DNA from: a virus
Virus record (IMG/VR): IMGVR_UViG_3300033149_003115
Location: 32,001-96,000 of that record
Length of the DNA stretch: 64,000 nt
Direction: 5' to 3' (one strand)
Shown: positions 1 to 64,000 of the stretch, in pieces
How the letters are laid out: every line of letters starts with the position of its first letter
Numbering within the stretch: the stretch's first letter is position 1
The notes under the pieces: generated by a model
What the model was told of the DNA's origin: nothing
Seen by the model: the letters and a program-made list of their open reading frames with translations, nothing else
Database searches by the model: none
Translations under genes and position numbers: made by a program

Positions 1-5
1 ATATA

Positions 6-413
6 GTGATCTTAGCAATGAAACACACAGGTATAAAATACAAACCTAAACACCCTCTAAGTTATACCTGGAGAGGATCCTTCATCTGGGTTGGACCATC
101 CATAACATCTTCTCTAAGTGATCTAGAGGATCTGATGAGAAAGAGCAAGATCCAGGAGATAGAGAAAAACAGGAAGGTGATGTTGGCTTATAAGAGGATG
201 TACTCTAAGACTGCTATTTGTCATTCTATTATAGGATCTAGCTCTCTTATAGTTCTACTATCCCTCTTGTTGATAGGGGTACTAGAATCTTTAGCTTTGT
301 TACCCCTTGTTCTCCTTAGTATCTTTAGGATTATCGAGAGCTATTCTGATTACACAGATAAGAAAGATAAGTATGAGCAATCTCTTAAGAGCTTTGTGAT
401 AGAGGATATTTAA
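6..413 (+). CDS. hypothetical membrane protein (may be 5'-truncated)
   Basis: Two hydrophobic segments; ends FVIEDI (shared C-terminal tag). Confidence 0.6.
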   Translation: MILAMKHTGIKYKPKHPLSYTWRGSFIWVGPSITSSLSDLEDLMRKSKIQEIEKNRKVMLAYKRMYSKTAICHSIIGSSSLIVLLSLLLIGVLESLALLPLVLLSIFRIIESYSDYTDKKDKYEQSLKSFVIEDI

Positions 414-431
414 ACGATCATAGTGAGATTA

Positions 432-486
432 GTTAAGCTTTGTTCCGTTAGGCTCGGCTTCGCTAGGTTAAGTTAGGTTAAGTTTA
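432..486. repeat. degenerate pentamer tandem array G(T/C)TNN x11
   Basis: gttaa gcttt gttcc gttag gctcg gcttc gctag gttaa gttag gttaa gttta. Confidence 0.75.
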
Positions 487-539
487 ATATCACTAAATGC
501 CGATACTATCGTTATATCCTGATAATAGATTAATAAGAG

Positions 540-1127
540 GTGTATTTAGAAATGGGTACCAGAGGATTATATGGATTCTATAAGAATGGGATAACCAAGG
601 CTACATACAACCACTGGGATAGTTACCCAGAGGGGTTAGGGCTAGATCTACTGGAGGAGCTGAGAGAATACACTATAGAGCAGCTCAATGAAACATTTGA
701 CAGGATAATCCTGGTATCTGAGTCATCAAAAGCTACTGATGAGCAAATAGAGGAGTGTAAGAGGTATCTGGATCTCTCAGTGTCTACTAGATCCTCTAAT
801 GACTGGTACTGTCTCCTACGTCAGGCTCAAGGTAGCCTGAGACCATGGGTGAAGGATGGACTAAGGTATATGATCGATAATGCCTCTTTCATTAGAGACA
901 GCTTATTCTGTGAGTGGGCTTATATAATTAATCTAGATACCAATGAGCTTGAAGTGTGGAAAGGGTTTCAGCGTTTACCTGTCAAGAGCAGATATTATGA
1001 TCATAGATCTCCTGTCCATGGGTATTATCCATGTGTCCTGGTCAAGAGGTACAAGCTGGATAGTCTACCTTCTAATGAGAAGTTCCTGGAGGACATGAAA
1101 GTAGTAGAAATGATAGAGGATCTCTAG
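540..1127 (+). CDS. conserved viral hypothetical protein
   Basis: MGTRG...YNHWDSYPEGLG and EWAYIINLD motifs typical of a widespread phage protein family; ends MIEDL. Confidence 0.7.
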   Translation: MYLEMGTRGLYGFYKNGITKATYNHWDSYPEGLGLDLLEELREYTIEQLNETFDRIILVSESSKATDEQIEECKRYLDLSVSTRSSNDWYCLLRQAQGSLRPWVKDGLRYMIDNASFIRDSLFCEWAYIINLDTNELEVWKGFQRLPVKSRYYDHRSPVHGYYPCVLVKRYKLDSLPSNEKFLEDMKVVEMIEDL

Positions 1128-1129
1128 TC

Positions 1130-1369
1130 TTGAGGACCATGACATGTGCTCATTGTGGTAGGCAGTTCACTTGTAGTGGTAAATGCCAGAGGATCAGTCC
1201 CTACACATCCACTCTTTGCTCTTGTCTGGACTGTAGGATCAAGTTCTTAGTCAACTGTGAAATAGAACGATTCTCAGTCCTTCTAAAGGATATTCTAGAG
1301 ATCTATTCCACATGCTATGATCTTAGTGTAGAAGAGCTAAAGAAGAGATATATTATGTGTCTTATTTAG
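1130..1369 (+). CDS. Cys-rich Zn-binding paralog family member
   Basis: CxxCGxxFxCxxxC...CxCxxC...CY pattern. Confidence 0.8.
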   Translation: MRTMTCAHCGRQFTCSGKCQRISPYTSTLCSCLDCRIKFLVNCEIERFSVLLKDILEIYSTCYDLSVEELKKRYIMCLI

Positions 1370-1382
1370 AGGACTATATCTA

Positions 1383-1670
1383 ATGAAAGACACTAAATGC
1401 TTTAGATGTGGTAAAACATTCAAATGTACTAAAGATTGTACTCATAAACCATTCACATTCTTACCAGAGAACTCTGAACTTGAAACTGTTTGTATATGTC
1501 TAGATTGTAGAATAGAAGATTATCTTGAGCTTAGATCTAAGGCATGGGCATTACAAAGAGGTAAAACACCTTCATTTTTGGAATATAGCTTTTTTATTAA
1601 AGGATGTGTTAGCTGTTATAACATACCTGAAGAAGAAGTAAAGAAGAGGATATTGATAGACACGCTATGA
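1383..1670 (+). CDS. Cys-rich Zn-binding paralog family member
   Basis: CFRCGKTFKC...CICLDC...CY; ends ILIDTL. Confidence 0.8.
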   Translation: MKDTKCFRCGKTFKCTKDCTHKPFTFLPENSELETVCICLDCRIEDYLELRSKAWALQRGKTPSFLEYSFFIKGCVSCYNIPEEEVKKRILIDTL

Positions 1671-1679
1671 GGTAAACAC

Positions 1680-1922
1680 ATGAAGAGGATGAAGTGTGCT
1701 AGCTGTGGAATAGAATTTGAGTGTACTCGTTTTTGTAGTCACTTACTCCCCTTTAGAGAAACTTGTTTATGTCTTAAATGTCAGATACGTTTACAAAAGA
1801 ATGTAGTAGGAGAAATTCTAGAGCTATATGGAGGACTAGGAGCTGATGATGAATATATCAGACGATGCTTTAATTTAAGTAGAGAGGAGCTAAAGAAGCT
1901 AAAGGTCATAGAAACATTATAA
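1680..1922 (+). CDS. Cys-rich Zn-binding paralog family member
   Basis: CASCGIEFEC...CLCLKC...CF; ends VIETL. Confidence 0.8.
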   Translation: MKRMKCASCGIEFECTRFCSHLLPFRETCLCLKCQIRLQKNVVGEILELYGGLGADDEYIRRCFNLSREELKKLKVIETL

Positions 1923-1934
1923 ATGGGATAACAA

Positions 1935-2171
1935 ATGATATGTTGGAACTGTGGTAAATCATTTGAGTGTACTAAGTATTGTCAATCTAAGCTTGATCCA
2001 GTTGAATATTGTCTATGCATGGAATGTCAGATCAAGATATTGAACTCTCCAAAAGAAGGATATATTTTTATCCCTAGGACATATTCTCCAATAGAGGTAG
2101 AGGATATCATGAGGTGTTTCGATCTATCCAGGACTGATCTAGAGAAGCTCCAGGTGATACATCTCTTATGA
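1935..2171 (+). CDS. Cys-rich Zn-binding paralog family member
   Basis: CWNCGKSFEC...CLCMEC...CF. Confidence 0.8.
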   Translation: MICWNCGKSFECTKYCQSKLDPVEYCLCMECQIKILNSPKEGYIFIPRTYSPIEVEDIMRCFDLSRTDLEKLQVIHLL

Positions 2172-2410
2172 TCTACACTTCTCGATGTGTCAGATGTGGT
2201 AAGATCTTTAAGTGTACTAAGAGATGTACTTTGTCACCTGAGGTACCTTATGGTTGTATATGTCTGAAATGTAGGTTAGAGGAGATCAAGAAGAACATAG
2301 ATCCCTATAGGATGATAGGGAAGCTGGATAGCATACTAGACTTATACTCATCCTGCTATGATGTCCCTCTTGATACTATGAAGAAGCTCTTCTTTATCAG
2401 CTATTTGTAG
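2168..2410 (+). CDS. Cys-rich Zn-binding paralog family member
   Basis: CVRCGKIFKC...CICLKC...CY. Confidence 0.8.
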   Translation: MIYTSRCVRCGKIFKCTKRCTLSPEVPYGCICLKCRLEEIKKNIDPYRMIGKLDSILDLYSSCYDVPLDTMKKLFFISYL

Positions 2411-2419
2411 GGAATAACC

Positions 2420-2650
2420 TTGTATAAGATGAAACATGTCAACTGGGATAAGGTATTTGAATATACCAGGTTCTGTGATCCTATGATTTCTAGCTCTTAT
2501 CATCCTAGAGAAATTTTAGAAGGGAGCGTAGACAGGTGTTTGTGTTTAAGTGTCAAATCAGATATTTTAGAACCTATACTAAGGAGCTGTTTTGGTCTTT
2601 CTAAGAAAAAGTGTAAAGAGCCTATTATTGATAGAGGATTTATAGATTGA
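2420..2650 (+). pseudogene. decayed Cys-rich paralog
   Basis: N-terminal cysteines lost relative to 1680..1922; an alternative frame after the A-run near 2603-2610 reads VKSLLLIEDL-stop (TAG 2643-2645). Confidence 0.65.
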
Positions 2651-2874
2651 CTAAAGTAATCTGTGCTAGATGTGGTAAGGAGTTCAAATGTGAGGGAATA
2701 TGTCCTTCTTTCTCATTATCCCCTCAAAATAGGTGTATCTGTTTAGAATGTAGGCTAAAAAACTTCCCTTATTATAGCGATAATTTCTATTTCTTTGGTA
2801 AGGAGTACACCAAGAAATGTTTTAATCTAAGTGAAGAGGAGATCTCTAAGCTACTAATAATCTATAGTTTATAG
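2647..2874 (+). CDS. Cys-rich Zn-binding paralog family member
   Basis: CARCGKEFKC...CICLEC...CF. Confidence 0.8.
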   Translation: MTKVICARCGKEFKCEGICPSFSLSPQNRCICLECRLKNFPYYSDNFYFFGKEYTKKCFNLSEEEISKLLIIYSL

Positions 2875-2949
2875 AGTGATCATATTTGGGAGAATAAGGT
2901 TATATGTTCTCAATGATCTTTTTGATAGTATACACTTTGTGATTATATC

Positions 2950-3213
2950 ATGATAGTTAGATGTTTAGACTGTGGTAGAGTCATCAAGTGTACCAGATCA
3001 TGTCATAAGATCAAAAGTCTGAAGGGGAGAGATCTGGTATTTTGCTATTGCTCAGACTGTCTAATGAAGCAGCTAGATAAGCTTTCAAGATATTCAGATA
3101 GAAGCTCCAAGCTCTCTGAGTCTGACTTGAATGATATTCTAGACAGGTTAGAAAGATGCTTTGAGATGGACAAGAGCGAAATAGACAAGATCCTAATCCT
3201 TTATTCCTTATAG
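2950..3213 (+). CDS. Cys-rich Zn-binding paralog family member
   Basis: CLDCGRVIKC...CYCSDC...CF. Confidence 0.8.
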   Translation: MIVRCLDCGRVIKCTRSCHKIKSLKGRDLVFCYCSDCLMKQLDKLSRYSDRSSKLSESDLNDILDRLERCFEMDKSEIDKILILYSL

Positions 3214-3226
3214 CAATATTTAAGAG

Positions 3227-3448
3227 ATGAGGTGGATGAAGAAGCCTAAAGTAGTGAGGGTTAAGCCTAAGCTTAAGCTAGAGAGCTCAATGTCTGGATA
3301 CATTATCTATCTATGTGATGATCTGGGAAATGAGATATGGACTGAGCTATTTAAGGATGTGAAAGAGGCTACCACTATATACAATGTCCTCTCTGAGGTC
3401 CTGCTATCCCTTAGACTTAACTCATTTCATATCATGAGATCCACATAG
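3227..3448 (+). CDS. hypothetical protein
   Basis: ORF in operon context. Confidence 0.5.
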   Translation: MRWMKKPKVVRVKPKLKLESSMSGYIIYLCDDLGNEIWTELFKDVKEATTIYNVLSEVLLSLRLNSFHIMRST

Positions 3449-3459
3449 AGGGTTTTAGC

Positions 3460-3594
3460 TTGGATATTAAACATGTTTGTGAGTTTGAAGCATCTGGTGG
3501 ACTATGCTGGCTAAAGGGTCTTAGGGTATGTAATGAAATAGACTATACCAAGTGTAAGACACGTAAAGCTGGACTGATCGTCTGTGAGCTATAG
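3460..3594 (+). CDS. small Cys-rich protein (44 aa, not in ORF track)
   Basis: TTG start; MDIKHVCEFEASGGLCWLKGLRVCNEIDYTKCKTRKAGLIVCEL; fills the gap and carries the C-terminal tag. Confidence 0.6.
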   Translation: MDIKHVCEFEASGGLCWLKGLRVCNEIDYTKCKTRKAGLIVCEL

Positions 3595-3604
3595 GTGTTA
3601 GATC

Positions 3605-3841
3605 TTGATAAGAGTCTGCTCCAAGTGTGGTGTTGAGTTCGTGTGCAATGGAGAGTGTCCTCAATATAGAATGTTTGGTCCTTCTTGTATCTGTCTAAGA
3701 TGTAGACTAGTCTTACTCAAAACATGGAAAGAGTATTTTAATCTAGGCTATTCTTACCTGATGAGGATACTTAAAATAGAAGAGTGTTTTAACCTGGATG
3801 ATATTGAAATAAAGAAGATCTTGCTAACAGAGCTACTTTAG
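3605..3841 (+). CDS. Cys-rich Zn-binding paralog family member
   Basis: CSKCGVEFVC...CICLRC...CF; ends LLTELL. Confidence 0.8.
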   Translation: MIRVCSKCGVEFVCNGECPQYRMFGPSCICLRCRLVLLKTWKEYFNLGYSYLMRILKIEECFNLDDIEIKKILLTELL

Positions 3842-3856
3842 GAGGAAGACATTAAA

Positions 3857-4156
3857 TTGATACCTGTATGTAAGAACTGTGGAAGCTCAAATATACTGGT
3901 CAAGTGGGTACGTAAGTCAGAGAAATCAGATATTGTCTCGTTTGAGAAGTATGCTAATAAACTACTAGAGGAGAGGAAGAACACCAAGCATGATATTGGA
4001 TCTCTCTATTCATCAACCATTTCCTACCCCTTCCCATCTCTCGGATCAGTGCCTGATCCCATCACTAATTACGCTCAGCTGGTCCTGACTTGTAAGAACT
4101 GTGGATACACTATAGTGATCAACATCGATAGCTGGCTAGTGGCTAATGACATCTGA
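3857..4156 (+). CDS. zinc-ribbon protein
   Basis: Two CKNCG motifs; ends LVANDI. Confidence 0.65.
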   Translation: MIPVCKNCGSSNILVKWVRKSEKSDIVSFEKYANKLLEERKNTKHDIGSLYSSTISYPFPSLGSVPDPITNYAQLVLTCKNCGYTIVINIDSWLVANDI

Positions 4157-4385
4157 AGTAGAGACAACGAAGACAAGATGTCTAAGATGTGGTAAGGAGT
4201 TCAGATGTACCAGGCACATAGCATCCATATGTAGAGATATCTCAGCTTGTATCTGCTTTGATTGTAGTGTTCCTCTCCTCTTGGAGCAGGGGATTAGTCT
4301 TCATAGTATAATATCAAGCTGTGTAGAGTGTTATGATGTTTCACCAGAGGAGGTTAAAAAGAAGATAGTCATCTCTTCCCTTTAA
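4146..4385 (+). CDS. Cys-rich Zn-binding paralog family member
   Basis: CLRCGKEFRC...CICFDC...CY; ends IVISSL. Confidence 0.8.
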   Translation: MTSEVETTKTRCLRCGKEFRCTRHIASICRDISACICFDCSVPLLLEQGISLHSIISSCVECYDVSPEEVKKKIVISSL

Positions 4386-4396
4386 GGTGAAGTTCT

Positions 4397-5584
4397 ATGA
4401 TACCTCGTGAGATCCTTTATGATATAAGAGAGGGTATGAAGAATAAGTCATTACCAAAGGCTATCTCAATAATAGCTCAGAGACTACACTTAGGATCTGG
4501 GGATTATAAGAGATTCTCCCATTCTATCAATGGTCATAAGTGGAGAGGTATCATATATTACAAGAGAAATAGCCTACTAGGAACTATATTCTCATACTTT
4601 GATAGTAAGCCATTGGTGATCAAGGGATATCCTAAGATACGTTACTCAGAGGTATCCAGAGTTAGAGACAAGGAGTGTTATCTAGAGGCTAAGTACGATG
4701 GCACCAACCTGGGGTTCTGGATGTTCCCTGATGGTACTCTAATGGGTAAAACCAGGTTTGTAGAGCGTTATGATCGTCCAGGATACGAGGGTAGGAGATG
4801 GAGTGAGCTCATTAGTGACACTGGATACATGGATCAGATAGCCAAGCTATGTAAGGATGATTATTCCCCATTTGGTGAGCTTTATGGATACAGGAACCCA
4901 GGTGAGTTTATCAGGTACTCCACTCCCATAGACATCAAGTTCTTTGAGGTGTGTGATCTGAGGACCATGGAGTGGATAGAATACAATAGAAAAATAAAGC
5001 TACTAGAGAGCTATGGTCTCAGACCAGTGGAGCTATACTGGCATGGAGTACTATCATTAAAAGAAATAGCCAGGTTAGAATATGAAGCTAAGCAATATGT
5101 CTGCTTGGATGGTATGGAAGGGTATGTAGCAAAGTGGTATAGCTCAGAGGATAGAGAGACTTACATGGCTAAGCTCAAGTGTGATGACATCAAGGAGAGA
5201 GCATGGGGTTTATCTCCCAGATCCACCATCCCAAGATCCGTGATCTCCAAGGCTGTCAAGAAGGCTCTTGATAATAGATCCAGCTTTAGTACCTTGAAAG
5301 AGGTGGAGGACTTTGTTAGAGAGGAATTGTTGGAGGAGGCTACCAAAGAGCTGGTTAATAGAGTGGATAAGAAGATCAAGAGGATAGTGAAAGGAGCCTT
5401 TGGTAATATTGAAGATCAAAAGAAGATATGGGACTACTTTGAGGAGCTAGAGTCCATGGGTGTTTCTATTGATAATAAGAATAAGATCCTCTCTCTAGCA
5501 GCTAGTGTCTTTAAGGACATCAACCCAAGTGAGCTCTACAGAGCATATTGTGGATATCTGGCTATTAGAGAAATTAGAAGGTAA
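4397..5584 (+). CDS. ATP-dependent RNA ligase
   Basis: Motif I KYDGTN, FGELYG, motif IV EGYVAK, motif V AKLK; no OB domain apparent. Confidence 0.8.
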   Translation: MIPREILYDIREGMKNKSLPKAISIIAQRLHLGSGDYKRFSHSINGHKWRGIIYYKRNSLLGTIFSYFDSKPLVIKGYPKIRYSEVSRVRDKECYLEAKYDGTNLGFWMFPDGTLMGKTRFVERYDRPGYEGRRWSELISDTGYMDQIAKLCKDDYSPFGELYGYRNPGEFIRYSTPIDIKFFEVCDLRTMEWIEYNRKIKLLESYGLRPVELYWHGVLSLKEIARLEYEAKQYVCLDGMEGYVAKWYSSEDRETYMAKLKCDDIKERAWGLSPRSTIPRSVISKAVKKALDNRSSFSTLKEVEDFVREELLEEATKELVNRVDKKIKRIVKGAFGNIEDQKKIWDYFEELESMGVSIDNKNKILSLAASVFKDINPSELYRAYCGYLAIREIRR

Positions 5585-5589
5585 GTAGC

Positions 5590-5889
5590 TTGATACATGA
5601 AATTACTAATAGAGTGTTAAGGAAATATGATGATTGTGAAATAAAGGAGCTCACTCCTTCATGTTCTGTGATAGTATTCCCTGGGTTCAGGCTTATAATC
5701 AAAGCCACCTTTGATTATAGTGTTTACTTGGAGATATCCTTCAAATCTAATCTTAAGATATACCTCGATTGTAATCTAGAGGTCTATTCAAAAGTCCTTG
5801 AACGTAACGCTAAGATGAATGATATACTAACATTCATAGATAAAGTCAGGTCTTTTATGGAGAAGACGATCCTGGTTAACACCTTATAG
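5590..5889 (+). CDS. hypothetical protein
   Basis: ORF; ends ILVNTL. Confidence 0.6.
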   Translation: MIHEITNRVLRKYDDCEIKELTPSCSVIVFPGFRLIIKATFDYSVYLEISFKSNLKIYLDCNLEVYSKVLERNAKMNDILTFIDKVRSFMEKTILVNTL

Positions 5890-5897
5890 GGATAAAC

Positions 5898-6665
5898 ATG
5901 AGGTCTCCAGATAGAATGTTTAATCTACAATGTAGAAATAGCTACTTCCTATCTCAGATCTTGCCTGGCATGGATGTCATTACTAACACTCCAGAGACAC
6001 CCTATGAGAAGAACTCCATTATCCATAAGAATATCCTATTATATGCCACTCAGGGGAGTGGTAAGACAGAGACCATTAGATCTTTAGTAGAGGAGATAGT
6101 AAACAAGTATGGGAAGGATAATGTTAATGCAGTTATCTCTAGTGGATCTAATAGCCTAGAGGATCTAATGGTGTTTGGACTAGATAACAAGCTGATACAG
6201 GTCCAGGTAGCTGATGACTTCACTCTACAAGAAGTCCCTAAGGAAGTGATCAAAGCTTACTTCAAGATCAGACATATATGGTATAAGAGGATCAAAAGAC
6301 CTTTTGGATATATTCTAAGCATATTCTCACTACACAGATTTCACTCTGGAGCTAAAGAGATCAGGAGCACAGCTGATGCTGTGTTAATAAGAGACGATAG
6401 CCTCAACCCTTATGATCACTCAGTCATCAAGGGGTTCATAGGAGAGTATGGACTAGAGGATCTACACTTCATAGAAGAGAACAGGGATCTCCATCCTGTC
6501 CTCAAGAGCTACTCTATATTTGCCACCAGGACTAAAAGAGTTGGATTAGTATATTTCCCTCTAGCATCCAAGAATCACCTTAGAGAGATATCTCCTATCA
6601 AGAGCAAATACACTAATATTGAACAACGTAAGCTAATAAGGAACTGTCTTTACGGTGATATATGA
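5898..6665 (+). CDS. P-loop NTPase, A32/FtsK-HerA-like
   Basis: Walker A ATQGSGKT, Walker B VQVADD, downstream RH and EIRS motifs. Confidence 0.6.
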   Translation: MRSPDRMFNLQCRNSYFLSQILPGMDVITNTPETPYEKNSIIHKNILLYATQGSGKTETIRSLVEEIVNKYGKDNVNAVISSGSNSLEDLMVFGLDNKLIQVQVADDFTLQEVPKEVIKAYFKIRHIWYKRIKRPFGYILSIFSLHRFHSGAKEIRSTADAVLIRDDSLNPYDHSVIKGFIGEYGLEDLHFIEENRDLHPVLKSYSIFATRTKRVGLVYFPLASKNHLREISPIKSKYTNIEQRKLIRNCLYGDI

Positions 6666-6880
6666 TGAGCAAGGAAATAGTCAGAGTATGTAAGATATGT
6701 GGAAGGAGATGGAAGTGTGTCCCTAGACGAGTCAACAGGAGTGAGCTTTGTACTAAGGATTGTATCCAAGTCTGCTTCAGCTGCTTCACCCCTACTAATG
6801 GTCTAAAGAAAGAGGATGTTATAAACTCTAGATGTTACAAGCTAGAGGATTTCAAGTACAAGATCAGCTCCCTGATATGA
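6662..6880 (+). CDS. Cys-rich paralog (divergent)
   Basis: CKICGRRWKC...CFSC...CY. Confidence 0.65.
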   Translation: MMSKEIVRVCKICGRRWKCVPRRVNRSELCTKDCIQVCFSCFTPTNGLKKEDVINSRCYKLEDFKYKISSLI

Positions 6881-7026
6881 GGTGACATCTTTGAACTGTC
6901 CATATAGGTACAAGGTAGAAGGTGATCCCTGGAGGTATTGTGGCTATTATAAGAAGGAGAAAGTAATATGTGGATGTGAGGGGTATGAGGATGATTGTAT
7001 TATTCTAAAGAAGGAGATAGAAAAGA

Positions 7027-7602
7027 ATGACTAAAGTACTCTATCCATCATGTAGTGAGCTAGTCACTCATCTGTACATCACTGATATAGAGGAGATCAG
7101 AAAGGCTCTAAGAGAGATCACCAGGATCACTGGGTACAAGGTGGGGGTATATGCTTATGTCACAAAGTACACAGATATCCCTCTCAACTCCAGACTTGGA
7201 GTTAGTACTAGAAAGGTGTACCTGGAGGTTGACATTGGCAAGGTTCAGCTCGTGAACACCAGTTATGGAGATGTTAAACTGGGAATAGACCTGAGCTCTC
7301 TATCCTCAAGAGACAAGAGAAAGATAGGGAACAAAAAATCAGATGATCTATGGCTAGTGTTATACAACCCTAACAAGAAGGATCATCTAAGGATCACCTT
7401 ACATGATAGCTACTGCTCAGCCTATGGACTAACCTTTGAATGTGAGCAGCATTGTTGCACTCTTAATTACCCAGCATTTGCAAAGATAATACAACACTTT
7501 GGATCTATTTATCATGCTCATGATGGAGGTAGCCCTTATGAGTTTGAAGACTGGTGTAAGAGGAATGATCTGGATGATGTCTTGGAACATGGATCCTATT
7601 AG
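7027..7602 (+). CDS. hypothetical protein
   Basis: 191 aa ORF. Confidence 0.6.
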   Translation: MTKVLYPSCSELVTHLYITDIEEIRKALREITRITGYKVGVYAYVTKYTDIPLNSRLGVSTRKVYLEVDIGKVQLVNTSYGDVKLGIDLSSLSSRDKRKIGNKKSDDLWLVLYNPNKKDHLRITLHDSYCSAYGLTFECEQHCCTLNYPAFAKIIQHFGSIYHAHDGGSPYEFEDWCKRNDLDDVLEHGSY

Positions 7603-7746
7603 AGGAATATTTAATGAGTGATCTAGTAGATTTCATAGTATGGTTGAAGAAGAAAGAGAACAAGGAGATATCATCCTCTCTAGTAAGAAGTATAGGATAT
7701 TATGTGTATAGATTCCTAGAGGAACAATATAAGGAGAAAGATCAGA

Positions 7747-8046
7747 GTGTCAAAGACAGGACAGCTAATTGAGATATCCAATATCTTAGTTAGAAAGAAA
7801 GGATTTACTATAAGATCTTTGAACCGTGAGGAGTCTAAGTTAAAATATAAAACCATAGATCTAAGGATCACCTGTGAGTACTCAGGGCTTAGCTTGGAAA
7901 TGGAAATGGGCTCCAAGATAGCTAATAATAACAAAACCATTCTATCCCTTACATGTTCTAGTATATTTGGTGTGGTTAAGGTTCTTGAATGGGTAGATGA
8001 AGCTCTTAGAATACTAACCAAGGTAGCTGTTATAGATGAGCTTTAG
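7747..8046 (+). CDS. hypothetical protein (start uncertain)
   Basis: Ends VAVIDEL; a short ORF from ATG 7614 overlaps in another frame. Confidence 0.55.
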   Translation: MSKTGQLIEISNILVRKKGFTIRSLNREESKLKYKTIDLRITCEYSGLSLEMEMGSKIANNNKTILSLTCSSIFGVVKVLEWVDEALRILTKVAVIDEL

Positions 8047-8055
8047 GGAATTACC

Positions 8056-8328
8056 TTGATCTGTATAAGCTGTGGTAAAGAGTTCAATTGTGACTCTAAA
8101 TATAGACTACATTGTACATTCTACGAGACAGGCGAGTGTTATTGTCCTTCTTGCGATATTGAGCTCCATTATTCTGAAAGCAATATATCGAGCTTAGAAC
8201 CTAGAGAGGTAGATATCCTCTTTGAACAATATGTCCTACATCATGTTAGGTGTTATGGGTCTAAGAGTCTTATCAAATATTCAGATAAAATATTACATCT
8301 TTATTTTAAAGGGAGGAATAATGTTTAA
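8056..8328 (+). CDS. Cys-rich Zn-binding paralog family member
   Basis: CISCGKEFNC...CYCPSC...CY; lacks the C-terminal tag. Confidence 0.75.
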   Translation: MICISCGKEFNCDSKYRLHCTFYETGECYCPSCDIELHYSESNISSLEPREVDILFEQYVLHHVRCYGSKSLIKYSDKILHLYFKGRNNV

Positions 8329-8557
8329 ACATCTTTGCTTAGAATGTAACAAAGAGTTCCAATGTACTGGAGAAGGATGTACATCTTATTTTCCTTATAT
8401 CTCAACATGTCCTTGTTACAAATGTTTTCTGGAGATTAACAAGAGCTTGATATTAAATCCTGACTTAGCTGGATTTGTTAGAGAACAGTTTATTCTATGT
8501 TATGGTGAGTCTAAAGTACATTATTTTGATAGATATTTAGTACGGGAGACCTTGTAA
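8321..8557 (+). CDS. Cys-rich Zn-binding paralog family member
   Basis: Start moved to the ATG after GGAGG; CLECNKEFQC...CPCYKC...CY; ends LVRETL. Confidence 0.75.
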   Translation: MFKHLCLECNKEFQCTGEGCTSYFPYISTCPCYKCFLEINKSLILNPDLAGFVREQFILCYGESKVHYFDRYLVRETL

Positions 8558-9366
8558 TGTATCCTAAAGTATTATCTTTACATTGTACTAATCAATGTAA
8601 TCTAAGATGTAGATTCTGTTATATACCCAAAAATAAGAGATCTAAACCATTGAATTGGTTCTTGGATATTCCATCTGTAGCTAGAGACATAGGGATAGAA
8701 CAGATAGCCATAGGTGGAGGGGAGGTGACCTTATTCCCCAAGTTCCTAACCAAGCTAGCTAAGAGGTGTGTAGAGAATGATATTATACCCAACCTCACCA
8801 CCAATGGGATCAAGTTCGATCCATCCAAAATAGATACCAGCTTGTTTGGAGTGATATCCTTTAGCTTGGACTCTTACAAGATGTCTCATCTAAGCTATCA
8901 CCATCTGAGACGTATCATATCTAGTATCCAGAAATATCCTGACAGAGATCATAAGCCTAAAATCGGGATTAACTATTTACTCCTTAACAAGAGATCTCTA
9001 TACCAGCTTCCTCTGGTGATCAGATCTCTTGATGATATTGTGGACAGCTGGTACATCTTACATCTTAAATATCACCCAGTGGACTATAAGAGGAAAGACC
9101 TTGAGGGTGTCCTATACCTTCTTTCCCCTTTCCTTAGAGACAAACTACTGGTGGATGATTCTATTCAGGTCATCCTGGGTAAGAAGGAGATCTGTAATAG
9201 AGGTAGAGATCTGGTTAGTATAGATCCAAGTGGAAATGTCAAACCCTGCTCTTTTGACTCTTCCATAGGTTACTTGAATGATCCTAGAGATCTTAAAGAC
9301 ATAGTAAACATGTACTATCCTATGATGTTTGATGATAATAGGTGTCCTTATATTGTCTACAAATAG
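8557..9366 (+). CDS. radical SAM protein with SPASM/twitch-like C-terminus
   Basis: CNLRCRFC, GGGE, TTNG, GNVKPC. Confidence 0.9.
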   Translation: MYPKVLSLHCTNQCNLRCRFCYIPKNKRSKPLNWFLDIPSVARDIGIEQIAIGGGEVTLFPKFLTKLAKRCVENDIIPNLTTNGIKFDPSKIDTSLFGVISFSLDSYKMSHLSYHHLRRIISSIQKYPDRDHKPKIGINYLLLNKRSLYQLPLVIRSLDDIVDSWYILHLKYHPVDYKRKDLEGVLYLLSPFLRDKLLVDDSIQVILGKKEICNRGRDLVSIDPSGNVKPCSFDSSIGYLNDPRDLKDIVNMYYPMMFDDNRCPYIVYK

Positions 9367-9457
9367 ATCAAGATTCATATCAGGTGACTATAGTGGGACA
9401 TCCTCCCACTATTGTAAATATGCCCAATGGTTAGAGTGCTCTTAGAGAGAATGTCTG

Positions 9458-9646
9458 ATGTCTAAAATACTGGAGATAGGAGACAAATGTCCTGATCATA
9501 TCCGTGTATCATGTATCCCAGGATGCTATTGCTGTAAATGTAATCTCCATGAGAGGGTGTGTATTCATTGTCCTTGGGAGATCATATCAAGGTTCCCTCA
9601 TGAGTTCTCTAAGATAGCCAGGCTAAAGCTAATAAATGAGCTATAA
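9458..9646 (+). CDS. small Cys-rich protein
   Basis: CYCCKC motif; ends KLINEL. Confidence 0.55.
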   Translation: MSKILEIGDKCPDHIRVSCIPGCYCCKCNLHERVCIHCPWEIISRFPHEFSKIARLKLINEL

Positions 9647-9692
9647 CCTGAGCAATGATATCACATCTAGAAAATCAGAAAAGACCTGGAAT

Positions 9693-9724
9693 GATGTTAT
9701 AAATTTATAACATCTTTTATTTTT
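9693..9724 (+). terminator. 22-bp perfect palindrome plus T-tract (terminator or operator)
   Basis: GATGTTATAAATTTATAACATC followed by TTTTATTTTT at the end of the early block. Confidence 0.5.
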
Positions 9725-9775
9725 ATAGAATCATTATAGCTTAAATACCAGATAAGATAAATAAAGAAGGACTGA

Positions 9776-10255
9776 ATGGAGAAGAACAAGATGAGACTCT
9801 CATTAGATGATTTTGTATTCTATTTCTGCTCTATTGCTCTGTTGATAACAACCACTGTTATCATCCCACTCTCTGTATTCACAACTCAATACACCATCAC
9901 AACCATAGAATACTACGAGATATACAGGGTAACATGTCCATTTGGAGTATGGCATATATCTAGTGAAGGTACAGCTCTTTTCTTTTTAACCTCTTTTAGT
10001 ATTGATATGAGGGAGTCTTATGTGATCAAGTATTTTGATGAGAACAGACACCTCAAGACATCTATCCTTGATTCTAGAGAAGCTGATATAGTCATAGACG
10101 GAACTTTCAGATTAGAGAGGGTAACTACAACTCAATATTATAACCTTCTATTTTTATTCCCTGATATCCTAACACACGAGGTTAAGTGGATCATCCATTT
10201 ACCTTACTTACCTAAAGTTAATAACACCATGACTGAGGATTGGATATATCCATAA
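9776..10255 (+). CDS. membrane-anchored hypothetical protein
   Basis: N-terminal hydrophobic segment; TATA-like CTTAAATA about 30 nt upstream. Confidence 0.6.
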   Translation: MEKNKMRLSLDDFVFYFCSIALLITTTVIIPLSVFTTQYTITTIEYYEIYRVTCPFGVWHISSEGTALFFLTSFSIDMRESYVIKYFDENRHLKTSILDSREADIVIDGTFRLERVTTTQYYNLLFLFPDILTHEVKWIIHLPYLPKVNNTMTEDWIYP

Positions 10256-10322
10256 ATATTTAGAATATGAGGAGGAGTAGAACCTGAATAGAGAAGATAA
10301 GAAAATAGACAATATCCTCTTA

Positions 10323-11069
10323 GTGAAGACTAAGAAGCTAAGACCACACCCTATAAACCTGGACATATACTCAGATCAAGAAGATCTGGCTCTGGACGAG
10401 GACATCAAAAGATCTGGTATTAGAGAGCCTCTGATTATTAATAGCAAATACGAGATCCTCAATGGAGTGAGGAGGTTCAATAGAGCTCTTAAGTATGGTA
10501 TTGAAGAGGTCCCAGCTATTGTGAAAGACTACCAGGATGAGGAACTAGCAATAGTGATGGGTAACAAGTATAGACAAAAGACACCCAGGGAGATCTATTT
10601 AGAATCTAAGATCCTGGAGAAGAGGTTTAAGGATACTGTCAAGGTTGGAAGACCCCCTAGGGGAGAGGACTATGAAAGAGGGAAGACACTAGCTGACAAA
10701 GTATCTAATGAGCTGGGGATATCCAGAGGTAAGCTATACCAAATAAAGAAAGTGTATGACAATCAAGAGAAAATACCAAAGATAGTGGAAGCTCTGGAAA
10801 ATGGCACCATATCTGTGAGCAAAGCAGCTCAAGCTGCTACCCTGGTCCTTGAGGATGGGTTACCAGAAACTAAGGTACTAAGGAAAGCTCTCAAGTCAGA
10901 TATCACAATGCCTATACCCAAGAAATCATCCAGAGGAAAGGCTAGGAAGAGAGACTACATAGTCAAGTGTCCAGTGTGTAATGCTGTGATCATAGCTGAT
11001 AAGAAGGTTAACCTCAAGACCATTGAGCAAGCTAGGATAGAAAGTAGGTTAAAGAAGAGAGGTAGCTGA
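10323..11069 (+). CDS. ParB/Sulfiredoxin N-terminal domain protein with HTH and Zn ribbon
   Basis: LRPHPIN...GIREPLII...ILNGVRR; ELGISR; CPVC. Confidence 0.8.
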   Translation: MKTKKLRPHPINLDIYSDQEDLALDEDIKRSGIREPLIINSKYEILNGVRRFNRALKYGIEEVPAIVKDYQDEELAIVMGNKYRQKTPREIYLESKILEKRFKDTVKVGRPPRGEDYERGKTLADKVSNELGISRGKLYQIKKVYDNQEKIPKIVEALENGTISVSKAAQAATLVLEDGLPETKVLRKALKSDITMPIPKKSSRGKARKRDYIVKCPVCNAVIIADKKVNLKTIEQARIESRLKKRGS

Positions 11070-11071
11070 TA

Positions 11072-11326
11072 ATGCCTAAAGAGATTGTACATTTTCCTAA
11101 GACCGAGAACTTTAAAGATGGTCAGATGTTTTTTCTAATAGGAGTAAAGAGAAGGAAAGGATGGTATGCTCTATTAAGTGTCTTTGAGAAAAGAGCTCTT
11201 AAATATTCAGAGGTTTTAAGAGATCATCTTGAGGAGTGTTTACTTCAGCTATGGAAAGACACTGGTATAGATTTCAAGCCTAGACCTAAACCTAAGCAGT
11301 CTGAGTATGTAGTTACCAGCCAATAG
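11072..11326 (+). CDS. hypothetical protein
   Basis: ORF directly after the ParB-like gene. Confidence 0.55.
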   Translation: MPKEIVHFPKTENFKDGQMFFLIGVKRRKGWYALLSVFEKRALKYSEVLRDHLEECLLQLWKDTGIDFKPRPKPKQSEYVVTSQ

Positions 11327-11439
11327 TATGTTCAACAGGGTTTTAGAATATCTTTTCTTTCTATAGCCTATATAAACTACCTAAGCTTCAACTGTATAAA
11401 AACTAAGAATAGTATTTTATGTGATAGAAGTGATCAAAA

Positions 11440-11736
11440 TTGGAATATAGAGAGGTAATAGAGAACTCTATTAAGCAAATAATATCTCAGTGTATAGAGG
11501 AAGTTAAAGAGTCTAAGTCAGAGGAGAAGAACAAGGAGATCCTCAGGAAATATGAGAGAGTCATCAGTGAGCTGATAGACGATCTACTAGATCACGAGAC
11601 CAATGGTAGAAGAAGGTGGAGACTAGAACCACATGATATCTCTGAGATCGTCCTGGACACTGAGGATCTGGACATGGAAACCCTGGACAAGATATTACAG
11701 CAGCTTTTAGATGAGATCAGCAAGTGGGATTTCTAG
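11440..11736 (+). CDS. acidic helical hypothetical protein
   Basis: ORF with upstream AT-rich promoter-like region. Confidence 0.55.
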   Translation: MEYREVIENSIKQIISQCIEEVKESKSEEKNKEILRKYERVISELIDDLLDHETNGRRRWRLEPHDISEIVLDTEDLDMETLDKILQQLLDEISKWDF

Positions 11737-11823
11737 CTATCCTGTCCTGCTTATGTTTTATCCTCTCTTATCTTAAGATAAAATATAAGTAACCGTATTG
11801 TATCCTATACAATAGGGATCCCT

Positions 11824-12147
11824 ATGAGCACAGAGACTGATATATTACGTATAGTAGAACGACTAGCCAGGGTAGAGACATTAGTCACTGAGATCAAAGG
11901 AGATGTTAATGATCTCAAGAATAGAAAGGATCTCCAGGAGCTCAAGCAGAGCTACAAAGCTTTTAGAAAAGACTTCTATGAGTGGGAAAGAAAGGTTGAA
12001 CAGAAGCTGGATGCTATCCATGCTTGTAATAATAATAATAATGGAATAAACAGGAGAGACAGAGTGGCTATTTATGTTGCACTAATATCATCCGTAGCCC
12101 TGGTGATCTCTAAGTTCATAGAGATATTTCCTCTTCTCTTGGGGTAA
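11824..12147 (+). CDS. coiled-coil protein with C-terminal TM (XhlA/holin-accessory-like)
   Basis: ERLARVET heptads, terminal hydrophobic helix. Confidence 0.55.
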   Translation: MSTETDILRIVERLARVETLVTEIKGDVNDLKNRKDLQELKQSYKAFRKDFYEWERKVEQKLDAIHACNNNNNGINRRDRVAIYVALISSVALVISKFIEIFPLLLG

Positions 12148-12259
12148 ATTAGTACAAAATTATACTAATTCTTCTACTAAGGGAGTCTTGAGATGCTTAG
12201 TCTGGTGTTGGTAGTTTTAGGTATTCTAATTATTCAAACAATGTCCCAGAGGGATATAT

Positions 12260-12592
12260 ATGACTCAGAAGGAGAAAGAGAGAGGAAGAACTACCCATAT
12301 GTCTATAGAAGAGGTTGAGAGGTATCTCTTCTTAGCTGAGAACTACTATAAGACCCACTATCTTGAACACATGTCTCATCACCTCTCATCAGAGCAAAAG
12401 ATGACCATAGCTAAGAGAATAAGTGATCTAACTCTAAGGAGCCCTATATGGCTGGATCATAACAAAGACTATAGAGATCAGTTCCCTGAGGTGTCTCCTT
12501 ATGTTAGTGATGGAGTACCATTATCTGGACTGTACCTGGTAGGAATACTAAAAGGGATAATAGAGGAAAGATATAGAGTCCCTCGATCATGA
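12260..12592 (+). CDS. hypothetical protein
   Basis: 110 aa ORF. Confidence 0.5.
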   Translation: MTQKEKERGRTTHMSIEEVERYLFLAENYYKTHYLEHMSHHLSSEQKMTIAKRISDLTLRSPIWLDHNKDYRDQFPEVSPYVSDGVPLSGLYLVGILKGIIEERYRVPRS

Positions 12593-13233
12593 TATCTTAT
12601 TATAGTTCTAGTCTAGGAGTGATTACCTTGTTGTCTGTCCTACTAAAAGAGCAGTTTGATGCTCTAAGAGATATCCTGGAGTTCTACTTAGATCCTGGAT
12701 CTAAGATACTAGACATAACCTACGGACATGGTAAGCTATGGCAGTTCATAGGTAATGGAGTGTCCAACAAGTACCAAGTGATAAGTAATGATGTGGATCC
12801 AGGTTCTCCCTCTCAATACCACTACTCATTCCCTAGCTTACACAAGATACCTCATTCTCCCTATGATTGTGTTCTATATGATCCACCATACAAGTACAAC
12901 ACCTCATCCTTCATCCTATTCCAGAGATCCGATGATGACTGGAGACCGAATAAGACCAAGTGGAGCATAAGCTCCCAAGTACAATCAGCTAGAACACTAA
13001 ACAATGTGTTACCTCCCTTGCTAAAGGAGAATGGGTTACTAATAGTCAAGATCATGGACACCAGATATAGAGGGAAGCTAGTATTGAATCATAAGATCAT
13101 GTTAGATACCTTCTCTAACTTTACTATAGAGGACATCATAGTTTATATCAGGCTCTTAGTAGGGCTATTCAAGAATAAGAAGCACTCCCAGACAGCTCAT
13201 GGGTATTTCATGGTATTTAGAGTGAATAAATGA
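12589..13233 (+). CDS. amino (N6-A/N4-C) DNA methyltransferase-like
   Basis: SAM motif ILDITYGHG; catalytic YDPPY. Confidence 0.75.
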   Translation: MISYYSSSLGVITLLSVLLKEQFDALRDILEFYLDPGSKILDITYGHGKLWQFIGNGVSNKYQVISNDVDPGSPSQYHYSFPSLHKIPHSPYDCVLYDPPYKYNTSSFILFQRSDDDWRPNKTKWSISSQVQSARTLNNVLPPLLKENGLLIVKIMDTRYRGKLVLNHKIMLDTFSNFTIEDIIVYIRLLVGLFKNKKHSQTAHGYFMVFRVNK

Positions 13234-13334
13234 TCTAGGAGAGATATGAAGTTGAGTACCCAATACAAAGAATATATTAATAAAAGAAGACATGAGGACC
13301 AGGATCAAAGAAGAGACCTTAGTGAGGTGATTAG

Positions 13335-13580
13335 ATGATTATTCAACTCCCTCGATGTCCATCCAAGGCTCCTTGTCCCTTTAGAATATTCAGAGGTAAA
13401 GTGCCTTACTGTGGAGGGGTAGAATACCCTCATCTTAGGATATATTGTAAAGAGATACAGAACTACGTGATCCCCATAGTTCCTCAAGATGAAAACACAG
13501 GTATTTTACTTACAAATAAAGAGCTTCATCAAGATACCCTGACTTCTATAGAAGAAGAGGAGACAATAGATGACCAATAG
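13335..13580 (+). CDS. hypothetical protein
   Basis: GAGGTGA RBS; Cys-containing. Confidence 0.5.
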   Translation: MIIQLPRCPSKAPCPFRIFRGKVPYCGGVEYPHLRIYCKEIQNYVIPIVPQDENTGILLTNKELHQDTLTSIEEEETIDDQ

Positions 13581-13800
13581 ATATAACAAGATAAAGAGAA
13601 TGTCCAGTGAGGAAGCTTACAAATATGGAATAGACAAGGGATTTGGAGATGCACTTGGAAGGTGTATAAGGTTTCTAAGGATGAGAGGCTTGGATAGTCT
13701 AGAGGATGATCTTAGAGAGTTTGTTCTGAGCAAAAGAGGGTATAAACACCATAAAAGAGAGATGAGGAATGAGAGTAGCAACAATGGTAGCACTGAGTAA
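13570..13800 (+). CDS. hypothetical protein
   Basis: Overlap-coupled ORF. Confidence 0.5.
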   Translation: MTNRYNKIKRMSSEEAYKYGIDKGFGDALGRCIRFLRMRGLDSLEDDLREFVLSKRGYKHHKREMRNESSNNGSTE

Positions 13801-13914
13801 CATATCCTTATGTACATTACTAGCTGTGGCTATTCTGGTCACTAAGAACCCCTGGTGTCTGTTAGGTCTATGCTTCTTGCTAGGAATGAAATATACAGAT
13901 GAGGATGATCAGGA

Positions 13915-14229
13915 ATGAGCTGGAAAGACAAAGCTAAGTCATTAGGAGAGTTACGTAGATCTCCATTGAGTGGTAGCTTGGGAGCTGATGCCAAGACCTT
14001 GAATACCAAGTGGATACCTATAGAGGAAATGGAGAGACTAGAGGAGGATCTTAGGAGAGCAAGGGAGATGCTCCAATATGCTGGCTCTAAGATCCTAGAT
14101 CTACAATACCGTGTGGACAGGATATCTTCTCTGGTAAAGAGCAATGATCACAAATGTTCCAAGCTAAGAGAGATACAGAGGATACTTAGACAAGCAGATC
14201 CTATACCTCTTAAGGATGTGAAACAATGA
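13915..14229 (+). CDS. coiled-coil protein, paralog of 14754..15113
   Basis: Shared KAKxL...LNTKWI. Confidence 0.6.
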   Translation: MSWKDKAKSLGELRRSPLSGSLGADAKTLNTKWIPIEEMERLEEDLRRAREMLQYAGSKILDLQYRVDRISSLVKSNDHKCSKLREIQRILRQADPIPLKDVKQ

Positions 14230-14492
14230 AAGGAAGAGAGTTCTATAATCAAGCAATAGAGAAAGCTATAAGATGGAATCATGGGATGTTACCAGAAGCA
14301 AGAATACAGCTCACTTTCATCTGTAATGAGCTAAGAGGTAAAGTTGTCCTTGATGATGCTGAACTCCAACAAATAGCCAAAATAGTTGACTCTACTTGGT
14401 TGGATGAAAAAGACATAAAAGATAAAGTTGAAAAACTGAGGAAATTCTTCCATAAGATTCTTTGTGAGGAGACTTCTGAAGATGAGAATTAG
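14226..14492 (+). CDS. hypothetical protein
   Basis: Shares VLxDxAEL motif with the next gene. Confidence 0.55.
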   Translation: MKGREFYNQAIEKAIRWNHGMLPEARIQLTFICNELRGKVVLDDAELQQIAKIVDSTWLDEKDIKDKVEKLRKFFHKILCEETSEDEN

Positions 14493-14757
14493 CAAAGAAG
14501 AATTTGTGAAACGATTTGGAGAACCAGTAAATTTTCCACATGATGAATGGCAAATAATAGAAGTAACTGGAGAAGAGATTTATGAATGGGTAACTGATCT
14601 AGGCATTGTTCTTGTTGATGAGGCTGAGCTACTCCAGAAACTAGTGAATACCAGTGTAATGCAGAAAAAGACTCAAGATGTTGAGGAAAGAATGTATTGG
14701 CAAGGACAATCCGATATTCTGAAAAGGATTCTTGGAGAGGAGGTTGGTAAGGGTTGA
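14464..14757 (+). CDS. hypothetical protein
   Basis: Overlap-coupled ORF. Confidence 0.55.
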   Translation: MRRLLKMRISKEEFVKRFGEPVNFPHDEWQIIEVTGEEIYEWVTDLGIVLVDEAELLQKLVNTSVMQKKTQDVEERMYWQGQSDILKRILGEEVGKG

Positions 14758-15113
14758 GCTTGGAGAGCAAAGCAAAAACACTTAATGAGATCTATGGTAA
14801 AGCTGTTGAGCTGTACGGTGAGCGTTATAGTAAGCTAATTTCGAGTAAAGAGCTTGATGAGAAATTAAACACTAAGTGGATTAGGCTTGAAGATTGCCAA
14901 AAAACGGTTAGTGCTTATGAAGAGCAAGTGTTTAAGCTTGCAGTTGAAAAAGCTGAGTTGAAGAAGTGTCTCGAAAAGCTGCCACAGACCATAGACGATG
15001 TTGCGAAGAGGATCCGACAGAAACTGGACTTGACTCGCTCTAGTGGGGTGGCTGTTTTTGATGTGGCTGTTTCCATGTTGAAAGACGAGTTAAACAAGGA
15101 GACAAAACCATGA
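14754..15113 (+). CDS. coiled-coil protein, paralog of 13915..14229
   Basis: Shared KAKxL...LNTKWI. Confidence 0.6.
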   Translation: MSLESKAKTLNEIYGKAVELYGERYSKLISSKELDEKLNTKWIRLEDCQKTVSAYEEQVFKLAVEKAELKKCLEKLPQTIDDVAKRIRQKLDLTRSSGVAVFDVAVSMLKDELNKETKP

Positions 15114-15139
15114 GAATTAGCTGGTAATCTATCCTTATA

Positions 15140-15805
15140 ATGATTACACTCCAGTTCTCCAGCTCTCAAGATAAGAAGGGATCTCTGATGGAGAGTGTGT
15201 GTCCCAGATGTGGTAAACCATTTAATGACTATTTACACTTGAAGTCTAAAGAGGATATCTATCTATGTAACACATGTGGGTTATTCTACTATAAAGATAA
15301 CAAGTGGAACATGGTGAAGTACCCTTGTCCAAAGTGTAAATCCAACTATAAGGAACCTTACAAGACAGAGGGTACATGGGTGTATTGTAAATGTGAAATA
15401 CATGGTGAGTGGAAAGTATCCTTCCTCAGATCCTTCAAGTTTAGGAGACTATGTAGCATAGCTGCTAGTAAGCCTAACAAAGACTCCAGGTATTATACCC
15501 CACCAGAGGTCAGAGCTAAGAAAATACTTGATAGTATGGGACTAAGGGAGAACATCGATTATTATCATAACAAGAGGATCAGGGTGGGGAAGGGGAGATA
15601 CTATTATCCAGACTTTATAGTATTTGATAAGATAGTGTTTGGGGTAGATCCCTCCATATGGCATACCATGTGGAATAGAGACGATAATGCCAAGATCACT
15701 TATCTAAAGAAGCTAGGGTATGAGTATGTCTCACTATCAGACAAGAATGAGAGAGAGTGGGAGAGGATCATTTCTAGATCCTTGAAGTCTCTAAGGGATG
15801 AGTGA
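15140..15805 (+). CDS. Zn-ribbon + Vsr/DUF559-like PD-(D/E)xK endonuclease
   Basis: CxxC pairs, then TPPE...YYPDF...WH...LKKLGY. Confidence 0.65.
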   Translation: MITLQFSSSQDKKGSLMESVCPRCGKPFNDYLHLKSKEDIYLCNTCGLFYYKDNKWNMVKYPCPKCKSNYKEPYKTEGTWVYCKCEIHGEWKVSFLRSFKFRRLCSIAASKPNKDSRYYTPPEVRAKKILDSMGLRENIDYYHNKRIRVGKGRYYYPDFIVFDKIVFGVDPSIWHTMWNRDDNAKITYLKKLGYEYVSLSDKNEREWERIISRSLKSLRDE

Positions 15806-15814
15806 TGAAATAAC

Positions 15815-16045
15815 ATGAAGAGATGGGTGTTAGTTAAGACATTCCAGCTGGTTGTTGAGGATGTTGAGATATGTGGCTCTTTCCAGGAAGCTAAGGATCG
15901 GTTTGAGGTGTACACTGGGATGAGCTATGATAAATGCCAGATGTGGAAGACAAGTGATAAGTATGATAGCATGTGGGATTATGATCAATCCAAGATATTT
16001 GAGATAGATGTAGAAGATAGAGCCACTTTAGCTGATAGAAGATGA
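15815..16045 (+). CDS. hypothetical protein
   Basis: ORF in operon. Confidence 0.5.
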   Translation: MKRWVLVKTFQLVVEDVEICGSFQEAKDRFEVYTGMSYDKCQMWKTSDKYDSMWDYDQSKIFEIDVEDRATLADRR

Positions 16046-16076
16046 GATGGAGAAGTGAAAATCAGGAGATCCTAGA

Positions 16077-16331
16077 ATGAAAGGTGAGAATGGTAAGCAG
16101 GTTGATGTGGTTGTCGTAGGTACTGATAATCTTAGAGATTATCTAAGCCCAGAATGGATACGAGATTGTGTCATGTTCGATAGGAAACATAGCTCTCTGG
16201 TGATCTCTCCTCAGAGATGCCTAGAACACAGGGTCTCAGCTATAGACATAGCCCAGGATAAGTTTGCTTCTAGAACCATACTTCATTTCCGACTAGACTA
16301 TGATTTTAAAAGGGTTAAGAAGTCCTCTTGA
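16077..16331 (+). CDS. hypothetical protein
   Basis: ORF in operon. Confidence 0.5.
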   Translation: MKGENGKQVDVVVVGTDNLRDYLSPEWIRDCVMFDRKHSSLVISPQRCLEHRVSAIDIAQDKFASRTILHFRLDYDFKRVKKSS

Positions 16332-16381
16332 TAGAGGGACATTGGGATACTTGAGAGATTACAAAGACTGGAGAGATCAAG

Positions 16382-16738
16382 ATGACTATGAGCCACCTTG
16401 CTGAGATGATCATCCAGTTTTACGATGATCCTGGCTCTTTCCATGACTGGCTTGAGATAATGCATAATGCAGGGGTGATCCAGAGCATAGAGATTGATGG
16501 TGACATAATAAGGATACATGGTCAGGTCAGCACATGTCTATGGAGGAAAGTTGATCCAGTCAACAACCTGGTGTGTCTAGCCCTTGCTCTCTTTGGTCCT
16601 TTCTGGGTATTCATGAGCGATAAAGACATTGCTTTTAAGAAAGTGAAACAATGGTGGAGAAGCCAGATCAAGAGGACATCCTCTGTAAAGAAGTCTAAGA
16701 AGCAGAGGACCTTGGAGAACTGGAGCAATACTTCTTAA
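16382..16738 (+). CDS. hypothetical protein with C-terminal PIP-box-like motif
   Basis: KKQRTLENW. Confidence 0.55.
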   Translation: MTMSHLAEMIIQFYDDPGSFHDWLEIMHNAGVIQSIEIDGDIIRIHGQVSTCLWRKVDPVNNLVCLALALFGPFWVFMSDKDIAFKKVKQWWRSQIKRTSSVKKSKKQRTLENWSNTS

Positions 16739-16858
16739 ATATAGAGATCAATCTTCAGATGTCCTCATCTGCTTAGTGTCTCTCCTAGAACATTTTGAAT
16801 ATCAAGAGATTATAGATCAAGATGTGAGTAATCATCGTAAAAGGAGGTATGAGGTGAA

Positions 16859-18232
16859 TTGAGTAGCTATGACTGGGATGAAGATGATTGGGAAGAGGAT
16901 GACTGGGAAGAGGTAGAGGAGATAAGGGTAGAAAAACCAGCTAAGAGGTTATCCTCTTCTAAGGTAGAAATAGTCAAGGATATAGTGCGTGAGCTCAAGG
17001 CTCTGCTAAAGGAGCTAAACCAGAAAGATAAAGACTATGATGAGCACTTAGGTGAAGATAGGACCAATAGAAGAGAGATCACCAGATCTTATCCTAGGTA
17101 TAGGCGTAGAGAGGCTTGCTATGCTATATCCAAGTTCTTAGAGGAGGAGGTGAAGCTAAAGAAGCTGTGTGACTACGCCAGTGGTGAGTACTCTCCAGTC
17201 TCTTACTTCTCACTGGAGATCAAGAGAGGAGAGCTAAAGTCATTACCTTCAGAGGGTACTGCGTATATTTATTACAAGGATAAACCCTTTATCGTCAGCC
17301 TAGACCTGGAGTATAAAGATCCCTGGATCAGTATAGTCTGTAGAAATGAGGACGATAGCTTAGCTGAGGAGATATTCAAGAGAATAGATGAGATGATGAA
17401 CACTCTCTCTTTTCTAAAAGGGGAGAAGCTAGAGCTAACATATGGGGTGGACTTTGAGTTCTTAGATTATCCTAAGAGAACATGGGATGATATAGTGTTG
17501 TCTCCTAAAACTAAGAGAGAGATACTACTCAACATTATTTACCCCATTGAGAACAGAGACATATTACTAAAGAATAGACTACCTTGGAAGAGAGGGATAT
17601 TACTAGAGGGGTTCCCTGGTACTGGTAAGACATTGCTAGGGAAGATATTATGTAATGAGCTAAAAGATATCACCTTTATACTGGTCTCATCCAAGAGCAT
17701 TGGTAACAAATCCCACATTAGCTTACTATTCAAGGCAGCTAGGATATTAGCTCCTACTCTGCTCTTCTTTGAGGATATAGACCTATTTGGTAGGGATAGG
17801 GAGAGAGGAGACACTCTATTCCTGGGTGAGCTATTGAACCAGCTGGATGGTATTAGGGATAACGAAGGGGTGTTTGTGGTAGCTACAACCAATAGACCCA
17901 GCCTACTGGATAAAGCACTTCTACACAGACCATCCAGGTTTGATGTTAAGATAAGGTTTGAGCTACCCAGTTCTTCTGAGAGACTGAGCCTGGTGAACCT
18001 GTATTCTAAAGGGGTCAAGATGTCTAAAGAGATAAGGAGCTTAATAGCGTCCAGGACTGAGGGATTCACTCCTGCCATGATCAAGGAGGTCATAGTGTAT
18101 TCCAGGTTATTGTCTCTGTTCAAGGGATCAACACTGAGAGATGACATAGTGAAATCCTCCATATCCATCCTCAAGGAGAGCATGAGAATGAACAGGGAGA
18201 GATATCAAGATCAAAAAGGACTAATAGTATGA
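16859..18232 (+). CDS. classical AAA+ ATPase (single ATPase domain)
   Basis: GILLEGFPGTGKT, FFEDID, TTNRPSLLDKALLHRPSRFD. Confidence 0.9.
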   Translation: MSSYDWDEDDWEEDDWEEVEEIRVEKPAKRLSSSKVEIVKDIVRELKALLKELNQKDKDYDEHLGEDRTNRREITRSYPRYRRREACYAISKFLEEEVKLKKLCDYASGEYSPVSYFSLEIKRGELKSLPSEGTAYIYYKDKPFIVSLDLEYKDPWISIVCRNEDDSLAEEIFKRIDEMMNTLSFLKGEKLELTYGVDFEFLDYPKRTWDDIVLSPKTKREILLNIIYPIENRDILLKNRLPWKRGILLEGFPGTGKTLLGKILCNELKDITFILVSSKSIGNKSHISLLFKAARILAPTLLFFEDIDLFGRDRERGDTLFLGELLNQLDGIRDNEGVFVVATTNRPSLLDKALLHRPSRFDVKIRFELPSSSERLSLVNLYSKGVKMSKEIRSLIASRTEGFTPAMIKEVIVYSRLLSLFKGSTLRDDIVKSSISILKESMRMNRERYQDQKGLIV

Positions 18233-18313
18233 GATAATGAGGTGCAGACTTGATGTTATATGTTAATAAATTAGAAGATAGAGAGATCACCTACAAAGGA
18301 AGAGAGGAAAGAG

Positions 18314-18559
18314 ATGAGTAGGCTATACAGGGATCCAGATCTATATAGAAAGATATGGAGCTTGTACAGGGTGATTAAGGAGGATATCAAGCTACTAAGC
18401 ATGGTCTCTGATGACTCTAGGGAAGCTCTTAGGATTAAGATATTAAAAGAGCTGGATGAGCTATGGAGTCTTATTAGACCTATACTGGAAGAACTGTTGT
18501 TACCTGACCCTAGGAGATTATTCCCTAGAGATATTCTGGATAGATCTTCTCTCCTATAG
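18314..18559 (+). CDS. hypothetical protein
   Basis: ORF with purine-rich RBS. Confidence 0.5.
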   Translation: MSRLYRDPDLYRKIWSLYRVIKEDIKLLSMVSDDSREALRIKILKELDELWSLIRPILEELLLPDPRRLFPRDILDRSSLL

Positions 18560-18593
18560 CTCCTTATCTTTTATTTATTACAAGCTTAGGTGA

Positions 18594-19187
18594 ATGTATA
18601 TGAGAAACTTATATTGTAACGAGATAGAACGCAATAAATGGAGAGCAACCAGAGACTTTGTTAAAAAGTACTTGAGCAGAGATAGTGTAGTACTAGACAC
18701 ATTTGCTGGTGTAGGTTTTATAACTGAAATATACGCCTCTCATGTAAAGAGAGTAGTAGCCATAGAAGTAGATAATGAAGTATTTAAGTCTCTAAAAGAG
18801 CATCTAGTTCCTTACTCTAATATTCAGTACTACAATGAGAATAGTGAAGTTCTAATATCTAGGGGTTTAAATGACAAGTTTGATGTTATAGATTTTGATC
18901 CTTGGGGATGTGCAGACAAGCTAATAGTGAAAAGCTTAAACCTATTAAAAGAACACTCCTATCTGGCTATCACTAACTGTGATCCCTTTGTTATCTCTAG
19001 ATTCAAGTGTACTATTAAGAAATATGGAGAGCCATATATTAATGATTGGAGAGGGTACTCTAAGCGTTATTATGATCAGTTTATATCTCCTGTGCTAGAG
19101 AACAATGGGTTAGAGTCCAAGCTCATCAGTCATATGGACACATCTAATATTTGTAGAATAATAGTGGAAACAAATAGGTTATCATGA
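18594..19187 (+). CDS. class I SAM-dependent methyltransferase, Trm1-like motif
   Basis: VLDTFAGVG; FDVIDFDPWG. Confidence 0.75.
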   Translation: MYMRNLYCNEIERNKWRATRDFVKKYLSRDSVVLDTFAGVGFITEIYASHVKRVVAIEVDNEVFKSLKEHLVPYSNIQYYNENSEVLISRGLNDKFDVIDFDPWGCADKLIVKSLNLLKEHSYLAITNCDPFVISRFKCTIKKYGEPYINDWRGYSKRYYDQFISPVLENNGLESKLISHMDTSNICRIIVETNRLS

Positions 19188-19471
19188 GATGATAAAATGG
19201 TGAGTAAACCATATTATCTAGCTCATCATATTAACAACAGGAGTATAATAGGAACAACAGACTGATGGTGTAATGTATAATCATATGAGAATAGTGGGAG
19301 GATATCCCACTAAGATCTAGTATATGGAAATACCTCTTTGTTAGAAGAGCGTCATGGATAAGGATGATTAAATAAGGTGATCCATTGTCTCTTTCATACT
19401 GAGATCTAACTGATAAGGTTGTATCTTTATATTATCCAAATTTATGATCAATGGTAAAGGAATGATGTATT

Positions 19472-20476
19472 ATGAGTAAACTGATAGAAGTGTATGGAGG
19501 AACACTAGAAGATCTAAAAAATAGGATAGAAGAATCTCAACCACTACAAATGGCATTTCACTCAGACTCTGATGGAGTTGCTAGTGCTTGCTTATTAGCT
19601 TCGATATTTGAGGTGGAGGAGTCTAAGGACTTTCCTTATTCTCCCTCTATATTTGGAGCTTATAGAGAAGGGAACATAGCAGTGGATCTGGGATCTCCTC
19701 TGTTCCCCAGTCAGTGGAAAGGAGTTATAATAGATCATCATGATCACCCTAATCCTAGCTATCCATTGATATGGGGAAGAATACCAACTGGTGGTATTAT
19801 TTATGAGATCTTTAAGGATAGAATACCAGAGGACAAGCTATGGCTGGTGGTGTTATCCCTGGCTGGGGATGGACAACCAGAGCTAATACCTGATGAGATA
19901 TGGGATGCCTTACCAGAGCTATGGTTTGAGCAAGGGAGGGTGTACAAGGATAAGTATAGAAATGTCAAGGCTTATCCATACCCCTTCTTTAGTAAAATAT
20001 CACCACTGGTCAACTCATTGTGTAGAACAGGTAATGTGATGGGAGCTTACAAGCTAGTCAGGAGTGCTAGGGGGATCAGAGACATCATCTTTAACTCCAC
20101 TGCTCTGAGAGCCCAGAGAGAGCTGTCAGATGAGGAGAGCAGAATATATGCTGGAAATGATCCAGAGAGGACACTACAGGTAGAAAAAATAGGACACTTC
20201 AGCCTGGTCTTGATAAGATCCAAGTATCACATAGCTGGTAGGATAGCAGCTGGGTTACAAAAGGGAGATCATTACTCCACTTATATAGTGGTGAACATGA
20301 TCAACAAGGAGGTCTCTATTAGAGGACTACTGGCTAAGTATGTGGCTAACAGGCTAGCTCAAGAGGGTTATCTATGTGGAGGACATGCAGGGTTCACAGC
20401 TTGTAGTATCTTACCAACTCAGAATATGGAAGTATTTGTTTCTAAGGTAAGGGAAGTGTTAGCTAGAATTAAGTGA
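19472..20476 (+). CDS. DHH phosphoesterase (RecJ/GAN-like)
   Basis: HSDSDG, VDLG, IIDHH, GGH. Confidence 0.8.
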   Translation: MSKLIEVYGGTLEDLKNRIEESQPLQMAFHSDSDGVASACLLASIFEVEESKDFPYSPSIFGAYREGNIAVDLGSPLFPSQWKGVIIDHHDHPNPSYPLIWGRIPTGGIIYEIFKDRIPEDKLWLVVLSLAGDGQPELIPDEIWDALPELWFEQGRVYKDKYRNVKAYPYPFFSKISPLVNSLCRTGNVMGAYKLVRSARGIRDIIFNSTALRAQRELSDEESRIYAGNDPERTLQVEKIGHFSLVLIRSKYHIAGRIAAGLQKGDHYSTYIVVNMINKEVSIRGLLAKYVANRLAQEGYLCGGHAGFTACSILPTQNMEVFVSKVREVLARIK

Positions 20477-20482
20477 TCTTAG

Positions 20483-20695
20483 ATGTCTAAGATGGAAGAT
20501 CCAGTGTACTCCTTATTTTTTAATACACATTATGAGGTGATCACTATTCAATCTCTTAGACCAGTATGGGTGGGAGATAAGATGGTATTTAATAAGCGTA
20601 CTAAGGTGATTAGAAAGAACCTCAGTCTGATGGACAAGCTAAGGTATTATTGGAGAGATCTCAGACTATGGATAAGGATGAAGAGCTCAGGATAG
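20483..20695 (+). CDS. hypothetical protein
   Basis: ORF in operon. Confidence 0.45.
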   Translation: MSKMEDPVYSLFFNTHYEVITIQSLRPVWVGDKMVFNKRTKVIRKNLSLMDKLRYYWRDLRLWIRMKSSG

Positions 20696-20899
20696 CTCCT
20701 AATGTTTATCACTCCTCTACGGGTTCAGAGGTAACATTGAGATCATTGGAACATAGAAAAGGAGCCTTTATCAGATCTAGCTTCCCAGGTTCCAGCATTG
20801 TTCTAACTACGAGATTATCCATGCTCCAGTCAGTCGAAACTATTAGTAAGATCATTATGAGATAGCTTTGTTAATAGGAAAATAGGTGATAGAAGATCT

Positions 20900-21175
20900 A
20901 TGAATGTCTTGAAGGATAAACTATATCGAGAATATCTGAAAATAAAAGAGGCTCGTGTAGAGCTGAATGACCTGCTATCCCAATGGGAGCACCTATCTCT
21001 AGCCTTTGGCTCAAATGAGAGCTCAGTTAAAAGACTAGAGGATCAGATCAATAATATCTACAAGGAGTTCCCATATCTCTCATCCAAAGCTGATACTCTC
21101 AATATACAGTTTCCATTGATCCTTAGGTTTATTAAGTACATGGACAAGAGGATTGGAATACTTGAAGATCTATAG
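20900..21175 (+). CDS. helical hypothetical protein
   Basis: AGGTGA RBS; ends GILEDL. Confidence 0.6.
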   Translation: MNVLKDKLYREYLKIKEARVELNDLLSQWEHLSLAFGSNESSVKRLEDQINNIYKEFPYLSSKADTLNIQFPLILRFIKYMDKRIGILEDL

Positions 21176-21190
21176 TGAAGGTGATATGAT

Positions 21191-22111
21191 ATGATGAAGG
21201 TGATAGTAACAGGTGGGTTGGGGTTCATAGGTAGTAACCTGGTGGAGAGGCTAGTAAAAGAGGACTATGAGGTGACTATCTTTGATAACTACCACACTGG
21301 TAGCTTTGCTAATGTGAAAGAGTTCTACGATAGTAAAGTATACGATCTAACTCATCTTAGATACTTTGGTAAGAATGATGTGGTCTTTCACTTTGGGACA
21401 CCATCATCATCCCCTATGTACAAGAGGAATCCTCTGCTAGTATCGGAGGCTATAAGGGACTTTATTAGAGTGTTGGAGTATTGTAAAAGAACTAAGAGCA
21501 AGCTGGTGTTTGCTAGCTCCTCCAGTCTCTACAATGGTAACTATACCCCTTTTAAAGAGAATATGAGCATTAAGGTCACAGATTACTACACTGAGGCTAG
21601 ATATAGTATGGAGAGACTAGCTGAGCTATATTCTAAGCTACATAAAGTTAGATCCATAGGACTCAGGCTCTTTAGTGTCTATGGTCCCAGGGAGGAGCAT
21701 AAGAAGCAGTATGCTAATGTCATCACTCAGTTCCTATGGAAGATGTTAAAAGATGAGCAACCAGTGATCTATGGAGATGGCACTCAGACCAGGGACTTTA
21801 TACATGTCAGTGATGTGGTTGATGCATGTATGTTAGCCATGAATTATAGAACTAAGTTTGAGATCTTCAACATAGGGACTGGTGATGCATACTCCTTCAA
21901 TGATGTGGTAGAGCTTCTGAACCTACTACTTCTTAAGGACATATCTCCTAAGTATATCAAGAACCCTGTTAAGAACTATGTTAAGCACACACTGGCTGAC
22001 ACCAGGAAAGCTGAGAGAAAGCTCAAGTTTAAGTCTAAGGTTGATCTGGAGAAAGGGGCTAGAGGTTTAGTGGAGTATTACCTGTATAACAACTTGTTCG
22101 ATGGGATCTAG
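21191..22111 (+). CDS. NAD-dependent nucleotide-sugar epimerase/dehydratase
   Basis: TGGLGFIG, SSS, LRLFSVYGP, GDGTQTRDF; catalytic YxxxK reads YxxxR. Confidence 0.9.
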   Translation: MMKVIVTGGLGFIGSNLVERLVKEDYEVTIFDNYHTGSFANVKEFYDSKVYDLTHLRYFGKNDVVFHFGTPSSSPMYKRNPLLVSEAIRDFIRVLEYCKRTKSKLVFASSSSLYNGNYTPFKENMSIKVTDYYTEARYSMERLAELYSKLHKVRSIGLRLFSVYGPREEHKKQYANVITQFLWKMLKDEQPVIYGDGTQTRDFIHVSDVVDACMLAMNYRTKFEIFNIGTGDAYSFNDVVELLNLLLLKDISPKYIKNPVKNYVKHTLADTRKAERKLKFKSKVDLEKGARGLVEYYLYNNLFDGI

Positions 22112-22315
22112 ATGTCTAAAGAATATGATGGGTACGTCATTAAGAAGCTCTCCTATAGGGTGTGGCTAGTAGTGTCACCTGAAGGGAGATCATACTATGT
22201 TATCTTAACAGATAGAAAATGGATATGTACCTGTCCTTATTACAATAGGTTTCCAAGAGCTTGTAAACATATTAGATATGTGATCAGGTCTATCATGGAG
22301 GAGAGTAAGAAATGA
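22112..22315 (+). CDS. SWIM zinc-finger protein
   Basis: CTCP...CKH. Confidence 0.8.
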   Translation: MSKEYDGYVIKKLSYRVWLVVSPEGRSYYVILTDRKWICTCPYYNRFPRACKHIRYVIRSIMEESKK

Positions 22316-22530
22316 CCATTTCTCCTTCATCAGGATGTTGGATATCCTCTTCTACCTTAGAAGGTACCTTAGAAGGTACATTTTCTATATTAATAAAATG
22401 TGATATATGTGGTAGAGAAGCTGATATCAGATCTTGCTCTCAGATCTTTGTAAGAGATAAGCAGATATTCCTGTGTGAGGAATGCACAGTGAAAATGTTA
22501 GGTAAGCTAATCACTGTTGTGGATCTCTAG
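22312..22530 (+). CDS. small Zn-finger protein
   Basis: CDICG...CEEC; ends ITVVDL. Confidence 0.6.
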   Translation: MTISPSSGCWISSSTLEGTLEGTFSILIKCDICGREADIRSCSQIFVRDKQIFLCEECTVKMLGKLITVVDL

Positions 22531-22771
22531 AGGTATTGAAATGAATAACATAGAAGCATTTTATATTACCTTAGACTCTTTTAGACACACAGCTGACATT
22601 AGAGTGGATCTCTCTATTTCAGATCCCTTTAAATGTCATAATTGTGAGGGTTTTATAGACCAGGGGAAAGGATATTTTATTTTAGATCCTAAGAGACACA
22701 AGGTGTTTCACCTCTGTAGAAACTGTGGAAATGAAGTGTTAAAGAAGCTAGAAGTGATAGAATGTTTGTGA
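22517..22771 (+). CDS. small Zn-finger protein
   Basis: CHNC...CRNC; ends EVIECL. Confidence 0.6.
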   Translation: MWISRGIEMNNIEAFYITLDSFRHTADIRVDLSISDPFKCHNCEGFIDQGKGYFILDPKRHKVFHLCRNCGNEVLKKLEVIECL

Positions 22772-22783
22772 GAGTGAATAGAA

Positions 22784-23773
22784 TTGGTTAAACTATCAGA
22801 TATACCTGGAGTGGGTCCATCCACTGTGGAGAGGCTAGAAGCTAAGGGAGTATTAACTGTAGAGCAAATGTCTATTATGGATCCAGAAGAGCTTAAAGCT
22901 ATTCTGGAATGTTCCCTGGCTAAGGCTAAGAAGCTGATCAAAGGAGCTAAGGATCTAAGCAAGGATGCTATCAAGATCCTAGATGGGGATGCACTACTAC
23001 AGGAGAGAAAGAGCAAGATACAAAGAATATCAACAGGTAGTAAGGATCTGGACACTATACTGGGAGGAGGGGTACCAACTGATGCACTAACAGCATGGTA
23101 TGGACAGTTCAGTACAGGGAAAACACAGCTTTGTAACCAGTTGGTTATTAATATGAAGAAACAATACAATAGAAAGTCAGCTTGGATAGAGACAGAGCCT
23201 CAGACCTTGGTGATAGAGAGACTACTAGAAATATCCAAGGCTCAGGGAGTTGACTTTGATCCCAAGACTGATCTATATGTGATAACAGCTAAGTTCATGG
23301 ACTCTCCTGTTCACATGTTCAAGGCATATGAGGCTATAGAGTCTAAGATCAAGATGGGAGAGGACATAGGGCTAATAGTCATAGACTCCTTTAATGCTAT
23401 CTTCAGGAGCACTTACACTGGTAGAGAGATGTTGCCAGCTAGATCAGCTGAAACTGGTAGACATATAGGGTACCTACAGAAGCTAGCATCCAAGTATAAC
23501 ATAGCAGTTGTGATGACTTTACAGGTGATGGGAGTTCCTGACTCTGGTTCTCAGCTTGGAGCCATTAAGCAATATGGGATCAGAGAGGTGCCAGTGGGTC
23601 CTCATGTCCTGAAACATGGGGTTAATTACATGGTTGGATTACAAAGGATATCAGCTAATGACAGAACATGGTCAGCTATAGTGGCAGATGGTCCTGTTCC
23701 TAGGGGAGATTGTGTGTTTGTAATAGATGAGACAGGAATTAGAGACTTCAGGAGTAGAAAGGGAGTAAGATAA
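22784..23773 (+). CDS. radA: RadA/Rad51-family recombinase
   Basis: N-terminal HhH (IPGVGP), RISTGSKDLDTILGGG, GQFSTGKT, LIVIDS. Confidence 0.9.
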   Translation: MVKLSDIPGVGPSTVERLEAKGVLTVEQMSIMDPEELKAILECSLAKAKKLIKGAKDLSKDAIKILDGDALLQERKSKIQRISTGSKDLDTILGGGVPTDALTAWYGQFSTGKTQLCNQLVINMKKQYNRKSAWIETEPQTLVIERLLEISKAQGVDFDPKTDLYVITAKFMDSPVHMFKAYEAIESKIKMGEDIGLIVIDSFNAIFRSTYTGREMLPARSAETGRHIGYLQKLASKYNIAVVMTLQVMGVPDSGSQLGAIKQYGIREVPVGPHVLKHGVNYMVGLQRISANDRTWSAIVADGPVPRGDCVFVIDETGIRDFRSRKGVR

Positions 23774-24013
23774 ATGAGTAATATAGCTACTTTTTCTATT
23801 AGCCCTAAAACTTGGACATCAGTCAAGAAAAGGTGTCCATTAATAGAGATATGTAATAGGAAAATACCAGAAGACATATTTAAGTTCACTTGTATGTCCA
23901 CTGACTACGTATATTGTGAATACTTTAAGGAACATGCTACTAAGGATATGCTAGACAAGATATTCAAAGAGCCTAAAAAGTGGTTAGCTATGAGAGTAGC
24001 TGAGGACATATAA
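23774..24013 (+). CDS. small Cys-containing protein
   Basis: Ends RVAEDI. Confidence 0.55.
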   Translation: MSNIATFSISPKTWTSVKKRCPLIEICNRKIPEDIFKFTCMSTDYVYCEYFKEHATKDMLDKIFKEPKKWLAMRVAEDI

Positions 24014-24014
24014 G

Positions 24015-24347
24015 ATGAATAGCTATCTTGTAGTTCCTTTCTTAGAGACAGTGTACTTCCTCATAGGGTTGAACTTTGGTAGAGCATTTGGTAAGAAGCT
24101 GGATCAAGAGATACAGAGAAGTGAATGGTATAAGAGGAGATCCAAACCTACTAGATGGATGATCAGGAGAATGTTGGACTTTACTCATCACTGGTACATA
24201 GGGGCATTAATGATGATTTATTCTAGCTGTCCAGAAACCTACTGGTTCGGAGCTGGATTACTAATAGACGACTTACCAGACATTCCAAGAAGAATCAAAT
24301 CAGTTTTAGCTGATTTAAAGAAAATGGCAAAAGAAAATAATCCTTAA
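24015..24347 (+). CDS. small membrane protein, homing-endonuclease target (chimeric 3' end)
   Basis: HHW...GAGLLIDD motif; C-terminal half duplicated at 24827..24961. Confidence 0.75.
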   Translation: MNSYLVVPFLETVYFLIGLNFGRAFGKKLDQEIQRSEWYKRRSKPTRWMIRRMLDFTHHWYIGALMMIYSSCPETYWFGAGLLIDDLPDIPRRIKSVLADLKKMAKENNP

Positions 24348-24368
24348 AGATATTATGAGGTTAGAATA

Positions 24369-24821
24369 TTGGACTGGTCTTATATAGCTGGGTTTATAGA
24401 TGGTGAAGGCAATATTGGATTGATGAAAAGACGAGGCACTAAAAGAATAGAACCTTATTTGAAGATGGTGAACTCAAATAGAGAAGTTCTTGAAGAAATC
24501 GAGAAATTCATAGGAGCTGGTGTTGTGAGGTTAAATAACAAAGGTAGCTTTAAAAAGAACTGGAGGAAAACTTATGTTCTTGTGTTCAACTCTAGAGATA
24601 ATATTAGGACTATCTTAAAAAATTGTATAAATGATTTAATAGTAAAACAGAGACAAGCTGAGCTCATGTTAGAGTTCATTAAAATTAGAGATCTCAAATG
24701 TAGATCAGGTTCCCCCTTAAAAGGGAGATCAAGAGGTTCTTCAAGCTTTGATGAAGAATTAAAAATATATGAAGAGATGAAAAAGTTAAACTTTCAACGA
24801 GGTAAGGCACATTATAAATAG
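24369..24821 (+). mobile_element. free-standing single-motif LAGLIDADG homing endonuclease
   Basis: YIAGFIDGEG; LIVKQRQA; locally AT-rich. Confidence 0.9.
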
Positions 24822-24826
24822 AAAGG

Positions 24827-24961
24827 ATAGGAGCACTTATGATGATTTACTCTAACTGTCCAGAGACTTATTGGTTTGGAGCTGGTATCCTGGTTGATGA
24901 TCTCCCTGATATCCCTAGAAGAGTAAAAGAGGTAATGTCTGATCTGAGGAGAGAGCCTTAA
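24827..24961 (+). pseudogene. displaced original 3' end of the 24015 gene
   Basis: Encodes IGALMMIYSNCPETYWFGAGILVDDLPDIPRRVKEVMSDLRREP-stop. Confidence 0.85.
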
Positions 24962-24964
24962 AGA

Positions 24965-25624
24965 ATGACTATCTATGTTGATATCCATGAGCCGTCTTCT
25001 ATGTCCACTAAGCTCAAACACCTTGGGGTGGATGTCAAGGTGATGGACCTTAAGGTGGGGGACTACTGGGTGGGAGATGCCATGATAGAGCGTAAGACCA
25101 TAGATGACTTCCTCAGATCCATAGTACAGAAGAGATACTATAAGCAGCTTTACAACATGATGAAGAACACCAAGAAGGGGATGGTCTACATTACTGGAGT
25201 ATATCCCAAAGTACCTCCGATGAGGAGAGTTGGGGGTAAGCTAAGACCTATAGACATAGAAAGTGTGTTGAGGACTCATAGGATCGTTAGCTATTATTCC
25301 TTTAGAATACCAGTGTTCCATGTTAGCTCTGATGATGATCTCATCAAGGATCTGCTGGAGTATCATACCAAATCAGGTAAGAATGTCTCTCTCAAACCCC
25401 TGGACATCAGACGTAAAGCTGATAGCCTGGAGGATATCAGGACTAACATATTTGGATCCATACCAGGGATAGGGAGGAAGACAGCTAACTACCTGGGTAA
25501 GCATCTCTCTCTAGAGAGTGTGTTCTCCATGTCGGTGGATGAGCTTAGAGATCTTAAAGTAGGAAATAAGAGATTAGGAAAGAGAGGTGAGCACATATAC
25601 AATGTCTTCCATGATAAGAGATAA
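24965..25624 (+). CDS. xpf: XPF/ERCC4 structure-specific nuclease with HhH
   Basis: VDIHE, VGDY, IERKTIDD, IPGIGRKTA. Confidence 0.85.
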   Translation: MTIYVDIHEPSSMSTKLKHLGVDVKVMDLKVGDYWVGDAMIERKTIDDFLRSIVQKRYYKQLYNMMKNTKKGMVYITGVYPKVPPMRRVGGKLRPIDIESVLRTHRIVSYYSFRIPVFHVSSDDDLIKDLLEYHTKSGKNVSLKPLDIRRKADSLEDIRTNIFGSIPGIGRKTANYLGKHLSLESVFSMSVDELRDLKVGNKRLGKRGEHIYNVFHDKR

Positions 25625-25826
25625 GAAGGATGTTGAGCTAGGAAAGGATATACCCTCTATCAAGAAGCAGCTAGGTAGACCTGTCACATGCTTTGGATGT
25701 GGTAAGATAATAGAGAACCTAGAGGACATCAGGTGGGGTAGAGTAGTGATAGAAATGGGTAATCTAAGGTTTAGATACCTGGCTCCATTCTGTAGTGACA
25801 AATGTGTGGTCACTTATGAGCTGTGA
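25587..25826 (+). CDS. TRASH/MYM-like Zn-finger protein
   Basis: CFGCG...FCSDKC; ends VVTYEL. Confidence 0.6.
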   Translation: MSTYTMSSMIRDKKDVELGKDIPSIKKQLGRPVTCFGCGKIIENLEDIRWGRVVIEMGNLRFRYLAPFCSDKCVVTYEL

Positions 25827-25880
25827 GATGAAATATCGGTTAGTATCGGATCATAGTAACAACCTAAAGGAGGATACGAG

Positions 25881-26909
25881 ATGAGTGAGAAGATACCTAA
25901 GAAAATAGTAGATAGGTTAGTGAAACACTCAGAGCAATATGGAATATCCATGGATGAGCTGAAAGAGGAGTACATGGAATACCTAGGACAAGTGAGAAAG
26001 GAGTTCAGTGATCTACCAGAGAGGAAGCAAAAGGTCCTGGCATACAGAAGACTAAAAGCAAGGCTGAAAGCTGAGGAGGGTGGGATTGGATCCAGAGCAG
26101 TTATGCACAGTGCTTTCTTCATAGGAGAGTCAGGGTTACAGAATACAGCTGATCAGATGATAGCTAAGATAAAGAGAATGTCAACTGAGGAGCAAAGGAT
26201 CTTTCATCCTGATCCCAACACGTGGCTAGACTACAGAGAGGGTGACACCTACCTTAAACCAATAGAGGGATATGATCATAGGACATACTATGCTGTTGGA
26301 TCAAGTGGTAAGGAGATAGACAAGAGCAGGTTAGGATTCATGGCTATACAGGCATGGAGGAAAGCTGCTACAGCCCTGAGCCCTGAGCTAGGGGTTGTGT
26401 ATAACTTCAGAGCTATCAACAATGGAGGGGACAAGCAGCTCAAGTACTATGATCTGAATGCTACTGAGATAACCAGGCTAAGAGAGTCCTCTAAGCAGCT
26501 AACAGAGGATGAGAAAGAGTATCTGATAAGGAACTGTGGATGGGAGATATACACACTAGCAGACTTGGACATGTTGTATAAGACTCATTTCCAAGCTAAT
26601 GAGCTAAATGGGAATAGAGTCTTCGATAGACAACCAGTCTTCATAGAAGCTGATGTCTCTAACATAGTTTTTAGAGATGATAGATCTACCAGAGTGTCCC
26701 TGGATGATGAGCTGGAGACAGGGGATTTCGTTTCAACTGCTTATGTCCCACACTACTTACCTATTAAGTTCAAGCAGGGAGATAGGGTAATATTTCTAGC
26801 AGAGCTTGGAGAGATCACATCCAGGACAGGTGATACCAGCACAGTGCTATTTGTCAAGGGGTACTTTAGAGTCCCAGAGTCTAGTAAAGCAATAGACTTC
26901 CTAGACTAA
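25881..26909 (+). CDS. putative OB-fold ssDNA-binding/recombination protein
   Basis: Strong RBS, replication context, OB-like C-terminal half (FKQGDRVIF), acidic-aromatic tail IDFLD. Confidence 0.45.
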   Translation: MSEKIPKKIVDRLVKHSEQYGISMDELKEEYMEYLGQVRKEFSDLPERKQKVLAYRRLKARLKAEEGGIGSRAVMHSAFFIGESGLQNTADQMIAKIKRMSTEEQRIFHPDPNTWLDYREGDTYLKPIEGYDHRTYYAVGSSGKEIDKSRLGFMAIQAWRKAATALSPELGVVYNFRAINNGGDKQLKYYDLNATEITRLRESSKQLTEDEKEYLIRNCGWEIYTLADLDMLYKTHFQANELNGNRVFDRQPVFIEADVSNIVFRDDRSTRVSLDDELETGDFVSTAYVPHYLPIKFKQGDRVIFLAELGEITSRTGDTSTVLFVKGYFRVPESSKAIDFLD

Positions 26910-26917
26910 CCTATTTA

Positions 26918-26935
26918 TTCCTCTCTTTTTTTTTA
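26918..26935 (+). terminator. oligo-T archaeal terminator
   Basis: Pyrimidine/T-run directly after the stop codon. Confidence 0.5.
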
Positions 26936-26949
26936 ATGTAAGAGGTGAT

Positions 26950-27249
26950 TTGTTTATGATGATAATTGGAGTAGAGATCAAAGATGCCATAAGGGTAAAG
27001 GGGAGAATAGTCTGGAATAACCCTTATAGGAGAGAGAAAGGACCCAGGTCTGATAAGCATCCTGTGTTTAGAGTTAAGAACAGGAGTCTGAGGACTTTGA
27101 TGTGGTTGTATGGTTTATTTAGAGAGGAGGGTGTTGTCCCATCAGCTATGGATTTTTCTCTATTAACCGAGGTGATCAGTAAGAAGATCGGTATCACTAG
27201 ATATGGAGCTTATGACTATGCTAGAGCATTGTCCTATATTACTTCATAA
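26950..27249 (+). CDS. hypothetical protein
   Basis: GAGGTGA RBS. Confidence 0.5.
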   Translation: MFMMIIGVEIKDAIRVKGRIVWNNPYRREKGPRSDKHPVFRVKNRSLRTLMWLYGLFREEGVVPSAMDFSLLTEVISKKIGITRYGAYDYARALSYITS

Positions 27250-27277
27250 TTAAGTAGAAAAGAGGTGAACTAAGAAT

Positions 27278-28174
27278 ATGAGTGATGGATATAGTAGGTT
27301 ATGGGAAGAGAAGGGTGATGAGTGGGAGATCCTGTATCTAAGCCCTGATGAGATCAAGGGGATATCCCAGTACAATGCTAGGAAGACATTCCCTGATAAG
27401 GAGCTAGAGGAGCTGGTGATCTCTCTGAGAGAAGCTGGTATTAACACCAGACCTATCATCCTGGACCAGCACAATGAGGTGGTGGAGGGTGGTAGAAGAT
27501 ATCAAGCAGCTCTCAAAGCTGGGCTAGAGAAGGTCTTCTGTCTTAGAAAGACCATGACACCTCTGGAGGCTAAAGTAAGATCCTTCATAGAGAACGAGCT
27601 ATCATATGACATGACTGAAAGAGACAGATATCTCTTTGCTAAGGATCTGGTTGAGAAAGAGGGGATCAAGCCAGAGGACATAGCTTTCATAGTGGGAAGA
27701 TCACATAGCACTGTTAGAGAATGGTTAGCCTATGAGAAATACCCAAAGGTGCTCTCAGAATCTGATGCCAGGGATGTGTATGATACTCAGTCAGCTAGAA
27801 AGAGAAAGATCCTGAGGGTCACTATAGATAACCCAGCCTTCCAGGATGATCCAGAGGCTGCTCTCAAGCTAGCAAAACATCTGGACAAGATCAGGCATAG
27901 GACACTGGACGATATTAAGCAGGATGTCAAGGAGGGAGTCTTCAACTCTCATGCATCAGAGAAGGTGGATAGGATAGTGAGGAGGGAGGAAGAGCTCTCA
28001 TCACACCCTGAGAAGTTTAGGCTTAGACATCTAAGGGTCCCTAGAGAGCTGGACAGGAGGCTGATCAAGGTATTCAAGTTTGATTATCCCAAGGATCCAG
28101 TGGAGGATGCTATAGTGAAGATCCTGGAGGACTATGTGAATACAAGAGAAAAAGAGCTGGGGTTTGTACGATGA
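27278..28174 (+). CDS. ParB/Spo0J-like protein
   Basis: YNARK...ELVISLREAG...VVEGGRRYQA, SFIEN, HTH IAFIVGRSHSTV. Confidence 0.85.
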   Translation: MSDGYSRLWEEKGDEWEILYLSPDEIKGISQYNARKTFPDKELEELVISLREAGINTRPIILDQHNEVVEGGRRYQAALKAGLEKVFCLRKTMTPLEAKVRSFIENELSYDMTERDRYLFAKDLVEKEGIKPEDIAFIVGRSHSTVREWLAYEKYPKVLSESDARDVYDTQSARKRKILRVTIDNPAFQDDPEAALKLAKHLDKIRHRTLDDIKQDVKEGVFNSHASEKVDRIVRREEELSSHPEKFRLRHLRVPRELDRRLIKVFKFDYPKDPVEDAIVKILEDYVNTREKELGFVR

Positions 28175-28386
28175 GGGTAGTGATAATCTTTGACACAACT
28201 GAACCATCATTTGAAGCTGAAGTGTTCCATGATGGGGTCAAGAAGAAGAACCTTAGTAACCTGTTCTTGTTACTAAGACCCACTCAGCTTCCCATATATG
28301 AGACCTTCCAGAACATCCTATTTTATGATATTTTAGAAAAAGGGATCAATGCTGTTAAGAAAGAAAGAGTGGTAGAGGAGCTATAG
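28171..28386 (+). CDS. hypothetical protein
   Basis: Ends RVVEEL. Confidence 0.55.
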   Translation: MRVVIIFDTTEPSFEAEVFHDGVKKKNLSNLFLLLRPTQLPIYETFQNILFYDILEKGINAVKKERVVEEL

Positions 28387-30975
28387 ATGAGGCTCTGCCT
28401 GACCAATATAGACTACAAGATAGAGGACAATGCTCCAGTTGTTTACATGTTTGTGAGGGACATAGAGGGGAATAGGTACATCATTAGAGACAATAGCTTT
28501 GAGCCTTATTTCTATATTAGAGAGAAAGACTACAATGTCTTGAGACTGGATGACAAGAGGAGAGGGTGCATTAAGAGAGTTGAGAAGGGGAACTTCAAGC
28601 TCTTAAGGGCTAGTAGAAGAGGAGTGAAGATAGTAACTTATTTACCTGGTCAGGTCAGGGAGCTCAGGAACTGGTTACACTCTATGAGGGATAGGAGGGA
28701 GCATCCCAGAGGGATAGAGACGTATGAAGCTGATGTGTTGTTTGTCTATAGATACCTTATAGATAGGAAGATCATCAATGGGGTGGAGATAGATGACAAG
28801 TATTTCAGGATATGTAAAGACCTTGGATATATCCCCTGGAGTGATGAATATTGTGGACCAGCAAATGTTGAGTTCTCCAGGGTTAGATGTTTGTTTATAG
28901 ATATTGAGGTCACAGACGGGATCCCCAAAGAGGGGTACACATCCCCAGTGACCGTGATAGGGACTTATGACTCTTTCACCAGACAATACCATGTGTTCTA
29001 TTGGAGGGGATCCCATTATTCTATCTCATCTGATCATATCATATACAGCAGATCAGAGGATGGCATGTTTGTTAGGTTCTTGGAGTATGTTAGCAAGATA
29101 AACCCAGATCTTATCCTCTCCTTTACCAAGTTTGACATGTTGTATCTTATCAAGAGGATGAGAAAGATCAGGCTAGATCCCTCAGTGTTATCTCAGATAG
29201 GGACAGTGAAGTGTTATGACAAGATGGAGAGAGTGAGCATAGGTGGTGTTGAGTACATAGACCTGGGACAGGTGTACAAGAAGGTGGTGAGAGGACAGAA
29301 ATGGGAGACTCTGGATGCTATCTCTAACAGGGAGCTAGGGTATGGTAAGAAGAGGCTAAGCAAGGGTGATATATACTCTACCTGGATACATGATTATAGG
29401 AGTGTGTTACTCTATAACCTCAGAGATGTGTTCTTGATCAAGAAGCTAGATGAAAAGCTTGATCTTGTGGATTACTTGGATGTTATCAGGAGAATAGTGG
29501 GGTGTAGGTTCAATGATGCTATGTTTGCAGCTAGAGTGGCTGATATCCTCTACCTGAGGTTGCTAAATGGGAAGCTAGCCTTGTTCTCTAGACCTATGGA
29601 GAGAGCTAAAAGAGGGTACCTGGGAGCAATGGTGTACACAGCTAAGAAAGGTATTTACGATCATGTTGTGTGTCTGGACTATAGGTCATTGTACCCCTCT
29701 ATCATCAGGGCTTACAACATTGGCTATAACACCTATGATCCGATAGCTGGGGATATAGTGATAGCTGAGAACTACAAGTACAGGAGTGATGTCCAGAGCT
29801 GGACTGTTAAGATATTAAATGATCTAAGTCCTCTCCTGGATGAGAACAAGAGAGAGATAGAGAAAGCTAAGAAGGCTAAGGACTTTGCTGAGGTTAAGAG
29901 ACTAAAGAGAAGACGTATGGCTCTGAAGTCTATTGTAAATGGTATCTATGGCTTCTATGGGTATGCAGGGAACCCAGATGAGCATCACCCAGCTGCTAGG
30001 TTATATTCATCCGACATAGCAGAGTCTATCACAGTAGCAGCTAGGAAGCTACTAGAGAAGACATGGAGCATAGTCGGGGATCTGGGGTATGAAATGGTGT
30101 ACTCTGACACAGACTCAGTATTTGTCAAGCTAAAGGGGACTGATAACTACATGGATGAGAGCATGGAGCTTAAAGACAAGATAGAATCCAGGTTGTGGAG
30201 CTATATCAGGGAAAGATGGAGGATAGACCCTTCTAACTTCATACTAGACCTGGAGGATGTCTATAAGAAATTTGTGATATTGACTAAGAAGAGATATAGT
30301 GCTCTGACCATAGATGGGGATAGAATAAACAAGGGACTGGAGATAGTCAGGAGGGATCAATCAGATCTGACGGTGGAGACCCAGAAGGGGTTACTGGATC
30401 TGATCCTTAAGGATGCTCCAGTATCCAGGATTAGGGAGTTTGTCAAGGGACAGATAAGGAAGCTAGACACTGAGCCATTGGAAAGGGTGGGGATAGCTGC
30501 TATGCTTCAACAGAGGAGGGACAGCTACACCAGTGCAGTTATCCATCTCAAGGCATTTGAATTTGCTAATCAGGTGTTGAAGCTCGATCTAGAGGAGGGT
30601 GAGAGGTTCTATTATATCTTCATCAAGCCATACAAGCTAAAGAGAGTGAGGATAAGGATCAGGCTGAGCAGCCCAGTCATGAGCTCTCAGGGAGAGATCT
30701 ATGATGTGGTGAGCGATGAGGGCAAAGGGTACCAGAATAAGAAGATAGCTCACATCACCAGGGACATTATCAGTGATGTGGCTGGGTTCAGATCATCATC
30801 TGATCTTGAGAGAGCTCCTGGGATAGTTGTGGACAAGGAGAGGTTATTGGATCGTACTATAAAGAGCAAAGTGGAGGATCTCCTAGATCTGGTGGGTTTA
30901 TCATGGAGTGAGATATTAGATGAGACAAGGAACCAAAAGAGATCAAGGCTTGACTACTATTTCTCATCAAGCTAA
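28387..30975 (+). CDS. polB: family B DNA polymerase
   Basis: Exo DIE, FD; LDYRSLYPS, KSIVNGIYG, YSDTDS, KKRY; PIP-like RSRLDYYF. Confidence 0.95.
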   Translation: MRLCLTNIDYKIEDNAPVVYMFVRDIEGNRYIIRDNSFEPYFYIREKDYNVLRLDDKRRGCIKRVEKGNFKLLRASRRGVKIVTYLPGQVRELRNWLHSMRDRREHPRGIETYEADVLFVYRYLIDRKIINGVEIDDKYFRICKDLGYIPWSDEYCGPANVEFSRVRCLFIDIEVTDGIPKEGYTSPVTVIGTYDSFTRQYHVFYWRGSHYSISSDHIIYSRSEDGMFVRFLEYVSKINPDLILSFTKFDMLYLIKRMRKIRLDPSVLSQIGTVKCYDKMERVSIGGVEYIDLGQVYKKVVRGQKWETLDAISNRELGYGKKRLSKGDIYSTWIHDYRSVLLYNLRDVFLIKKLDEKLDLVDYLDVIRRIVGCRFNDAMFAARVADILYLRLLNGKLALFSRPMERAKRGYLGAMVYTAKKGIYDHVVCLDYRSLYPSIIRAYNIGYNTYDPIAGDIVIAENYKYRSDVQSWTVKILNDLSPLLDENKREIEKAKKAKDFAEVKRLKRRRMALKSIVNGIYGFYGYAGNPDEHHPAARLYSSDIAESITVAARKLLEKTWSIVGDLGYEMVYSDTDSVFVKLKGTDNYMDESMELKDKIESRLWSYIRERWRIDPSNFILDLEDVYKKFVILTKKRYSALTIDGDRINKGLEIVRRDQSDLTVETQKGLLDLILKDAPVSRIREFVKGQIRKLDTEPLERVGIAAMLQQRRDSYTSAVIHLKAFEFANQVLKLDLEEGERFYYIFIKPYKLKRVRIRIRLSSPVMSSQGEIYDVVSDEGKGYQNKKIAHITRDIISDVAGFRSSSDLERAPGIVVDKERLLDRTIKSKVEDLLDLVGLSWSEILDETRNQKRSRLDYYFSSS

Positions 30976-31186
30976 TCCTAACATAGTGATCACATATCTT
31001 GATCTTGATGACTATCCACACCCTAAGCTTGATCTATCACCACCATACACTTACTCGTTAATATCTTATTGTTATGAGTGTAAAAAGAAGTTCAAGCCTA
31101 ATGATAAGATTATATGGTATAGAGATTTTAAAGACATCTATAGACCCTACTGCTCTATGAGATGTCTAGTCAAGCATATTCTTTAA
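30920..31186 (+). CDS. TRASH-like Zn-finger protein
   Basis: CYEC...YCSMRC; ends LVKHIL. Confidence 0.5.
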   Translation: MRQGTKRDQGLTTISHQANPNIVITYLDLDDYPHPKLDLSPPYTYSLISYCYECKKKFKPNDKIIWYRDFKDIYRPYCSMRCLVKHIL

Positions 31187-31240
31187 AGCTAAGGATATAT
31201 TCCTCTTTTCTTATTTTAGATCACACTAGAGGAGAATAAT

Positions 31241-31426
31241 ATGCCTAAACCCTTGTATAAATATTCTATGTGGTTATGTCCTCAATGTGGTAAAGAGCTA
31301 AGTGTCTCTAGTGTCAAGTATCATAAAATAGACAATGGTGTGTTCAAGAGTGATAAGGTGATAATAGAGACTACTTATGAGTGTAAAGTATGTGGGTGGT
31401 CTTACTGGGAATCAGAGGAGGTATAG
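31241..31426 (+). CDS. zinc-ribbon protein
   Basis: CPQCG...CKVCG. Confidence 0.65.
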   Translation: MPKPLYKYSMWLCPQCGKELSVSSVKYHKIDNGVFKSDKVIIETTYECKVCGWSYWESEEV

Positions 31427-31428
31427 AC

Positions 31429-31767
31429 ATGGAGACCAGGGTTCTTCTTAAGGAGTACTTTAAGGATAAGATAGTGAAGGATAAGAAATGTCCTTATTGT
31501 GACCAAGTGTCATTAGTCTTACAAAGGGATGTTGACTACCACACATTACGTTCTTACTACTGGTGTACTGAGTGTGGATTTGCTATAAGCTCTTACTTAT
31601 TAGATAACCCTGAACATGCTGAGGATGCTTTGAAAGTAGCTGTGGAATGGTATAACGAGCTATTGGAGAAAAAGAAGGGGTTAGAAAGAAGCTTAGGGTA
31701 TGTAACTGACAGGCTAAGGAGAGCTGGTAAGAAGGTACTGAGATCAGTGGTGATCGATGAGCTATGA
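31429..31767 (+). CDS. zinc-ribbon/coiled-coil protein
   Basis: CPYC...CTECG; start after GGAGGT; ends VVIDEL. Confidence 0.65.
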   Translation: METRVLLKEYFKDKIVKDKKCPYCDQVSLVLQRDVDYHTLRSYYWCTECGFAISSYLLDNPEHAEDALKVAVEWYNELLEKKKGLERSLGYVTDRLRRAGKKVLRSVVIDEL

Positions 31768-31973
31768 CCAGGTGCGAGTCCTGTGGATCTTTCTTTAATG
31801 GGAGGGGATCCAACAATCTATGCTTAAGGTGCTTCCTGAAGGTTCTGGAACATTTCCCATTCTTGAAACATCTGTTGTACTCATCTGATGAGCTCTTTGA
31901 TCTATACTTTACCACTTATTATGATGAGCCAGTTGACAAGATCAGAAAAATGATAATAGCTGAAATACTGTAG
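31764..31973 (+). CDS. small Zn-finger protein
   Basis: CESCG...CLRC; ends IIAEIL. Confidence 0.6.
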   Translation: MTRCESCGSFFNGRGSNNLCLRCFLKVLEHFPFLKHLLYSSDELFDLYFTTYYDEPVDKIRKMIIAEIL

Positions 31974-32031
31974 TAAAGATATATTAAGGGTATGTAAGTT
32001 AGAGATTAGGTGTAGGAGTTGATCTTTAGCT

Positions 32032-33105
32032 ATGGATGATGTTGTTAGAGAGATAAAAAAGAGATACTGGAAAGAAATAAGTAAGAAGGCTAATGTGAAT
32101 AGTTTTAGTGGTAAGCTGAGACCACGTGAGAGGAATAATAAAACAATTCCTAACACCAGAGTGTTTAGAGTGTATGTGGAAAAGAAAGAGCCTCTAGATA
32201 AGCTTAGAACTAAGGACATAATACCTGAGAGACTTTCACTTGGGTCTGATGAGATAGAGGTGGATGTTGTTCCCATTGGTCGTATTAGGTACATGGATGA
32301 GCCTGAAGAGGGGGGTACTAAGCCAGAGGATCATCAAAAGAGACACAGACCCATACTAGCTGGTGTTTCTTGTACTCATTTTCAGTCTCCAGCCTGTACT
32401 TTGAACTGGTTCTTTAAGAGGAAGGTGAGAGACTCTTCCACTGGACCTATATACCAGATATTAATAGCTGGGAATAACCACTGCTTTGGAAGAGAGAATG
32501 ATGCCAGAGTGGGTGATCCCATACTACAACCATCTCCAAATGATAAAGGGGACTATGCTAAAGATCAGGTAGGATCTTTCCTCTTCAATGTAGAGACTAA
32601 GTTTGCTAGCTTCAAGTGTCCTGCTAGGAACTCATTGTATAAGGTGTATAGAGGACTTTATCACTTAGCTCACCTTAGACCTTTAGAGCCTGTGAATAAA
32701 GTGGACATAGCTTTTGCTATACCAAATGACAACATCGAGATCGAGTACAGGATCCTGGGGATAGATGGGAGGGTTATAAAGACATCTAGAGAGCATCATG
32801 AGAACACTTTTGTGTATAAGAGTGGGAGGACTTCTGGGGTCACTAGCTTCACTATTATAGATAATACCTGGAATGGATATGTTGAGGGTAGAAGAGGGAA
32901 GGCATATTACGAGGATTGTGTACTATGCTATGGAGTGTGTAAGGGAGGGGATAGTGGTAGCCCAGTGGTTAGCAAGGTCAGTGTAGGAGGAACCCCAGCT
33001 CTGATGTATCATGGAGCCTTGTTTGCAGGATCACAGACTCACATGGTGTATTGTAAGGTGGAGAACATAGAGAAGGAGGCAGGTGTGAGGGCTATCACTT
33101 ATTAG
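32032..33105 (+). CDS. trypsin-like (S1) serine protease with prodomain
   Basis: NNHC, VDIA, KSGRTSG, GGDSGSP. Confidence 0.85.
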   Translation: MDDVVREIKKRYWKEISKKANVNSFSGKLRPRERNNKTIPNTRVFRVYVEKKEPLDKLRTKDIIPERLSLGSDEIEVDVVPIGRIRYMDEPEEGGTKPEDHQKRHRPILAGVSCTHFQSPACTLNWFFKRKVRDSSTGPIYQILIAGNNHCFGRENDARVGDPILQPSPNDKGDYAKDQVGSFLFNVETKFASFKCPARNSLYKVYRGLYHLAHLRPLEPVNKVDIAFAIPNDNIEIEYRILGIDGRVIKTSREHHENTFVYKSGRTSGVTSFTIIDNTWNGYVEGRRGKAYYEDCVLCYGVCKGGDSGSPVVSKVSVGGTPALMYHGALFAGSQTHMVYCKVENIEKEAGVRAITY

Positions 33106-33152
33106 AAAGTGATAAATAGTCGTGAGAGGGATAGAATAAAGAGGAGATTGAC

Positions 33153-33368
33153 ATGAGTGAAGAGGTTATTGAGGAAAAGAGCAAAGCTGACATGATTATA
33201 GAGACAATATCCAAGTCCACTGGTGCTGTGGTGGTGTTTTGCTATCTAGTGACCATATTCGCTGTCTTGCTAGGACTGGGGTATATTGATCAGTCTCTAT
33301 TCAAAGAGCTAGTATTGAGTGGAGCATTGGTCTCAGCTGTTCTTAGACTCTTAAAGAATGAAAAGTGA
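33153..33368 (+). CDS. small two-TM protein (holin-like)
   Basis: Two hydrophobic helices, charged termini. Confidence 0.5.
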   Translation: MSEEVIEEKSKADMIIETISKSTGAVVVFCYLVTIFAVLLGLGYIDQSLFKELVLSGALVSAVLRLLKNEK

Positions 33369-33375
33369 TAGGTAA

Positions 33376-34770
33376 ATGAGGATAACACGTAGAAAGCTAG
33401 CTCCTCCAGAGGAAAAAGAGCATAGTGTGATGGAGCTAGTCAGATCAGCTAATGCCAGGGACAGAGCCCTGATGTGGACTCAGCTAGAGGAGAGAATAAA
33501 GTCAACAGTCTCCAGCTCTCAGCTAGAGACTCTTTTTCACTCTGATGGGTTAACCTTCAGAGAGGTGTATGATTATGTTGATTTCATAGTGGGACCAGGG
33601 TTCTACTTTGAAGGTGATCCCAAGCTGGTGAGGATATGTGATGAATGGAGTGATCTTGTGAGGCTTAAGAGAATACTGGAGGAGTGTGTCAAGGACATAC
33701 TGGTGGGAGGAGCTGGTAATGCATGGGTGGAGCTAGGATACAATGAGAGAGGGAGTGATATCCTAGCTCTCAGGATTCTTAACCCTAAGACGATGGACTA
33801 TATCAGGGATGATGCTAGTAAGAATGTCCTGATAGATGATGATGGTGAGCCACTGGGGTATAGGAGGATCAAGGATCAGATAAATGAGATGGAGTGGAGG
33901 AAAGACAGGATCACCAGAGATGGTGGTGTCATTTGGAGAGCTCCTCCAGGTCAGGATGGTAGGGACAGAATAGCTCATTTCAAGCTATTTGGGATAGGGG
34001 AGTCCTACCTGGGACAATCACCCCTGGAGACAGCTTACAAGCAGGCTATTATCAGGCTTAACCTCGAGGATAATGTCGGAGAGGGAGGGTACAGATCAGG
34101 AGGCATTGTAGCTTATGTTGGCAATGAGAAGTTCCCAAAGCCTTCTCCTAATATCATAGACAAGATAGTGGAGGATCTGAGAAATGTCACCACCCAGTCA
34201 GTGTTTGGGTTTCCTCACTTTGTCAAGCTGGATAGGCTACCATCCCCTGATCTGAGTGGTAGGGATGAGCTAATATTGTACTTTGCATCTATACAGTCCA
34301 TAGCTATGGGGATACCCATCACCAGACATCTACACACCACATCTGGGAGGTTAGCTGCTAAGGTGTCAGCTGATATGAACCTGGACTTTGAGCAGCGTAT
34401 AGCCTCTTTACAAGATAGACTGGCTGAGCAGGTGAGGGAGAAGCTGTTGTTTAGAATGTTGAAAGCTAGGAGACTAGTGAGCAAGTATAACGAGGTACCC
34501 AAGATGATATTTAGGAGCAAAGCTCCACATCTATTGGAGAAGCTAGTGAACATGTTGTCCAGGCTTGGAAGGAGAGACCTGGTACGTAGAGATCCAGAGC
34601 TAGAGAAGAGAGTGAGAGAGGAACTTGGACTACCAACATCCTTCGTGGATAAGGAGCTGGAGGACTGGAGAGCTAGGGGATCAACCCCAAGATCCTCAAA
34701 AGGCAAGCAGGACATTGATGTTGATGAGATAGCTGAGGCAGTCATTGAGCATTTAGAAGAGTCTGAGTAG
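33376..34770 (+). CDS. portal protein
   Basis: GNAWVE...LNPKTM...IAHFK...YLGQSPLE pattern typical of tailed-virus portals. Confidence 0.75.
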   Translation: MRITRRKLAPPEEKEHSVMELVRSANARDRALMWTQLEERIKSTVSSSQLETLFHSDGLTFREVYDYVDFIVGPGFYFEGDPKLVRICDEWSDLVRLKRILEECVKDILVGGAGNAWVELGYNERGSDILALRILNPKTMDYIRDDASKNVLIDDDGEPLGYRRIKDQINEMEWRKDRITRDGGVIWRAPPGQDGRDRIAHFKLFGIGESYLGQSPLETAYKQAIIRLNLEDNVGEGGYRSGGIVAYVGNEKFPKPSPNIIDKIVEDLRNVTTQSVFGFPHFVKLDRLPSPDLSGRDELILYFASIQSIAMGIPITRHLHTTSGRLAAKVSADMNLDFEQRIASLQDRLAEQVREKLLFRMLKARRLVSKYNEVPKMIFRSKAPHLLEKLVNMLSRLGRRDLVRRDPELEKRVREELGLPTSFVDKELEDWRARGSTPRSSKGKQDIDVDEIAEAVIEHLEESE

Positions 34771-34772
34771 GG

Positions 34773-34952
34773 ATGAGCAAGCTTGACTGTTGCTACTGTC
34801 ACAAGCCTATTCAGGACAACAAGAGGTACTTTGTGTTGATACTAAGACAGAAGGGGACCTATGGCAACGAGCTTAGACTGAACTTTTGTAGCTTCAAGTG
34901 CTTGGAACATGTTATTAACAACCCAGCTGTCATCATCACTGAGATCCTCTAA
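34773..34952 (+). CDS. TRASH-like Zn-finger protein (59 aa, not in ORF track)
   Basis: MSKLDCCYCHKPI...FCSFKCL...VIITEIL. Confidence 0.65.
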   Translation: MSKLDCCYCHKPIQDNKRYFVLILRQKGTYGNELRLNFCSFKCLEHVINNPAVIITEIL

Positions 34953-34967
34953 GAGGAGAGTGTCTTT

Positions 34968-37055
34968 ATGCGTTATGTGAGAAAGAGAGATGGTAAGCTA
35001 GAGTCCTTTGATAAGGAGAGGATATGTAAAGCTATTTGGAAGGCTAGTGAAGCTGTGGGTAACCCCAGTAAGGACTTTGCTTATCAGCTAGGAGATCAAG
35101 TGGTTAAAGAGCTAGAGTCCAGGTTCGGGAATGATGGAGTACCAACAGTGGAGGAGATACAGGACACTGTAGAGAGGGTACTAATTAGACGTAATTTGAG
35201 AAGGATGGCTAAGGCTTATATTCTGTATAGAGAGCAACATAAGGAGCTTAGAGATCTAGCTTCATCTCTAAATGGTATAGACTTAATTGATAGCTATCTT
35301 AGAAAGCTTGATTGGAAGGTCAATGAGAATAGTAATATGACATATAGTCTACAAGGACTAAACAACTATATCTCAACAGAGATCACTAAGACATATTGGT
35401 TAAACAGAATATACCCAGAGAGTATTAGACAAGCTCATTTATCAGGTGATTTTCATATACATAATTTAAATCTAATTAGTGTTTATTGTGTTGGGTTTGA
35501 TCTGTATGATGTGTTATTGACTGGGTTTAAAGGAGCTGTTGATAAGATATCATCTTCTCCAGCTAAACATTTTAGATCAGCTTTAGGACAGATAGTCAAC
35601 TTCATGTATACTCTTCAAGGAGAAGCAGCTGGAGCTATAGCCTTTAGTAATATTGACACTTTGTTGTCACCATTTATCAAATATGATAAGCTAACCTATA
35701 AACAAGTGGAACAATCATTACAAGAGTTCATGTATAATATGAATGTACCAACTAGAGTGGGTTTCCAAACTCCATTCACTAATATAACCTTGGATCTGGT
35801 GGTTCCTCCATACTTTAAGAACTCTCCTTCTCTTATAGGGGGTAAAGCTAATGGTGAAGTATATGGTGAGCTCCAGAATGAGGTAACTTTATTCAATAAA
35901 GCATTATTTTCATTATATTATAAGGGAGACAGCTCAGGTAGACCTTTTACTTTCCCTATACCCACTTATAACATATCTAAGTCCTTTAGATGGGATAATG
36001 AGGACTTAGAAGGACTATGGGCTGTTACAGCTAAATATGGAGTTCCATACTTTGCTAATTTTGTTAGCTCTGATATGAAGCTAGAAGATTCTCGTTCTAT
36101 GTGCTGTCGCCTTAGACTTGATCTTAGTAAGCTAGAGAAGAAGGGAGGAGGCTACTTTGGAGCTAACTCTCTCACTGGATCCATTGGAGTAGTCACCCTT
36201 AATCTACCTAGACTAGGGTATACTTCTAAAAATGAGGATGAATTTGTAGAAAAGCTACTAGAACTTGCTAGCTTGGCTAAGGATAGCTTGGAGATTAAAC
36301 GTAAAGCTCTGGAGAGATTTACAAAGTATAATCTTTATCCATATACTAAGTTCTACTTAAGATCAGTAAAAGAGAGATTTGGTAAGTACTGGCAGAATCA
36401 CTTTAGTACTATAGGACTAGTTGGGATGAATGAAGCTCTGTTGAACTTGATGAATGTTGATATAGGGACTAAGGAAGGAGTTAAATTCACTATTAAGATA
36501 TTGAAGATATTAAGAGAAGAGCTTGTAAAATATCAGGAGAAGACTGGTAATTACTATAACTTGGAAGCTACCCCAGCTGAGTCCACTTGTTATAGGCTAG
36601 CTATATTGGATAGAGAGAAATTTGGTGATTGTTATTTTGCTAATGGTAAAGGACATGAAGCTAAAGATCCATTCTATACTAACTCCACTCAGCTACCAGT
36701 CAACTACACCGATGATATCTTTGAAGCATTAGAGCTACAAAATGAGATACAATCACTTTATACTGGTGGTACAGTGATGCATCTATTCCTGGGGGAACAA
36801 ATACGTGATCATAATATGGTCAAGAAATTGATTAAAAGAGTATGTAATAATTATAAAATACCATATTTGACCATCACTCCCACATTCTCAGTGTGTTCTA
36901 ATCATGGGTATATTAATGGAGAAGTGTCTAAGTGTCCTAAATGTGGTAAACAAACAGAGATATACTCAAGAGTGGTAGGGTACTTGAGACCAGTGTCACA
37001 ATGGAATAGAGGTAAGCAAGCTGAGTTCAAGCTACGTAAGACCTTCAGGGTATAA
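34968..37055 (+). CDS. nrdD: anaerobic (class III) ribonucleoside-triphosphate reductase with ATP cone
   Basis: VRKRDG ATP cone, SMCCRL, EATPAES, SRVVGYLRPV glycyl-radical motif. Confidence 0.95.
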   Translation: MRYVRKRDGKLESFDKERICKAIWKASEAVGNPSKDFAYQLGDQVVKELESRFGNDGVPTVEEIQDTVERVLIRRNLRRMAKAYILYREQHKELRDLASSLNGIDLIDSYLRKLDWKVNENSNMTYSLQGLNNYISTEITKTYWLNRIYPESIRQAHLSGDFHIHNLNLISVYCVGFDLYDVLLTGFKGAVDKISSSPAKHFRSALGQIVNFMYTLQGEAAGAIAFSNIDTLLSPFIKYDKLTYKQVEQSLQEFMYNMNVPTRVGFQTPFTNITLDLVVPPYFKNSPSLIGGKANGEVYGELQNEVTLFNKALFSLYYKGDSSGRPFTFPIPTYNISKSFRWDNEDLEGLWAVTAKYGVPYFANFVSSDMKLEDSRSMCCRLRLDLSKLEKKGGGYFGANSLTGSIGVVTLNLPRLGYTSKNEDEFVEKLLELASLAKDSLEIKRKALERFTKYNLYPYTKFYLRSVKERFGKYWQNHFSTIGLVGMNEALLNLMNVDIGTKEGVKFTIKILKILREELVKYQEKTGNYYNLEATPAESTCYRLAILDREKFGDCYFANGKGHEAKDPFYTNSTQLPVNYTDDIFEALELQNEIQSLYTGGTVMHLFLGEQIRDHNMVKKLIKRVCNNYKIPYLTITPTFSVCSNHGYINGEVSKCPKCGKQTEIYSRVVGYLRPVSQWNRGKQAEFKLRKTFRV

Positions 37056-37068
37056 GGGATAACATGGG

Positions 37069-37764
37069 ATGATCATATCAAGACTAAACCCTTTCACTCT
37101 TATTGACTACCCTGGTCATATAGCTTGTATACTGTTCACTCAGGGGTGCAATTTTCGATGTCCCTACTGTCAAAACCCTGAGCTAGTGGATCCCTCTAGA
37201 TATATCAATAACAATGTGGAAATTAACAAAGTCCGTAGCTTCTTACTGGGTAGAAAGGGGAAGCTAGATGGGGTGGTAATAACGGGAGGAGAACCAACCA
37301 TACACTCTGATCTACCAATGTTGTGTGAGATGATAAAGGACTTGGGGTATGTAATCAAGCTAGACACTAATGGGTATGAGCCCACCATGTTGTCTTACCT
37401 GATCAATAATCATTTGATAGACTATGTTGCTATGGACTACAAAGCCCCACTGGAGAAGTATCCGATGATCACTGGTAAGCTGAGGATGGATATTGGTAGA
37501 ATATCCCACTCTAAGTCAATAATCATGTCCAGCGGACTGAGGCATGAGTTTAGGACCACTGTGGTGAGGGAGCTACTAAGCCTGGAAGATCTGGTGAGGA
37601 TATCCAGTGAGATAAAAGGAGCTGATCTGTATGCCATCCAACGTTTTAAACCAGACAAGGTTCTGGATGATGATCTCAGGTATTGTAGCTCTTACTCAGC
37701 TGAGGAGATAGGATCCATCAGATCACTAATCTTAAATAATGTTAAAAAGCTGATAATAAGATAA
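37069..37764 (+). CDS. nrdG: class III RNR activating radical SAM protein
   Basis: GCNFRCPYCQNP, TGGEPT, LDTNG; adjacent to nrdD. Confidence 0.9.
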   Translation: MIISRLNPFTLIDYPGHIACILFTQGCNFRCPYCQNPELVDPSRYINNNVEINKVRSFLLGRKGKLDGVVITGGEPTIHSDLPMLCEMIKDLGYVIKLDTNGYEPTMLSYLINNHLIDYVAMDYKAPLEKYPMITGKLRMDIGRISHSKSIIMSSGLRHEFRTTVVRELLSLEDLVRISSEIKGADLYAIQRFKPDKVLDDDLRYCSSYSAEEIGSIRSLILNNVKKLIIR

Positions 37765-37811
37765 AGTATTTATAAAATAAAGTGTTTGATGAGGAAATAA
37801 GGTGAAATAGT

Positions 37812-38984
37812 TTGGATATTCCTAAAGAGACACTGGAGAAGCTGTACTGGAGTGATAACCTCTCAGCTAGTGAAATAGCTGATAAGCTTGGTGTGTCTAA
37901 GAGCACTGTCCTAAGCTGGATGAGGAAATGTGGGATACCAAGACGTGATCTCTCAGACTCAGCTAAGCTGGCTAATCACAAGCTTAACCATAAGAACAAT
38001 GGGATGAGAGCTCATAATGAGATCATTGAAACACTAGATGGTATCCTTGACACACTGGAGGATTCTGTACCCACTGTCAGGTATGAGTCATCCCCAAAAG
38101 AGGACATCTATGTCTGTCTACCACTAAAGGTCCTGGAGTCTAAGAGAAGAGAGCAGCTATCCCTCACCCTGGTGTTGTCAGATCTACACCTTGGACATGA
38201 GTCTCACCTGCCTGAGACATACTGGAGCTGTGTTTATAACCTATCAAGAGTGTTGAGGGTGTTAAAGAAACACTACAAGATCACCAAGCTAGACATTGTG
38301 TGTAATGGGGACATAGTGTCTGGGAAGGATGTCTACAGGTACCAGATATTCCAGAACCTGGTACAGAGATCACACTGGCAGGTGTTCTTAGCTGAGAGGA
38401 TCATCAAGAGAACCATAGAGGAGATAGAGAAGGAATGTAAGGTCAACAGGGTGTACCTGATAAAGGGAACCCATGAGAGCCTTGAGAGCAACTTCATGTT
38501 ATACCTAAGGAAGTGCTTAGGAAACATTGCTAAGTATTCTAGCAAGTCACTGATCTTGAATGTAGCTGATCCCCTTGGGAACTACAATGTGTTGTTCACT
38601 CATGGGTATGGAGGCTCGAGCTACTACCCCTTTGGATTTAAGTTCATAAGAGATATGTGGAAAACAATAGCTGAGTACAAGAACATAGGGGTCCCAATAG
38701 AGAGGGTGATAAGTGGTCATTGTCACTGGCTAACACCTGATCTGGAGCTGGAGGGGATAAGGCTTAGCCAGAGTGGAGGGTTCCAGAAGTGGGAGTACAC
38801 TATTAACCAAAGACCGTCTGGGATGTTGTTGCTAGCTTGTAATGGGGATGAGTGTTCAGTCATCCCTATCAGACCTGATCCAGCCACTGAGGATGAGGAG
38901 AGGAATGACACTTCATTAGAGTATAAGAACATGAAGTATTACGCTCAGATGTTGAAGGATCATTTTAAGAGCTATGAGCTCTAA
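37812..38984 (+). CDS. HTH + calcineurin-like metallophosphoesterase
   Basis: EIADKLGVSKSTV; SDLHLG, NGD, GTHE, THG, GHCH. Confidence 0.85.
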   Translation: MDIPKETLEKLYWSDNLSASEIADKLGVSKSTVLSWMRKCGIPRRDLSDSAKLANHKLNHKNNGMRAHNEIIETLDGILDTLEDSVPTVRYESSPKEDIYVCLPLKVLESKRREQLSLTLVLSDLHLGHESHLPETYWSCVYNLSRVLRVLKKHYKITKLDIVCNGDIVSGKDVYRYQIFQNLVQRSHWQVFLAERIIKRTIEEIEKECKVNRVYLIKGTHESLESNFMLYLRKCLGNIAKYSSKSLILNVADPLGNYNVLFTHGYGGSSYYPFGFKFIRDMWKTIAEYKNIGVPIERVISGHCHWLTPDLELEGIRLSQSGGFQKWEYTINQRPSGMLLLACNGDECSVIPIRPDPATEDEERNDTSLEYKNMKYYAQMLKDHFKSYEL

Positions 38985-39003
38985 GACAAGATAGACAACA
39001 GAG

Positions 39004-39276
39004 GTGAACAGGATGATGAAGAGACCTTTAAAGGACAAGCTCCAGGATGAGGAATACCTCAGCTCACTAAGTGAGAGGAGACGTAGGGAGCTCCTGGTGT
39101 GTGGTAAGCTACTGACAGAGGAGGAACTTGAGTATTTCAGCTCCATTGACACTGCATACAAGATAGCTAGATCCAGGTATATCAGGAGCAGATTTGATGA
39201 GGAGATGGCTAGCAAGATACTGGAGAGAGGACATGTCCCAATATTCTTTAAAGACAAGATCCTAAATGAAGAGTAA
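39004..39276 (+). CDS. hypothetical protein
   Basis: ORF in operon. Confidence 0.5.
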   Translation: MNRMMKRPLKDKLQDEEYLSSLSERRRRELLVCGKLLTEEELEYFSSIDTAYKIARSRYIRSRFDEEMASKILERGHVPIFFKDKILNEE

Positions 39277-39320
39277 ATATAGATGACATCCGAATAGCTA
39301 GCTCAATATCTTTAGAGGAT

Positions 39321-41249
39321 ATGATGAATATGACTAAGAAGAAGAGAAGAGGTAAGAAAGACTACACCATCACCAGGAAAGATAGAAATAAGTTCAGAAT
39401 GTTATGGCACTCAGTCTCTCCTCAAATCAGGTCTGGGTATGGCAATGTGACAAGACAGCTATGTACCAGGTTTAAAGAGTATGGATATAATGTCACTGTT
39501 AGTGCTTACTATGGAGTAGAGCCTGGAGGAGTTCTCCTAATCAATGGGGTCCCTGTGTTACCCTCTAAGCAGGGGAGGTTTGGAGAGCTTAGCTGCTTAT
39601 ACTATTACAAGACCTTAAGGGCTAACATAGCATGGCTCATGTGCTATGATGATAAGACTGAAATACTCACTGATCAAGGGTTTAAGTTCTTTAGAAACCT
39701 GGATGGTACTGAGAAGGTGGTTCAATATAACAAGGAAAAAGACTACCTGGAGTATGTAAAACCATTGAGGTACTTTGTGTATCCATACACTGGTAAGATG
39801 TATAGTGTGGAGGGTAGAGATATCTCCTTGATGGTGACTCCCAATCATAAGATGTTAGTAAAGAAGAGAAACAGAGAGAAATACGAGTTTGAGCATCCTG
39901 ATCAAATAGTGGGGAAGAGGAGGAAATACCTTAAGATAGCCAGGTGGAAGGACTCTGATGAGAGGAGGATGAAAGCTAGAGAGCTATCCAAGGTACTTAA
40001 CAAGAGAATGTGGATCTGTAGTAATGGTGTTACCAAATGTCTGTCTACACTGGACAGGGAGAAGGCTGACTATTTCCAGGAGCTAGCTATTAAAGCTGGG
40101 TTTGTAGCTGATCAAAGCCTCAAGAGCAGCTCCTGGCATGATAGACCTTGGTATGTGATATCCATAAAGGGGAGAAGGAGCACTGAGGTCAGACCAAAAG
40201 AGGGAGTAGGGAAGGATGGGTGGGTGGATTACTCTGGACATGTGTACTCAGTTCAAGTACCATCTGGAGCTATCCTGGTAAGAAGAAATGGTAAGATAGT
40301 CATAAGTGGAAATTCAGACCCTTGGGCGTTTCATTGGTTTAGTGAGAAGCTCCCTTGCTCAGCTAGCTATGGTCCACTTGATCATGTTGGGTATCCTGAG
40401 GAGATACAGCATATCATGAGGGGTTTTGACTATAGAGTTAGTCCATCCAGGTTCCAGCAGAAAGAGTGGGCTAGCTATGATCCTCCAGTGGACTTTGAAT
40501 ACATCCCTCATGGAGTTGACACCTCAGTCTTCAAGCCAGTACCCAAGTCTAGAGCCAGGAAAGCACTGGGGTTGCCACAGGATGCCTTTATCTTTGGTAG
40601 TATATGTGCTAACTCTGACAAGGAGCATAGAAAGTCAGTTCCAGAGGTATTCCAAGCTCTAAAGATGTTCTTAGAGAGCAACCCAGATGTCAAGAGAGAC
40701 AGTATAAAGTACTTCTTGTTCTCTAACCCCAGGGATTCGAGAGGGCTACAGCTAGAGCTATTTGCCAGGAAGTACGGTGTCAGTGACATCACTATATTCC
40801 AGAACCCAATGTTGTTTGACACTGGGGTGAAGGAGAGTGAGCTTAACCTTATCTACAATAGCTTTGATGTCCTCCTCAACCCAGCCAGGAGAGGGGGTTT
40901 TGAGCTTGCTATCATAGAGGCAGCTGCTTGTGGTGTCCCAACCATAGCTCATGACTTCTCAGCTCCTCCTGAGCTTGTGAGGGGACATGGTTGGTTATGC
41001 AAGTCCAAGATGAGGACCTATACCCCGATCAATGCTATAACTGCCATACCTGATGTGAATGATCTGGCTAAGTGTGTGGAGAGGGCTTACTTCAATGACA
41101 AGGAGAGGAGGAAATATGGGAGAGACTCCAGGAAGTTCGCACTTGGTTTCAACTGGGATGACCTGGTAGCTGATCAATGGATCCCTCTGCTGGATAAGAT
41201 AGTTGAGGAGACCAAGCCAAGGAAGGTGACAGAAAGGAGGATAGCCTAA
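39321..41249 (+). CDS. GT-B (GT4-like) glycosyltransferase containing an intein
   Basis: SGYG, IPHGVD, GFELAIIEAAACGVPTI. Confidence 0.9.
   Translation: MMNMTKKKRRGKKDYTITRKDRNKFRMLWHSVSPQIRSGYGNVTRQLCTRFKEYGYNVTVSAYYGVEPGGVLLINGVPVLPSKQGRFGELSCLYYYKTLRANIAWLMCYDDKTEILTDQGFKFFRNLDGTEKVVQYNKEKDYLEYVKPLRYFVYPYTGKMYSVEGRDISLMVTPNHKMLVKKRNREKYEFEHPDQIVGKRRKYLKIARWKDSDERRMKARELSKVLNKRMWICSNGVTKCLSTLDREKADYFQELAIKAGFVADQSLKSSSWHDRPWYVISIKGRRSTEVRPKEGVGKDGWVDYSGHVYSVQVPSGAILVRRNGKIVISGNSDPWAFHWFSEKLPCSASYGPLDHVGYPEEIQHIMRGFDYRVSPSRFQQKEWASYDPPVDFEYIPHGVDTSVFKPVPKSRARKALGLPQDAFIFGSICANSDKEHRKSVPEVFQALKMFLESNPDVKRDSIKYFLFSNPRDSRGLQLELFARKYGVSDITIFQNPMLFDTGVKESELNLIYNSFDVLLNPARRGGFELAIIEAAACGVPTIAHDFSAPPELVRGHGWLCKSKMRTYTPINAITAIPDVNDLAKCVERAYFNDKERRKYGRDSRKFALGFNWDDLVADQWIPLLDKIVEETKPRKVTERRIA
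39642..40313 (+). mobile_element. intein (224 aa, degenerate endonuclease region)
   Basis: Block A CYDDKTEILT, block B VTPNH, block F/G YSVQVPSG...RRNGKIVISGN followed by Ser+1. Confidence 0.9.
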
Positions 41250-41250
41250 G

Positions 41251-43179
41251 TTGTCTAAGTCCGTAATGATAGGGGTGCCAGTGAAGAATGCAGCTAGGTG
41301 GTTACCAACATCACTGGACATAATAGAGAGGTTCACCTATCCCAAAGAGGATCTCAGGGTGGTCTTTGAGTACTCTAAGTCATCTGATGACACACTGAAG
41401 ATCCTTAAGAAGTACCTGAAGAGGACCAGGATCCAGGCTGAGATATACCAGGAGCCCTATGATCCAGCTCTGAGGAAGCTTGGGATACAAATGGGAGCTG
41501 TCATCTACAATGACTTCCAGACCTTGCTGGATGAGGACTACTTCATGTTGTTTGATTGTGATATATGTGATGCTCCCAGGGATCTCATAGAGAGGCTGAT
41601 GAGCATAGGTGAGGACATAGTGGCTCCATACCCCTGGAACGAGGGGTACTCTCACTTCTATGACACATGGATCTTCAGGATAGGGAACAAGAGGTTTCAT
41701 CCCCTTGCTCCTCCAGGGATAGGGATGAGCACTCCAATAGAGGTTGATTCTGTTGGGACATGTTTCCTGTCTACCAGGGAGGCATTTAGGGATACTCCTA
41801 TCCTGAACCCATACCCTAACCTCTCCTATTGTAACAATGCAAGGCGTAGAGGGTACAGGGTCCTGGCTGTGCCATATGTGGAGGTGTTCCATAGAGACCT
41901 AGCTGGGATGGGGATAGTTCACAACCCCTTACCTCCTAAGATGGGAGGTTACCCAGCCAGTAGCTGGGCTACTGCTCTTGACCCTGTGATAGACCTGGAT
42001 GGGAACATCGTCACACCTTACTCCTTTAATTTCAGTGACAAGGTGGAGATACAGAGGGTGGAGAGGGAGGTTGCACTCAGAGCCATCAAGCAGTACTTCA
42101 CCACTCCATTCTGTAAGGAGAGAGGGAAGAGCCTGAGGTGGATGTATAATCTCTCACATTTTGGAGCTTTCTGGATGACACGTGATCCTCAGCTCCTGGA
42201 TCTCATGTATAGGAACGAGATGTACCCCAGCTACATTGAAATAGAGCTCACTAACAAATGTCCATATAAGTGTGTGCACTGTGAAAGGACACACTGGGGT
42301 GATGACATAGAGCTTAGGAACATGACATGGGATGAGTTCCTGCTCATAATGAGGTCTTTCCCCAATCTCAAGCAATGCTCGTTCACTGGGATAGGAGATC
42401 CATGGCTTAACCCAATATTCCTTGATGCTATCAAGTATGTGAAGGAGAGGGATGTGTACTTTGAGCAGTATGACACATTCCAGCACTGGAGCAGGGACTC
42501 CATTGAAAAGATGGTGGAGTGGGGTGTGGAGAGGCTATTTGTGTCATTGGATGCAGCTACCAAAGAGACATATGAGAAGGTGAGGAAGGGACATAGCTGG
42601 GACAGGATGATAAGAAATGTTAAGCTGTTTGATGAGATAAAAAAAGAGCATGGATCTGTGTACCCTGAGATCAACTTTCATTTTGTGATTGATGCTCTGA
42701 ACATTCATGAGGCACTGGACTGTGTGGACTTTGTAAAGTCCCTTGACATAGACAATGGGTTTATCCAGTACTCCAGGCTGTTGCACATGTATCCTGAGAT
42801 AAATGATCTCTATGTTGATATCCCAGAGGATCTCTGTGATAAGATAAGGAGGAAAGGAAGGGACGAGGGTATCCCAATAGCCTGGAATGCTGATGTTAAC
42901 CCCAACCTTCCTCCAATGTCAAAGTGTGCAGCTCTGTTCCAGCCCTTCTTCTTTGCTAATGGTGATGTCATAGTCTGTTGTGCTCAACATGAGGGTAATA
43001 GGAGGAAATGGGAGCAGTCCATGAGGATGGGGAACATATTTGAGGCTAAGGACTTTAAGAAGATATGGTATGGGGAGAGATACAGAAGACTAAGAAGGGA
43101 GCTGAGAGAGGGGGTGTGCCCAGAGCCATGTGTTGGGTGTCCCATATACAAGCAACCCTCTGAGGTGAGGATGTGGTAA
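41251..43179 (+). CDS. GT-A (Anp1/GT2-like) glycosyltransferase fused to radical SAM/SPASM
   Basis: GVPVKN, FDCD, EVDSVGT; CPYKCVHC; GDVIVCC; C-terminal CxxC. Confidence 0.85.
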   Translation: MSKSVMIGVPVKNAARWLPTSLDIIERFTYPKEDLRVVFEYSKSSDDTLKILKKYLKRTRIQAEIYQEPYDPALRKLGIQMGAVIYNDFQTLLDEDYFMLFDCDICDAPRDLIERLMSIGEDIVAPYPWNEGYSHFYDTWIFRIGNKRFHPLAPPGIGMSTPIEVDSVGTCFLSTREAFRDTPILNPYPNLSYCNNARRRGYRVLAVPYVEVFHRDLAGMGIVHNPLPPKMGGYPASSWATALDPVIDLDGNIVTPYSFNFSDKVEIQRVEREVALRAIKQYFTTPFCKERGKSLRWMYNLSHFGAFWMTRDPQLLDLMYRNEMYPSYIEIELTNKCPYKCVHCERTHWGDDIELRNMTWDEFLLIMRSFPNLKQCSFTGIGDPWLNPIFLDAIKYVKERDVYFEQYDTFQHWSRDSIEKMVEWGVERLFVSLDAATKETYEKVRKGHSWDRMIRNVKLFDEIKKEHGSVYPEINFHFVIDALNIHEALDCVDFVKSLDIDNGFIQYSRLLHMYPEINDLYVDIPEDLCDKIRRKGRDEGIPIAWNADVNPNLPPMSKCAALFQPFFFANGDVIVCCAQHEGNRRKWEQSMRMGNIFEAKDFKKIWYGERYRRLRRELREGVCPEPCVGCPIYKQPSEVRMW

Positions 43180-44243
43180 CATCTATGGAACTGATCCCGT
43201 CTCCAAGATATGCCCTGGTTGAGATAACCTGGAACTGTAACCTTAACTGTGTGATGTGTCCGAGGAACATATGTGGGTACAAGATGGGTACCAAGCCTCA
43301 CATGTCCCTGGAGAGGTTCAGAGGAATCCTGGATAGTATCCCAACCTTGAGGAACATCAATATGGCTGGATGTGGGGAGCCATTATATCATCCTGAGTTC
43401 CATGAGATGGCTAGGGAGTGTGTGGATAGGGACATTGAGATAACTCTCACCAGTAATGGGACTCTGTTGTCAAGATCAAACATAGAGAAGATACCAAGAA
43501 GTGGAAAGGTCAGGATGCATGTCTCCATAGACTCTCCTGTTCCAGGGATATACAAGAAGTATAGAAGAGTTGATCTGAGCCTGGTGCTGAGGAACCTTGA
43601 GAGGCTGAAGAGGATAAGACCAGACATTGAACTTACCATTCAACCCTTGATAATGAGGGATACTTTGCCAGACATGAGGAAGATAATCCCTATAGCCAGG
43701 AGGTATGATGCCAGGCTATCCCCTATTTATCCAATAGCTTTTAGCAAGGATGATGAGGAGAGGCTACATCCCTTCTCCATGGAGGACTTTGATAAGATGA
43801 TGACCAATCTTCATTATCTCAGTGATCACTTTGGTGTCCCAATATATGAGAAGCCATCTTACCCAACCCCTAAGGACTGTGTGGAGCCATTTGTAGGACC
43901 AGTGATCTCAGTGAAGGGAGAGATCTTTGGATGCTGCTATGCCTATGAGGCTAGGAGATACTCAGCTACCCCCAGGTACTGGGATGAATACTACAGGGGG
44001 AAACATATCAGAGTTCCTCAACATGACTACTTGTTTGGGAACATCTTCAAGGATGACTTTAAAGAGGTATGGAGAGGGGATGAGTACAGGGATCTCAGGA
44101 GGACACTGATGAATCTGAGGAAACACGAGATGACACATCCATATAACCTGGATCAATACATGATCCTGAGGGACCAGTCCAACATAAAGAAGAGGTTTGA
44201 CTATTGCTCCATGTGTTTGTGGAGATGGAACCAAGCCTGCTAA
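43173..44243 (+). CDS. radical SAM/SPASM protein
   Basis: CNLNCVMC, GEP, TSNG, GEIFGCC. Confidence 0.9.
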   Translation: MVTSMELIPSPRYALVEITWNCNLNCVMCPRNICGYKMGTKPHMSLERFRGILDSIPTLRNINMAGCGEPLYHPEFHEMARECVDRDIEITLTSNGTLLSRSNIEKIPRSGKVRMHVSIDSPVPGIYKKYRRVDLSLVLRNLERLKRIRPDIELTIQPLIMRDTLPDMRKIIPIARRYDARLSPIYPIAFSKDDEERLHPFSMEDFDKMMTNLHYLSDHFGVPIYEKPSYPTPKDCVEPFVGPVISVKGEIFGCCYAYEARRYSATPRYWDEYYRGKHIRVPQHDYLFGNIFKDDFKEVWRGDEYRDLRRTLMNLRKHEMTHPYNLDQYMILRDQSNIKKRFDYCSMCLWRWNQAC

Positions 44244-44246
44244 GAT

Positions 44247-45320
44247 GTGATGATGATGTATAACCCTTATCCCTACCCAACTGACTATATCCTGGAGACC
44301 AACACTAATTGTAACCTGAGATGTGTGTGTTGTGCCAGGAGGTTCACTGACATGACACATGAGCCAATGTCCCTGAGAGATGTCAAGAGGATAGTCAAGA
44401 AGCTACCATGGTCCAGGATATTCAGGATAGGGGTCCAGGGTGAGCCTCTTATCTACCCTGAGAACTTTGACATAATGGAGTACATGAGGAAGCTACACAA
44501 GATGTGTACCATCACCACCAATGGGACTATGTTGACAGATGACAAGATAGTGAAATCCATACCCTCCAATGTCAAGGTGATGTACATATCTGTGGATGCT
44601 GGGTCACCTGAGGTGTATAAGGAGTACAGAGGATGGAGGTTTGATAAGTGGAAGGAGGGAGTGATCAACCTCAGGAGGCTCAGACCAGAGATACAAGTCC
44701 AGATCAACTACCTGTTGTTCAAGGGTAACCTGACAGATGTCCCAAAGATGCTGGAGTTCTGCTCAGAGCATGGGCTGAGCTTGTCCAGTACGTTCCCTGT
44801 CATCTTCATGGAGGAGATATCCAGACAGCATGATGCCTTCTGGTTGGAGAACTTACCTAATATAATACACCATAACCTGAAATATGCTAAGTTTCTGGGG
44901 GTTCCCTACTTGTGCTCTACTGGTAGGCTGAGGTGGAGGAGATGTGTGATCCCCTGGGTACAACCCTTGATCGGGATACAGGGAGATGTGTATGTTGACT
45001 TCTTCATTTATCAGCTTAGGAACTACGATAGGAATGGTCCTGTCATCTGGAGGGAGTACTTCAGGGACAAGTATAAGGAGGTACCTCAGCATGAGTATAT
45101 TATGGGTAACATTCTGGAGGATGATTGGAGAACCATCTGGAACAATAGCTACACTCCCTTCCTCCTCAAGCTGGACTCTCTGAACAACATGAAGATAAGC
45201 TCTAAGATGTTCTCCAAGATGTATGAGGAGTACCCAGTGAAATATGATCAGGACAACCCAAGATGTTCTGGCTGGGAGTACTGTAAGATATGTGGGAGAA
45301 GATGGGGGTACAGCTACTAG
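44247..45320 (+). CDS. radical SAM/SPASM protein, paralog of 43173..44243
   Basis: CNLRCVCC; shared WxEYxxxKxxxVPQHxY insert. Confidence 0.9.
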   Translation: MMMMYNPYPYPTDYILETNTNCNLRCVCCARRFTDMTHEPMSLRDVKRIVKKLPWSRIFRIGVQGEPLIYPENFDIMEYMRKLHKMCTITTNGTMLTDDKIVKSIPSNVKVMYISVDAGSPEVYKEYRGWRFDKWKEGVINLRRLRPEIQVQINYLLFKGNLTDVPKMLEFCSEHGLSLSSTFPVIFMEEISRQHDAFWLENLPNIIHHNLKYAKFLGVPYLCSTGRLRWRRCVIPWVQPLIGIQGDVYVDFFIYQLRNYDRNGPVIWREYFRDKYKEVPQHEYIMGNILEDDWRTIWNNSYTPFLLKLDSLNNMKISSKMFSKMYEEYPVKYDQDNPRCSGWEYCKICGRRWGYSY

Positions 45321-45327
45321 GGTGAAG

Positions 45328-46170
45328 ATGATGGGTATCTCAGGTAAGCTGAGGATCCTGAGACCAGGCTTGTGGTATAGGAATATTATCTCCCTTGTCC
45401 CCCTTGTCCTCACAAGCAACCTGTGTGATCTCTCTCTCTATCCTCTGCTCTTTGTGAGGCTTGTATTGCTTTGTATGGCATCCAGTGTTGGGTATGTCAT
45501 AAATGACATCCTGGATCATGAGAGTGATAAGGCTAACCCTGACAAGGCACATAGACCCTTGGTGTCTGGGGATATCAGTAGAGCAGAGGCTCTCCTGCTG
45601 GGTGGGTCCCTTGGGTGCCTAGTGTTGGTGTTGTCCTGGTTGCTCAGCTCAATGTACCCACCTCTGATCATGTTGAACACTGCTCTTTATTCGTTGCTTC
45701 TCAGGGATATCCCAGTGGTTGATATCATCTCCATATCATCTAACTATGTCTTCAGGATCATGGAGGGGTACTCGGTAGTTGGAAGTGGAGTGGATCACAA
45801 TGTGATCCTAACAGCTTTCTTCTTTGCAATGCTGATGAGCTCTGGGAAGAGGATAGGGGAGTACACCCTACTAGGGGAGAAGGGGAGAGAGCACAGGATG
45901 ACCTTGACAAGAGGATACATCAATCTCCTAGCAAGGATGTGCTTGGTGTTCTCATCATTGTTCATGTTGTTCTTGATCATGGCTCTTGGACACTGGGGTG
46001 TGATCATCTCACCAATGGTGATCTGGATGTTATACAAGTATCTGAGGTTAGTGGGAGATGATCCCATAAAGGTGAGGAGACCAGACACCCTGATGAAGGA
46101 TAGGGTGTTTGGATGTTTGTTTGTAGCTGTGTCCTTGATAGTACTGGCTCATTATTCTGGAGTGATATGA
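45328..46170 (+). CDS. UbiA-family prenyltransferase (polyprenyl-phosphate phosphoribosyltransferase-like)
   Basis: LRPGLWYRN, YVINDILDHESD, KAHRPLVSG, GKRIGE; multi-TM. Confidence 0.85.
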   Translation: MMGISGKLRILRPGLWYRNIISLVPLVLTSNLCDLSLYPLLFVRLVLLCMASSVGYVINDILDHESDKANPDKAHRPLVSGDISRAEALLLGGSLGCLVLVLSWLLSSMYPPLIMLNTALYSLLLRDIPVVDIISISSNYVFRIMEGYSVVGSGVDHNVILTAFFFAMLMSSGKRIGEYTLLGEKGREHRMTLTRGYINLLARMCLVFSSLFMLFLIMALGHWGVIISPMVIWMLYKYLRLVGDDPIKVRRPDTLMKDRVFGCLFVAVSLIVLAHYSGVI

Positions 46171-47237
46171 CCTTGGTATCTGTGGTTATTCCAGTTAGGA
46201 ATGAGGAGAGGAGCATAGCATCCGTAATAGAGGATGTCATGTCATGTAGTGAGGTTGAGGAGATCATAGTGGTTGACAATGCATCCTCAGACAGGACAGT
46301 GGAGATAGCCAGGAGGTATCCAGCTATCATCATCAGGCATGGGAGAGATCTAGGATACATGAGATCTATCCAGGATGGGTGTGTAGCTGCATCACGTGAC
46401 AGGGTACTGATCATGGATGGGGATGGTCAGTACAGGATGGACAGATCAATATTTGGATCTGATGAGGACCTGATCACTGGAGCTAAGGTGGATAGAAAGG
46501 ACAGTGCTCTCAGGGTGTTGTTTTCAAGCATCATGAACCTGATAGTCAGGGTGATGTTTCACCTGGATCTTAGAGATAGCAACTGTGGGTACAAGCTGAT
46601 CAAAGAAGATCTCCTATGGATGGTGGTGAGCCTGAGCAAGCTAAAGTACACCCCTCTCACGGAGCTTTGTATCCTTGCACACAGATATGGGTACAACATC
46701 AAGGAGATCCCGATTAGGCACTACCCAAGGAGACATGGTAAGAGCAAGATCTTTACAAGCTTGATGAGATCTGGGATCCTCACACTACTTGGGTTGTTGA
46801 GGATGTGGTGTGATGACAAGAGAGACTTGGTATCTGGGTTCTTGATCTCGAGGACAAGGAATCTAAGGAGGATCAACCACTCGAAGATCCTTAAGTATCT
46901 GTATGTCGGAGGGAGAGGACACAAACAATTCCCAATAGAGATAGATACCAGAGCTCACATGGAGGAGGGATCCTATGTTCATCCTCTCGTTCTGAACAAG
47001 TATGTTGAGGCATTAGCTAGAAGCTTGGCATACAAGAAAGATGTGCTAGTGTTCTGTGACAAAGGGAGGGGTAGATCTGTGATGGTTGTTTGTGGGTACC
47101 TGATGAGGTTTCTAAGGATGACATGGGTTGAAGCTTACAGGTTTCTAAAGAACAGACACCCCCAGTCGTATCTAACAAGAGAGCAGTTCAGGTCTCTAAG
47201 GGAGTATGAGAAGATCATTGAGGAGGGGATGAGATGA
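46167..47237 (+). CDS. GT2 (Dol-P-glycosyltransferase-like) fused to dual-specificity phosphatase
   Basis: SVVIPVRNE, VVDNASSD, MDGDGQ, DSNCGYK; CDKGRGRS (CX5R). Confidence 0.85.
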   Translation: MTLVSVVIPVRNEERSIASVIEDVMSCSEVEEIIVVDNASSDRTVEIARRYPAIIIRHGRDLGYMRSIQDGCVAASRDRVLIMDGDGQYRMDRSIFGSDEDLITGAKVDRKDSALRVLFSSIMNLIVRVMFHLDLRDSNCGYKLIKEDLLWMVVSLSKLKYTPLTELCILAHRYGYNIKEIPIRHYPRRHGKSKIFTSLMRSGILTLLGLLRMWCDDKRDLVSGFLISRTRNLRRINHSKILKYLYVGGRGHKQFPIEIDTRAHMEEGSYVHPLVLNKYVEALARSLAYKKDVLVFCDKGRGRSVMVVCGYLMRFLRMTWVEAYRFLKNRHPQSYLTREQFRSLREYEKIIEEGMR

Positions 47238-48199
47238 GATTGCTTGTTAGTGGGTATCCTGGCTGGTTGTGCACGAGGCTGGTTGAGAGAGTGCTTAAGG
47301 AGCACAAAGACTGGAGCCTTAGATGCTTGACCTTGAGAGGTTCCCCAAATCCATTAAAGGCTGATGTGGTTAGTGGTGATGTCAGGGATCTCTATACCCT
47401 GGTTGAGGCAACAAAGGACATAGATCTGGTTGTTCATGCAGCTGGGATCATACATGGTAGACCAAAGACATTGATGGATGTGAACGCTCAGGGAACTTTA
47501 AATATGCTCAAGGCATGTGAGCATAACAATGTCAAGAGGATCATCTATATATCAAGTAACTCAGCAACAGGACACACCAGAGACAAGACACTGATGGATG
47601 AGGGTACGTTCAGGGAGCCTTATCTGACATATGGTAAGAGCAAGTGGCTAGCTGAGGAGTATGTGAGGGGGTACTGGGAATCTAGAAAGATTGATGGCAT
47701 AATACTAAAGCCATGCTGGTATTATGGTCCAAATCAACCAGGACGACAGACTAAGCTGTTTAGGATGATAAAGTCTGGGAGACCTCTGATCCTTGGTGAT
47801 GGGAGGAATATTAGATCAATGACCTACATAGACAACCTGGTGGATGCTATCTTCCTGGCATCCAGGAGTGACACCTGGAACACCACGTACTGGATAGCGG
47901 ATGAGAGACCCTACACCACGGATGAGATCTACGAGACCATAGCTGATCTCCTGGGGGTGAAGAGATACAACCCTGTTCATCTGCCAGGTCTAATATCCAG
48001 GGTAGCCAGAGCTGGGGATAAGGTCCTTCAGATGCTGGGGATGTACTCTCAGTATGTTCATGTGGCTGGTGAGATGACTCTGAACATAGCATGTGATATC
48101 TCCAAAGCCAGGAGAGAGCTTGGGTATGAGCCAGGGGTCTCCCTGAGGGACGGGATGAGGAGATCTATTAGATGGTGTGAGAGGAGAGGGTTGATATGA
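47234..48199 (+). CDS. NAD-dependent epimerase/dehydratase (extended SDR)
   Basis: SGYPGWL, HAAG, YGKSK. Confidence 0.85.
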   Translation: MRLLVSGYPGWLCTRLVERVLKEHKDWSLRCLTLRGSPNPLKADVVSGDVRDLYTLVEATKDIDLVVHAAGIIHGRPKTLMDVNAQGTLNMLKACEHNNVKRIIYISSNSATGHTRDKTLMDEGTFREPYLTYGKSKWLAEEYVRGYWESRKIDGIILKPCWYYGPNQPGRQTKLFRMIKSGRPLILGDGRNIRSMTYIDNLVDAIFLASRSDTWNTTYWIADERPYTTDEIYETIADLLGVKRYNPVHLPGLISRVARAGDKVLQMLGMYSQYVHVAGEMTLNIACDISKARRELGYEPGVSLRDGMRRSIRWCERRGLI

Positions 48200-49182
48200 G
48201 AGTGCTCATCACTGGATCATCTGGCTTCATAGGGTCCAGGCTAGCTAGGCTCTTCTGTGACAACCATGATGTCTTGTCTGTGGATATCTTGAGATACCCA
48301 TTTGAGCATCCAAGACTACATCACTTAAGAGAGGACTTTGTTAAATTAAGAGTGAAAGACATAAGAGGAGTGGACATTATTTATCACCTAGCAGCTAAGC
48401 TCCCAGTTGATAAGTGCTCTTTTGAGGAGTATTACAGGGTGAACGTGAGAGGGACCAGGGTGTTGCTAGAGAGGAGCCTGGAAGCAGGGGTCAAGAGGTT
48501 TGTCTATGTCTCATCCTCTGCTGTGTATGGGTACCCAAGATCTCCCATCACCGAGGGATCCCTTAGGAGACCAAGAGAGCCTTATGGACTATCAAAGTAC
48601 TATGCTGAGCTGGTGTGTGAGCAGTACAGGAGGGATCATGGTATGGATATCTCCATAGTGAGACCAAGGACGGTGATTGGGAGCAAGAGGCTGGGGATAC
48701 TGTACTTGTTGTTTTACTGGATCAGGAATAACAAACATGTGTACTTGATAGGGGATGGAAGGAATAGATATCAGCTACTGTCCATATGGGATCTGATCAG
48801 AGCCCTGTTCACTCTGAGACACAAAGGGGACTATGAGGACTTTAACCTGGGCACTGACAAGTTCCTCACATTGAGGGAGGACATAGATGATCTTATTCGG
48901 GTAGCTGGATCAAGATCCAGGATAGTGCTCCTGCCATCATTCTCAAAGGTGATGTGTAGGATAGCTGACAGGTTCATCCCCTTAGCCAGGTGGCATTATG
49001 ATCTGATAGATAGGGACTTCTATTTTGATATCTCAAAGGCTAGGGACATGCTGGGATGGATCCCTATACACTCCAACCTTGAGATGCTAGTGGAGGCTTA
49101 CAGGACACTGGATGTCAGTGAGGATCACAGATCCTCTCATTTCTCTCCTGTTGATCTGAGGTTGTTGAGATTACTGCCATGA
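48196..49182 (+). CDS. NAD-dependent epimerase/dehydratase (extended SDR)
   Basis: TGSSGFIG, HLAA, YGLSK. Confidence 0.9.
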   Translation: MRVLITGSSGFIGSRLARLFCDNHDVLSVDILRYPFEHPRLHHLREDFVKLRVKDIRGVDIIYHLAAKLPVDKCSFEEYYRVNVRGTRVLLERSLEAGVKRFVYVSSSAVYGYPRSPITEGSLRRPREPYGLSKYYAELVCEQYRRDHGMDISIVRPRTVIGSKRLGILYLLFYWIRNNKHVYLIGDGRNRYQLLSIWDLIRALFTLRHKGDYEDFNLGTDKFLTLREDIDDLIRVAGSRSRIVLLPSFSKVMCRIADRFIPLARWHYDLIDRDFYFDISKARDMLGWIPIHSNLEMLVEAYRTLDVSEDHRSSHFSPVDLRLLRLLP

Positions 49183-49198
49183 GAGGAGGATGTGAAGA

Positions 49199-50263
49199 AT
49201 GAAGGTGTTGATAGTTCATCCCTCTTTTGGGGTGTATGGAGGAGCTGAGCTTGCTATCTTCTACCTGACCAGGTACCTGAGGAGGAGAGGGGTGATGGTT
49301 GACATTACTACTAATATACTACATTACCAAGTGAGGAGAGATCTTAGAGGACTATGTGGTTTCCATGTGATGTTCAGTGATGATCTGTACCATGGGATAG
49401 CTAAGTATGTCCATGAGCACTATAAGGAGTATGATGTGATAAACATGCATAACCATCCAGCTGAGCTCACTTTGTACCCTCACAAACATCCCTCTGTCTG
49501 GTACGTGAACGAGCCTCCCCAGGATGTCCTGGATGGGAAGGATGTCCATGAGAGTGAGAGGGTGGCTGTGAGGGACACTGTTGGGGAAGTGATCACTAAC
49601 TCTGAGCATAACCAGGATGTTATCAGGAGGGTCTATGGAAGGAGATCCTCCATAGTGAGGTATGGTGTGGATCATGATTTCCTGGACAGGTATGACCTGG
49701 ACAACCCTGTGATCAGAGACCTGGGGATTGATGATGATGACTATGTTATTCTACACTCAGGATGGTGGAACCCCTTCAAGGATCAGGTGTACTCAGTGAG
49801 GGTGTTCAGGAGGTTTAACAAGGTGGTCCCAGGGTCTAAGCTTGTGCTGTCTGGATACAACAAGACTCCATATGCCAGGCTTGTATATGATGCCATCAGG
49901 AGATCTGGGTGTGGGGACAAGATATTAGTCCATGACAGGGTGTCCAAGACAGAGGCTAGGGACCTGTGTGCCAGAGCTGATGTCTTGATCAATCCATGTA
50001 GGGGTCAGGGATCTTTCCTGTCCACGTATGAAGCCATTAGTCTTGGTAAGACTGTGATAGTGAGGGATGATGTCCCAGACATCAGGCTTATCAGGGGACA
50101 TGATCTGTGCATAGTCTCGGATGACTTCTATGAGACATTATTGGATGTGTACAATGGGAGGCTGTGTGTCTCTGGAGATGCCAGGACATGGGTTAGGAAT
50201 AATTTGACATGGGACAAGTATGGGGAAGGTGTGTATAACATCATGAGGGATGTTGTTGGATGA
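49199..50263 (+). CDS. GT4-like glycosyltransferase
   Basis: YGGAE, YGVD, FLSTYEAISLGKTVI. Confidence 0.85.
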   Translation: MKVLIVHPSFGVYGGAELAIFYLTRYLRRRGVMVDITTNILHYQVRRDLRGLCGFHVMFSDDLYHGIAKYVHEHYKEYDVINMHNHPAELTLYPHKHPSVWYVNEPPQDVLDGKDVHESERVAVRDTVGEVITNSEHNQDVIRRVYGRRSSIVRYGVDHDFLDRYDLDNPVIRDLGIDDDDYVILHSGWWNPFKDQVYSVRVFRRFNKVVPGSKLVLSGYNKTPYARLVYDAIRRSGCGDKILVHDRVSKTEARDLCARADVLINPCRGQGSFLSTYEAISLGKTVIVRDDVPDIRLIRGHDLCIVSDDFYETLLDVYNGRLCVSGDARTWVRNNLTWDKYGEGVYNIMRDVVG

Positions 50264-50586
50264 CTAAGGAGAGGACTATACAGGATTTTTGTGTGAAGTG
50301 TGGTAGCTGCTGTAGGAGGTTTGTGTTTAGAACTATCATGGGAGAGAAGGACTATGAGTTCTACAGACATGTGTATAACAATGGCTTTAGAGCCCAACAG
50401 GTTGAGGTGTATTTTCCATCCAGGAACATGATGGATATTGTTATAAAAATACCTTGTAGGTTCCTTGATCCTGTCACCAACAAATGTATGAGCTATGAGA
50501 GCAGACCTGATCTGTGTAGGAGCTATTATTGTAAAAGAGTCAGAGAAGAGTATCAAAGATACAAGGATGGTATGAGGGATGAATAG
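50260..50586 (+). CDS. YkgJ-like cysteine-cluster protein
   Basis: CVKCGSCC...PCRFL...CMSYESRPDLCRSY. Confidence 0.85.
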   Translation: MTKERTIQDFCVKCGSCCRRFVFRTIMGEKDYEFYRHVYNNGFRAQQVEVYFPSRNMMDIVIKIPCRFLDPVTNKCMSYESRPDLCRSYYCKRVREEYQRYKDGMRDE

Positions 50587-51343
50587 TAGGACCAGGAGCA
50601 ACCTTAGGAAAGAGAAACACCTCTTGGATGCTATTGACATTGCATTACGTGATCTAAAGATAAGATATGAGCCATTGTACCACAAATACAACTTCAAGAA
50701 TGAGTGGGGTAAGGGGGTGCCAGACTATGACCTTGGATGTCTTGGTACATTAGAGGCTAAGAACTGGAACTGTGAGCGTTACTGGGTATCAGCTGAGAAG
50801 GCTCTGGAGCAGATAATACATAGGTTCATTGACTATGACAACCCCAAGATGTACTATAATCAAAAATACCTGGTGATATCCAGACCAAGGTGGATCAATC
50901 ACACAAGGGAGTTCCTCATAGCACATGGTATTAACATCATAGAGCTTGGGTATTTCGTGGATGAGGACAACATTGACAAGGCGTCTAAGGACATAAAGGA
51001 CAAGCTGGGTGAGTACATCAAGGCATCTAGTCAGAGATCCCAGTGTGAGATCAGGATCTTTCCAACCTATCCAGTCAAGGACACCCTGACTTACTCCTTC
51101 AATTACTCATCCAGCCTCGACATGCCTGATCACATGAGACATGAAAGCTGTGTTGGTCTCTCTAGACACATACCCTTGTCACATAGACCTCCTTTTTACT
51201 GGACACCCATATCAAGTGCTAGATATATTAAAGGTTATAATACTGGATATATTATTGGATATATTACATACCCAACCAATGATCCTACCTGTCCTGGAGA
51301 TCATTCTCACTTGTTACTGTCTAAGAAAAGTGATAAAGGATGA
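50579..51343 (+). CDS. PD-(D/E)xK nuclease-fold protein
   Basis: GVPDY...LEAKNW. Confidence 0.55.
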   Translation: MNSRTRSNLRKEKHLLDAIDIALRDLKIRYEPLYHKYNFKNEWGKGVPDYDLGCLGTLEAKNWNCERYWVSAEKALEQIIHRFIDYDNPKMYYNQKYLVISRPRWINHTREFLIAHGINIIELGYFVDEDNIDKASKDIKDKLGEYIKASSQRSQCEIRIFPTYPVKDTLTYSFNYSSSLDMPDHMRHESCVGLSRHIPLSHRPPFYWTPISSARYIKGYNTGYIIGYITYPTNDPTCPGDHSHLLLSKKSDKG

Positions 51344-51445
51344 CCAGTAGAAGCAAGATAAGATGTCCAAGGTGTGGATCCAAGAAGATCAAGAAGCTGA
51401 ACTATGTGTACCAATGTAGGGTATGCAAGGAGATCTGGAGCAAGG

Positions 51446-52333
51446 CTAGTCACTAGTCATCTTGTAGACCAGGTTGTACCTCATCCCTCTAGAGAACAGT
51501 CTCTCCCTGATAACGCTCACTGGAGTCATCCTACCTGGATCTATCCTCTTTACACCTGATATACTGGTCCTCTTGTTGAACAAGGCTCTGTCCACATAAG
51601 ATAATATGTCATCAAGCTCATCTGGGAACCTGGAGAAGCAGACAATGGTGAGGTCTAGATAATACTCCCCTATTCTCTTGTCTATCCATCTCTGGTTGAA
51701 CCCTCTCCCCAAGATATCTATGGCTAGTCTTGGGAATGAGTGGAGAGACAGATCATCCCTGGGATAATCAACATATATCCAGCCTGGAGTGGATACATCA
51801 AAGTAGAGATCAACATCTAAGCTACCCCAGGGTCCTCCAGAATCCCTGTACAATGCCGTTCCCATCCAGTAGTCACTATCCACCGTGTTCTTACCTATGG
51901 TGTAATAGTCAGTAGCAGACACTGAGCTCTTAGGCTCAACGACTATCCAGTATGTCTTGTTAGATCCCAGCATGGATGATATTGGAACATTGACAGTGTA
52001 GGGGCTCAGGATAGTGGGAACTGATCCCACAGATATGGAGTGAGATCCCAGGGTGGATCCTGATGGTTGATCATCACTGGATGATTGTAAGGACACCACT
52101 ATTCCCTGGTCTGGAGATCCATATCTCCTCAGCTTAAGAGTAATCGGAACTGTCCCAGAGTAAGGATCAGTCTTTCTGTAGAACTTGGAGTATGGGATAA
52201 AGGACTGAGCTATGTCTATTGTGGATGTAGCTGATAAGGTGTGCTCTGTGTCTCCACTTAAACACTCAGGGTATAGCCTGAGCCTCAAGGTGTCCTGTAT
52301 AGCACTCTTTAGAGCATTTAAGCTGAACACCAA
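51446..52333 (-). CDS. tail terminator/completion-like protein with inserted beta-sandwich domain
   Basis: WIYVDYPR...FPRLAI; insert AQSF...TYWIVV...DLYF; neck-gene position. Confidence 0.5.
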   Translation of the reverse strand: MVFSLNALKSAIQDTLRLRLYPECLSGDTEHTLSATSTIDIAQSFIPYSKFYRKTDPYSGTVPITLKLRRYGSPDQGIVVSLQSSSDDQPSGSTLGSHSISVGSVPTILSPYTVNVPISSMLGSNKTYWIVVEPKSSVSATDYYTIGKNTVDSDYWMGTALYRDSGGPWGSLDVDLYFDVSTPGWIYVDYPRDDLSLHSFPRLAIDILGRGFNQRWIDKRIGEYYLDLTIVCFSRFPDELDDILSYVDRALFNKRTSISGVKRIDPGRMTPVSVIRERLFSRGMRYNLVYKMTSD

Positions 52334-52334
52334 T

Positions 52335-52748
52335 CTAGGATCCCCTCAATATCTCCTTTATCCTGGTATACACGTTATTCACCAGGTTGTCCCTATTGCT
52401 ACTCAGTATGCTCTCTAGATCCTCTCTACTAACCCATCCAGCTTTCTTCATAGGTTTGATGTATTTCCAGTAGGGACATCTGAAAGCTCTCCACATGAAC
52501 ACAGCCTTCCTCCTCTTCACCTCCTCCTCAGGGTACTCCCTGGTAGAAGGAATAATATAAGTAGTCATGGACTGTACATCCGTCTCTACCACATATTCTT
52601 TATCCCCCATCTCATTTATCTGATCAGCTATGGGAGCAGATCCATCATGCATACCAATAACAGCTTTGTCCTTTATTCTGTTATTTAGATCTTTAAAGAA
52701 CCTAAGTGCATCTCGTACTCCACTAATTTCTATAGTTATTAAAGTCAT
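52335..52748 (-). CDS. putative tail completion protein (HK97 gp10-like)
   Basis: IEISGVRDAL N-terminus; synteny. Confidence 0.5.
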   Translation of the reverse strand: MTLITIEISGVRDALRFFKDLNNRIKDKAVIGMHDGSAPIADQINEMGDKEYVVETDVQSMTTYIIPSTREYPEEEVKRRKAVFMWRAFRCPYWKYIKPMKKAGWVSREDLESILSSNRDNLVNNVYTRIKEILRGS

Positions 52749-52755
52749 CTCTTGA

Positions 52756-53130
52756 TCACACTCCAGTAGATGTCTTTCTTAGTATAACCTCTTTATAGGC
52801 AACGGTGTTAAGCTCATAATGTTTGATGATCTCCACCACCTCAGTTTCTATCCCATCATTTAATATCACCCTATCATTGACATCGATATCAATGTTGGAC
52901 TTAAAACATCCAGAGTAGTCCCCATCCACTCTATACCCTACTATATCCCATATCTCCCTTAATCCTCCAAATGGTATTATCCAGGCTCTGGTGCTTATTG
53001 TATCATAGTAGGACTCATCCACGACCTGGTTATCATCGTCCAGTGTGAACGTGTGTCTATGGATCTTGACACTCTGACCATAAGTGTCTATCAGCTTCCC
53101 AACATGCCAGTTGGTCTCCATAGCACTCAT
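52756..53130 (-). CDS. head closure protein
   Basis: Beta-rich, IDVNDRV motif; synteny after the adaptor. Confidence 0.55.
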   Translation of the reverse strand: MSAMETNWHVGKLIDTYGQSVKIHRHTFTLDDDNQVVDESYYDTISTRAWIIPFGGLREIWDIVGYRVDGDYSGCFKSNIDIDVNDRVILNDGIETEVVEIIKHYELNTVAYKEVILRKTSTGV

Positions 53131-53132
53131 GT

Positions 53133-53804
53133 TTACATCCTCCTCCTATGTAAGGTCATGTCAGAGCTGGTCTTCTTGACATGATAGTGGGACTTAACCA
53201 GTGACATCATCTCGTAGTATTTGTCTAAGTACTCATTATATGGTTTTGTGTAATGTCTAAAGGTGATGGGACCTCTCCTAACACTGTCAGGTAAGACAGT
53301 GAACTTCTGTACACAGAACAGGAAAGCTGCCAGGTAAGCACATGCTACCTTGATGAGATCCCAGTTCAGATCATCCTCCAGGGTGTAGGAATAGTCAATA
53401 GTGATCATCTCTACACTCCCAGGAGGAGCTGATGTCAACACTATCTGACCATCTCTACTATACACCGTATCCACACCAACAGAGCTCTTAGTGGAGGGAT
53501 CTTCCTTGTCAGTCCAGGTCCAGACAGTGACATCAGCAGATCCCACAGTTCCCCTATCACCACTCACATCAGCTATTGGGTAGTTACTAACAGAGAATGT
53601 GGTGTTAGATCCATCTATGTCTCCTACTGGTTCCTCATCTTTGACAGAAATAGTGAGATCCTCAATTATCATCTGAGTGGCTATGTCAATAAACTCACCT
53701 AGCTCACTATCAGACACATCGCTCTCAGTTAACCCTGTCAAGGTCCTTACCTCTGAGACTGTGGCATAAGGCATTTCATCACTCTCTAATAATAATAAAG
53801 ACAC
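53133..53804 (-). CDS. head-tail adaptor
   Basis: MPYATVSEVR start, IKVACAYLAA; follows the MCP. Confidence 0.65.
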   Translation of the reverse strand: MSLLLLESDEMPYATVSEVRTLTGLTESDVSDSELGEFIDIATQMIIEDLTISVKDEEPVGDIDGSNTTFSVSNYPIADVSGDRGTVGSADVTVWTWTDKEDPSTKSSVGVDTVYSRDGQIVLTSAPPGSVEMITIDYSYTLEDDLNWDLIKVACAYLAAFLFCVQKFTVLPDSVRRGPITFRHYTKPYNEYLDKYYEMMSLVKSHYHVKKTSSDMTLHRRRM

Positions 53805-53830
53805 TCCACTCTCTTATTAAATTATAGCAT

Positions 53831-53868
53831 AAAAAAGATAACGTCTATTGGAGAACCCTCCAATAGAC
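53831..53868 (-). terminator. hairpin terminator after major capsid gene
   Basis: 11-bp perfect stem (53843-53853/53858-53868), 4-nt loop, T6 on the minus strand. Confidence 0.7.
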
Positions 53869-53902
53869 AAAGCTCATCTACTTCAAACCAGCACTACACG
53901 GC

Positions 53903-54967
53903 TCAAGCAGCTGGATACTCGTAGTCAGAAGACTGAGCATTCACAACTGCACCAACTGCCAGTGAGTCAGCTACTCCGAAGTTACGCTCAGCCCAGAAGT
54001 GGTACCAGACTGAGTCATAGTCAGGCTTGTCCTCTCTAACCCCACTTAGATCTCTCTTACGGACATCGTACCCTAGTCTCTTACTATCAACCACAAAGGC
54101 ATTCCCCTGTGGAGCTCTGGAGCTAGTGACAACCTTCATACCAAAGATCTTCCCTATTTCAGCATTCATGAGAGCCTCATTTGAGCCATAAGCTGACACA
54201 TCCACGAACTTGACATTAGGATCAAAGAGCAGGGAAGCTAGGTCAGCATCATTTATGATCAACACATCAGGCTTTCTATGCTTAGCCACAAGCTTAGATC
54301 TGACCCTTAATATGTCCTTAGCAGACAGGGATCCAGCAGAGCTAGCACCAACCCACAATGTGGTTGAGCTAAGATAGTCTGAGTAGACTGATGTGATAGT
54401 AGCTGCCGTCACAGACCCAGTGAGTGTGACCTTACCAGTATCATACTCAACAGAGCTGATAGTGGCACTGGATGGAACATCAGTTATCTTGATGACTGGA
54501 GTGTTGGGGAATGTCCCAAGTGACCCAGTGGCTACAGTACATGTCTGAGTAGTCAAGTCAAGCATCACGGTCTGAGCCACATCATCAAGCACCTCAGCCC
54601 ATTCCAGACCTGCTTCATAGATGTGATCCTTGATCACATCTCTCATAGCCTGCTCCAGTGCTTCATTTGTGAACTCTAACCTGATCCCAGACTTGGTGAC
54701 AGTCACAGTCACAGCATCATACGTGAAGCTAGAAGAAGCAATAGTGGCTCCAGGTGATGCTCCCCATGTGACAGATATCCCAGTGCCTTTCTTAGGAAAC
54801 TGGATCTGTCTTGGAGTGTTAGGTCTTTTAAGATCCTCATTAGGCTTAAAGAGCTGAGCAAAGACCACTTCTCCCCTAGCAACCTCTTCTATGGTGTCAG
54901 CTATAGCCTTACCAGTGATAGCTGCTACATCAGCAGTTCCAAGTGCTAGTTCCTCTATAGATTTCAT
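53903..54967 (-). CDS. HK97-fold major capsid protein (copy 1)
   Basis: IQFPK, GIRLEFTNEALE, EIGKIFGMKVV; own promoter, RBS and terminator. Confidence 0.85.
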   Translation of the reverse strand: MKSIEELALGTADVAAITGKAIADTIEEVARGEVVFAQLFKPNEDLKRPNTPRQIQFPKKGTGISVTWGASPGATIASSSFTYDAVTVTVTKSGIRLEFTNEALEQAMRDVIKDHIYEAGLEWAEVLDDVAQTVMLDLTTQTCTVATGSLGTFPNTPVIKITDVPSSATISSVEYDTGKVTLTGSVTAATITSVYSDYLSSTTLWVGASSAGSLSAKDILRVRSKLVAKHRKPDVLIINDADLASLLFDPNVKFVDVSAYGSNEALMNAEIGKIFGMKVVTSSRAPQGNAFVVDSKRLGYDVRKRDLSGVREDKPDYDSVWYHFWAERNFGVADSLAVGAVVNAQSSDYEYPAA

Positions 54968-55012
54968 CTTAATCCTCCTCTAATTGTATGTTAATTATTA
55001 TGTGTGATGAGA

Positions 55013-55020
55013 TATATAAA
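55013..55020 (-). promoter_or_regulatory. archaeal TATA box upstream of MCP copy 1
   Basis: TTTATATA on the minus strand about 45 nt upstream of the ATG; GAGGAGG RBS. Confidence 0.6.
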
Positions 55021-55025
55021 GAGTG

Positions 55026-55385
55026 TCATATCTCCTTGTACCTAATGACATAGAATATCTTGGAGCCAACTGATACATCTGACCATGTGATCACAATACC
55101 CTCATCAACATCTCCATCAATCCTGACCTCTGGCAATGTAAGTCCCTGGAACTTGGAGCAGTATAGCTTTGCTAGGATCTTACCACTATTGCTATACTTA
55201 GCCTCTACATCCCCAGCACTGCTATCTGAGAATATATACACTCCTCGTGTACTGATCAGCCTACCCTTCCCTGGAGTAAGGACAGTGATGGGAGAAGACT
55301 CAGTAGATGTATCTATCTCATCAGAAACACTGCTCTCAGAGCTCATTACATCTACCATCGAGGATGGCTTAGGTCTTTCTCCCAT
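55026..55385 (-). CDS. putative virion decoration/structural protein
   Basis: Beta-rich ORF between the two capsid genes. Confidence 0.5.
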   Translation of the reverse strand: MGERPKPSSMVDVMSSESSVSDEIDTSTESSPITVLTPGKGRLISTRGVYIFSDSSAGDVEAKYSNSGKILAKLYCSKFQGLTLPEVRIDGDVDEGIVITWSDVSVGSKIFYVIRYKEI

Positions 55386-55602
55386 TGCTGATCATCAATT
55401 AATAACAGGAGCATTATCTATAAACTTTACTAGAAATAAGCAACAGATCTGATCTATTTCTTACAAGGTAATCTCTAGAGCCTGATCCCCAGACTCAATA
55501 TGATAGGAATATTCTGAGATCGTGTAGTTTGTTTCTTATCCTCATCTTGAGGGTACTACCCATTGAAACATCAAGATAGTCTCATCCCAAGCTGGACATC
55601 AT

Positions 55603-56679
55603 CTATAGGCTTGCAGCTCCATATTCTCCCTGCTTGGCATTCACTATCACTCCTATGGCATTATCATCAGATACAGCCATCTCCCTCTCAGCCCAGAAGT
55701 GATAGAATACACTATCATAGTCAGGCTTGATCTCCTCATTTCCATCAAGGTCCCTCTTGATCACATCATACCCCAGTCTACTGGAGTCCACTAGTATCCC
55801 AACTCCCTCAGGGACATTGGCAGAGCTCACTACTTTGAGATCCACTATCTGTCCCAGCTCTCCATTGAGCTTGTCATCCTTACCAGCATATAGCCTCTCA
55901 TGTACAAACAAGGTCTGAGTGTCTGGATCGTATAGCAAGGTGGTGACCTCTGATGGATGTACCAGCAACACATCAGGGTGAATAGAGTTACTGATCAGGG
56001 TACTCCTAAGGTTCAAGACATCCCATATCTTGAGGTATTGCTTGGTGTTAGCATCCAGGTAAAACCCATTGCTCCTACATCTATCTGAATATAAGAAAGT
56101 CAGAGTACCAGATGATATAGATGATGTGAGCAACACCTTACCACTATAATAATCAACAGAGCTAACAGTGGCTCCTGATGGCACAGATGATATGCTAATA
56201 ACAGGGGTCAAGGTGGTACTACCCAGAGTACCCCCAGACCATGATGTTATGCTCCCAGTCTTTAGATCCAGGGCTATGGTCTGAGCCCGCTTATCAAGCT
56301 CATCAGCATATTTCTTCCCTACCATGTACACAGCATCTTTCAATAGATCCCTGGCTGTTGACTCTAACACCTCCTTGGGTATTTCTAGTCTAACACCAAA
56401 CTTAGCAACATCAACAGTCAGAGCATCATATGAGAATGAGGATGGGGGCAATGTGGTGTTCTCCCCAACATCAGATGACACTACAATATTGTCCTCAAGC
56501 TTGGGGATCTCCAGTCTCCTGCCTGGACTCCTCAAGAAGTCCTTGTTCTCTCTAAAGAGCTGAGTAAAGACTACTTCATTCCTAGCAACATCATCTATAG
56601 TCTTAGCTATCACCTTTGGAGTAATAGCCTGGACATCAGCTGTCCCCAGTGCCAGCTCCACTATCTCCTTACTATTCAT
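55603..56679 (-). CDS. HK97-fold capsid protein paralog (copy 2)
   Basis: Colinear with copy 1: ELALGTADV, SSFSYDA, KPDYDSV.YHFWAER. Confidence 0.85.
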   Translation of the reverse strand: MNSKEIVELALGTADVQAITPKVIAKTIDDVARNEVVFTQLFRENKDFLRSPGRRLEIPKLEDNIVVSSDVGENTTLPPSSFSYDALTVDVAKFGVRLEIPKEVLESTARDLLKDAVYMVGKKYADELDKRAQTIALDLKTGSITSWSGGTLGSTTLTPVISISSVPSGATVSSVDYYSGKVLLTSSISSGTLTFLYSDRCRSNGFYLDANTKQYLKIWDVLNLRSTLISNSIHPDVLLVHPSEVTTLLYDPDTQTLFVHERLYAGKDDKLNGELGQIVDLKVVSSANVPEGVGILVDSSRLGYDVIKRDLDGNEEIKPDYDSVFYHFWAEREMAVSDDNAIGVIVNAKQGEYGAASL

Positions 56680-56685
56680 TTACTC

Positions 56686-56928
56686 TTACCTCCTGGTGGG
56701 TGGGACTCTCCTGAAGTGCTCTATAGCCCAGTCAGCAGCTACCTTGCTCTTCTCATCAGGGCTACTGGCACTAGAGAGACTCTGGGATATCACCCTCTCC
56801 TTTCTAAGCTCTTCCACCTCATGCTTAAGTCCCTTCATACCCTCTTCTAGCTCCTTCACCTTTTTAGCAAGATCATCCATCTTCTGTAGCTTCTCTAGTA
56901 AGCTCAACATTGTACTCACATCACTCAT
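56686..56928 (-). CDS. small coiled-coil scaffold-like protein
   Basis: Heptads; C-terminal AADWAIEHFRRVPPTRR. Confidence 0.6.
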   Translation of the reverse strand: MSDVSTMLSLLEKLQKMDDLAKKVKELEEGMKGLKHEVEELRKERVISQSLSSASSPDEKSKVAADWAIEHFRRVPPTRR

Positions 56929-56942
56929 GTCATCTCACCTCT

Positions 56943-57200
56943 CTAGATCACCCTTCTCTCAGGTGGTTCCCTCTTAAAGTGTAGTATAGCCATCTCAGCT
57001 GCATTGTCTAGCAGAGGCTCCATCTTCTTCTTCTTCCTCATCTTCTCCTTCTCAAGATGCTCAAGTGCACTCAGGGTATGGAACTTAGGCTTGTCATCCT
57101 GTGACAAGCTCACATTTTCTCCTCTTAGATCCTGGACATCCTTCTCCAGCTTACTTAGACGACTTAGTATTTCCCTCACCAAGCTTTCCAGGTTAGACAC
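56943..57200 (-). CDS. small coiled-coil scaffold-like protein (paralog)
   Basis: C-terminal AAEMAILHFKREPPERR. Confidence 0.6.
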   Translation of the reverse strand: MSNLESLVREILSRLSKLEKDVQDLRGENVSLSQDDKPKFHTLSALEHLEKEKMRKKKKMEPLLDNAAEMAILHFKREPPERRVI

Positions 57201-57202
57201 TT

Positions 57203-59239
57203 TTAGAAATCCCTTCTTGTACGGGTAGCTATTATCAGATCAGCTAAGAAGTCATGATCCTGCTTAGCCTTCTCTATCAGCTCCTCCTTAGGTGGAGCAG
57301 ATTGCTCTTTCCTCTCAGGCTCGGACTGAGCTGGCTTGTTACCATCCTCACTCCTTTCCTCTGATGGAGATTCCTCTTCATTCTCATTAGCATCGGGTTT
57401 AGGAGCCTCATCCTCCTCAGCTGGTTTGTCCTCATTCACACCTGGGCTCTCTGTGTCATCTGAGCCTTCCTCAGATAGCTCAGCTAGCTTGGCTTTCTTG
57501 TACTTAGCATACTTCTTACAGCTGGGGAGATGAGCTAACAGGTCTTTTCTGCTCTTGAACACCTTACCACAGAACTTACATCTGAAGACCTCTTCCAGTG
57601 TCTCCTTGTACATCTCACACTCCTTGTAATGCTCCTCCAGATCATCCACTAGCTCATTACAAAAGACACATCTCTTACGTCTAAGCTCTTCCGTGTCCTC
57701 ACTCAGGTCATTGTCCTCCAGATTGTCCTCCTTCTTCTTCTCCTCTTTCTTCTCAGGGTACTTCCCCTCCTCATATTTCCCATATTCCTCTGAATGTTCT
57801 TTATTAAAGTGTTCTATCATTTCCTCCTTGGTGTCAAACTCCTTACCACACACTGGACACTTGACCTTCTCTTCCTTTCCTTCCTCTATGGTCTCTGGGT
57901 GGTCAGTGCCTATTGGTATAATGACTCCCTGGGACTTTGTTTCCTCTGTTTTCCCTCCTTTACTGATGTAATCCTTAGCTTCATCCTCAGTATCAAACTG
58001 AGCCACTATTTTCCACATACCAAACCCTTTCTTACCAGTAGCCTGGAACACGACGTACTTGTTTCTCACTTTCTTGTAAGCTAGATCCCCCTTCTTTGGG
58101 TTCTCTGGTAACCCAGCCAGATCCTCCTCTGACATCTCAATAATGGGAACAGTTCCCATAGAGTCCTCAGATGCTGATCCTCTTGGGGGTAATAGCTTGT
58201 AAGCATCCTCACCCACCAGCTCAAGTAGCTTCTTAGCCTTCTCCTCACCAAAATGAGCTATTAGTCTTTCTCTCTCCGTCCTGGGTCCTGATCCCTCTGT
58301 GTCATCTGACTTCTCATAATAAGGATAATAGTAGGGGTAATAGGGGTAATAGTAATAATGTGGTACTGGGTAGTAGTAGTATCCCTTCTTCCTCTTAACC
58401 CTTTTCTTAGTAGAAGGGTATTTCCCAGGTTGATAGTACTCGTAGATCACTCTCTTTCTCTTCAGAGCTTCAGCTAGGTCCATGAACTCCAGCTCTACTT
58501 CCTCTACTTCACCATCTTGCTCATCCTCTGGCAACACTGCTACCTTAGGTGTTGATAGCTCAAAATACTCATCACTCACTTCTTTTCTCTCCTCCTTTAA
58601 TTCTTTATCATTCTCATTATTAATAACTGTTTCTTTTATTATACCATAATACTTGTATACAGGGGTGTTATCCTCACCCTCGCTTAGTGTCTCTTTAGAG
58701 ACTATAACACAAGCCTTACAAGCTGGGTTAGTAGTTAAGGAGTTATCAATAGGCTCATAATCAACCCCTTTCACCAGGGTACCATCGCTTATCTTTCTAA
58801 GCCTAGTCTTCATGCTAGTAGCTGGGAAAGTACCATCCTTAACCAGCTCAACAGCTTTGGGATCCACAACTTCAGCCTCATATAGTATAGCTCCCAGTGT
58901 GTCAGACCACTCCACCCTGGTGTGTTTACCAACATCTTTATCCTTAAACTCATCAGTCTTCTCATGCTCTACCTTGAGAGGTAGCTTAGCCAGCTTGTCT
59001 TTAAACCTCTCGTACATCTTCTTCAGTTCGTCTTTGGTGTAGAGCACTCCATTCCACATCCCCTCAGCTAGCAAAATACCAGATATCTTGATCTTATTCT
59101 TAAGCTCTTGATCTATTCTGAAATTAGATAAGGTCTGGGTCTCTACATAGCTCAGGGTGACATCCTTAGAGCTAGACACCTGATTTCTTAAATAGGTATT
59201 TTCAGCTATCAGCTCTTCCAGAATAGAATCATTACTCAT
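57203..59239 (-). CDS. prohead protease-scaffold fusion with C2H2-like zinc fingers
   Basis: AEGMWNGVLY...LKVEH...VG...SLTTNPAC protease-like domain; Tyr-rich tract; CPVCGKEF, CVFC, CKFCGK; acidic tail. Confidence 0.7.
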   Translation of the reverse strand: MSNDSILEELIAENTYLRNQVSSSKDVTLSYVETQTLSNFRIDQELKNKIKISGILLAEGMWNGVLYTKDELKKMYERFKDKLAKLPLKVEHEKTDEFKDKDVGKHTRVEWSDTLGAILYEAEVVDPKAVELVKDGTFPATSMKTRLRKISDGTLVKGVDYEPIDNSLTTNPACKACVIVSKETLSEGEDNTPVYKYYGIIKETVINNENDKELKEERKEVSDEYFELSTPKVAVLPEDEQDGEVEEVELEFMDLAEALKRKRVIYEYYQPGKYPSTKKRVKRKKGYYYYPVPHYYYYPYYPYYYPYYEKSDDTEGSGPRTERERLIAHFGEEKAKKLLELVGEDAYKLLPPRGSASEDSMGTVPIIEMSEEDLAGLPENPKKGDLAYKKVRNKYVVFQATGKKGFGMWKIVAQFDTEDEAKDYISKGGKTEETKSQGVIIPIGTDHPETIEEGKEEKVKCPVCGKEFDTKEEMIEHFNKEHSEEYGKYEEGKYPEKKEEKKKEDNLEDNDLSEDTEELRRKRCVFCNELVDDLEEHYKECEMYKETLEEVFRCKFCGKVFKSRKDLLAHLPSCKKYAKYKKAKLAELSEEGSDDTESPGVNEDKPAEEDEAPKPDANENEEESPSEERSEDGNKPAQSEPERKEQSAPPKEELIEKAKQDHDFLADLIIATRTRRDF

Positions 59240-59272
59240 GTCATATCACTACTACTAAATTACTATCTTGAT

Positions 59273-59282
59273 GTTTATAAAT
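59273..59282 (-). promoter_or_regulatory. TATA box upstream of the protease-scaffold gene
   Basis: AAAGAATTTATAAAC on the minus strand. Confidence 0.5.
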
Positions 59283-59289
59283 TCTTTTA

Positions 59290-59613
59290 TTATATGTAGA
59301 ACTGTGAAGGCTCATCCTCCTCTTTTTCTAGCTCCAGCTTGGACTGTAGATACTTGGTCCACCTGACATCATTCTCTAAGAACATTACGGCTATGACCTT
59401 AAACTCCTCAAAGATCCTCTTGAGATCATCCTCACTAAAGGAGTTCATAATAGTGGGGTTATCTAACCAGTATTTCCATCCCTGACAGCTAGAGACTATT
59501 GCTCTATTACACTTTAGTATGTTAGTGAGGTATTCTAGTCTGTCCCTACTCCTAGACTTCTTGATCCTATTGATCTCTTCTCTTACCTTACCCAGCCATT
59601 CCTCTATCTTCAT
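59290..59613 (-). CDS. DUF2153-like archaeal protein
   Basis: DRLE...GWKYWLDNPTIM...L.ND pattern. Confidence 0.65.
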   Translation of the reverse strand: MKIEEWLGKVREEINRIKKSRSRDRLEYLTNILKCNRAIVSSCQGWKYWLDNPTIMNSFSEDDLKRIFEEFKVIAVMFLENDVRWTKYLQSKLELEKEEDEPSQFYI

Positions 59614-59616
59614 TAT

Positions 59617-61539
59617 CTATCCCTCTTTTCTGATCTGAGCATGACCCCATGAGTCCAGTCTATTCTTTTTTATCCATTGAATTGCATCCTTATAAGTCCA
59701 TTCTTTACTAAAGGTGACATAAGGTATCCTAGCCTGGTGTATCCTGCCTGGCACTGAGTATAACCCAATCGCTATATCAACCCCTTTGGGGATCTCCAGA
59801 TCAGGTAGATATGCTTTGATCTTCTCATCAGGCTCAACCTTGGTAAATCTTCTTAGATCGTATATCCTAACTATGAAGTGATCCCACCCTTTTCTCTGCT
59901 CTATTCTGAGTGGTGAGAATGGTTTACCCTCTCTTGGATCCCCTTCTTTATCAAGTTCATAGTAGAATGACAATAGTGATAGCTCACCAGGTAGCTTGGA
60001 CTTCATGAACTCCCATATCCTATCCTTTTTCCTAGCTATATAGAAACCCCTGAGCTTTTTCCCATGTAGCTCCAGTGATAAGAAATTAAGACTATCAGAT
60101 AAGAGAGTGACATTGCCATGATCTAGTGTCCTGACTTTGCTCCACACACCAAAAGCTTTCATCTTGGTGCTCTTAGGCTTCACCCTCATCCATTCCATGT
60201 CATAGCACCTCTTACGAACAGCTCTGATAGGCTCCTCCACTTTTGTAGTTCTGGGATCCTTGTACAAATTAAGCTCTTCCAGGTACTTCTGACCTCCAAG
60301 CTTCCATCTTAGATCCCAGTGTATCTTCCCAGAGTCCATAGGAAACTCATGTTCATCTAAGACAAACACCCCTTTGGTGAGATCCATCTCTTGTGATAGC
60401 TTCTCAAACACAAAGGTATCTGTACCTTTCTCCTCTTGTCTAATTTCCCACTTACCTTTTAGCTTTCTACCTTTGAAGTTAAGGGAGATAATCTCTACTC
60501 CCTCTTCTATAGTAGTGTTGTAAGAAGCTTCTCCTCTGTCTATAATGGTATATTTTCCCAATAACCTCTTATTAGGATTAAAGTTAGTGTCTGGTTGGGT
60601 AGGACCCTCGTATGTCAACCATTTCCTACTAGATCTTTCAAGCTCATAAGCAGACATTATCTTGTCTTTAAGAGGGTAACCATCCAGCAGAAAAGTTCGT
60701 ACTTTACCACTCCCTTTATCATCTAGTAGCAGGAACCATCTAAACTGAGGCATCTGTCTACCACTTTTAGCCCTAGCTCCAAACCATGATGACAACCCTA
60801 GTGTGAACTTTATACTGGATAGCTCACTAAGCTCTCCTCTCATGTATTTGATCCATCTCTCGTATTCCTTAGGGAAGTTCTTCTTAGCCCATTCCTCTGG
60901 GAAAGGTACAATCCCCTTTGGTGGTTTCCATCCCTTCTTGATACCTCTGGAAATAGCATAAGGTGTTTTGTCCTTAGCCACCATGAATCTCCACATACGC
61001 TCTGATTTCCCAGTAGGTCTCTTAGTCTTAGGATCAATCTTCTGTACTTTGATAGCTCTAAACACTAATCTAGTCCAGTCCTTCCATGTGTTCCCTTTTA
61101 CAAAGTACTCCAGGTAATAGGGTTTCAGAGCACCAAACTTGACCTTCAGTCTGTCTAGTACTCTCATGTGCCCTTCAGCCTCCTCCCCAGCTCCCACCTC
61201 TCCAGGCTTGAAGGTGAACACCTCCCCTATCTTTAGGTTCTTGAATAACCACTGCTTGGGTTGTATAGCTTTGGTCTCAGCTCTAAATCCCTTCCCTGGA
61301 ACCAGCTTGTCCATTGTAGGAGGGTTATCGGTGTTAAATCCCACTATAGCAAAACCTACCAGGTGATCATCAACACTGAACCTAATATCATAATGGGAGG
61401 ATCTCCCAATATCATGTCTCTCTATCACTCCTTCAGTGATCTTGTTACCCTTAGGATATTCCAGGTATCTAGATTGTAGATCTATACATACCTTGGGAGG
61501 TACATATAGTTCATCCAACATTTCTTTACTTATCCTCAT
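59617..61539 (-). CDS. protein with three LigD 3'-phosphoesterase-like domains
   Basis: ERH...SHYDIRF; DEH...IHWDLRW; repeated D.G...(F/L).G.KL.G.(W/F) C-terminal motifs. Confidence 0.65.
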   Translation of the reverse strand: MRISKEMLDELYVPPKVCIDLQSRYLEYPKGNKITEGVIERHDIGRSSHYDIRFSVDDHLVGFAIVGFNTDNPPTMDKLVPGKGFRAETKAIQPKQWLFKNLKIGEVFTFKPGEVGAGEEAEGHMRVLDRLKVKFGALKPYYLEYFVKGNTWKDWTRLVFRAIKVQKIDPKTKRPTGKSERMWRFMVAKDKTPYAISRGIKKGWKPPKGIVPFPEEWAKKNFPKEYERWIKYMRGELSELSSIKFTLGLSSWFGARAKSGRQMPQFRWFLLLDDKGSGKVRTFLLDGYPLKDKIMSAYELERSSRKWLTYEGPTQPDTNFNPNKRLLGKYTIIDRGEASYNTTIEEGVEIISLNFKGRKLKGKWEIRQEEKGTDTFVFEKLSQEMDLTKGVFVLDEHEFPMDSGKIHWDLRWKLGGQKYLEELNLYKDPRTTKVEEPIRAVRKRCYDMEWMRVKPKSTKMKAFGVWSKVRTLDHGNVTLLSDSLNFLSLELHGKKLRGFYIARKKDRIWEFMKSKLPGELSLLSFYYELDKEGDPREGKPFSPLRIEQRKGWDHFIVRIYDLRRFTKVEPDEKIKAYLPDLEIPKGVDIAIGLYSVPGRIHQARIPYVTFSKEWTYKDAIQWIKKNRLDSWGHAQIRKEG

Positions 61540-63995
61540 CTATCTATCTCCTCTACCTTATAATCTGATGTAACAATCTTGGGATATGGCTTTCTATTAT
61601 AAGTCTTCATACCATAGTAATACCCCTTCACATACACACATTTGTAGATATTAGCCAAAGGACAGGCTATAGGGTATTTGAGATGCTCTATCTTGACCTT
61701 GGTTAGCTCTTCATTCCTAGGTTTAATAAATATCTGCTTAAGAGGACATATCCGCTTATCTTCAGAGAATGGACAAGGGGGTAGCCTGATGATGACCTCA
61801 GGTTCTATACTTTCCAGTTCTTCCATAGATAGTGACCTAATATCCTTAGGAGCTGGTCTGGTCCTAAGCTTAGCTATCCTCTCTACTGTAGTCAGAGTAT
61901 CAGGTTCGGTCTTGTCAGCTCTTTTCTCTTTAAAGAGAGGAAACATCCAAGTATATTTCATCTTACCATCTTCATTTACATATTTCCTTATTCTAATAGG
62001 CATTACAGTTATTATATCTCCTCTCTTACACTTGACATCAGTGGCATAAGTCTTCCCTATAATAGCATAGTGTTTACCCCTGTACTCAACCACGTTGTCC
62101 TTCTGGAACTCATTAACTTTATTCTCAGGGATCAAGTATACTGAAATATACATATAGTTACCCATAGGCTCTCCAGTCTTGGTCCTCTTCTTCTCCTCTT
62201 TATCCCACACCATGACATCTATTTCCTTTAGGTTCTTGAGTTTACACATTCTCTCTGAACGGTTTTCTCCTTTGTACTTGATAGGATATAATAAACTAGC
62301 TGCTTTAGCAACCACACCTTCACTACCATTATAGTTCCTCATCTTTCTAACAGCATCTATGAACTCTTTAGGAGTTGTAGCAACTATGGATCTAACCCTG
62401 TCTAGATACCTAGCATCTTTAGGTACCACTTTATCAAGGATCTTAAACCTCTCAGAGTATGGTTTATCCACTAATGTCTCTCCATCTAGATACATTATAT
62501 CATAGAAGACATACACCACCTTATCCTCAAACCCTTCAGGAACTTTACCAGAAGTGATAACAGCTGTGTCCTCTCTCTCCATGAGCGGATACCTGTCTCT
62601 CTTGATCCTAGCTGACTTGACCTTGACATTGCTAGGTATTTTGAAAGCTACCATTTCCCCATCCAGGATACATTCATCACACTTTAGCTTCTCCTTGATC
62701 TCCTTAACAACATTGGGGAACTGACTAGCTCTGTCCCTTTGTCTATCCTCAGTTATTATTTTCACCATGTCCTTGCTCTTATCAATGTGTAATTGGAGCC
62801 TCCTCCCATCAACCTTCTCCTGAACATATATCCCCTCATCCAGGTATCTCTTAGCCCATTTCTCATACATATCCTGGGGATCAAAGAACTCATATTTGAA
62901 AAACCCTGACTTGGGTTTAAGTCCTATAATTGGTTTACCAACCTTAAGCTTGGTGTTTCTAAGGATGACATTCTTACTGAGGTCTCTATAAGGACCAAAC
63001 CCTCTAACAAAGTCATCCTTAGGCACTTTGATCAGCCCATAATGATATGCTGGGTAGCTCATACCTATTGAAGGACCATTAGGGTCAAACACTGGATGAA
63101 TAAGCTTAGCTAACCACGAGGGCTTGATCTCTTTTATAGCTTTTATCACCCTGGGATCTGGGTACTGTCTAAGAACCAAGTCCTGATCATGGGTCTTGTC
63201 AGCTTTACCCTCATTGGCTCTTCTACCAGTGAAGTAAGCTGCCCAGGGTTGTCCTCTGATAGGGATAATAGATGGAGCTGCATTGTAGATATCTTCTATA
63301 GTGATCTCACCCTCTGGTTCTGGTACATCATCATCCTCTTCTGATAACCCCTTGATTGTTGGGTATTCAGTCACCTCTAACTCTATAGCTTTTTCCAGGA
63401 TATTGTCTCCTCTATATTTCTCCCATAGTCCTCTCTTGAACATTTCTATTCCTACAAAAGTGGCACTATCTTGGATGTTCTCAGGTATTCTATTTGGCTC
63501 ATCAGCTGTTTCTTTAGCTCTTTCTACTAAGAACTTCCATACATCTACAAGCTCCTTATCCGTTAACTCTTTAACAAATACTATATCAATATCTTCTATC
63601 CTCATACCTTCAGGTAGCTTCCATCTTAGTTCCTTGCTCTCTTTCCATGGAATCTCCTTACCATATATCTCTATAGCTTTCCTAAACCCCTCAGCTGCAT
63701 ATTTGGTATATGTCTCTGGTCTGTTGAACTCAAACCCTCTCCTGATCATTTCTGGCAATAGTTTCTTAGCTATAAACCACACCATGTCGTCTTCTTTCCA
63801 GTTCTTGTACTTCTTTCCCTGTCTCATGTTAGAATAATGTCCTAGTGCTAGTCTAAAGTCATCCCCAAGCTGTTTCTTACTTACCTTTCTAGGATCATAA
63901 GTCTTAATGTCCATGAATAACCAGTCCACAGCTCTATCACAGCTGGTTCTACTTAGATGTTCTAACCCTCTATCTATCATTTCCTTAGCTATCAT
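61536..63995 (-). CDS. multidomain ATP-dependent DNA ligase
   Basis: QEKVDGRR, ILDGEMV, FYDIMYLDG, EGVVAK, KLK; extra N-terminal domains. Confidence 0.9.
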   Translation of the reverse strand: MIAKEMIDRGLEHLSRTSCDRAVDWLFMDIKTYDPRKVSKKQLGDDFRLALGHYSNMRQGKKYKNWKEDDMVWFIAKKLLPEMIRRGFEFNRPETYTKYAAEGFRKAIEIYGKEIPWKESKELRWKLPEGMRIEDIDIVFVKELTDKELVDVWKFLVERAKETADEPNRIPENIQDSATFVGIEMFKRGLWEKYRGDNILEKAIELEVTEYPTIKGLSEEDDDVPEPEGEITIEDIYNAAPSIIPIRGQPWAAYFTGRRANEGKADKTHDQDLVLRQYPDPRVIKAIKEIKPSWLAKLIHPVFDPNGPSIGMSYPAYHYGLIKVPKDDFVRGFGPYRDLSKNVILRNTKLKVGKPIIGLKPKSGFFKYEFFDPQDMYEKWAKRYLDEGIYVQEKVDGRRLQLHIDKSKDMVKIITEDRQRDRASQFPNVVKEIKEKLKCDECILDGEMVAFKIPSNVKVKSARIKRDRYPLMEREDTAVITSGKVPEGFEDKVVYVFYDIMYLDGETLVDKPYSERFKILDKVVPKDARYLDRVRSIVATTPKEFIDAVRKMRNYNGSEGVVAKAASLLYPIKYKGENRSERMCKLKNLKEIDVMVWDKEEKKRTKTGEPMGNYMYISVYLIPENKVNEFQKDNVVEYRGKHYAIIGKTYATDVKCKRGDIITVMPIRIRKYVNEDGKMKYTWMFPLFKEKRADKTEPDTLTTVERIAKLRTRPAPKDIRSLSMEELESIEPEVIIRLPPCPFSEDKRICPLKQIFIKPRNEELTKVKIEHLKYPIACPLANIYKCVYVKGYYYGMKTYNRKPYPKIVTSDYKVEEIDR

Positions 63996-64000
63996 GAAAT

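Follow-up and report, generated by a model that had tools for sequence, protein, structure and literature searches.

The window, a stretch of 64,000 nucleotides (positions 32,001 to 96,000) from the 113,897-bp record of an uncultured virus (114 kb; genome G000), opens with a block of small plus-strand genes whose products close on the same kind of C-terminal peptide, here called the tag, and such ends are common to about one quarter of the genes in this record. The first gene encodes a membrane-type protein (6..413, 135 aa; PSSM score 10.2) with a hydrophobic segment before its tail, and the second a YNHWD-family protein (540..1127, 195 aa) that carries the tag in a variable tail past the conserved domain. 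Members of one zinc-finger family (family A) follow, beginning with a weaker tag at 1130..1369 (PSSM score 4.5) and including a protein at 1680..1922 that was modelled with AF2 and ends in a terminal helix (residues 68-79). The tagged family A members at 1383..1670, 1935..2171, 2647..2874, 2950..3213, 3605..3841, 4146..4385 and, far downstream, 31764..31973 were recognized by their ending, family clustering and the PSSM, and the one at 2168..2410 by its ending and family clustering; a further tagged member with an N-terminal extension (8222..8557) has a stop codon that overlaps the start of a radical-SAM gene. Interspersed with these are a Cys-containing protein with a singleton body (3460..3594, 44 aa; ending, clustering and PSSM), a two-CxxC protein (3857..4156, 99 aa), a second protein with a singleton body (5590..5889, 99 aa), a Cys-rich protein with a loose tag (6662..6880, 72 aa) and a 99-aa tagged ORF from a six-frame search (7747..8046), which overlaps a minus-strand ORF preferred by the gene caller. 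The two-CxxC and the 99-aa singleton proteins have tagged orthologues in the related virus G002 (35% and 29% identity, the former with the G002 version of the tag), and the orthologues of the Cys-rich protein in G002 and L002 (41-43% identity) have the same tail type. A tagged protein of the Cys-rich family C (9458..9646) falls into one cluster with two tagged proteins encoded ahead of the window. The radical-SAM/SPASM enzyme inside this block (8557..9366, plus strand; PF04055, 2.3e-11, with a weak SPASM match) has BLAST homologues in the related genomes G002, G007, G004 and G005 and none in G008, and is a possible accessory of the tag system.

Further tagged plus-strand genes encode a 91-aa protein of helical appearance (20900..21175; PSSM score 10.5), two zinc-ribbon proteins (22312..22530, whose G001 orthologue at 35% identity has the G001 version of the tag, and 22517..22771), a 79-aa protein (23774..24013; like the second zinc-ribbon protein recognized by ending and PSSM) and an FCS-type zinc-finger protein (25587..25826; ending). 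The best tag score of the window (PSSM 17.2) belongs to a 71-aa protein encoded directly upstream of PolB (28171..28386), which has a tagged orthologue in G001 (35% identity). An 88-aa tagged FCS-type ORF from the six-frame search overlaps the 3' end of PolB (30920..31186), followed by a tagged zinc-ribbon plus helix protein (31390..31767, 125 aa; PSSM) whose G002 orthologue has the G002 version, and a 59-aa FCS-type zinc-finger protein (34773..34952) is the last tagged gene before NrdD. All 26 endings listed in an earlier note on this DNA were found in the window, on the plus strand and directly before a stop codon. That note had placed the tag between 6 and 34952, a stretch that is indeed tagged, but the first tagged genes lie 21 kb upstream of the window and the genome holds about 50 tagged proteins.

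The strict pattern [VILMF][VILMFAT]xx[LI]-COOH is matched by 47 of the 200 ORFs of the whole record, against 4.2 expected from the frequency of the pattern at internal protein positions (binomial P ~1e-34, for a pattern that was picked after inspection of the data). All 47 matches, with a median length of 80 aa, fall between 11 and 67 kb of the genome and none among the 74 ORFs outside this interval; half of the accessory-region ORFs of up to 100 aa bear the tag. Enrichment over internal positions, a test that the earlier note had proposed, was also found with a cross-validated PSSM that avoids the bias of a post-hoc pattern, as its training set held none but the ORF ends that precede the window: of the 124 C-termini between the first letter of the window and the last of the record, 19 exceeded the 99th percentile of internal 10-mers (1.24 expected; P = 4e-17), and 18 of these 19 lie within the first 35 kb of the window (1-35 kb). 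Of 147 "shadow" ORFs in this region that the gene caller had passed over, 9 matched, and some of these are probably real genes. Among the ORFs of the whole record no gene for replication, nucleotide metabolism, glycosylation or the virion has the tag, in agreement with the earlier note, and the large and structural proteins of this virus never carry it. Loose matches once seen in an epimerase (21191-22111) and an ATPase (5898-6665) are chance L/I endings, as the orthologues end otherwise.

The tag sits on many different bodies, including a membrane protein, the YNHWD-family protein, a DUF932-like protein and several zinc-finger types. The claim of about 28 unrelated carriers was nevertheless too high, since 11 of the tagged proteins in the window form family A and 3-5 more look FCS-type, which leaves about 12 body types there. 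Across G000, 16 tagged proteins belong to one zinc-finger family, 7 to a second Cys-rich family and 3 to a further paralogue set, and paralogy is limited to these subsets; after removal of the tags, BLAST sorted 54 loosely tagged proteins of G000 into 29 clusters, and at least 23 separate body types are tagged. Together with 141 body clusters among 194 tagged proteins from seven genomes, this excludes a single diverged paralogous family. Among 120 ends read from the 705 homologues of the YNHWD protein, the tag was seen only in the nearest, P0002 (61% identity), and most of the others close with acidic or polar residues. One G000 protein stops right after a tag-like end, and the orthologue in G008, a tag-free relative, continues for another 4 residues (68% identity). 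Such sequence comparisons indicate that the tag has been gained on conserved bodies.

In form, the tag follows the pattern described in the earlier note, although it is longer than stated there (about 12 residues). An S/T/D/N or P/G break is often followed by acidic residues, K/R at -8 (33 of 47 cases), two to three hydrophobic residues at -6 to -4, E/D at -3 and L/I as the last residue. Models put the tag into a terminal helix: in the AF2 model of the 1680..1922 protein (mean pLDDT 82.9) it is the last helix, whose sequence blocks have a mean pLDDT of 90-93. The tag is thus modelled as a short helix, some 12 residues long, that closes the protein exactly on L/I. As it is confidently folded in the best model, the helix could pack on its own protein rather than be free.

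Tags were also found in seven other uncultured viruses (14-38 ORFs each), so that the eight tagged genomes, G000 included, have 14-47 tags each against 2-5 expected. PolB identity among these genomes goes down to 23%, and orthologues at 27-61% identity retain the tag. When tags were assigned to genomes, 118 of 194 went to their own genome (permuted mean 31), as did 95 of 155 after paralogues had been collapsed (permuted mean 25, maximum 35). Judged by these assignments, each tagged genome has its own version of the tag, common to its unrelated proteins, which argues for one reader per genome; a common trans-acting reader probably exists. A complete tag-free relative with terminal repeats (G008) has 54 proteins in common with G000, but no tag among 105 small ORFs, and all tagged genes are absent from it. 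The host is probably archaeal; the relatives of NrdD are scattered across archaea and bacteria, and no tRNA genes were found.

Genome-specific versions on unrelated proteins are what the one-hub addressing system of the earlier note predicts, but the viral hubs it named do not track the presence and absence of the tag. The classical AAA+ ATPase (16859..18232, plus strand; PF00004) is disfavoured, as four tagged genomes (G001, G002, G007 and G004, of which G002 and G007 are complete) have no homologue of it at E <= 1e-5. This also rejects a C-terminal degron read by that enzyme, as unfoldase and tag do not co-occur. The 255-aa AAA/A32-like ATPase (5898..6665, plus strand) is absent from the tagged genomes G003-G006 and present in tag-free G008 (42% identity), where ParB homologues occur too. 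PDZ or TPR proteins were not found among the approximately 50 proteins of the record scanned with Pfam.

A different candidate lies 8-11 kb upstream of the window (genome positions 21207-23718), where a MoxR-class AAA+ ATPase is paired with a zincin-vWA protein. The ATPase (genome 21207-22442) matches phrog_1297 "ATPase" (E = 1.6e-79) and, weakly, Pfam AAA_5/AAA_3. Its partner is a fusion of an HExxH zincin domain (PF13203, E = 5.6e-38; weak profile match to the minimal zincin MJ1213) with a vWA domain (PF09967, E = 1.5e-19; profile matches to integrin I-domains) whose MIDAS site is intact. Across 42 sequences, H77 and E78 of the HExxH motif are nearly invariant and H81 is invariant, as are D302, S304, S306, T363 and D387 of the MIDAS site. 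The pair occurs in all eight tagged genomes and is absent from tag-free G008 and G010, in a small sample of related genomes of which six of the eight tagged ones were found via the pair itself. It is the only gene set present in all eight yet missing from G008; nine G000 proteins match the tag phyletically, of which only the pair reaches the distant tagged genomes. A small RadA-based sample that is independent of the pair gave four genomes with tag and pair, three with neither and one with the pair only. G008 may represent a single loss event, and the relatives are not independent. The DUF2201 tree groups all 9 tag-positive loci into a single clade of 16 rows, with no tag-positive locus among the 57 rows beyond it. 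The pair is present without tags in these 57 outside loci and, inside the clade, without local tags in L096, L098, L102, L147 and G009 (45% complete), so it has a function that needs no tags. The tag-associated clade has no clade-specific insertion or residue set.

We favour, at somewhat less than even confidence, an address tag that is read in trans by one partner, with the MoxR/vWA pair as the best viral candidate; that the pair itself is the reader is put forward tentatively. Some 50 small accessory proteins would bear the tag on the C-terminus or have it carved from there, and the single partner, reading in trans, would prevent the tags of one genome from drifting apart. Capture of the tag, via its acidic -3 residue and/or the free carboxylate, might take place at the vWA metal site or in the peptidase cleft, after which the client would be processed, remodelled or removed. 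In its fullest form, which we regard as doubtful, a clade of probably archaeal tailed viruses would use the MoxR/zincin-vWA machine to read a genome-specific helix on 15-50 fast-evolving clients and to process, activate or destroy them together. Most of what is unexplained in large viral genomes consists of small accessory genes, and a single reader, if true, would give dozens of orphan genes a functional class at once, make the tag usable as bait (a direct experimental handle) and show how such viruses jointly control a whole effector set. As each genome has its own version, the system could be tested by swaps of tags. The link to the pair, if true, would provide the first function for a MoxR/zincin-vWA pair that is widespread in phages, where a role in virion assembly is merely guessed.

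We found no published description of this tag in the literature, although parts of the system have counterparts. Short motifs at the free C-terminus of many unrelated proteins, which a single receptor reads for sorting or docking, are known for PTS1 (SKL-COOH, read by the TPR protein Pex5), the EEVD ends of Hsp70/90 (read by TPR domains), class III PDZ ligands ([ED]-x-hydrophobic-COOH), which the acidic -3 and hydrophobic last residue of the tag resemble, and Dot/Icm type IV effector signals. The tag differs from all of these in being longer, predicted helical, virus-encoded and variable between genomes. A virus or an HK97-fold shell also addresses several unrelated proteins by short peptides in the T4 capsid targeting sequence, which is N-terminal and removed by the prohead protease, and in encapsulin cargo-loading peptides, which are extended and not helical. 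The position of the tag at the extreme C-terminus rules out a T4-type sequence, no linkage of the tag to capsid genes was seen, and fifty small zinc-finger and membrane proteins are unlikely capsid cargo.

A close parallel in architecture comes from vWA-MoxR conflict-linked peptide-processing modules of the FxSxx-COOH, RxD and acidic types (Kaur, Burroughs, Iyer, Aravind 2020, PMC7159879), which likewise combine a zincin metallopeptidase with a vWA/MoxR context and small proteins that diverge quickly except in a conserved C-terminal peptide, in some types with a radical-SAM/SPASM gene nearby. However, those modules are cellular and mostly actinobacterial, have one or few precursors with other motifs, and include VMAP or FtsH as a third component and AP-ATPase effectors, whereas here a virus has some 50 clients with many different folds, among them membrane proteins and proteins of 195-246 aa; its peptidase and vWA domain form one fusion protein, and precursor cleavage is putative. 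No VMAP, FtsH third component or NTPase effector was found among the approximately 50 proteins of the record scanned with Pfam. Group 2.2 jumbo phages encode a MoxR AAA+ and (metallopeptidase-vWA) pair, proposed for virion assembly and structural-protein processing with no mention of a tagged client set (Iyer et al. 2021, PMC7824862), and this pair and the NorQ-NorD complex (PMC13036017) have the same two-gene architecture as here. In NorQD the vWA partner touches the ATPase with a C-terminus and inserts a finger of its vWA domain into the ATPase pore, so MoxR machines do read terminal peptides, although NorQD has one target, for metal insertion (PMC13036017). Unlike here, a proteome-wide tag appears in neither the jumbo-phage paper (PMC7824862) nor NorQD (PMC13036017).

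The reader could instead be a host protein (protease, unfoldase, chaperone, or replication/transcription hub), with the tag serving as a degron or host-docking motif and its versions differing between genomes since hosts differ; we hold this possible, with considerable doubt. It explains the genome-specific versions equally well as a viral reader does, the MoxR/vWA pair occurs without tags in many viruses, and the viral binder is so far a candidate only. Proteases and adaptors classically recognize nonpolar residues next to a free C-terminal carboxylate, and ssrA-type degrons have in common with the tag such residues, the charged ones before them and a possible role in the timed removal of early proteins; the classical AAA+ of this virus does not co-occur with the tag, and we know of no defined archaeal C-degron reader. 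On the other side, tagged G007 and untagged G008 are close relatives with the same metagenome sample id and wholly different tag content, which is a weak argument.

Two readings without addressing to a reader are each unlikely. The tags may recognize each other, their terminal helices bundling small proteins into hetero-oligomers or a viral factory, and mutual compatibility would then keep tags uniform within a genome, just as a common reader would. A short amphipathic helix with hydrophobic residues at -6, -5, -4 and -1 suits this, but it has just 2-3 turns, and coiled-coil or bundle packing would not usually call for an exact L/I-COOH end or for the K/R that G000 conserves at -8 within the hydrophobic face. 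It is similarly improbable that the tag is an intramolecular C-terminal helix that caps small folds, inherited in a few families and otherwise convergent. The paralogous sets of 16, 7 and 3 proteins in G000 fit such inheritance, and in the family A model the confident tag helix adjoins the preceding helix; but the number of body clusters among the 194 tagged proteins, the fact that most of the 120 examined YNHWD homologues fold without the tag, its absence from the virus's own large and structural proteins and from the small ORFs of the close relative G008 all speak against it, and genome-specific drift across unrelated bodies is not expected from independent folding constraints.

Finally, a translated DNA or RNA signal (ribosome-binding site of the next gene, promoter, recombination cassette or stop-codon context) is exceedingly improbable: GGTGAT-like Shine-Dalgarno strings do precede overlapping starts in a few endings, e.g., at 1935-2171 and 31390-31767, but the next gene may begin anywhere between -11 and +129 nt, the six Leu codons all appear in the same proportions as in the background, and the codons at -1, -4 and -5 show no significant departure from it (eight uncorrected P values, the lowest 0.04). 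Because third codon positions and the 24 nt past the stop hold about 0 bits of information, while second codon positions hold up to 1.8 bits, the tag is selected at the protein level and not at the DNA level, as the earlier note had proposed.

Each of the 26 C-terminal endings from which the earlier note had proposed a shared tag directly precedes a stop codon on the + strand, two of them being accounted for by the ORFs at window positions 7747–8046 and 30920–31186. The tagged region begins 21 kb upstream of the window. Over the whole virus record (G000), the strict pattern [VILMF][VILMFAT]xx[LI]-COOH matches 47 of 200 ORFs, with 4.2 expected from internal positions, and all 47 matches lie within genome positions 11–67 kb, while none of the 74 ORFs outside this region matches. 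A PSSM for which only ORF ends located upstream of the window served as training data bore out the enrichment: of the 124 C-termini of ORFs between the start of the window and the record's end, 19 scored above the 99th percentile for internal 10-mers, against an expected 1.24 (P = 4e-17). By size, the tagged share in the accessory region was 36 of 69 for ORFs of at most 100 aa, 8 of 29 for those of 101–200 aa, and 2 of 25 for larger ones. The epimerase and the 255-aa ATPase, once counted as loose L/I matches, were rejected as chance matches, as their orthologues have other endings.

The motif described previously (basic residues, a hydrophobic pair, two variable positions, and a final L or I) is present but was drawn too short, as the conserved stretch covers about 12 residues. 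Acidic residues are common at positions −12 and −11, followed by I/L at −10, K/R at −8 (33/47), V/I/L at −5 (45/47), I/L/V/A at −4, E/D/N at −3 (31/47), and L/I at −1. Proline and glycine are almost missing from the last 12 residues and enriched immediately before them. The AF2 model of the zinc-finger family (family A; 34-sequence alignment, mean pLDDT 82.9) places the tag as the last helix, residues 68–79, with sequence blocks at a mean pLDDT of 90–93. The low-confidence model of the Cys-rich family B (mean pLDDT 57) also ends in a helix, its best-scored segment, which hints at a terminal helix there. When the family A model was compared with the PDB by Foldseek, no hit fell below E = 3.

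A signal in the DNA rather than the protein, such as an overlap with the next gene's start, is ruled out by codon choice and by the distribution of information over codon positions. Second codon positions hold the information (up to 1.8 bits), and third positions and the 24 nt past the stop hold approximately none. The codons used at −1, −4, and −5 show no significant departure from background (smallest of eight P values, uncorrected, 0.04), all six leucine codons occur at tag ends, and the gap from a tagged gene to the next ranges from −11 to +129 nt. Selection thus acts on the protein, as the earlier note had supposed, and the tag behaves like an address; the observation is confirmed and extended, and its interpretation as an address is partly supported.

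Shared ancestry explains part of the repetition. With the last 14 residues trimmed, 54 loosely tagged G000 proteins fell into 29 BLAST clusters, namely the zinc-finger family (16 members, 11 in the window), the Cys-rich family (7), three smaller clusters (3, 2, and 2 members), and 24 singletons. Among the singletons located in the window, three to five resemble FCS-type zinc fingers. The bodies do differ, but “28 unrelated proteins” is too strong because of these paralogous clusters and the FCS-type look-alikes among the singletons; the window contains about a dozen body types, and the genome at least 23. One family A member at window 2420–2650 lacks several Cys ligands and the tag, has a different ending, and may be a decaying paralogue.

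Comparison of homologues points to a tag added to bodies that already existed. The YNHWD-family protein has 705 homologues, and of the 120 whose ends were read most have an acidic or polar end, with E or D as the last residue in 62; the tag occurs among them only in the nearest relative (61% identity), where it stands in for the variable tail that follows the conserved domain. For the zinc-finger family, approximately 30 foreign cluster representatives were found among 1.84 billion proteins, about half with the tag exactly C-terminal and a few running 2–4 residues past it. Between orthologues the tag is kept at 27–61% identity. One G000 protein stops right after a tag-like end, and its 68%-identical orthologue in the tag-free close relative G008 runs four residues longer. 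A 633-aa protein upstream of the window (genome 7856–9757) has a strong tag-like match four residues short of its C-terminus, and its counterpart in G002 (L095, 499–2394) has one with a two-residue extension.

The tag recurs in other uncultured viruses. On the 7-kb metagenome contig that carries the nearest YNHWD relative, 15 of 17 + strand ORFs are tagged, most of them without a homologue in G000. Whole-genome counts of strict tags, with a chance expectation of 2–5, were 47 of 200 ORFs in G000, 16 of 208 in G001, 14 of 179 in G002, 23 of 88 in G003, 38 of 284 in G004, 35 of 246 in G005, 21 of 152 in G006, and 16 of 190 in G007. PolB identity to G000 is only 23% for G004 and G005. Single-protein scans of viral contigs with the MCP, the nearest YNHWD relative, and the G000 zincin-vWA protein found no relative, and a PolB-based scan returned only four already known relatives and distant short contigs.

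These genomes carry their own versions of the tag. The commonest residues from −10 to −1 in G005 are S, K, D, E, hydrophobic, M, V, E, L, and L, and in G004 position −5 is mostly F. Leave-one-out scoring matched 118 of 194 tags with the genome they come from, against a permuted mean of 31 and a maximum of 43; with one protein per body cluster and genome, the count was 95 of 155, against a permuted mean of 25 and a maximum of 35. The 194 proteins bearing these tags form 141 body clusters. That unrelated proteins converge on a genome-specific consensus is what a single reader per genome would predict; neither folding constraints nor common descent readily accounts for it.

Of the hubs proposed earlier, the AAA+ protein at 16859 has no homologue in the tagged genomes G001, G002, G007, and G004, and the 255-aa ATPase is absent from G003–G006 and present in tag-free G008, so neither fits. 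Another candidate lies 8–11 kb upstream of the window, where a MoxR-class ATPase is paired with an HExxH zincin domain joined to a vWA domain with an invariant MIDAS site. In a zincin-vWA tree from the viral contig scan, all nine tag-positive loci fell in one 16-row clade (SH-aLRT 98), and none of the 57 rows outside it carried the tag or any common C-terminal motif in a de novo search. The genome G008, recovered by a RadA scan independent of the pair, is complete with terminal repeats and has 54 proteins in common with G000 (capsid protein 57% and PolB 40% identical); both the pair and the tags are missing from it (1 match against 3.6 expected), and no homologues there were found for about 50 tagged G000 genes except the four-residue-longer orthologue. 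Of the nine G000 proteins that every tagged close relative has and G008 lacks, only the MoxR and zincin-vWA proteins also occur in the distant tagged genomes. This co-occurrence comes from a sample in which most tagged genomes were found via the pair and in which relatives do not count as independent observations. The pair also occurs without tags in many viruses, including the 45% complete G009, whose copy is the nearest to the tag-associated clade, and the zincin-vWA proteins of tagged genomes showed no clade-specific insertion, residue signature, or other sequence feature. Because of these caveats on the pair, we consider a common trans-acting reader of the tag probable and the MoxR/zincin-vWA pair a tentative, rather doubtful prediction for that reader; the mechanism of the tag is inferred.

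Among published descriptions, the nearest analogue is the peptide-processing module of vWA-MoxR conflict systems, whose zincin peptidase targets small proteins that diverge fast and have a conserved C-terminal peptide, sometimes together with a radical-SAM/SPASM protein (PMC7159879). Here too, the tagged block includes a radical-SAM gene (window 8557–9366), whose product has a weak SPASM domain and whose start overlaps the stop of a tagged zinc-finger gene. The enzyme has BLAST homologues in tagged G002, G007, G004, and G005 and none in G008, a distribution that other radical-SAM paralogues may confound. The same MoxR and peptidase-vWA pair in jumbo phages has been proposed to act in virion assembly (PMC7824862), and the ATPase of NorQD is the docking site for the C-terminus of its vWA partner (PMC13036017). 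None of these three papers reports dozens of dissimilar proteins bearing one tag across a virus, and our literature search found no description of such a tag.

The IMG/VR record, of which the window covers bases 32001–96000, is 113,897 bp long with direct terminal repeats and encodes PolB, NrdD with its activase, a RadA/Rad51-type recombinase with an HhH domain, an ERCC4 nuclease, ParB-like proteins, and an HK97-type capsid. Its closest cultured PolB sequences are those of haloarchaeal tailed viruses (22–24% identity), and the host is likely archaeal. The relatives of NrdD are scattered across bacteria and archaea, and a search for tRNA genes found none. Tagged G007 and tag-free G008 (loci L205 and L206) have IMG/VR names with an identical metagenome sample number, so the two types may live side by side in a single habitat.

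Several loci deserve separate mention. Just downstream of the pair, at genome 24461–25201 (L005, 4461–5201), lies a 246-aa protein assigned as DUF932-like from an ESM Atlas lead alone, with no Pfam hit; its versions in G000, G001, G002, and the 7-kb contig L002 carry the tag, and G007 encodes a homologue. Tagged 280–306-aa proteins beside the pair in distant genomes were rejected as its homologues, with HMM search and hhalign negative and no Pfam match. The zincin-vWA gene of G007 (genome 47314–49599, L237) is a 761-aa open frame whose halves are 90–94% identical to the G002 protein, with about 330 extra residues between them that are possibly an intein or an inserted domain. In the window, the C-terminal part of a 110-aa gene (24015–24347) recurs as a 40-aa ORF at 24839–24961, with a 150-aa ORF (24369–24821) in between, so that the locus at 24015–24961 resembles a gene split by the insertion of an element with a replacement 3′ end.

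Follow-up and report, generated by a model that had tools for sequence, protein, structure and literature searches.

Do the many small cysteine-rich proteins encoded near the start of this stretch form one family, and what might so many divergent copies do for a virus? The DNA comes from an uncultured hydrothermal-vent virus, whose complete genome of 113,897 bp is that of a tailed virus with replication genes of archaeal type. The window, i.e., the whole stretch analysed here, covers 64,000 nt of it, and window coordinates are used below unless indicated otherwise. A profile HMM searched against all 545 ORFs of the virus of at least 40 aa identified a family of 67-107 aa with eight conserved cysteines, comprising 18 intact copies and one degenerate copy; 17 ORFs matched at E 1.5e-10 to 4.7e-20, and one more, at 6662-6880, matched at 4.4e-05. 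Twelve of the 18 intact members are located in the window (starting at 1130, 1383, 1680, 1935, 2168, 2647, 2950, 3605, 4146, 6662, 8056 and 8321) and six are located upstream of it (genome positions 14537, 16878, 17114, 17439, 17688 and 19524), all copies lying within a block of closely spaced small genes that precedes the replication module. The preliminary description of the window had counted at least 11 intact genes and one decayed copy between 1130 and 9646, a count that was slightly conservative given the 12 intact copies and one degenerate copy found.

The family genes of the window are all on the plus strand and the array is operon-like, with spacers of 9-13 nt or overlaps of 4 nt. The first member (1130..1369, 79 aa, E 8.6e-19) has two cysteines in addition to the eight of the scaffold and ends in YIMCLI, and the second (1383..1670, 95 aa, E 2.5e-18) carries an insertion between C4 and C5 and ends in ILIDTL. 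The following two, at 1680..1922 (80 aa, E 2.8e-19) and 1935..2171 (78 aa, E 1.6e-18), are supported sisters in the family tree (support 99/98); the latter overlaps by 4 nt the next copy, at 2168..2410 (80 aa, E 4.7e-20). The degenerate copy (2420..2650) is an open frame of 76 aa with an HMM E of 0.021-0.028 that was recognized by alignment: C1, C2, C3 and C7 are replaced by H, W, Y and V, only C4, C5, C6 and C8 are kept, and the tail is absent. In the sequencing reads, one low-depth, unreliable 32-nt skip falls inside this copy. Intact members follow at 2647..2874 (75 aa, E 3.5e-19) and, after a gap of 75 nt, at 2950..3213 (87 aa, E 2.8e-17), whose product is identical to a protein found on a 618-bp metagenome contig. 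Two more are encoded at 3605..3841 (78 aa, E 3.6e-17) and 4146..4385 (79 aa, E 6.3e-19, with a shifted C4).

Beyond these, members are interspersed with genes unrelated to the family, namely an RNA ligase (4397-5584), a P-loop protein (5898-6665) and a radical SAM enzyme (8557-9366). The divergent member at 6662..6880 (72 aa) lies upstream of the gene at 7027-7602, and a family member occupies the same position in the related fragment L013 (10047-10376; synteny, BLASTP identity 27-32%). The member at 8056..8328 (90 aa, E 2.1e-14) lacks the usual tail and ends in KGRNNV. It is followed by a 78-aa member at 8321..8557, which starts at an internal ATG of the ORF 8222-8557 (start read from the translation; E 2.9e-14 for the whole ORF) and adjoins the radical SAM gene on its upstream side. 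The preliminary range thus does contain 12 members, but its closing ORF, at 9458..9646 on the plus strand, belongs to a different family of tagged, cysteine-rich proteins. This ORF matched the family HMM at E 7.1 (>0.1 in a second run) and was rejected as a member (hhalign probability 0.4% against the family); it has two paralogs upstream of the window (L009 976-1143 and 1143-1346; 47% identity), which brings its own family to three members.

The ORF list and the alignments confirmed the cysteine scaffold that had been described. Across 50 aligned members it reads C-x2-C-x5-C-x(3-31, mostly 3-8)-C-x(3-16, mostly 5-11)-C-x-C-x2-C-x(18-38)-C, and 39 of the 50 have exactly eight cysteines. C7 is replaced by His in homologue P0045 and by Asp in P0048, and either residue can bind metal. 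The variable core proposed for the family is also real: among the 18 copies, mean pairwise identity is 0.38 over the C1-C7 part (0.18 if the shared cysteines are left out), 0.13 in the C7-C8 segment and 0.31 from C8 to the end. An exhaustive search of 1.84 billion representatives returned 50 proteins at E <= 1e-3, of which 38 were fetched; three of these were the virus itself or near-identical, leaving ~35-38 non-self homologues, all small unnamed proteins with the same scaffold. Tandem copies are also present in L013 and in a second related fragment, L017, and the 161-aa homologue P0010 is a fusion of two copies; the relatives available for comparison are all fragments.

A match to a characterized single-function family, which would have contradicted the preliminary view of the array, was looked for in Pfam, PHROGs, NCBIfam and structure searches and was not found. 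No Pfam, PHROGs or NCBIfam model reached its cut-off for the members, and judged by sequence the family belongs to no named family. Its sub-threshold Pfam matches are mostly zinc modules: Cys_rich_CWC (6/50), FYVE (3/50, best 0.0019), a treble-clef domain (3/50), MYND (1/50, 2.2e-4) and RING (1/50), the cross-brace and treble-clef modules appearing below threshold only; the best Foldseek rows likewise include HOIP RING1, PHD and ZZ fingers, at E 2-7. C2H2 zinc fingers coordinate through C-x2-4-C-x12-H-x3-5-H, and this assignment (PF00096 and relatives) was rejected as the family has cysteines, at +5 and about +9, where the His pair would be. No C2H2 Pfam model passed at E <= 0.01, and the profile matched PDB sequences over 21 residues only, at the C2H2-finger knuckle CxxCGKxF (best E 0.0028).

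Cys_rich_CWC (PF14375), a putative metal-binding domain of undefined function, was, at E <= 10, the commonest weak Pfam match (best E 0.026), but the same search gave sub-threshold matches in 7 of 14 control genomes. Its best match in the virus, to 4146-4385, scored 14.5 bits (E 0.006) and the second 10 bits, against a cut-off of 24. Model positions 1-44 of 50 align to that member, and two CWC clusters appear, at TM 0.42, in an Atlas structure search. The family differs in lacking a Trp between C5 and C6 (0 of 49 members with the motif found), and the CWC domain lacks the family's helical half and tail; a distant relation of the two may nevertheless exist. One-domain C(P)XCG zinc-finger micro-proteins are numerous in each haloarchaeal genome and mostly have no assigned function, according to PMC6562870, PMC10716476 and PMC11241148. 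They resemble the viral proteins in very small size, an archaeal setting, a CxxCG-type knuckle as the main feature and many copies per genome. The viral family nevertheless falls outside this group: it has eight cysteines, 67-107 aa and a helical C-terminal half, and 39 of the 50 members have one CxxCG and 11 have none.

Two paralogs that are 24% identical, the first being the member at 1680..1922, were modelled by AlphaFold to the same architecture (pLDDT 84.7 and pTM 0.72 for 1680..1922; pLDDT 87.7 and pTM 0.76 for the other), with strands at residues 2-6 and 12-15 followed by three main helices. The predicted fold is a zinc-knuckle hairpin (CxxCG) that packs against three helices. Structure searches found no solved or viral predicted structure that matches these models, the best Z scores (3.2 and 4.7) being below chance level for small helical models. 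The eight cysteines would most likely hold two structural zinc ions, C1/C2 with C6/C7 probably forming a treble-clef-like site and C3/C4/C5/C8 a second one that would tie in the helix before the tail. The alignments support the earlier proposal of a multi-copy family whose eight-cysteine scaffold fits two metal sites. A tagged four-cysteine mini-protein at 31764-31973 (HMM E 9e-04) keeps only the equivalents of C1, C2, C6 and C7, which fits two separable sites.

The cysteine pattern could alternatively hold an iron-sulfur cluster, an option raised by the anoxic-type setting, the anaerobic ribonucleotide reductase NrdD with its activase and the six radical SAM proteins of the virus (five in addition to the activase). 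The family would then consist of electron carriers or cluster donors serving these enzymes, which we regard as very unlikely. Eight conserved cysteines, the two members directly upstream of the radical SAM gene at 8557-9366 and one weak match to an Fe-S binding domain (LdpA_Fe-S-bd, E 0.012, 1/50) agree with it. Ferredoxins follow the pattern CxxCxxCxxxCP, however, and the family's spacing is unlike it; the arrangement seen here, a CxxCG knuckle hairpin and then CxCxxC where a helix begins, is characteristic of zinc sites, 18 diverged copies with a hypervariable middle are unexpected for an electron carrier, and the adjacency to radical SAM, seen for only 2 of the 18 copies, is lost in L013.

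A zinc knuckle joined to a tri-helical, helix-turn-helix-like bundle also suggests sequence-specific DNA- or RNA-binding regulators, i.e., 18 small repressors or activators that would time viral or host genes. Small one-domain archaeal zinc-finger proteins are known regulators (Brz in PMC2253796; PMC6562870), and in most copies the first 38 residues carry a net positive charge (+2 to +7 in 13 of the 18). The net charge of whole members ranges from -6 to +12, several being acidic, so that no uniform class of ligand stands out. Many weak structural neighbours are tri-helical DNA binders (C.Esp1396I, homeodomains, TrpR, DosR, the BEN domain and AlpA; Z 2.5-4.0 or Foldseek E ~3), but all of these matches are below chance level. 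The position of a recognition helix is held by the conserved hydrophobic tail helix instead of a variable polar one, and the repeats in the array are coding repeats only, with no repeated operator-like DNA motif. This explanation is accordingly considered unlikely, though it keeps an appreciable chance.

The C-terminal end is conserved in the family, as had been described, but the proposed constant handle is not specific to it. The pattern [LIVMF][LIVMFAT]xx[LI]-COOH ends 14 of 17 family genes in our gene call and 32 of 104 other plus-strand genes between 11 and 67 kb (the early block), compared with 1 of 78 remaining genes and an internal, chance frequency of 2.1%. Its consensus is hydrophobic-hydrophobic-x-[DE/polar]-x-[L/I]-COOH, and the last position uses all nine Leu/Ile codons, indicating that the constraint acts on the protein. 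The tail is also found on unrelated proteins of L013 and on 16 of 32 metagenomic homologues. L017 encodes family members and its proteins lack [L/I]-COOH tails; the family can do without the label. In both models the C-terminal helix packs with high confidence (pLDDT 92-95), so the tail hydrophobics of this family may be core residues and not an exposed label.

A shared C-terminal peptide could also mark substrates of a processing system, either with cysteines cross-linked by radical SAM/SPASM enzymes, as in RiPP precursors, or with a C-terminal peptide cut by the viral zincin-VWA/MoxR pair. The virus has radical SAM genes of the SPASM type, and in the virus, L013 and L017 alike a MoxR ATPase adjoins a zincin/VWA protein with an intact HExxH (DUF2201_N, E 5.6e-38 in the virus). 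In L013 the two are separated by three family-like genes; this is the only genome in which the zincin/VWA gene adjoins such genes. PMC7159879 describes vWA-MoxR ternary systems in which small fast-diverging proteins, encoded beside the gene of a zincin-like metallopeptidase and in the same genome as a MoxR ATPase, carry a conserved peptide at the C-terminus that the zincin cuts off; its types are FxSxx, RxD, acidic and FtsH-associated. Those systems are cellular conflict systems, whereas the setting here is viral, the tail is unlike the FxSxx, RxD and acidic types, and most tagged genes are away from the zincin gene. An FxSxx-COOH-type substrate was rejected on the tail consensus, and a ranthipeptide/SCIFF-type precursor was rejected as the 18 members matched no precursor model, SCIFF-type or other, in an NCBIfam scan. 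The zincin and radical SAM genes are distant from most copies, and the confident, compact folds predicted for two members are unlike unstructured precursor peptides. Processing substrates are thus a highly improbable explanation.

The array had further been read as a gene accordion resembling an adaptor library against host defence proteins; in its full form this reading would have an arms race still under way, copy numbers that differ between strains and positive selection on the core. No sign of a current accordion was detected. Comparison of DNA repeats among the copies gave no near-identical pair; the direct repeats reach only 60-79% identity and do not extend beyond the cysteine motifs. 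The tree has a star-like shape, its end branches having a median length of 1.5 changes per site, and sister relationships are supported for just two pairs of adjacent copies. These are old paralogs, each maintained individually, and the array is not expanding at present. Orthologues in strains of a related virus are under purifying selection like their neighbours (dN/dS 0.05-0.44, versus 0.07-0.31 for neighbouring genes and 0.94-0.98 for an out-of-frame control ORF). The few replacements in these orthologues show no concentration in the variable core, which holds only 2 of ~7-8 in the P0057-type orthologue. Any conserved function, not binding in particular, would be compatible with purifying selection and an absence of recent duplicates.

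The multi-copy location in the early block, the core identity of 0.13 and the absence of a housekeeping homologue would still suit an anti-defence library, and the fused P0010 and the tandem copies in relatives indicate that duplication recurs. A precedent is AcrID1, of which 26 of 35 homologues are close together in four Sulfolobus rudiviruses, a pattern interpreted in PMC11065993 as duplication and diversification. The likeness, that of small fast-diverging archaeal-virus proteins with many clustered paralogs per genome among small early or accessory genes, is one of genome organization only, the anti-CRISPR function being one demonstrated for AcrID1. The cysteine array differs in being operon-like and not made of single genes each with its own promoter. 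AcrID1 is, to our knowledge, not a cysteine-rich metal protein. Moreover, the only skip in the fragmentary read data is the unreliable one, no difference in copy number could be demonstrated, and no defence or anti-defence model matched in the libraries searched, which included no dedicated anti-defence set. An ongoing accordion is therefore rather improbable.

From the scaffold, the models and the tail, we infer metal binding, its site assignment, a binding function and the existence of a reader. The explanation that we tentatively favour, and that may well be correct while falling short of probable, is that the proteins are zinc-stabilized binding modules with copy-specific surfaces, addressed via the virus-wide C-terminal label. 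Each copy would recognize a different target (a protein or a nucleic acid) through its divergent C7-C8 segment; its amphipathic C-terminal helix would end in the label carried by about one-third of the other early-block proteins, and this label would hand all tagged proteins to one common reader. As a long shot, the 18 copies, two unrelated cysteine-rich families (7 and 3 members) and about twenty more tagged proteins might together constitute a virus-encoded library of mini-binders, each gripping a different host or viral target and all delivered via one C-terminal address to a single viral machine, for which the classic AAA ATPase at 16859-18232 or the MoxR-zincin/VWA pair would be candidates. 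We know of nothing like such an adaptor-based library described for archaeal viruses. If true, it would represent a modular system of adaptors able to remodel or destroy many targets simultaneously.

A profile built from the copies of the eight-Cys mini-proteins was run against all 545 virus ORFs of at least 40 aa. It matched 17 ORFs at E values of 1.5e-10 to 4.7e-20 and one more, at window 6662-6880, at 4.4e-05. Twelve of the matched ORFs lie within 1130-9646, the range assigned to the family in the preliminary description, and the remaining six precede the window (genome 14537-19805). That range also contains the decayed copy (2420-2650), an open 76-aa frame lacking C1, C2, C3, C7 and the C-terminal tail (profile E 0.02-0.03), but the ORF closing it, 9458-9646, is not a member (profile E 7.1) and forms a separate family with a pair of ORFs upstream of the window. 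The array is operon-like, its copies being separated by 9-13-nt spacers or overlapping by 4 nt.

Exactly eight Cys were found in 39 of 50 aligned members, and the pattern drawn from this 50-sequence alignment is C-x2-C-x5-C-x(3-31, mostly 3-8)-C-x(3-16, mostly 5-11)-C-x-C-x2-C-x(18-38)-C. Mean pairwise identity among the 18 copies was 0.38 over C1-C7 (0.18 when the shared Cys were left out), 0.13 over C7-C8 and 0.31 from C8 to the end. The ORF list and the alignments bear out the anatomy first described, a repeated Cys scaffold with little identity between the cysteines. A 69-aa tagged mini-protein at window 31764-31973 has four Cys only, at the equivalents of C1, C2, C6 and C7 (profile E 9e-04), and is possibly related to the family as a form with a single site.

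The virus record is complete (113,897 bp, with direct terminal repeats; the window covers bases 32001-96000). Pfam scans of the larger proteins identified tailed-virus genes (terminase, tail tube and two HK97-type capsid paralogs) together with archaeal-type replication and repair genes, among which were counted those for a family B DNA polymerase, an ATP-dependent DNA ligase, a RadA/Rad51-type recombinase (E 2e-37), an ERCC4 nuclease, and an anaerobic ribonucleotide reductase, whose activase is encoded as well. The virus further codes for a MoxR-like ATPase (genome 21207-22442), a DUF2201 zincin/VWA protein (22432-23718), a KaiC-like ATPase (13351-14334) and a total of six radical SAM proteins. 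The capsid-like paralogs, at window 53903-54967 (-) and 55603-56679 (-), both match Phage_capsid_4, with scores of 26.6 bits (just below the 27-bit cut-off) and 29.6 bits (just above it), respectively. In the structural gene block, a 678-aa protein (window 57203-59239, minus strand) has C2H2 zinc-finger Pfam matches (E 6e-09), which is unusual in a prokaryotic virus, and a LAGLIDADG homing endonuclease gene is located at window 24369-24821. The terminase search returned no close named phage, only three records at 21-24% identity. Parts of the window stretch were present in four DNA runs labelled as hydrothermal vent metagenomes (word shares 0.33 to 0.07), and no RNA runs containing it were listed.

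No Pfam, PHROG or NCBIfam model matches the family at its threshold. The commonest Pfam match at E ≤ 10 was Cys_rich_CWC (6/50 members, best E 0.026), followed in frequency by FYVE, a treble-clef domain, and MYND. Matches to Cys_rich_CWC in the virus reached at most 14.5 bits against a cut-off of 24, and of 14 control genomes 7 gave sub-threshold matches too. Against PDB sequences, the profile matched nothing beyond the CxxCGKxF knuckle of C2H2 fingers (E 0.003).

AlphaFold models were obtained for two copies that are 24% identical to each other (pLDDT 84.7 and 87.7; pTM 0.72 and 0.76). In both, a hairpin (residues 2-6 and 12-15) bearing C1-C3 is predicted to be followed by three helices: one begins at C6/C7, the next runs up to C8, and the last, at the C-terminus, has the tail at its end. 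Foldseek returned no match at E ≤ 0.001 in the PDB (both models) or in BFVD (model 1), the highest VIA-align Z scores over 48,161 chains were 3.2 and 4.7 for the two models, and the ESM Atlas structure search gave nothing at 0.9 or above. No characterised family or structure was matched at these thresholds, and the predicted fold is confident, consistent and without a recognisable relative. The lack of a structural match is not proof of a new fold, because small metal-held folds match poorly. We infer two Zn(Cys)4 sites per protein, because the knuckle and helix-start geometry suggests them, because two homologues have His or Asp in place of C7, and because the four-Cys mini-protein at 31764-31973 keeps just the C1, C2, C6 and C7 equivalents. 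The putative pairing is C1/C2/C6/C7 for one site and C3/C4/C5/C8 for the other. There is a small chance that the same cysteines hold an Fe-S cluster and that the members are Fe-S proteins.

An exhaustive profile search of 1.84 billion representatives yielded 50 proteins at E ≤ 1e-3, 8 of them at ≤ 1e-10; apart from the virus's own copies, these are metagenomic proteins, small and unnamed, that share the scaffold, one of which (P0010, 161 aa) is a fused double copy. P0024 and P0050 are carried by contigs of 74.6 kb and 122 kb. In a word-indexed protein search, the 4 matches among 363 candidates were the virus's own proteins and one identical fragment. Two related virus fragments carry family members beside shared neighbours. 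The 13.7-kb fragment L013 encodes MoxR, a zincin/VWA protein (47% identical to that of this virus), a radical SAM gene, a homologue of window 7027-7602 and about four family members, three of them in tandem between MoxR and zincin. Three family-like and several other small genes separate MoxR from zincin/VWA there (L013 1895-7302), unlike in the studied virus, where the two genes overlap directly. The 6.5-kb fragment L017 encodes MoxR, zincin/VWA, a homologue of the P-loop protein at window 5898-6665 and two tandem family members. The MAG to which L017 is assigned bears the title Candidatus Woesearchaeota, and this binning with a DPANN-type archaeon is a weak lead to the host. Scans of viral contigs with the phrog_30528 neighbour, the capsid protein, P0016, P0024 and the zincin alignment found no relative of the virus, complete or otherwise; the sole match, L012, was rejected as an unrelated high-GC contig. 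The eight-Cys proteins constitute a real, unnamed, virus-restricted family that has expanded to an unusual degree in a single archaeal-type virus.

The preliminary description had read the array as a gene accordion of two-zinc adaptors diversifying against host defence, and the age of the copies and the selection on them weigh against that reading. Direct DNA repeats between copies reach 60-79% identity at most and are located over the Cys motifs. Maximum-likelihood analysis of 50 members gave a star-like tree, with 30 of 47 inner branches unresolved and a median end branch of 1.5 changes per site; its only supported sister pairs are the adjacent 1680/1935 and genome 16878/17114, and it neither shows nor excludes a single origin of the virus's own copies. 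These paralogs share 20-40% protein identity and are saturated at synonymous sites for dN/dS, which was calculated by the Nei-Gojobori method on orthologues in four strains of the related virus (L013-L016). Family orthologues gave values of 0.05-0.44, neighbouring genes on the same contigs 0.07-0.31 (zincin 0.07), and an out-of-frame overlapping ORF used as control 0.94-0.98, indicating a coding, functional family that is conserved on short time scales. Replacements in the orthologues show no concentration in the "variable core". The single-base differences detected in family genes in the sequencing runs were five, a number too small for interpretation, with one synonymous and four not, and one of the four in the degenerate copy. 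Contigs from the vent runs were 151-542 bases long and of low depth, and none spans two copies, so that they do not bear on copy number. The diversity among the copies is old, and an accordion still active in an arms race is decidedly unlikely.

The tail had been regarded as the constant handle of the family. Scored as [LIVMF][LIVMFAT]xx[LI]-COOH, it was found in 14 of the 17 family genes in the gene call made here, in 32 of 104 other plus-strand genes between 11 and 67 kb (binomial P 3e-28 for these non-family early-block tails) and in 1 of the 78 remaining genes, against a chance frequency of 2.1% at internal positions. In general form the tail reads hydrophobic-hydrophobic-x-[DE/polar]-x-[L/I]-COOH. 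All nine Leu/Ile codons are used at the last tail position and all three stop codons occur after it, indicating a constraint on the protein and not a DNA signal. With so many unrelated carriers, the handle is a virus-wide label that the family carries and not a property of the family.

Non-family carriers in the window include 540-1127, 5590-5889, 7747-8046, 20900-21175, 28171-28386, 31390-31767 and 34773-34952. The first of these (195 aa, phrog_30528) is unrelated to the family, and its homologue in another virus matches residues 3-163 only. Upstream of the window, four paralogous genes in tandem (L009 5957-7500) encode membrane proteins of 104-188 aa with the C-termini ..LSLDL, ..VRDSL, ..VVNEI and ..IANEI, so that the tail is found on predicted membrane proteins too. 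Two further Cys-rich tagged families were recognised. In family B, nine Cys, including a CC pair, are invariant across the 7 aligned members (L009 193-417, 11715-12446 with four in tandem, and 19542-19751; L010 11764-11979). The 3 members of family C show 47% identity and share a conserved C[IV]HCP...F..EF motif (window 9458-9646; L009 976-1143 and 1143-1346). By hhalign, neither showed profile similarity to the eight-Cys family (probability 0.4% each). The same kind of tail occurs on unrelated L013 proteins and on 16 of 32 metagenomic homologues; an [L/I]-COOH tail was not seen on the proteins of the 6.5-kb contig L017. A classic-clade AAA ATPase at window 16859-18232 (PF00004, E 8.6e-25) is a candidate reader or unfoldase for the tagged proteins; its N-terminal region, 240 residues long, belongs to no known family and starts with an acidic Trp-rich stretch.

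We tentatively favour, as a quite possible function inferred from these features, that the members are small zinc-stabilised binding modules with copy-specific surfaces: each copy would bind through its own surface, and the tail would pass the modules to one common reader. Net charges of the members range from -6 to +12. The members are unlikely to be nucleic-acid-binding regulators, and it is very doubtful that they serve as substrates processed by the zincin or the radical SAM enzymes. Complex prediction for a family member with the zincin/VWA protein gave a score of 0.00 (mark 0.32), which speaks neither for nor against binding.

The closest known counterparts of the family differ with the aspect compared. 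They are, for genome organisation, the AcrID1 paralog cluster of rudiviruses (PMC11065993); for protein type, the haloarchaeal C(P)XCG zinc-finger micro-proteins (PMC6562870, PMC10716476 and PMC11241148); and for the logic by which small, variable proteins share a conserved C-terminal peptide close to zincin and MoxR, the peptide-processing modules of vWA-MoxR systems (PMC7159879). The defining features of these systems, where tested, were absent, and the family was therefore placed in none of them. In the literature covered on archaeal-virus Cys-rich or zinc-finger paralogs and on vent archaeal viruses, no such family is described.

A large share of the genes of archaeal viruses encode small Cys-rich proteins, nearly all of them unexplained, and the eight-Cys family alone takes up about 9% of this virus's roughly 199 genes. 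The attractive arms-race reading is corrected, as on the available evidence the copies are old and conserved. The 18 diverged copies, one dead copy, a four-Cys reduced form and the orthologues in related strains form an internal comparison set which, with the consistent predicted fold, offers a practical entry point for asking what Cys-rich mini-proteins bind. Because they bear the virus-wide label, the family members are also well-behaved natural carriers for finding whatever reads the tail.

Follow-up and report, generated by a model that had tools for sequence, protein, structure and literature searches.

An intronless, 3'-end-replacing homing cassette with a LAGLIDADG endonuclease is probable in a presumed archaeal virus

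A locus in the virus record IMGVR_UViG_3300033149_003115 probably represents an intronless homing cassette that replaces the 3' end of its target gene. We assign this reading a probability of about 0.8 on the basis of sequence comparisons. The stretch analysed, here called the window, covers 64,000 nucleotides (positions 32,001 to 96,000) of a record of 113,897 bp with direct terminal repeats. The target is a small gene, in the following the HHW gene. The mobile unit would consist of a recoded HHW 3' end, a spacer and a LAGLIDADG gene, and is followed by what appears to be the stranded former 3' end of the target gene. A preliminary description of this DNA had proposed an intronless mobile unit of a new 3' end and a nuclease that restores the gene, and the proposal gained support mainly from three metagenomic sequences: the sister element L010, the allele P0047 and the allele P0007.

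The plus-strand genes around the locus are closely packed, with spacings of 0-3 nt between neighbours. RadA (22784-23773; ORF list and Pfam) and a 79-aa ORF (23774-24013; ORF list) precede the HHW gene, which occupies 24015-24347 in the ORF list and encodes 110 aa. By alignment with its family, the first 61 codons (24015-24197) form the resident 5' part, which ends at the conserved LDFTHHW(Y). The remaining 49 codons and the stop codon (24198-24347) constitute the in-frame replacement 3' end; its arrival together with the endonuclease gene is suggested by analogy with the foreign in-frame copy in L010. Across the junction, the sequence CAT CAC TGG TAC ATA GGG GCA TTA (24186-24209) is, from a comparison of alleles, the presumed altered and putatively resistant target site. 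A spacer of 21 nt (24348-24368) carries the Shine-Dalgarno-like motif GAGGT, a putative ribosome-binding site, 6 nt before the TTG start codon of a free-standing, single-motif LAGLIDADG gene of 150 aa (24369-24821). The remnant, (T)GG ATA GGA GCA ... TAA, extends over 24825-24961 on the same strand, the repeat proper over 24827-24961. It is part of no long ORF; a stop codon at 24815-24817 bounds its frame on the upstream side. Outside the element follows a gene for an ERCC4/XPF-type nuclease with HhH (24965-25624; Pfam PF02732, E 6e-12). The downstream copy had been described as abutting the next gene; indeed, only 3 nt separate its end from the ATG at 24965, which fits the neighbouring spacings of 0-3 nt. 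An AGGAG lies within the remnant upstream of this ATG, and the 3' end of the remnant may have been kept for ERCC4 translation, with a putative role in ribosome binding.

The last third of the HHW gene is thus present twice, in frame at 24198-24347 and stranded at 24827-24961. The upstream copy is translated into IGALMMIYSSCPETYWFGAGLLIDDLPDIPRRIK... and a stop codon, in frame with the gene starting at 24015, the downstream copy into IGALMMIYSNCPETYWFGAGILVDDLPDIPRRVK... and a stop codon. Over the first 34 codons the copies share 30 of 34 residues and 77 of 102 nucleotides (75%); 16 of these core codons differ synonymously, four by conservative replacements (S/N, L/I and twice I/V). The initial observation of a C-terminal part that occurs twice with many synonymous differences is hereby confirmed. 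Past codon 34 the tails diverge, the upstream copy being five codons longer. A tblastn comparison of copy against copy yielded an E value of about 7e-22 within the small set of loci. Mostly synonymous differences are as expected of two alleles that drifted apart with both still in function. Silent-site divergence between the copies is near saturation, so that the donor and the resident allele would have parted long ago. Base composition did not identify the foreign copy. The downstream copy had been characterized as GATC-rich and the upstream copy as AT-rich like the endonuclease gene. GATC occurs twice in the downstream copy (expected about 1.2) versus not at all in the upstream copy (expected about 1.4 at the density of the window), a difference without significance, and in the aligned core the GC3 value is 0.35 upstream versus 0.29 downstream. 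The overall difference in GC content is due to the tail of the upstream copy, which is Lys-rich; in this copy neither GC3 nor GATC revealed a foreign mark.

The same three-part layout was present in L010, a metagenome contig of 1,485 bp, with an HHW gene at 469-813 (allele P0008), an endonuclease gene at 840-1292 and a remnant at 1296-1448. The endonuclease of L010 is identical to the protein P0039 and has 77% amino acid identity to the enzyme of the window. Among all HHW loci, an endonuclease gene was found only in the window and in L010, and a second 3' copy likewise only in these two. In both, the remnant begins 3-6 nt past the endonuclease stop codon (L010, TAA ATC TGG TGG ATC GGA GCT; window, TAG AAA GG ATA GGA GCA), a shared feature that favours a single ancestral right-hand junction over two separate accidents. 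The history of L010 is illuminated by P0047, an allele of 112 aa on a contig of 16,277 bp, taken from the members of the 90% clusters. Four homologues of the endonuclease were detectable, and apart from the window's own none is located on a contig larger than 5,121 bp, hence the contig of P0047 is without the endonuclease gene. P0047 is therefore the empty-site allele for L010: it agrees with P0008 in 61 of 63 residues of the 5' part. The preliminary description had expected empty alleles to match the downstream copy, and in this sister element P0047 agrees with the remnant in 47 of 48 residues versus 34 of 48 (71%) for the in-frame 3' end. By this comparison the resident 3' end of L010 is the downstream fragment, whereas the in-frame copy was imported. 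P0047 and L010, empty and invaded, constitute a natural before-and-after pair in metagenomes. In the collections searched, no empty allele was found near the virus of the window itself, the nearest relatives being 65-68% identical; which copy of the window is resident and which foreign is therefore judged from the analogy to L010 and from the native look of the junction to the following gene.

The remnant of the window has an intact reading frame with an ATG at 24839 and a GGAG 5 nt upstream, and an in-frame ATG is also present in the remnant of L010. One may ask, then, whether the downstream copy functions as a separate peptide of 40 aa, with the locus encoding two products. This is hardly probable: the GGAG is part of the sequence for the conserved IGAL motif, where it encodes Gly-Ala, an intact frame is expected of a young remnant, and the near-identity of the L010 remnant with the full-length empty allele points to recency, not selection.

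The two parts of the HHW gene have different histories among the alleles. P0007 and P0008 agree in 48 of 50 residues of the in-frame 3' end and in 46 of 62 of the 5' part; for P0008 and P0047 the discordance is the reverse, with the closely similar 5' parts and dissimilar 3' parts given above. The endonuclease protein P0039 is present in identical form on two contigs, the longest of 5,121 bp from the JGI, and the only contig of P0007 has the same size and source. From this coincidence, P0007 probably adjoins an endonuclease gene identical to P0039. Because P0007 and P0008 share the 3' end and differ in the 5' part, the 3' end and the nuclease gene seem to move as a unit, and the sequences indicate that this unit recently entered two different 5' backgrounds. 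The identical endonuclease protein on two contigs likewise suggests a recent spread in the sister lineage. Between the window and L010, 26 of 49 residues are identical in the in-frame copies and 24 of 44 in the remnants, at the 77% identity of the endonucleases. As the in-frame copies are no closer than the remnants, there is no evident sign that the 3' end and the nuclease were strictly inherited together over the long term; one has to suppose that the 3' end recombined later, or that spread took place inside each sub-lineage. At the nucleotide level, the segments in the window, in L010 and in empty alleles are 59 to 75% identical, a saturated range that does not discriminate.

Within the window, the two copies are alike at 33 of 44 amino acids and thereby closer to each other than either is to any other allele. 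They have the lineage-specific residues MMIYS-x-CPET in common, and CCTTAAAGA directly follows both. These similarities would also be expected if the 3' end had been duplicated in tandem within this genome and the endonuclease gene had landed in the gap later and independently, without any import of a 3' end. Such a sequence of events is very unlikely in view of L010, where the same layout has an in-frame copy that is clearly foreign with respect to P0047, and of the 3' end that moves with the nuclease between the 5' backgrounds of P0007 and P0008. Moreover, a non-functional duplicate formed in situ would not keep 16 synonymous versus four conservative changes. For an imported 3' end, the shared lineage-specific residues suggest a donor from the window's own sub-lineage, unless the 3' end has since recombined.

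The alleles differ at the junction. Both invaded alleles, in the window and in L010, read CAT CAC TGG TAY ATA GGR GCA, whereas all 11 other full-length loci compared, each without the endonuclease gene, have CAT CAC/CAT TGG TGG, followed mostly by ATC/ATA/ATT GGN GCN and in three loci by GTN or CTG. The two-base change from W to Y (TGG to TAY) in the invaded alleles is located exactly at the start of the remnant homology and is accompanied by silent changes on the 3' side of the junction. This pattern suggests that the enzyme recognises the coding stretch HHWW-IGAL, the most conserved part of the gene, with CATCACTGGTGGATCGGAGCT-type sites as candidate targets in empty HHW alleles, and that the imported copy would be refractory to cleavage. 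Homing endonucleases tend to target constrained stretches, which marks HHW(W)IGAL as strongly constrained. Inspection by eye of the presumed target revealed no evident palindromic symmetry. An insertion after HHWY had been suggested; the junction fits best in the codons that follow HHW (TGG|TGG), not strictly behind HHWY. HHWY also occurs in some alleles from short contigs that seem to be complete (P0003, P0046), so the change from W to Y is found outside the proven invaded alleles as well. These two alleles, like P0049 and P0055, share 5' part and tail with HHWW siblings, for example P0050, but differ from them in a cluster of residues just past the site (W to Y, C to V, LI to FV). They may carry the nuclease gene beyond the ends of their short contigs, or may be nuclease-free conversion products.

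The endonuclease was identified at several levels. Its score was 25.0 bits against PF00961 (LAGLIDADG_1; curated cut-off 23.1) and 23.0 bits against PF14528 (LAGLIDADG_3; curated cut-off 22.5), and phrog_5046 was matched with an E value of 3.9e-18. The motif YIAGFIDGEGN is formed by residues 5-15, its D/E position, which in this class provides a metal ligand, being kept in all six aligned relatives; a second LAGLIDADG motif was not found within the 150 aa. The best solved relative by sequence was I-Vdi141I (3e54, E 2e-5). An AF2 model with a pLDDT of 84.7 contains the alpha-beta-beta-alpha-beta-beta-alpha core fold and matches I-CreI, I-CvuI, I-MsoI and I-Vdi141I with a Foldseek probability of 1.00 and a TM score of about 0.7 over some 145 residues. 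As the model superposes on I-CreI-type enzymes, sequence, motif and predicted fold classify the enzyme as an I-CreI-like LAGLIDADG member, presumably homodimeric. It resembles I-CreI (1bp7), I-CvuI (5a74), I-MsoI (1m5x) and I-Vdi141I (3e54) in the single motif, in the fold over the whole length and in the small size of these proteins, about 150-170 aa. In contrast to the free-standing gene of the window, these four enzymes reside in rRNA introns, and the sequence identity to them is only 20-24%. As a member of this class the enzyme would be expected to cut a long target site-specifically, with 3' overhangs of 4 nt. The GC3 value of its gene, 0.30, is below that of every one among the window's 44 long ORFs.

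The ORF is intact and of full length, with the acidic motif residue kept, and together with the confident I-CreI-like model this suggests that the window copy may still be active. The cassette could instead have entered by homing and since become a fossil, immobile with an enzyme that is inactive or domesticated. The TTG start codon, the presence of only 3-4 carriers among more than 100 alleles and the near-saturated silent divergence between the window copies would agree with such a fate, as would the fact that the activity of this copy is deduced from sequence and model. The state of the ORF and of its motif argues against a fossil, as do the uninterrupted frame of 44 codons in the remnant and, for the sister lineage, the identical endonuclease on two contigs as a sign of recent spread there. 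We regard a fossil cassette as unlikely.

LAGLIDADG genes are commonly found in introns, and the closest solved relative of the enzyme originates from an archaeal rRNA intron. Accordingly, 24198-24826 could be a group I or an archaeal bulge-helix-bulge intron that carries the endonuclease gene, with the downstream copy as the real 3' exon; joining 24197 to 24827 keeps the frame and yields a protein of 105 aa. No Rfam family was detected in 23700-25300, even at an E value of 1, and no bulge-helix-bulge was found, the pairing at the junctions being no better than in shuffled controls (z = +1.05). Such an intron would also open with a complete, conserved in-frame 3' end and its own stop codon, both needless for an intron. 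An intron at this position is consequently most improbable. Neither RNA nor protein splicing is needed for the cassette, since translation of the unspliced gene already yields a product of ordinary size, 110 aa in a family with 102-155 aa. An intein was rejected separately: the HHW frame stops at 24345-24347, before the nuclease, which is encoded in another frame with its own start.

The HHW family comprised 37 homologue clusters in a large protein collection and about 75 loci across viral, metagenome and MAG collections. The motifs FGRAFGK, LDxxHHW and YWFGxGLxxDDLPD are near-invariant, so the gene was rightly called conserved. Relatives outside the family were not found in Pfam, PHROG, the protein atlas or among PDB folds. 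The designation as a membrane gene is unproven: the confident model of the protein is all-helical, and a single segment, at the N-terminus, is clearly hydrophobic. Other HHW loci share essentially no flanking gene with the window, and thus the HHW gene stands out as a conserved island among genomes that are otherwise unrelated. A blastn search with positions 22000-27000 of the window against a phage database gave no match. Among viral contigs, a single HHW protein as query retrieved no locus, and an alignment as query retrieved only distant loci without the nuclease. Of five MAG contigs bearing HHW genes, four were labelled Bathyarchaeia or Bathyarchaeota and one Nitrososphaerales; a homologue of the endonuclease was not found in four archaeal MAGs with HHW genes. 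Parts of the window are contained in five hydrothermal-vent metagenomes, with no RNA data set among the sources listed. Contigs from four vent metagenomes, aligned to the window, left 24150-24955 uncovered and showed no joint. An archaeal virus is plausible from the MAG labels, the hydrothermal-vent source and the genes for RadA and the XPF-type nuclease.

Homing would proceed as follows. An invaded and an empty virus would co-infect one cell, and the presumed homodimer would cut the HHW gene of the empty virus within the conserved stretch CAC TGG TGG ATC GGA (HHWW-IG). The left end of the break would pair with the 5' part of the donor, the right end with the downstream remnant of the donor, which may thus act as a homology arm. 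Repair would copy the in-frame 3' end of the donor together with the endonuclease gene into the recipient. The recipient would then possess a full-length chimeric HHW gene in which the site reads TGG TAY ATA GGR GCA and is presumably no longer cut, and its own former 3' end would be shifted downstream as a new remnant.

Precedents for this mode of homing are known from fungi; the fungal mitochondria named in the preliminary description were confirmed as one of them, and yeast chromosomes provide another. In fungal mitochondria, mORF 'gene hybrids' have been described for atp6 of Allomyces macrogynus and for atp6, atp9, cox2 and nad3 of Glomus (Beaudet et al. 2013, PMC3630166). As in the window, a LAGLIDADG ORF (in mORFs also GIY-YIG) is located in the 3' part of a gene, with a foreign C-terminal piece in phase, and as in the window and L010 the native C-terminus is duplicated downstream, where it is nearer to a close relative's gene than the inserted one (PMC3630166). 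Several of these organellar mORFs are fused in frame to the inserted C-terminus, whereas the 3' end in the window has its own stop codon and the nuclease its own start; the fungal target genes contrast with a small viral HHW gene without functional assignment (PMC3630166). The WHO elements of yeast swap the 3' end of FBA1 for a resistant copy during homing, and the previous 3' end stays downstream as a fragment that serves as homology arm (Coughlan et al. 2020, eLife, PMC7282813). Their endonuclease gene, too, lies just downstream of a full-length target gene, and the 5' and 3' halves of the target are discordant among alleles (PMC7282813). WHO proteins are intein-derived LAGLIDADG-zinc-finger fusions, unlike the small, I-CreI-like single-domain enzyme of the window, and WHO elements act in a eukaryotic nuclear genome with meiosis, whereas the viral element would be transferred in a co-infection (PMC7282813). 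Tandem clusters of old elements, as built by WHO, contrast with the one element and one remnant in the window (PMC7282813). Searches of the open-access literature turned up no archaeal virus or phage for which this layout has been described. The mechanism is already known, the setting in an archaeal virus is new.

Among viruses, the free-standing nucleases SegB, SegF, SegG and MobE of T4-like phages belong to the GIY-YIG or HNH families, not to LAGLIDADG. To our knowledge, these T4-type free-standing endonucleases are located between genes and leave no duplicated gene end. They resemble the enzyme of the window in being free-standing and encoded by a virus. Their intronless homing (PMC2988022, PMC2330249) requires no splicing; they spread in co-infected cells when double-strand breaks are repaired, whereby flanking markers are co-converted, which would be similar here.

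The finding has consequences for annotation: the 3' ends of such genes may have a history unlike that of their 5' ends, and short 'orphan' gene ends beside nuclease genes may be scars, not genes. The element also presents a compact I-CreI-like enzyme with a predictable target, as predicted above. In biological terms, 3'-end-replacing homing, documented in fungal mitochondria and yeast chromosomes, would extend to tailed viruses of uncultured sediment archaea. A more far-reaching interpretation is offered tentatively and is rather doubtful at present. A three-part unit of resistant 3' end, nuclease and remnant, the latter a portable homology arm, would need homology only within the HHW gene of about 330 bp. 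It could pass from one archaeal virus to another even where no further gene and no gene order is common to both, reassort HHW 3' ends among virus lineages, and leave behind nuclease-free, 'immunised' HHWY/FV alleles (P0003, P0046) and orphan 3' fragments such as L073 and L074. If this holds true, viruses of Bathyarchaeia-like archaea would thereby have their first described homing system.

The HHW gene (window 24015-24347) lies in a compact row of recombination and repair genes at window 22784-25826, comprising RadA, a 79-aa ORF, HHW, an ERCC4/XPF-HhH nuclease and a 79-aa Zn-finger-like ORF. Genes in this row overlap or are separated by 0-3 nt, longer spacers being found only at the endonuclease cassette. 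GATC occurs 585 times in the whole window, a 2.5-fold excess over the approximately 233 occurrences expected from base composition.

The best PHROG match of the LAGLIDADG protein encoded at window 24369-24821 was phrog_5046 (E 3.9e-18), annotated as 'HNH endonuclease', a label that appears to be a misnomer. A third endonuclease variant, P0040, has 155 aa, is 53% identical and differs in its C-terminal extension; it was present on ENA contigs of up to 1,154 bp. An open stretch of 18 codons on another viral contig (L079:2992-3045) resembles the start of the window endonuclease: its first 15 residues share 80-87% identity with the N-terminus and the LAGLIDADG motif. The stretch may be a decayed endonuclease copy.

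Fragments and interrupted copies of the HHW gene were observed on further contigs. An orphan 3' fragment at L073:387-509 (HHWWIGALLILYTTGIAELHWLGFGLFIDDLPDVPRR...) starts exactly at the HHW motif; the 5' part of the gene is absent, and an endonuclease was not detectable upstream of the fragment. A further event at that same site may have left this fragment behind as a scar. A shorter orphan fragment of the gene family, YWLGAGLFIDDLPDIPAR, is present on two contigs (L074:718-801 and L075:705-788), in both cases with a surrounding region that lacks the remainder of the HHW gene. In two contigs of Bathyarchaeota MAGs the HHW gene is split over two frames, at the HHW motif itself in L083:3854-4301 (profile positions 54-58) and further downstream, at about positions 81-82, in L084:3932-4349. 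Either sequencing errors or scars left by repair at the nuclease site could account for these splits.

Among the HHW protein alleles, P0003, P0046, P0049 and P0055 are identical to P0050-P0052 in their 5' parts and tails. The sole differences, W to Y, C to V and LI to FV, are clustered directly after the junction. This cluster resembles a short conversion tract located where cleavage is presumed to occur.
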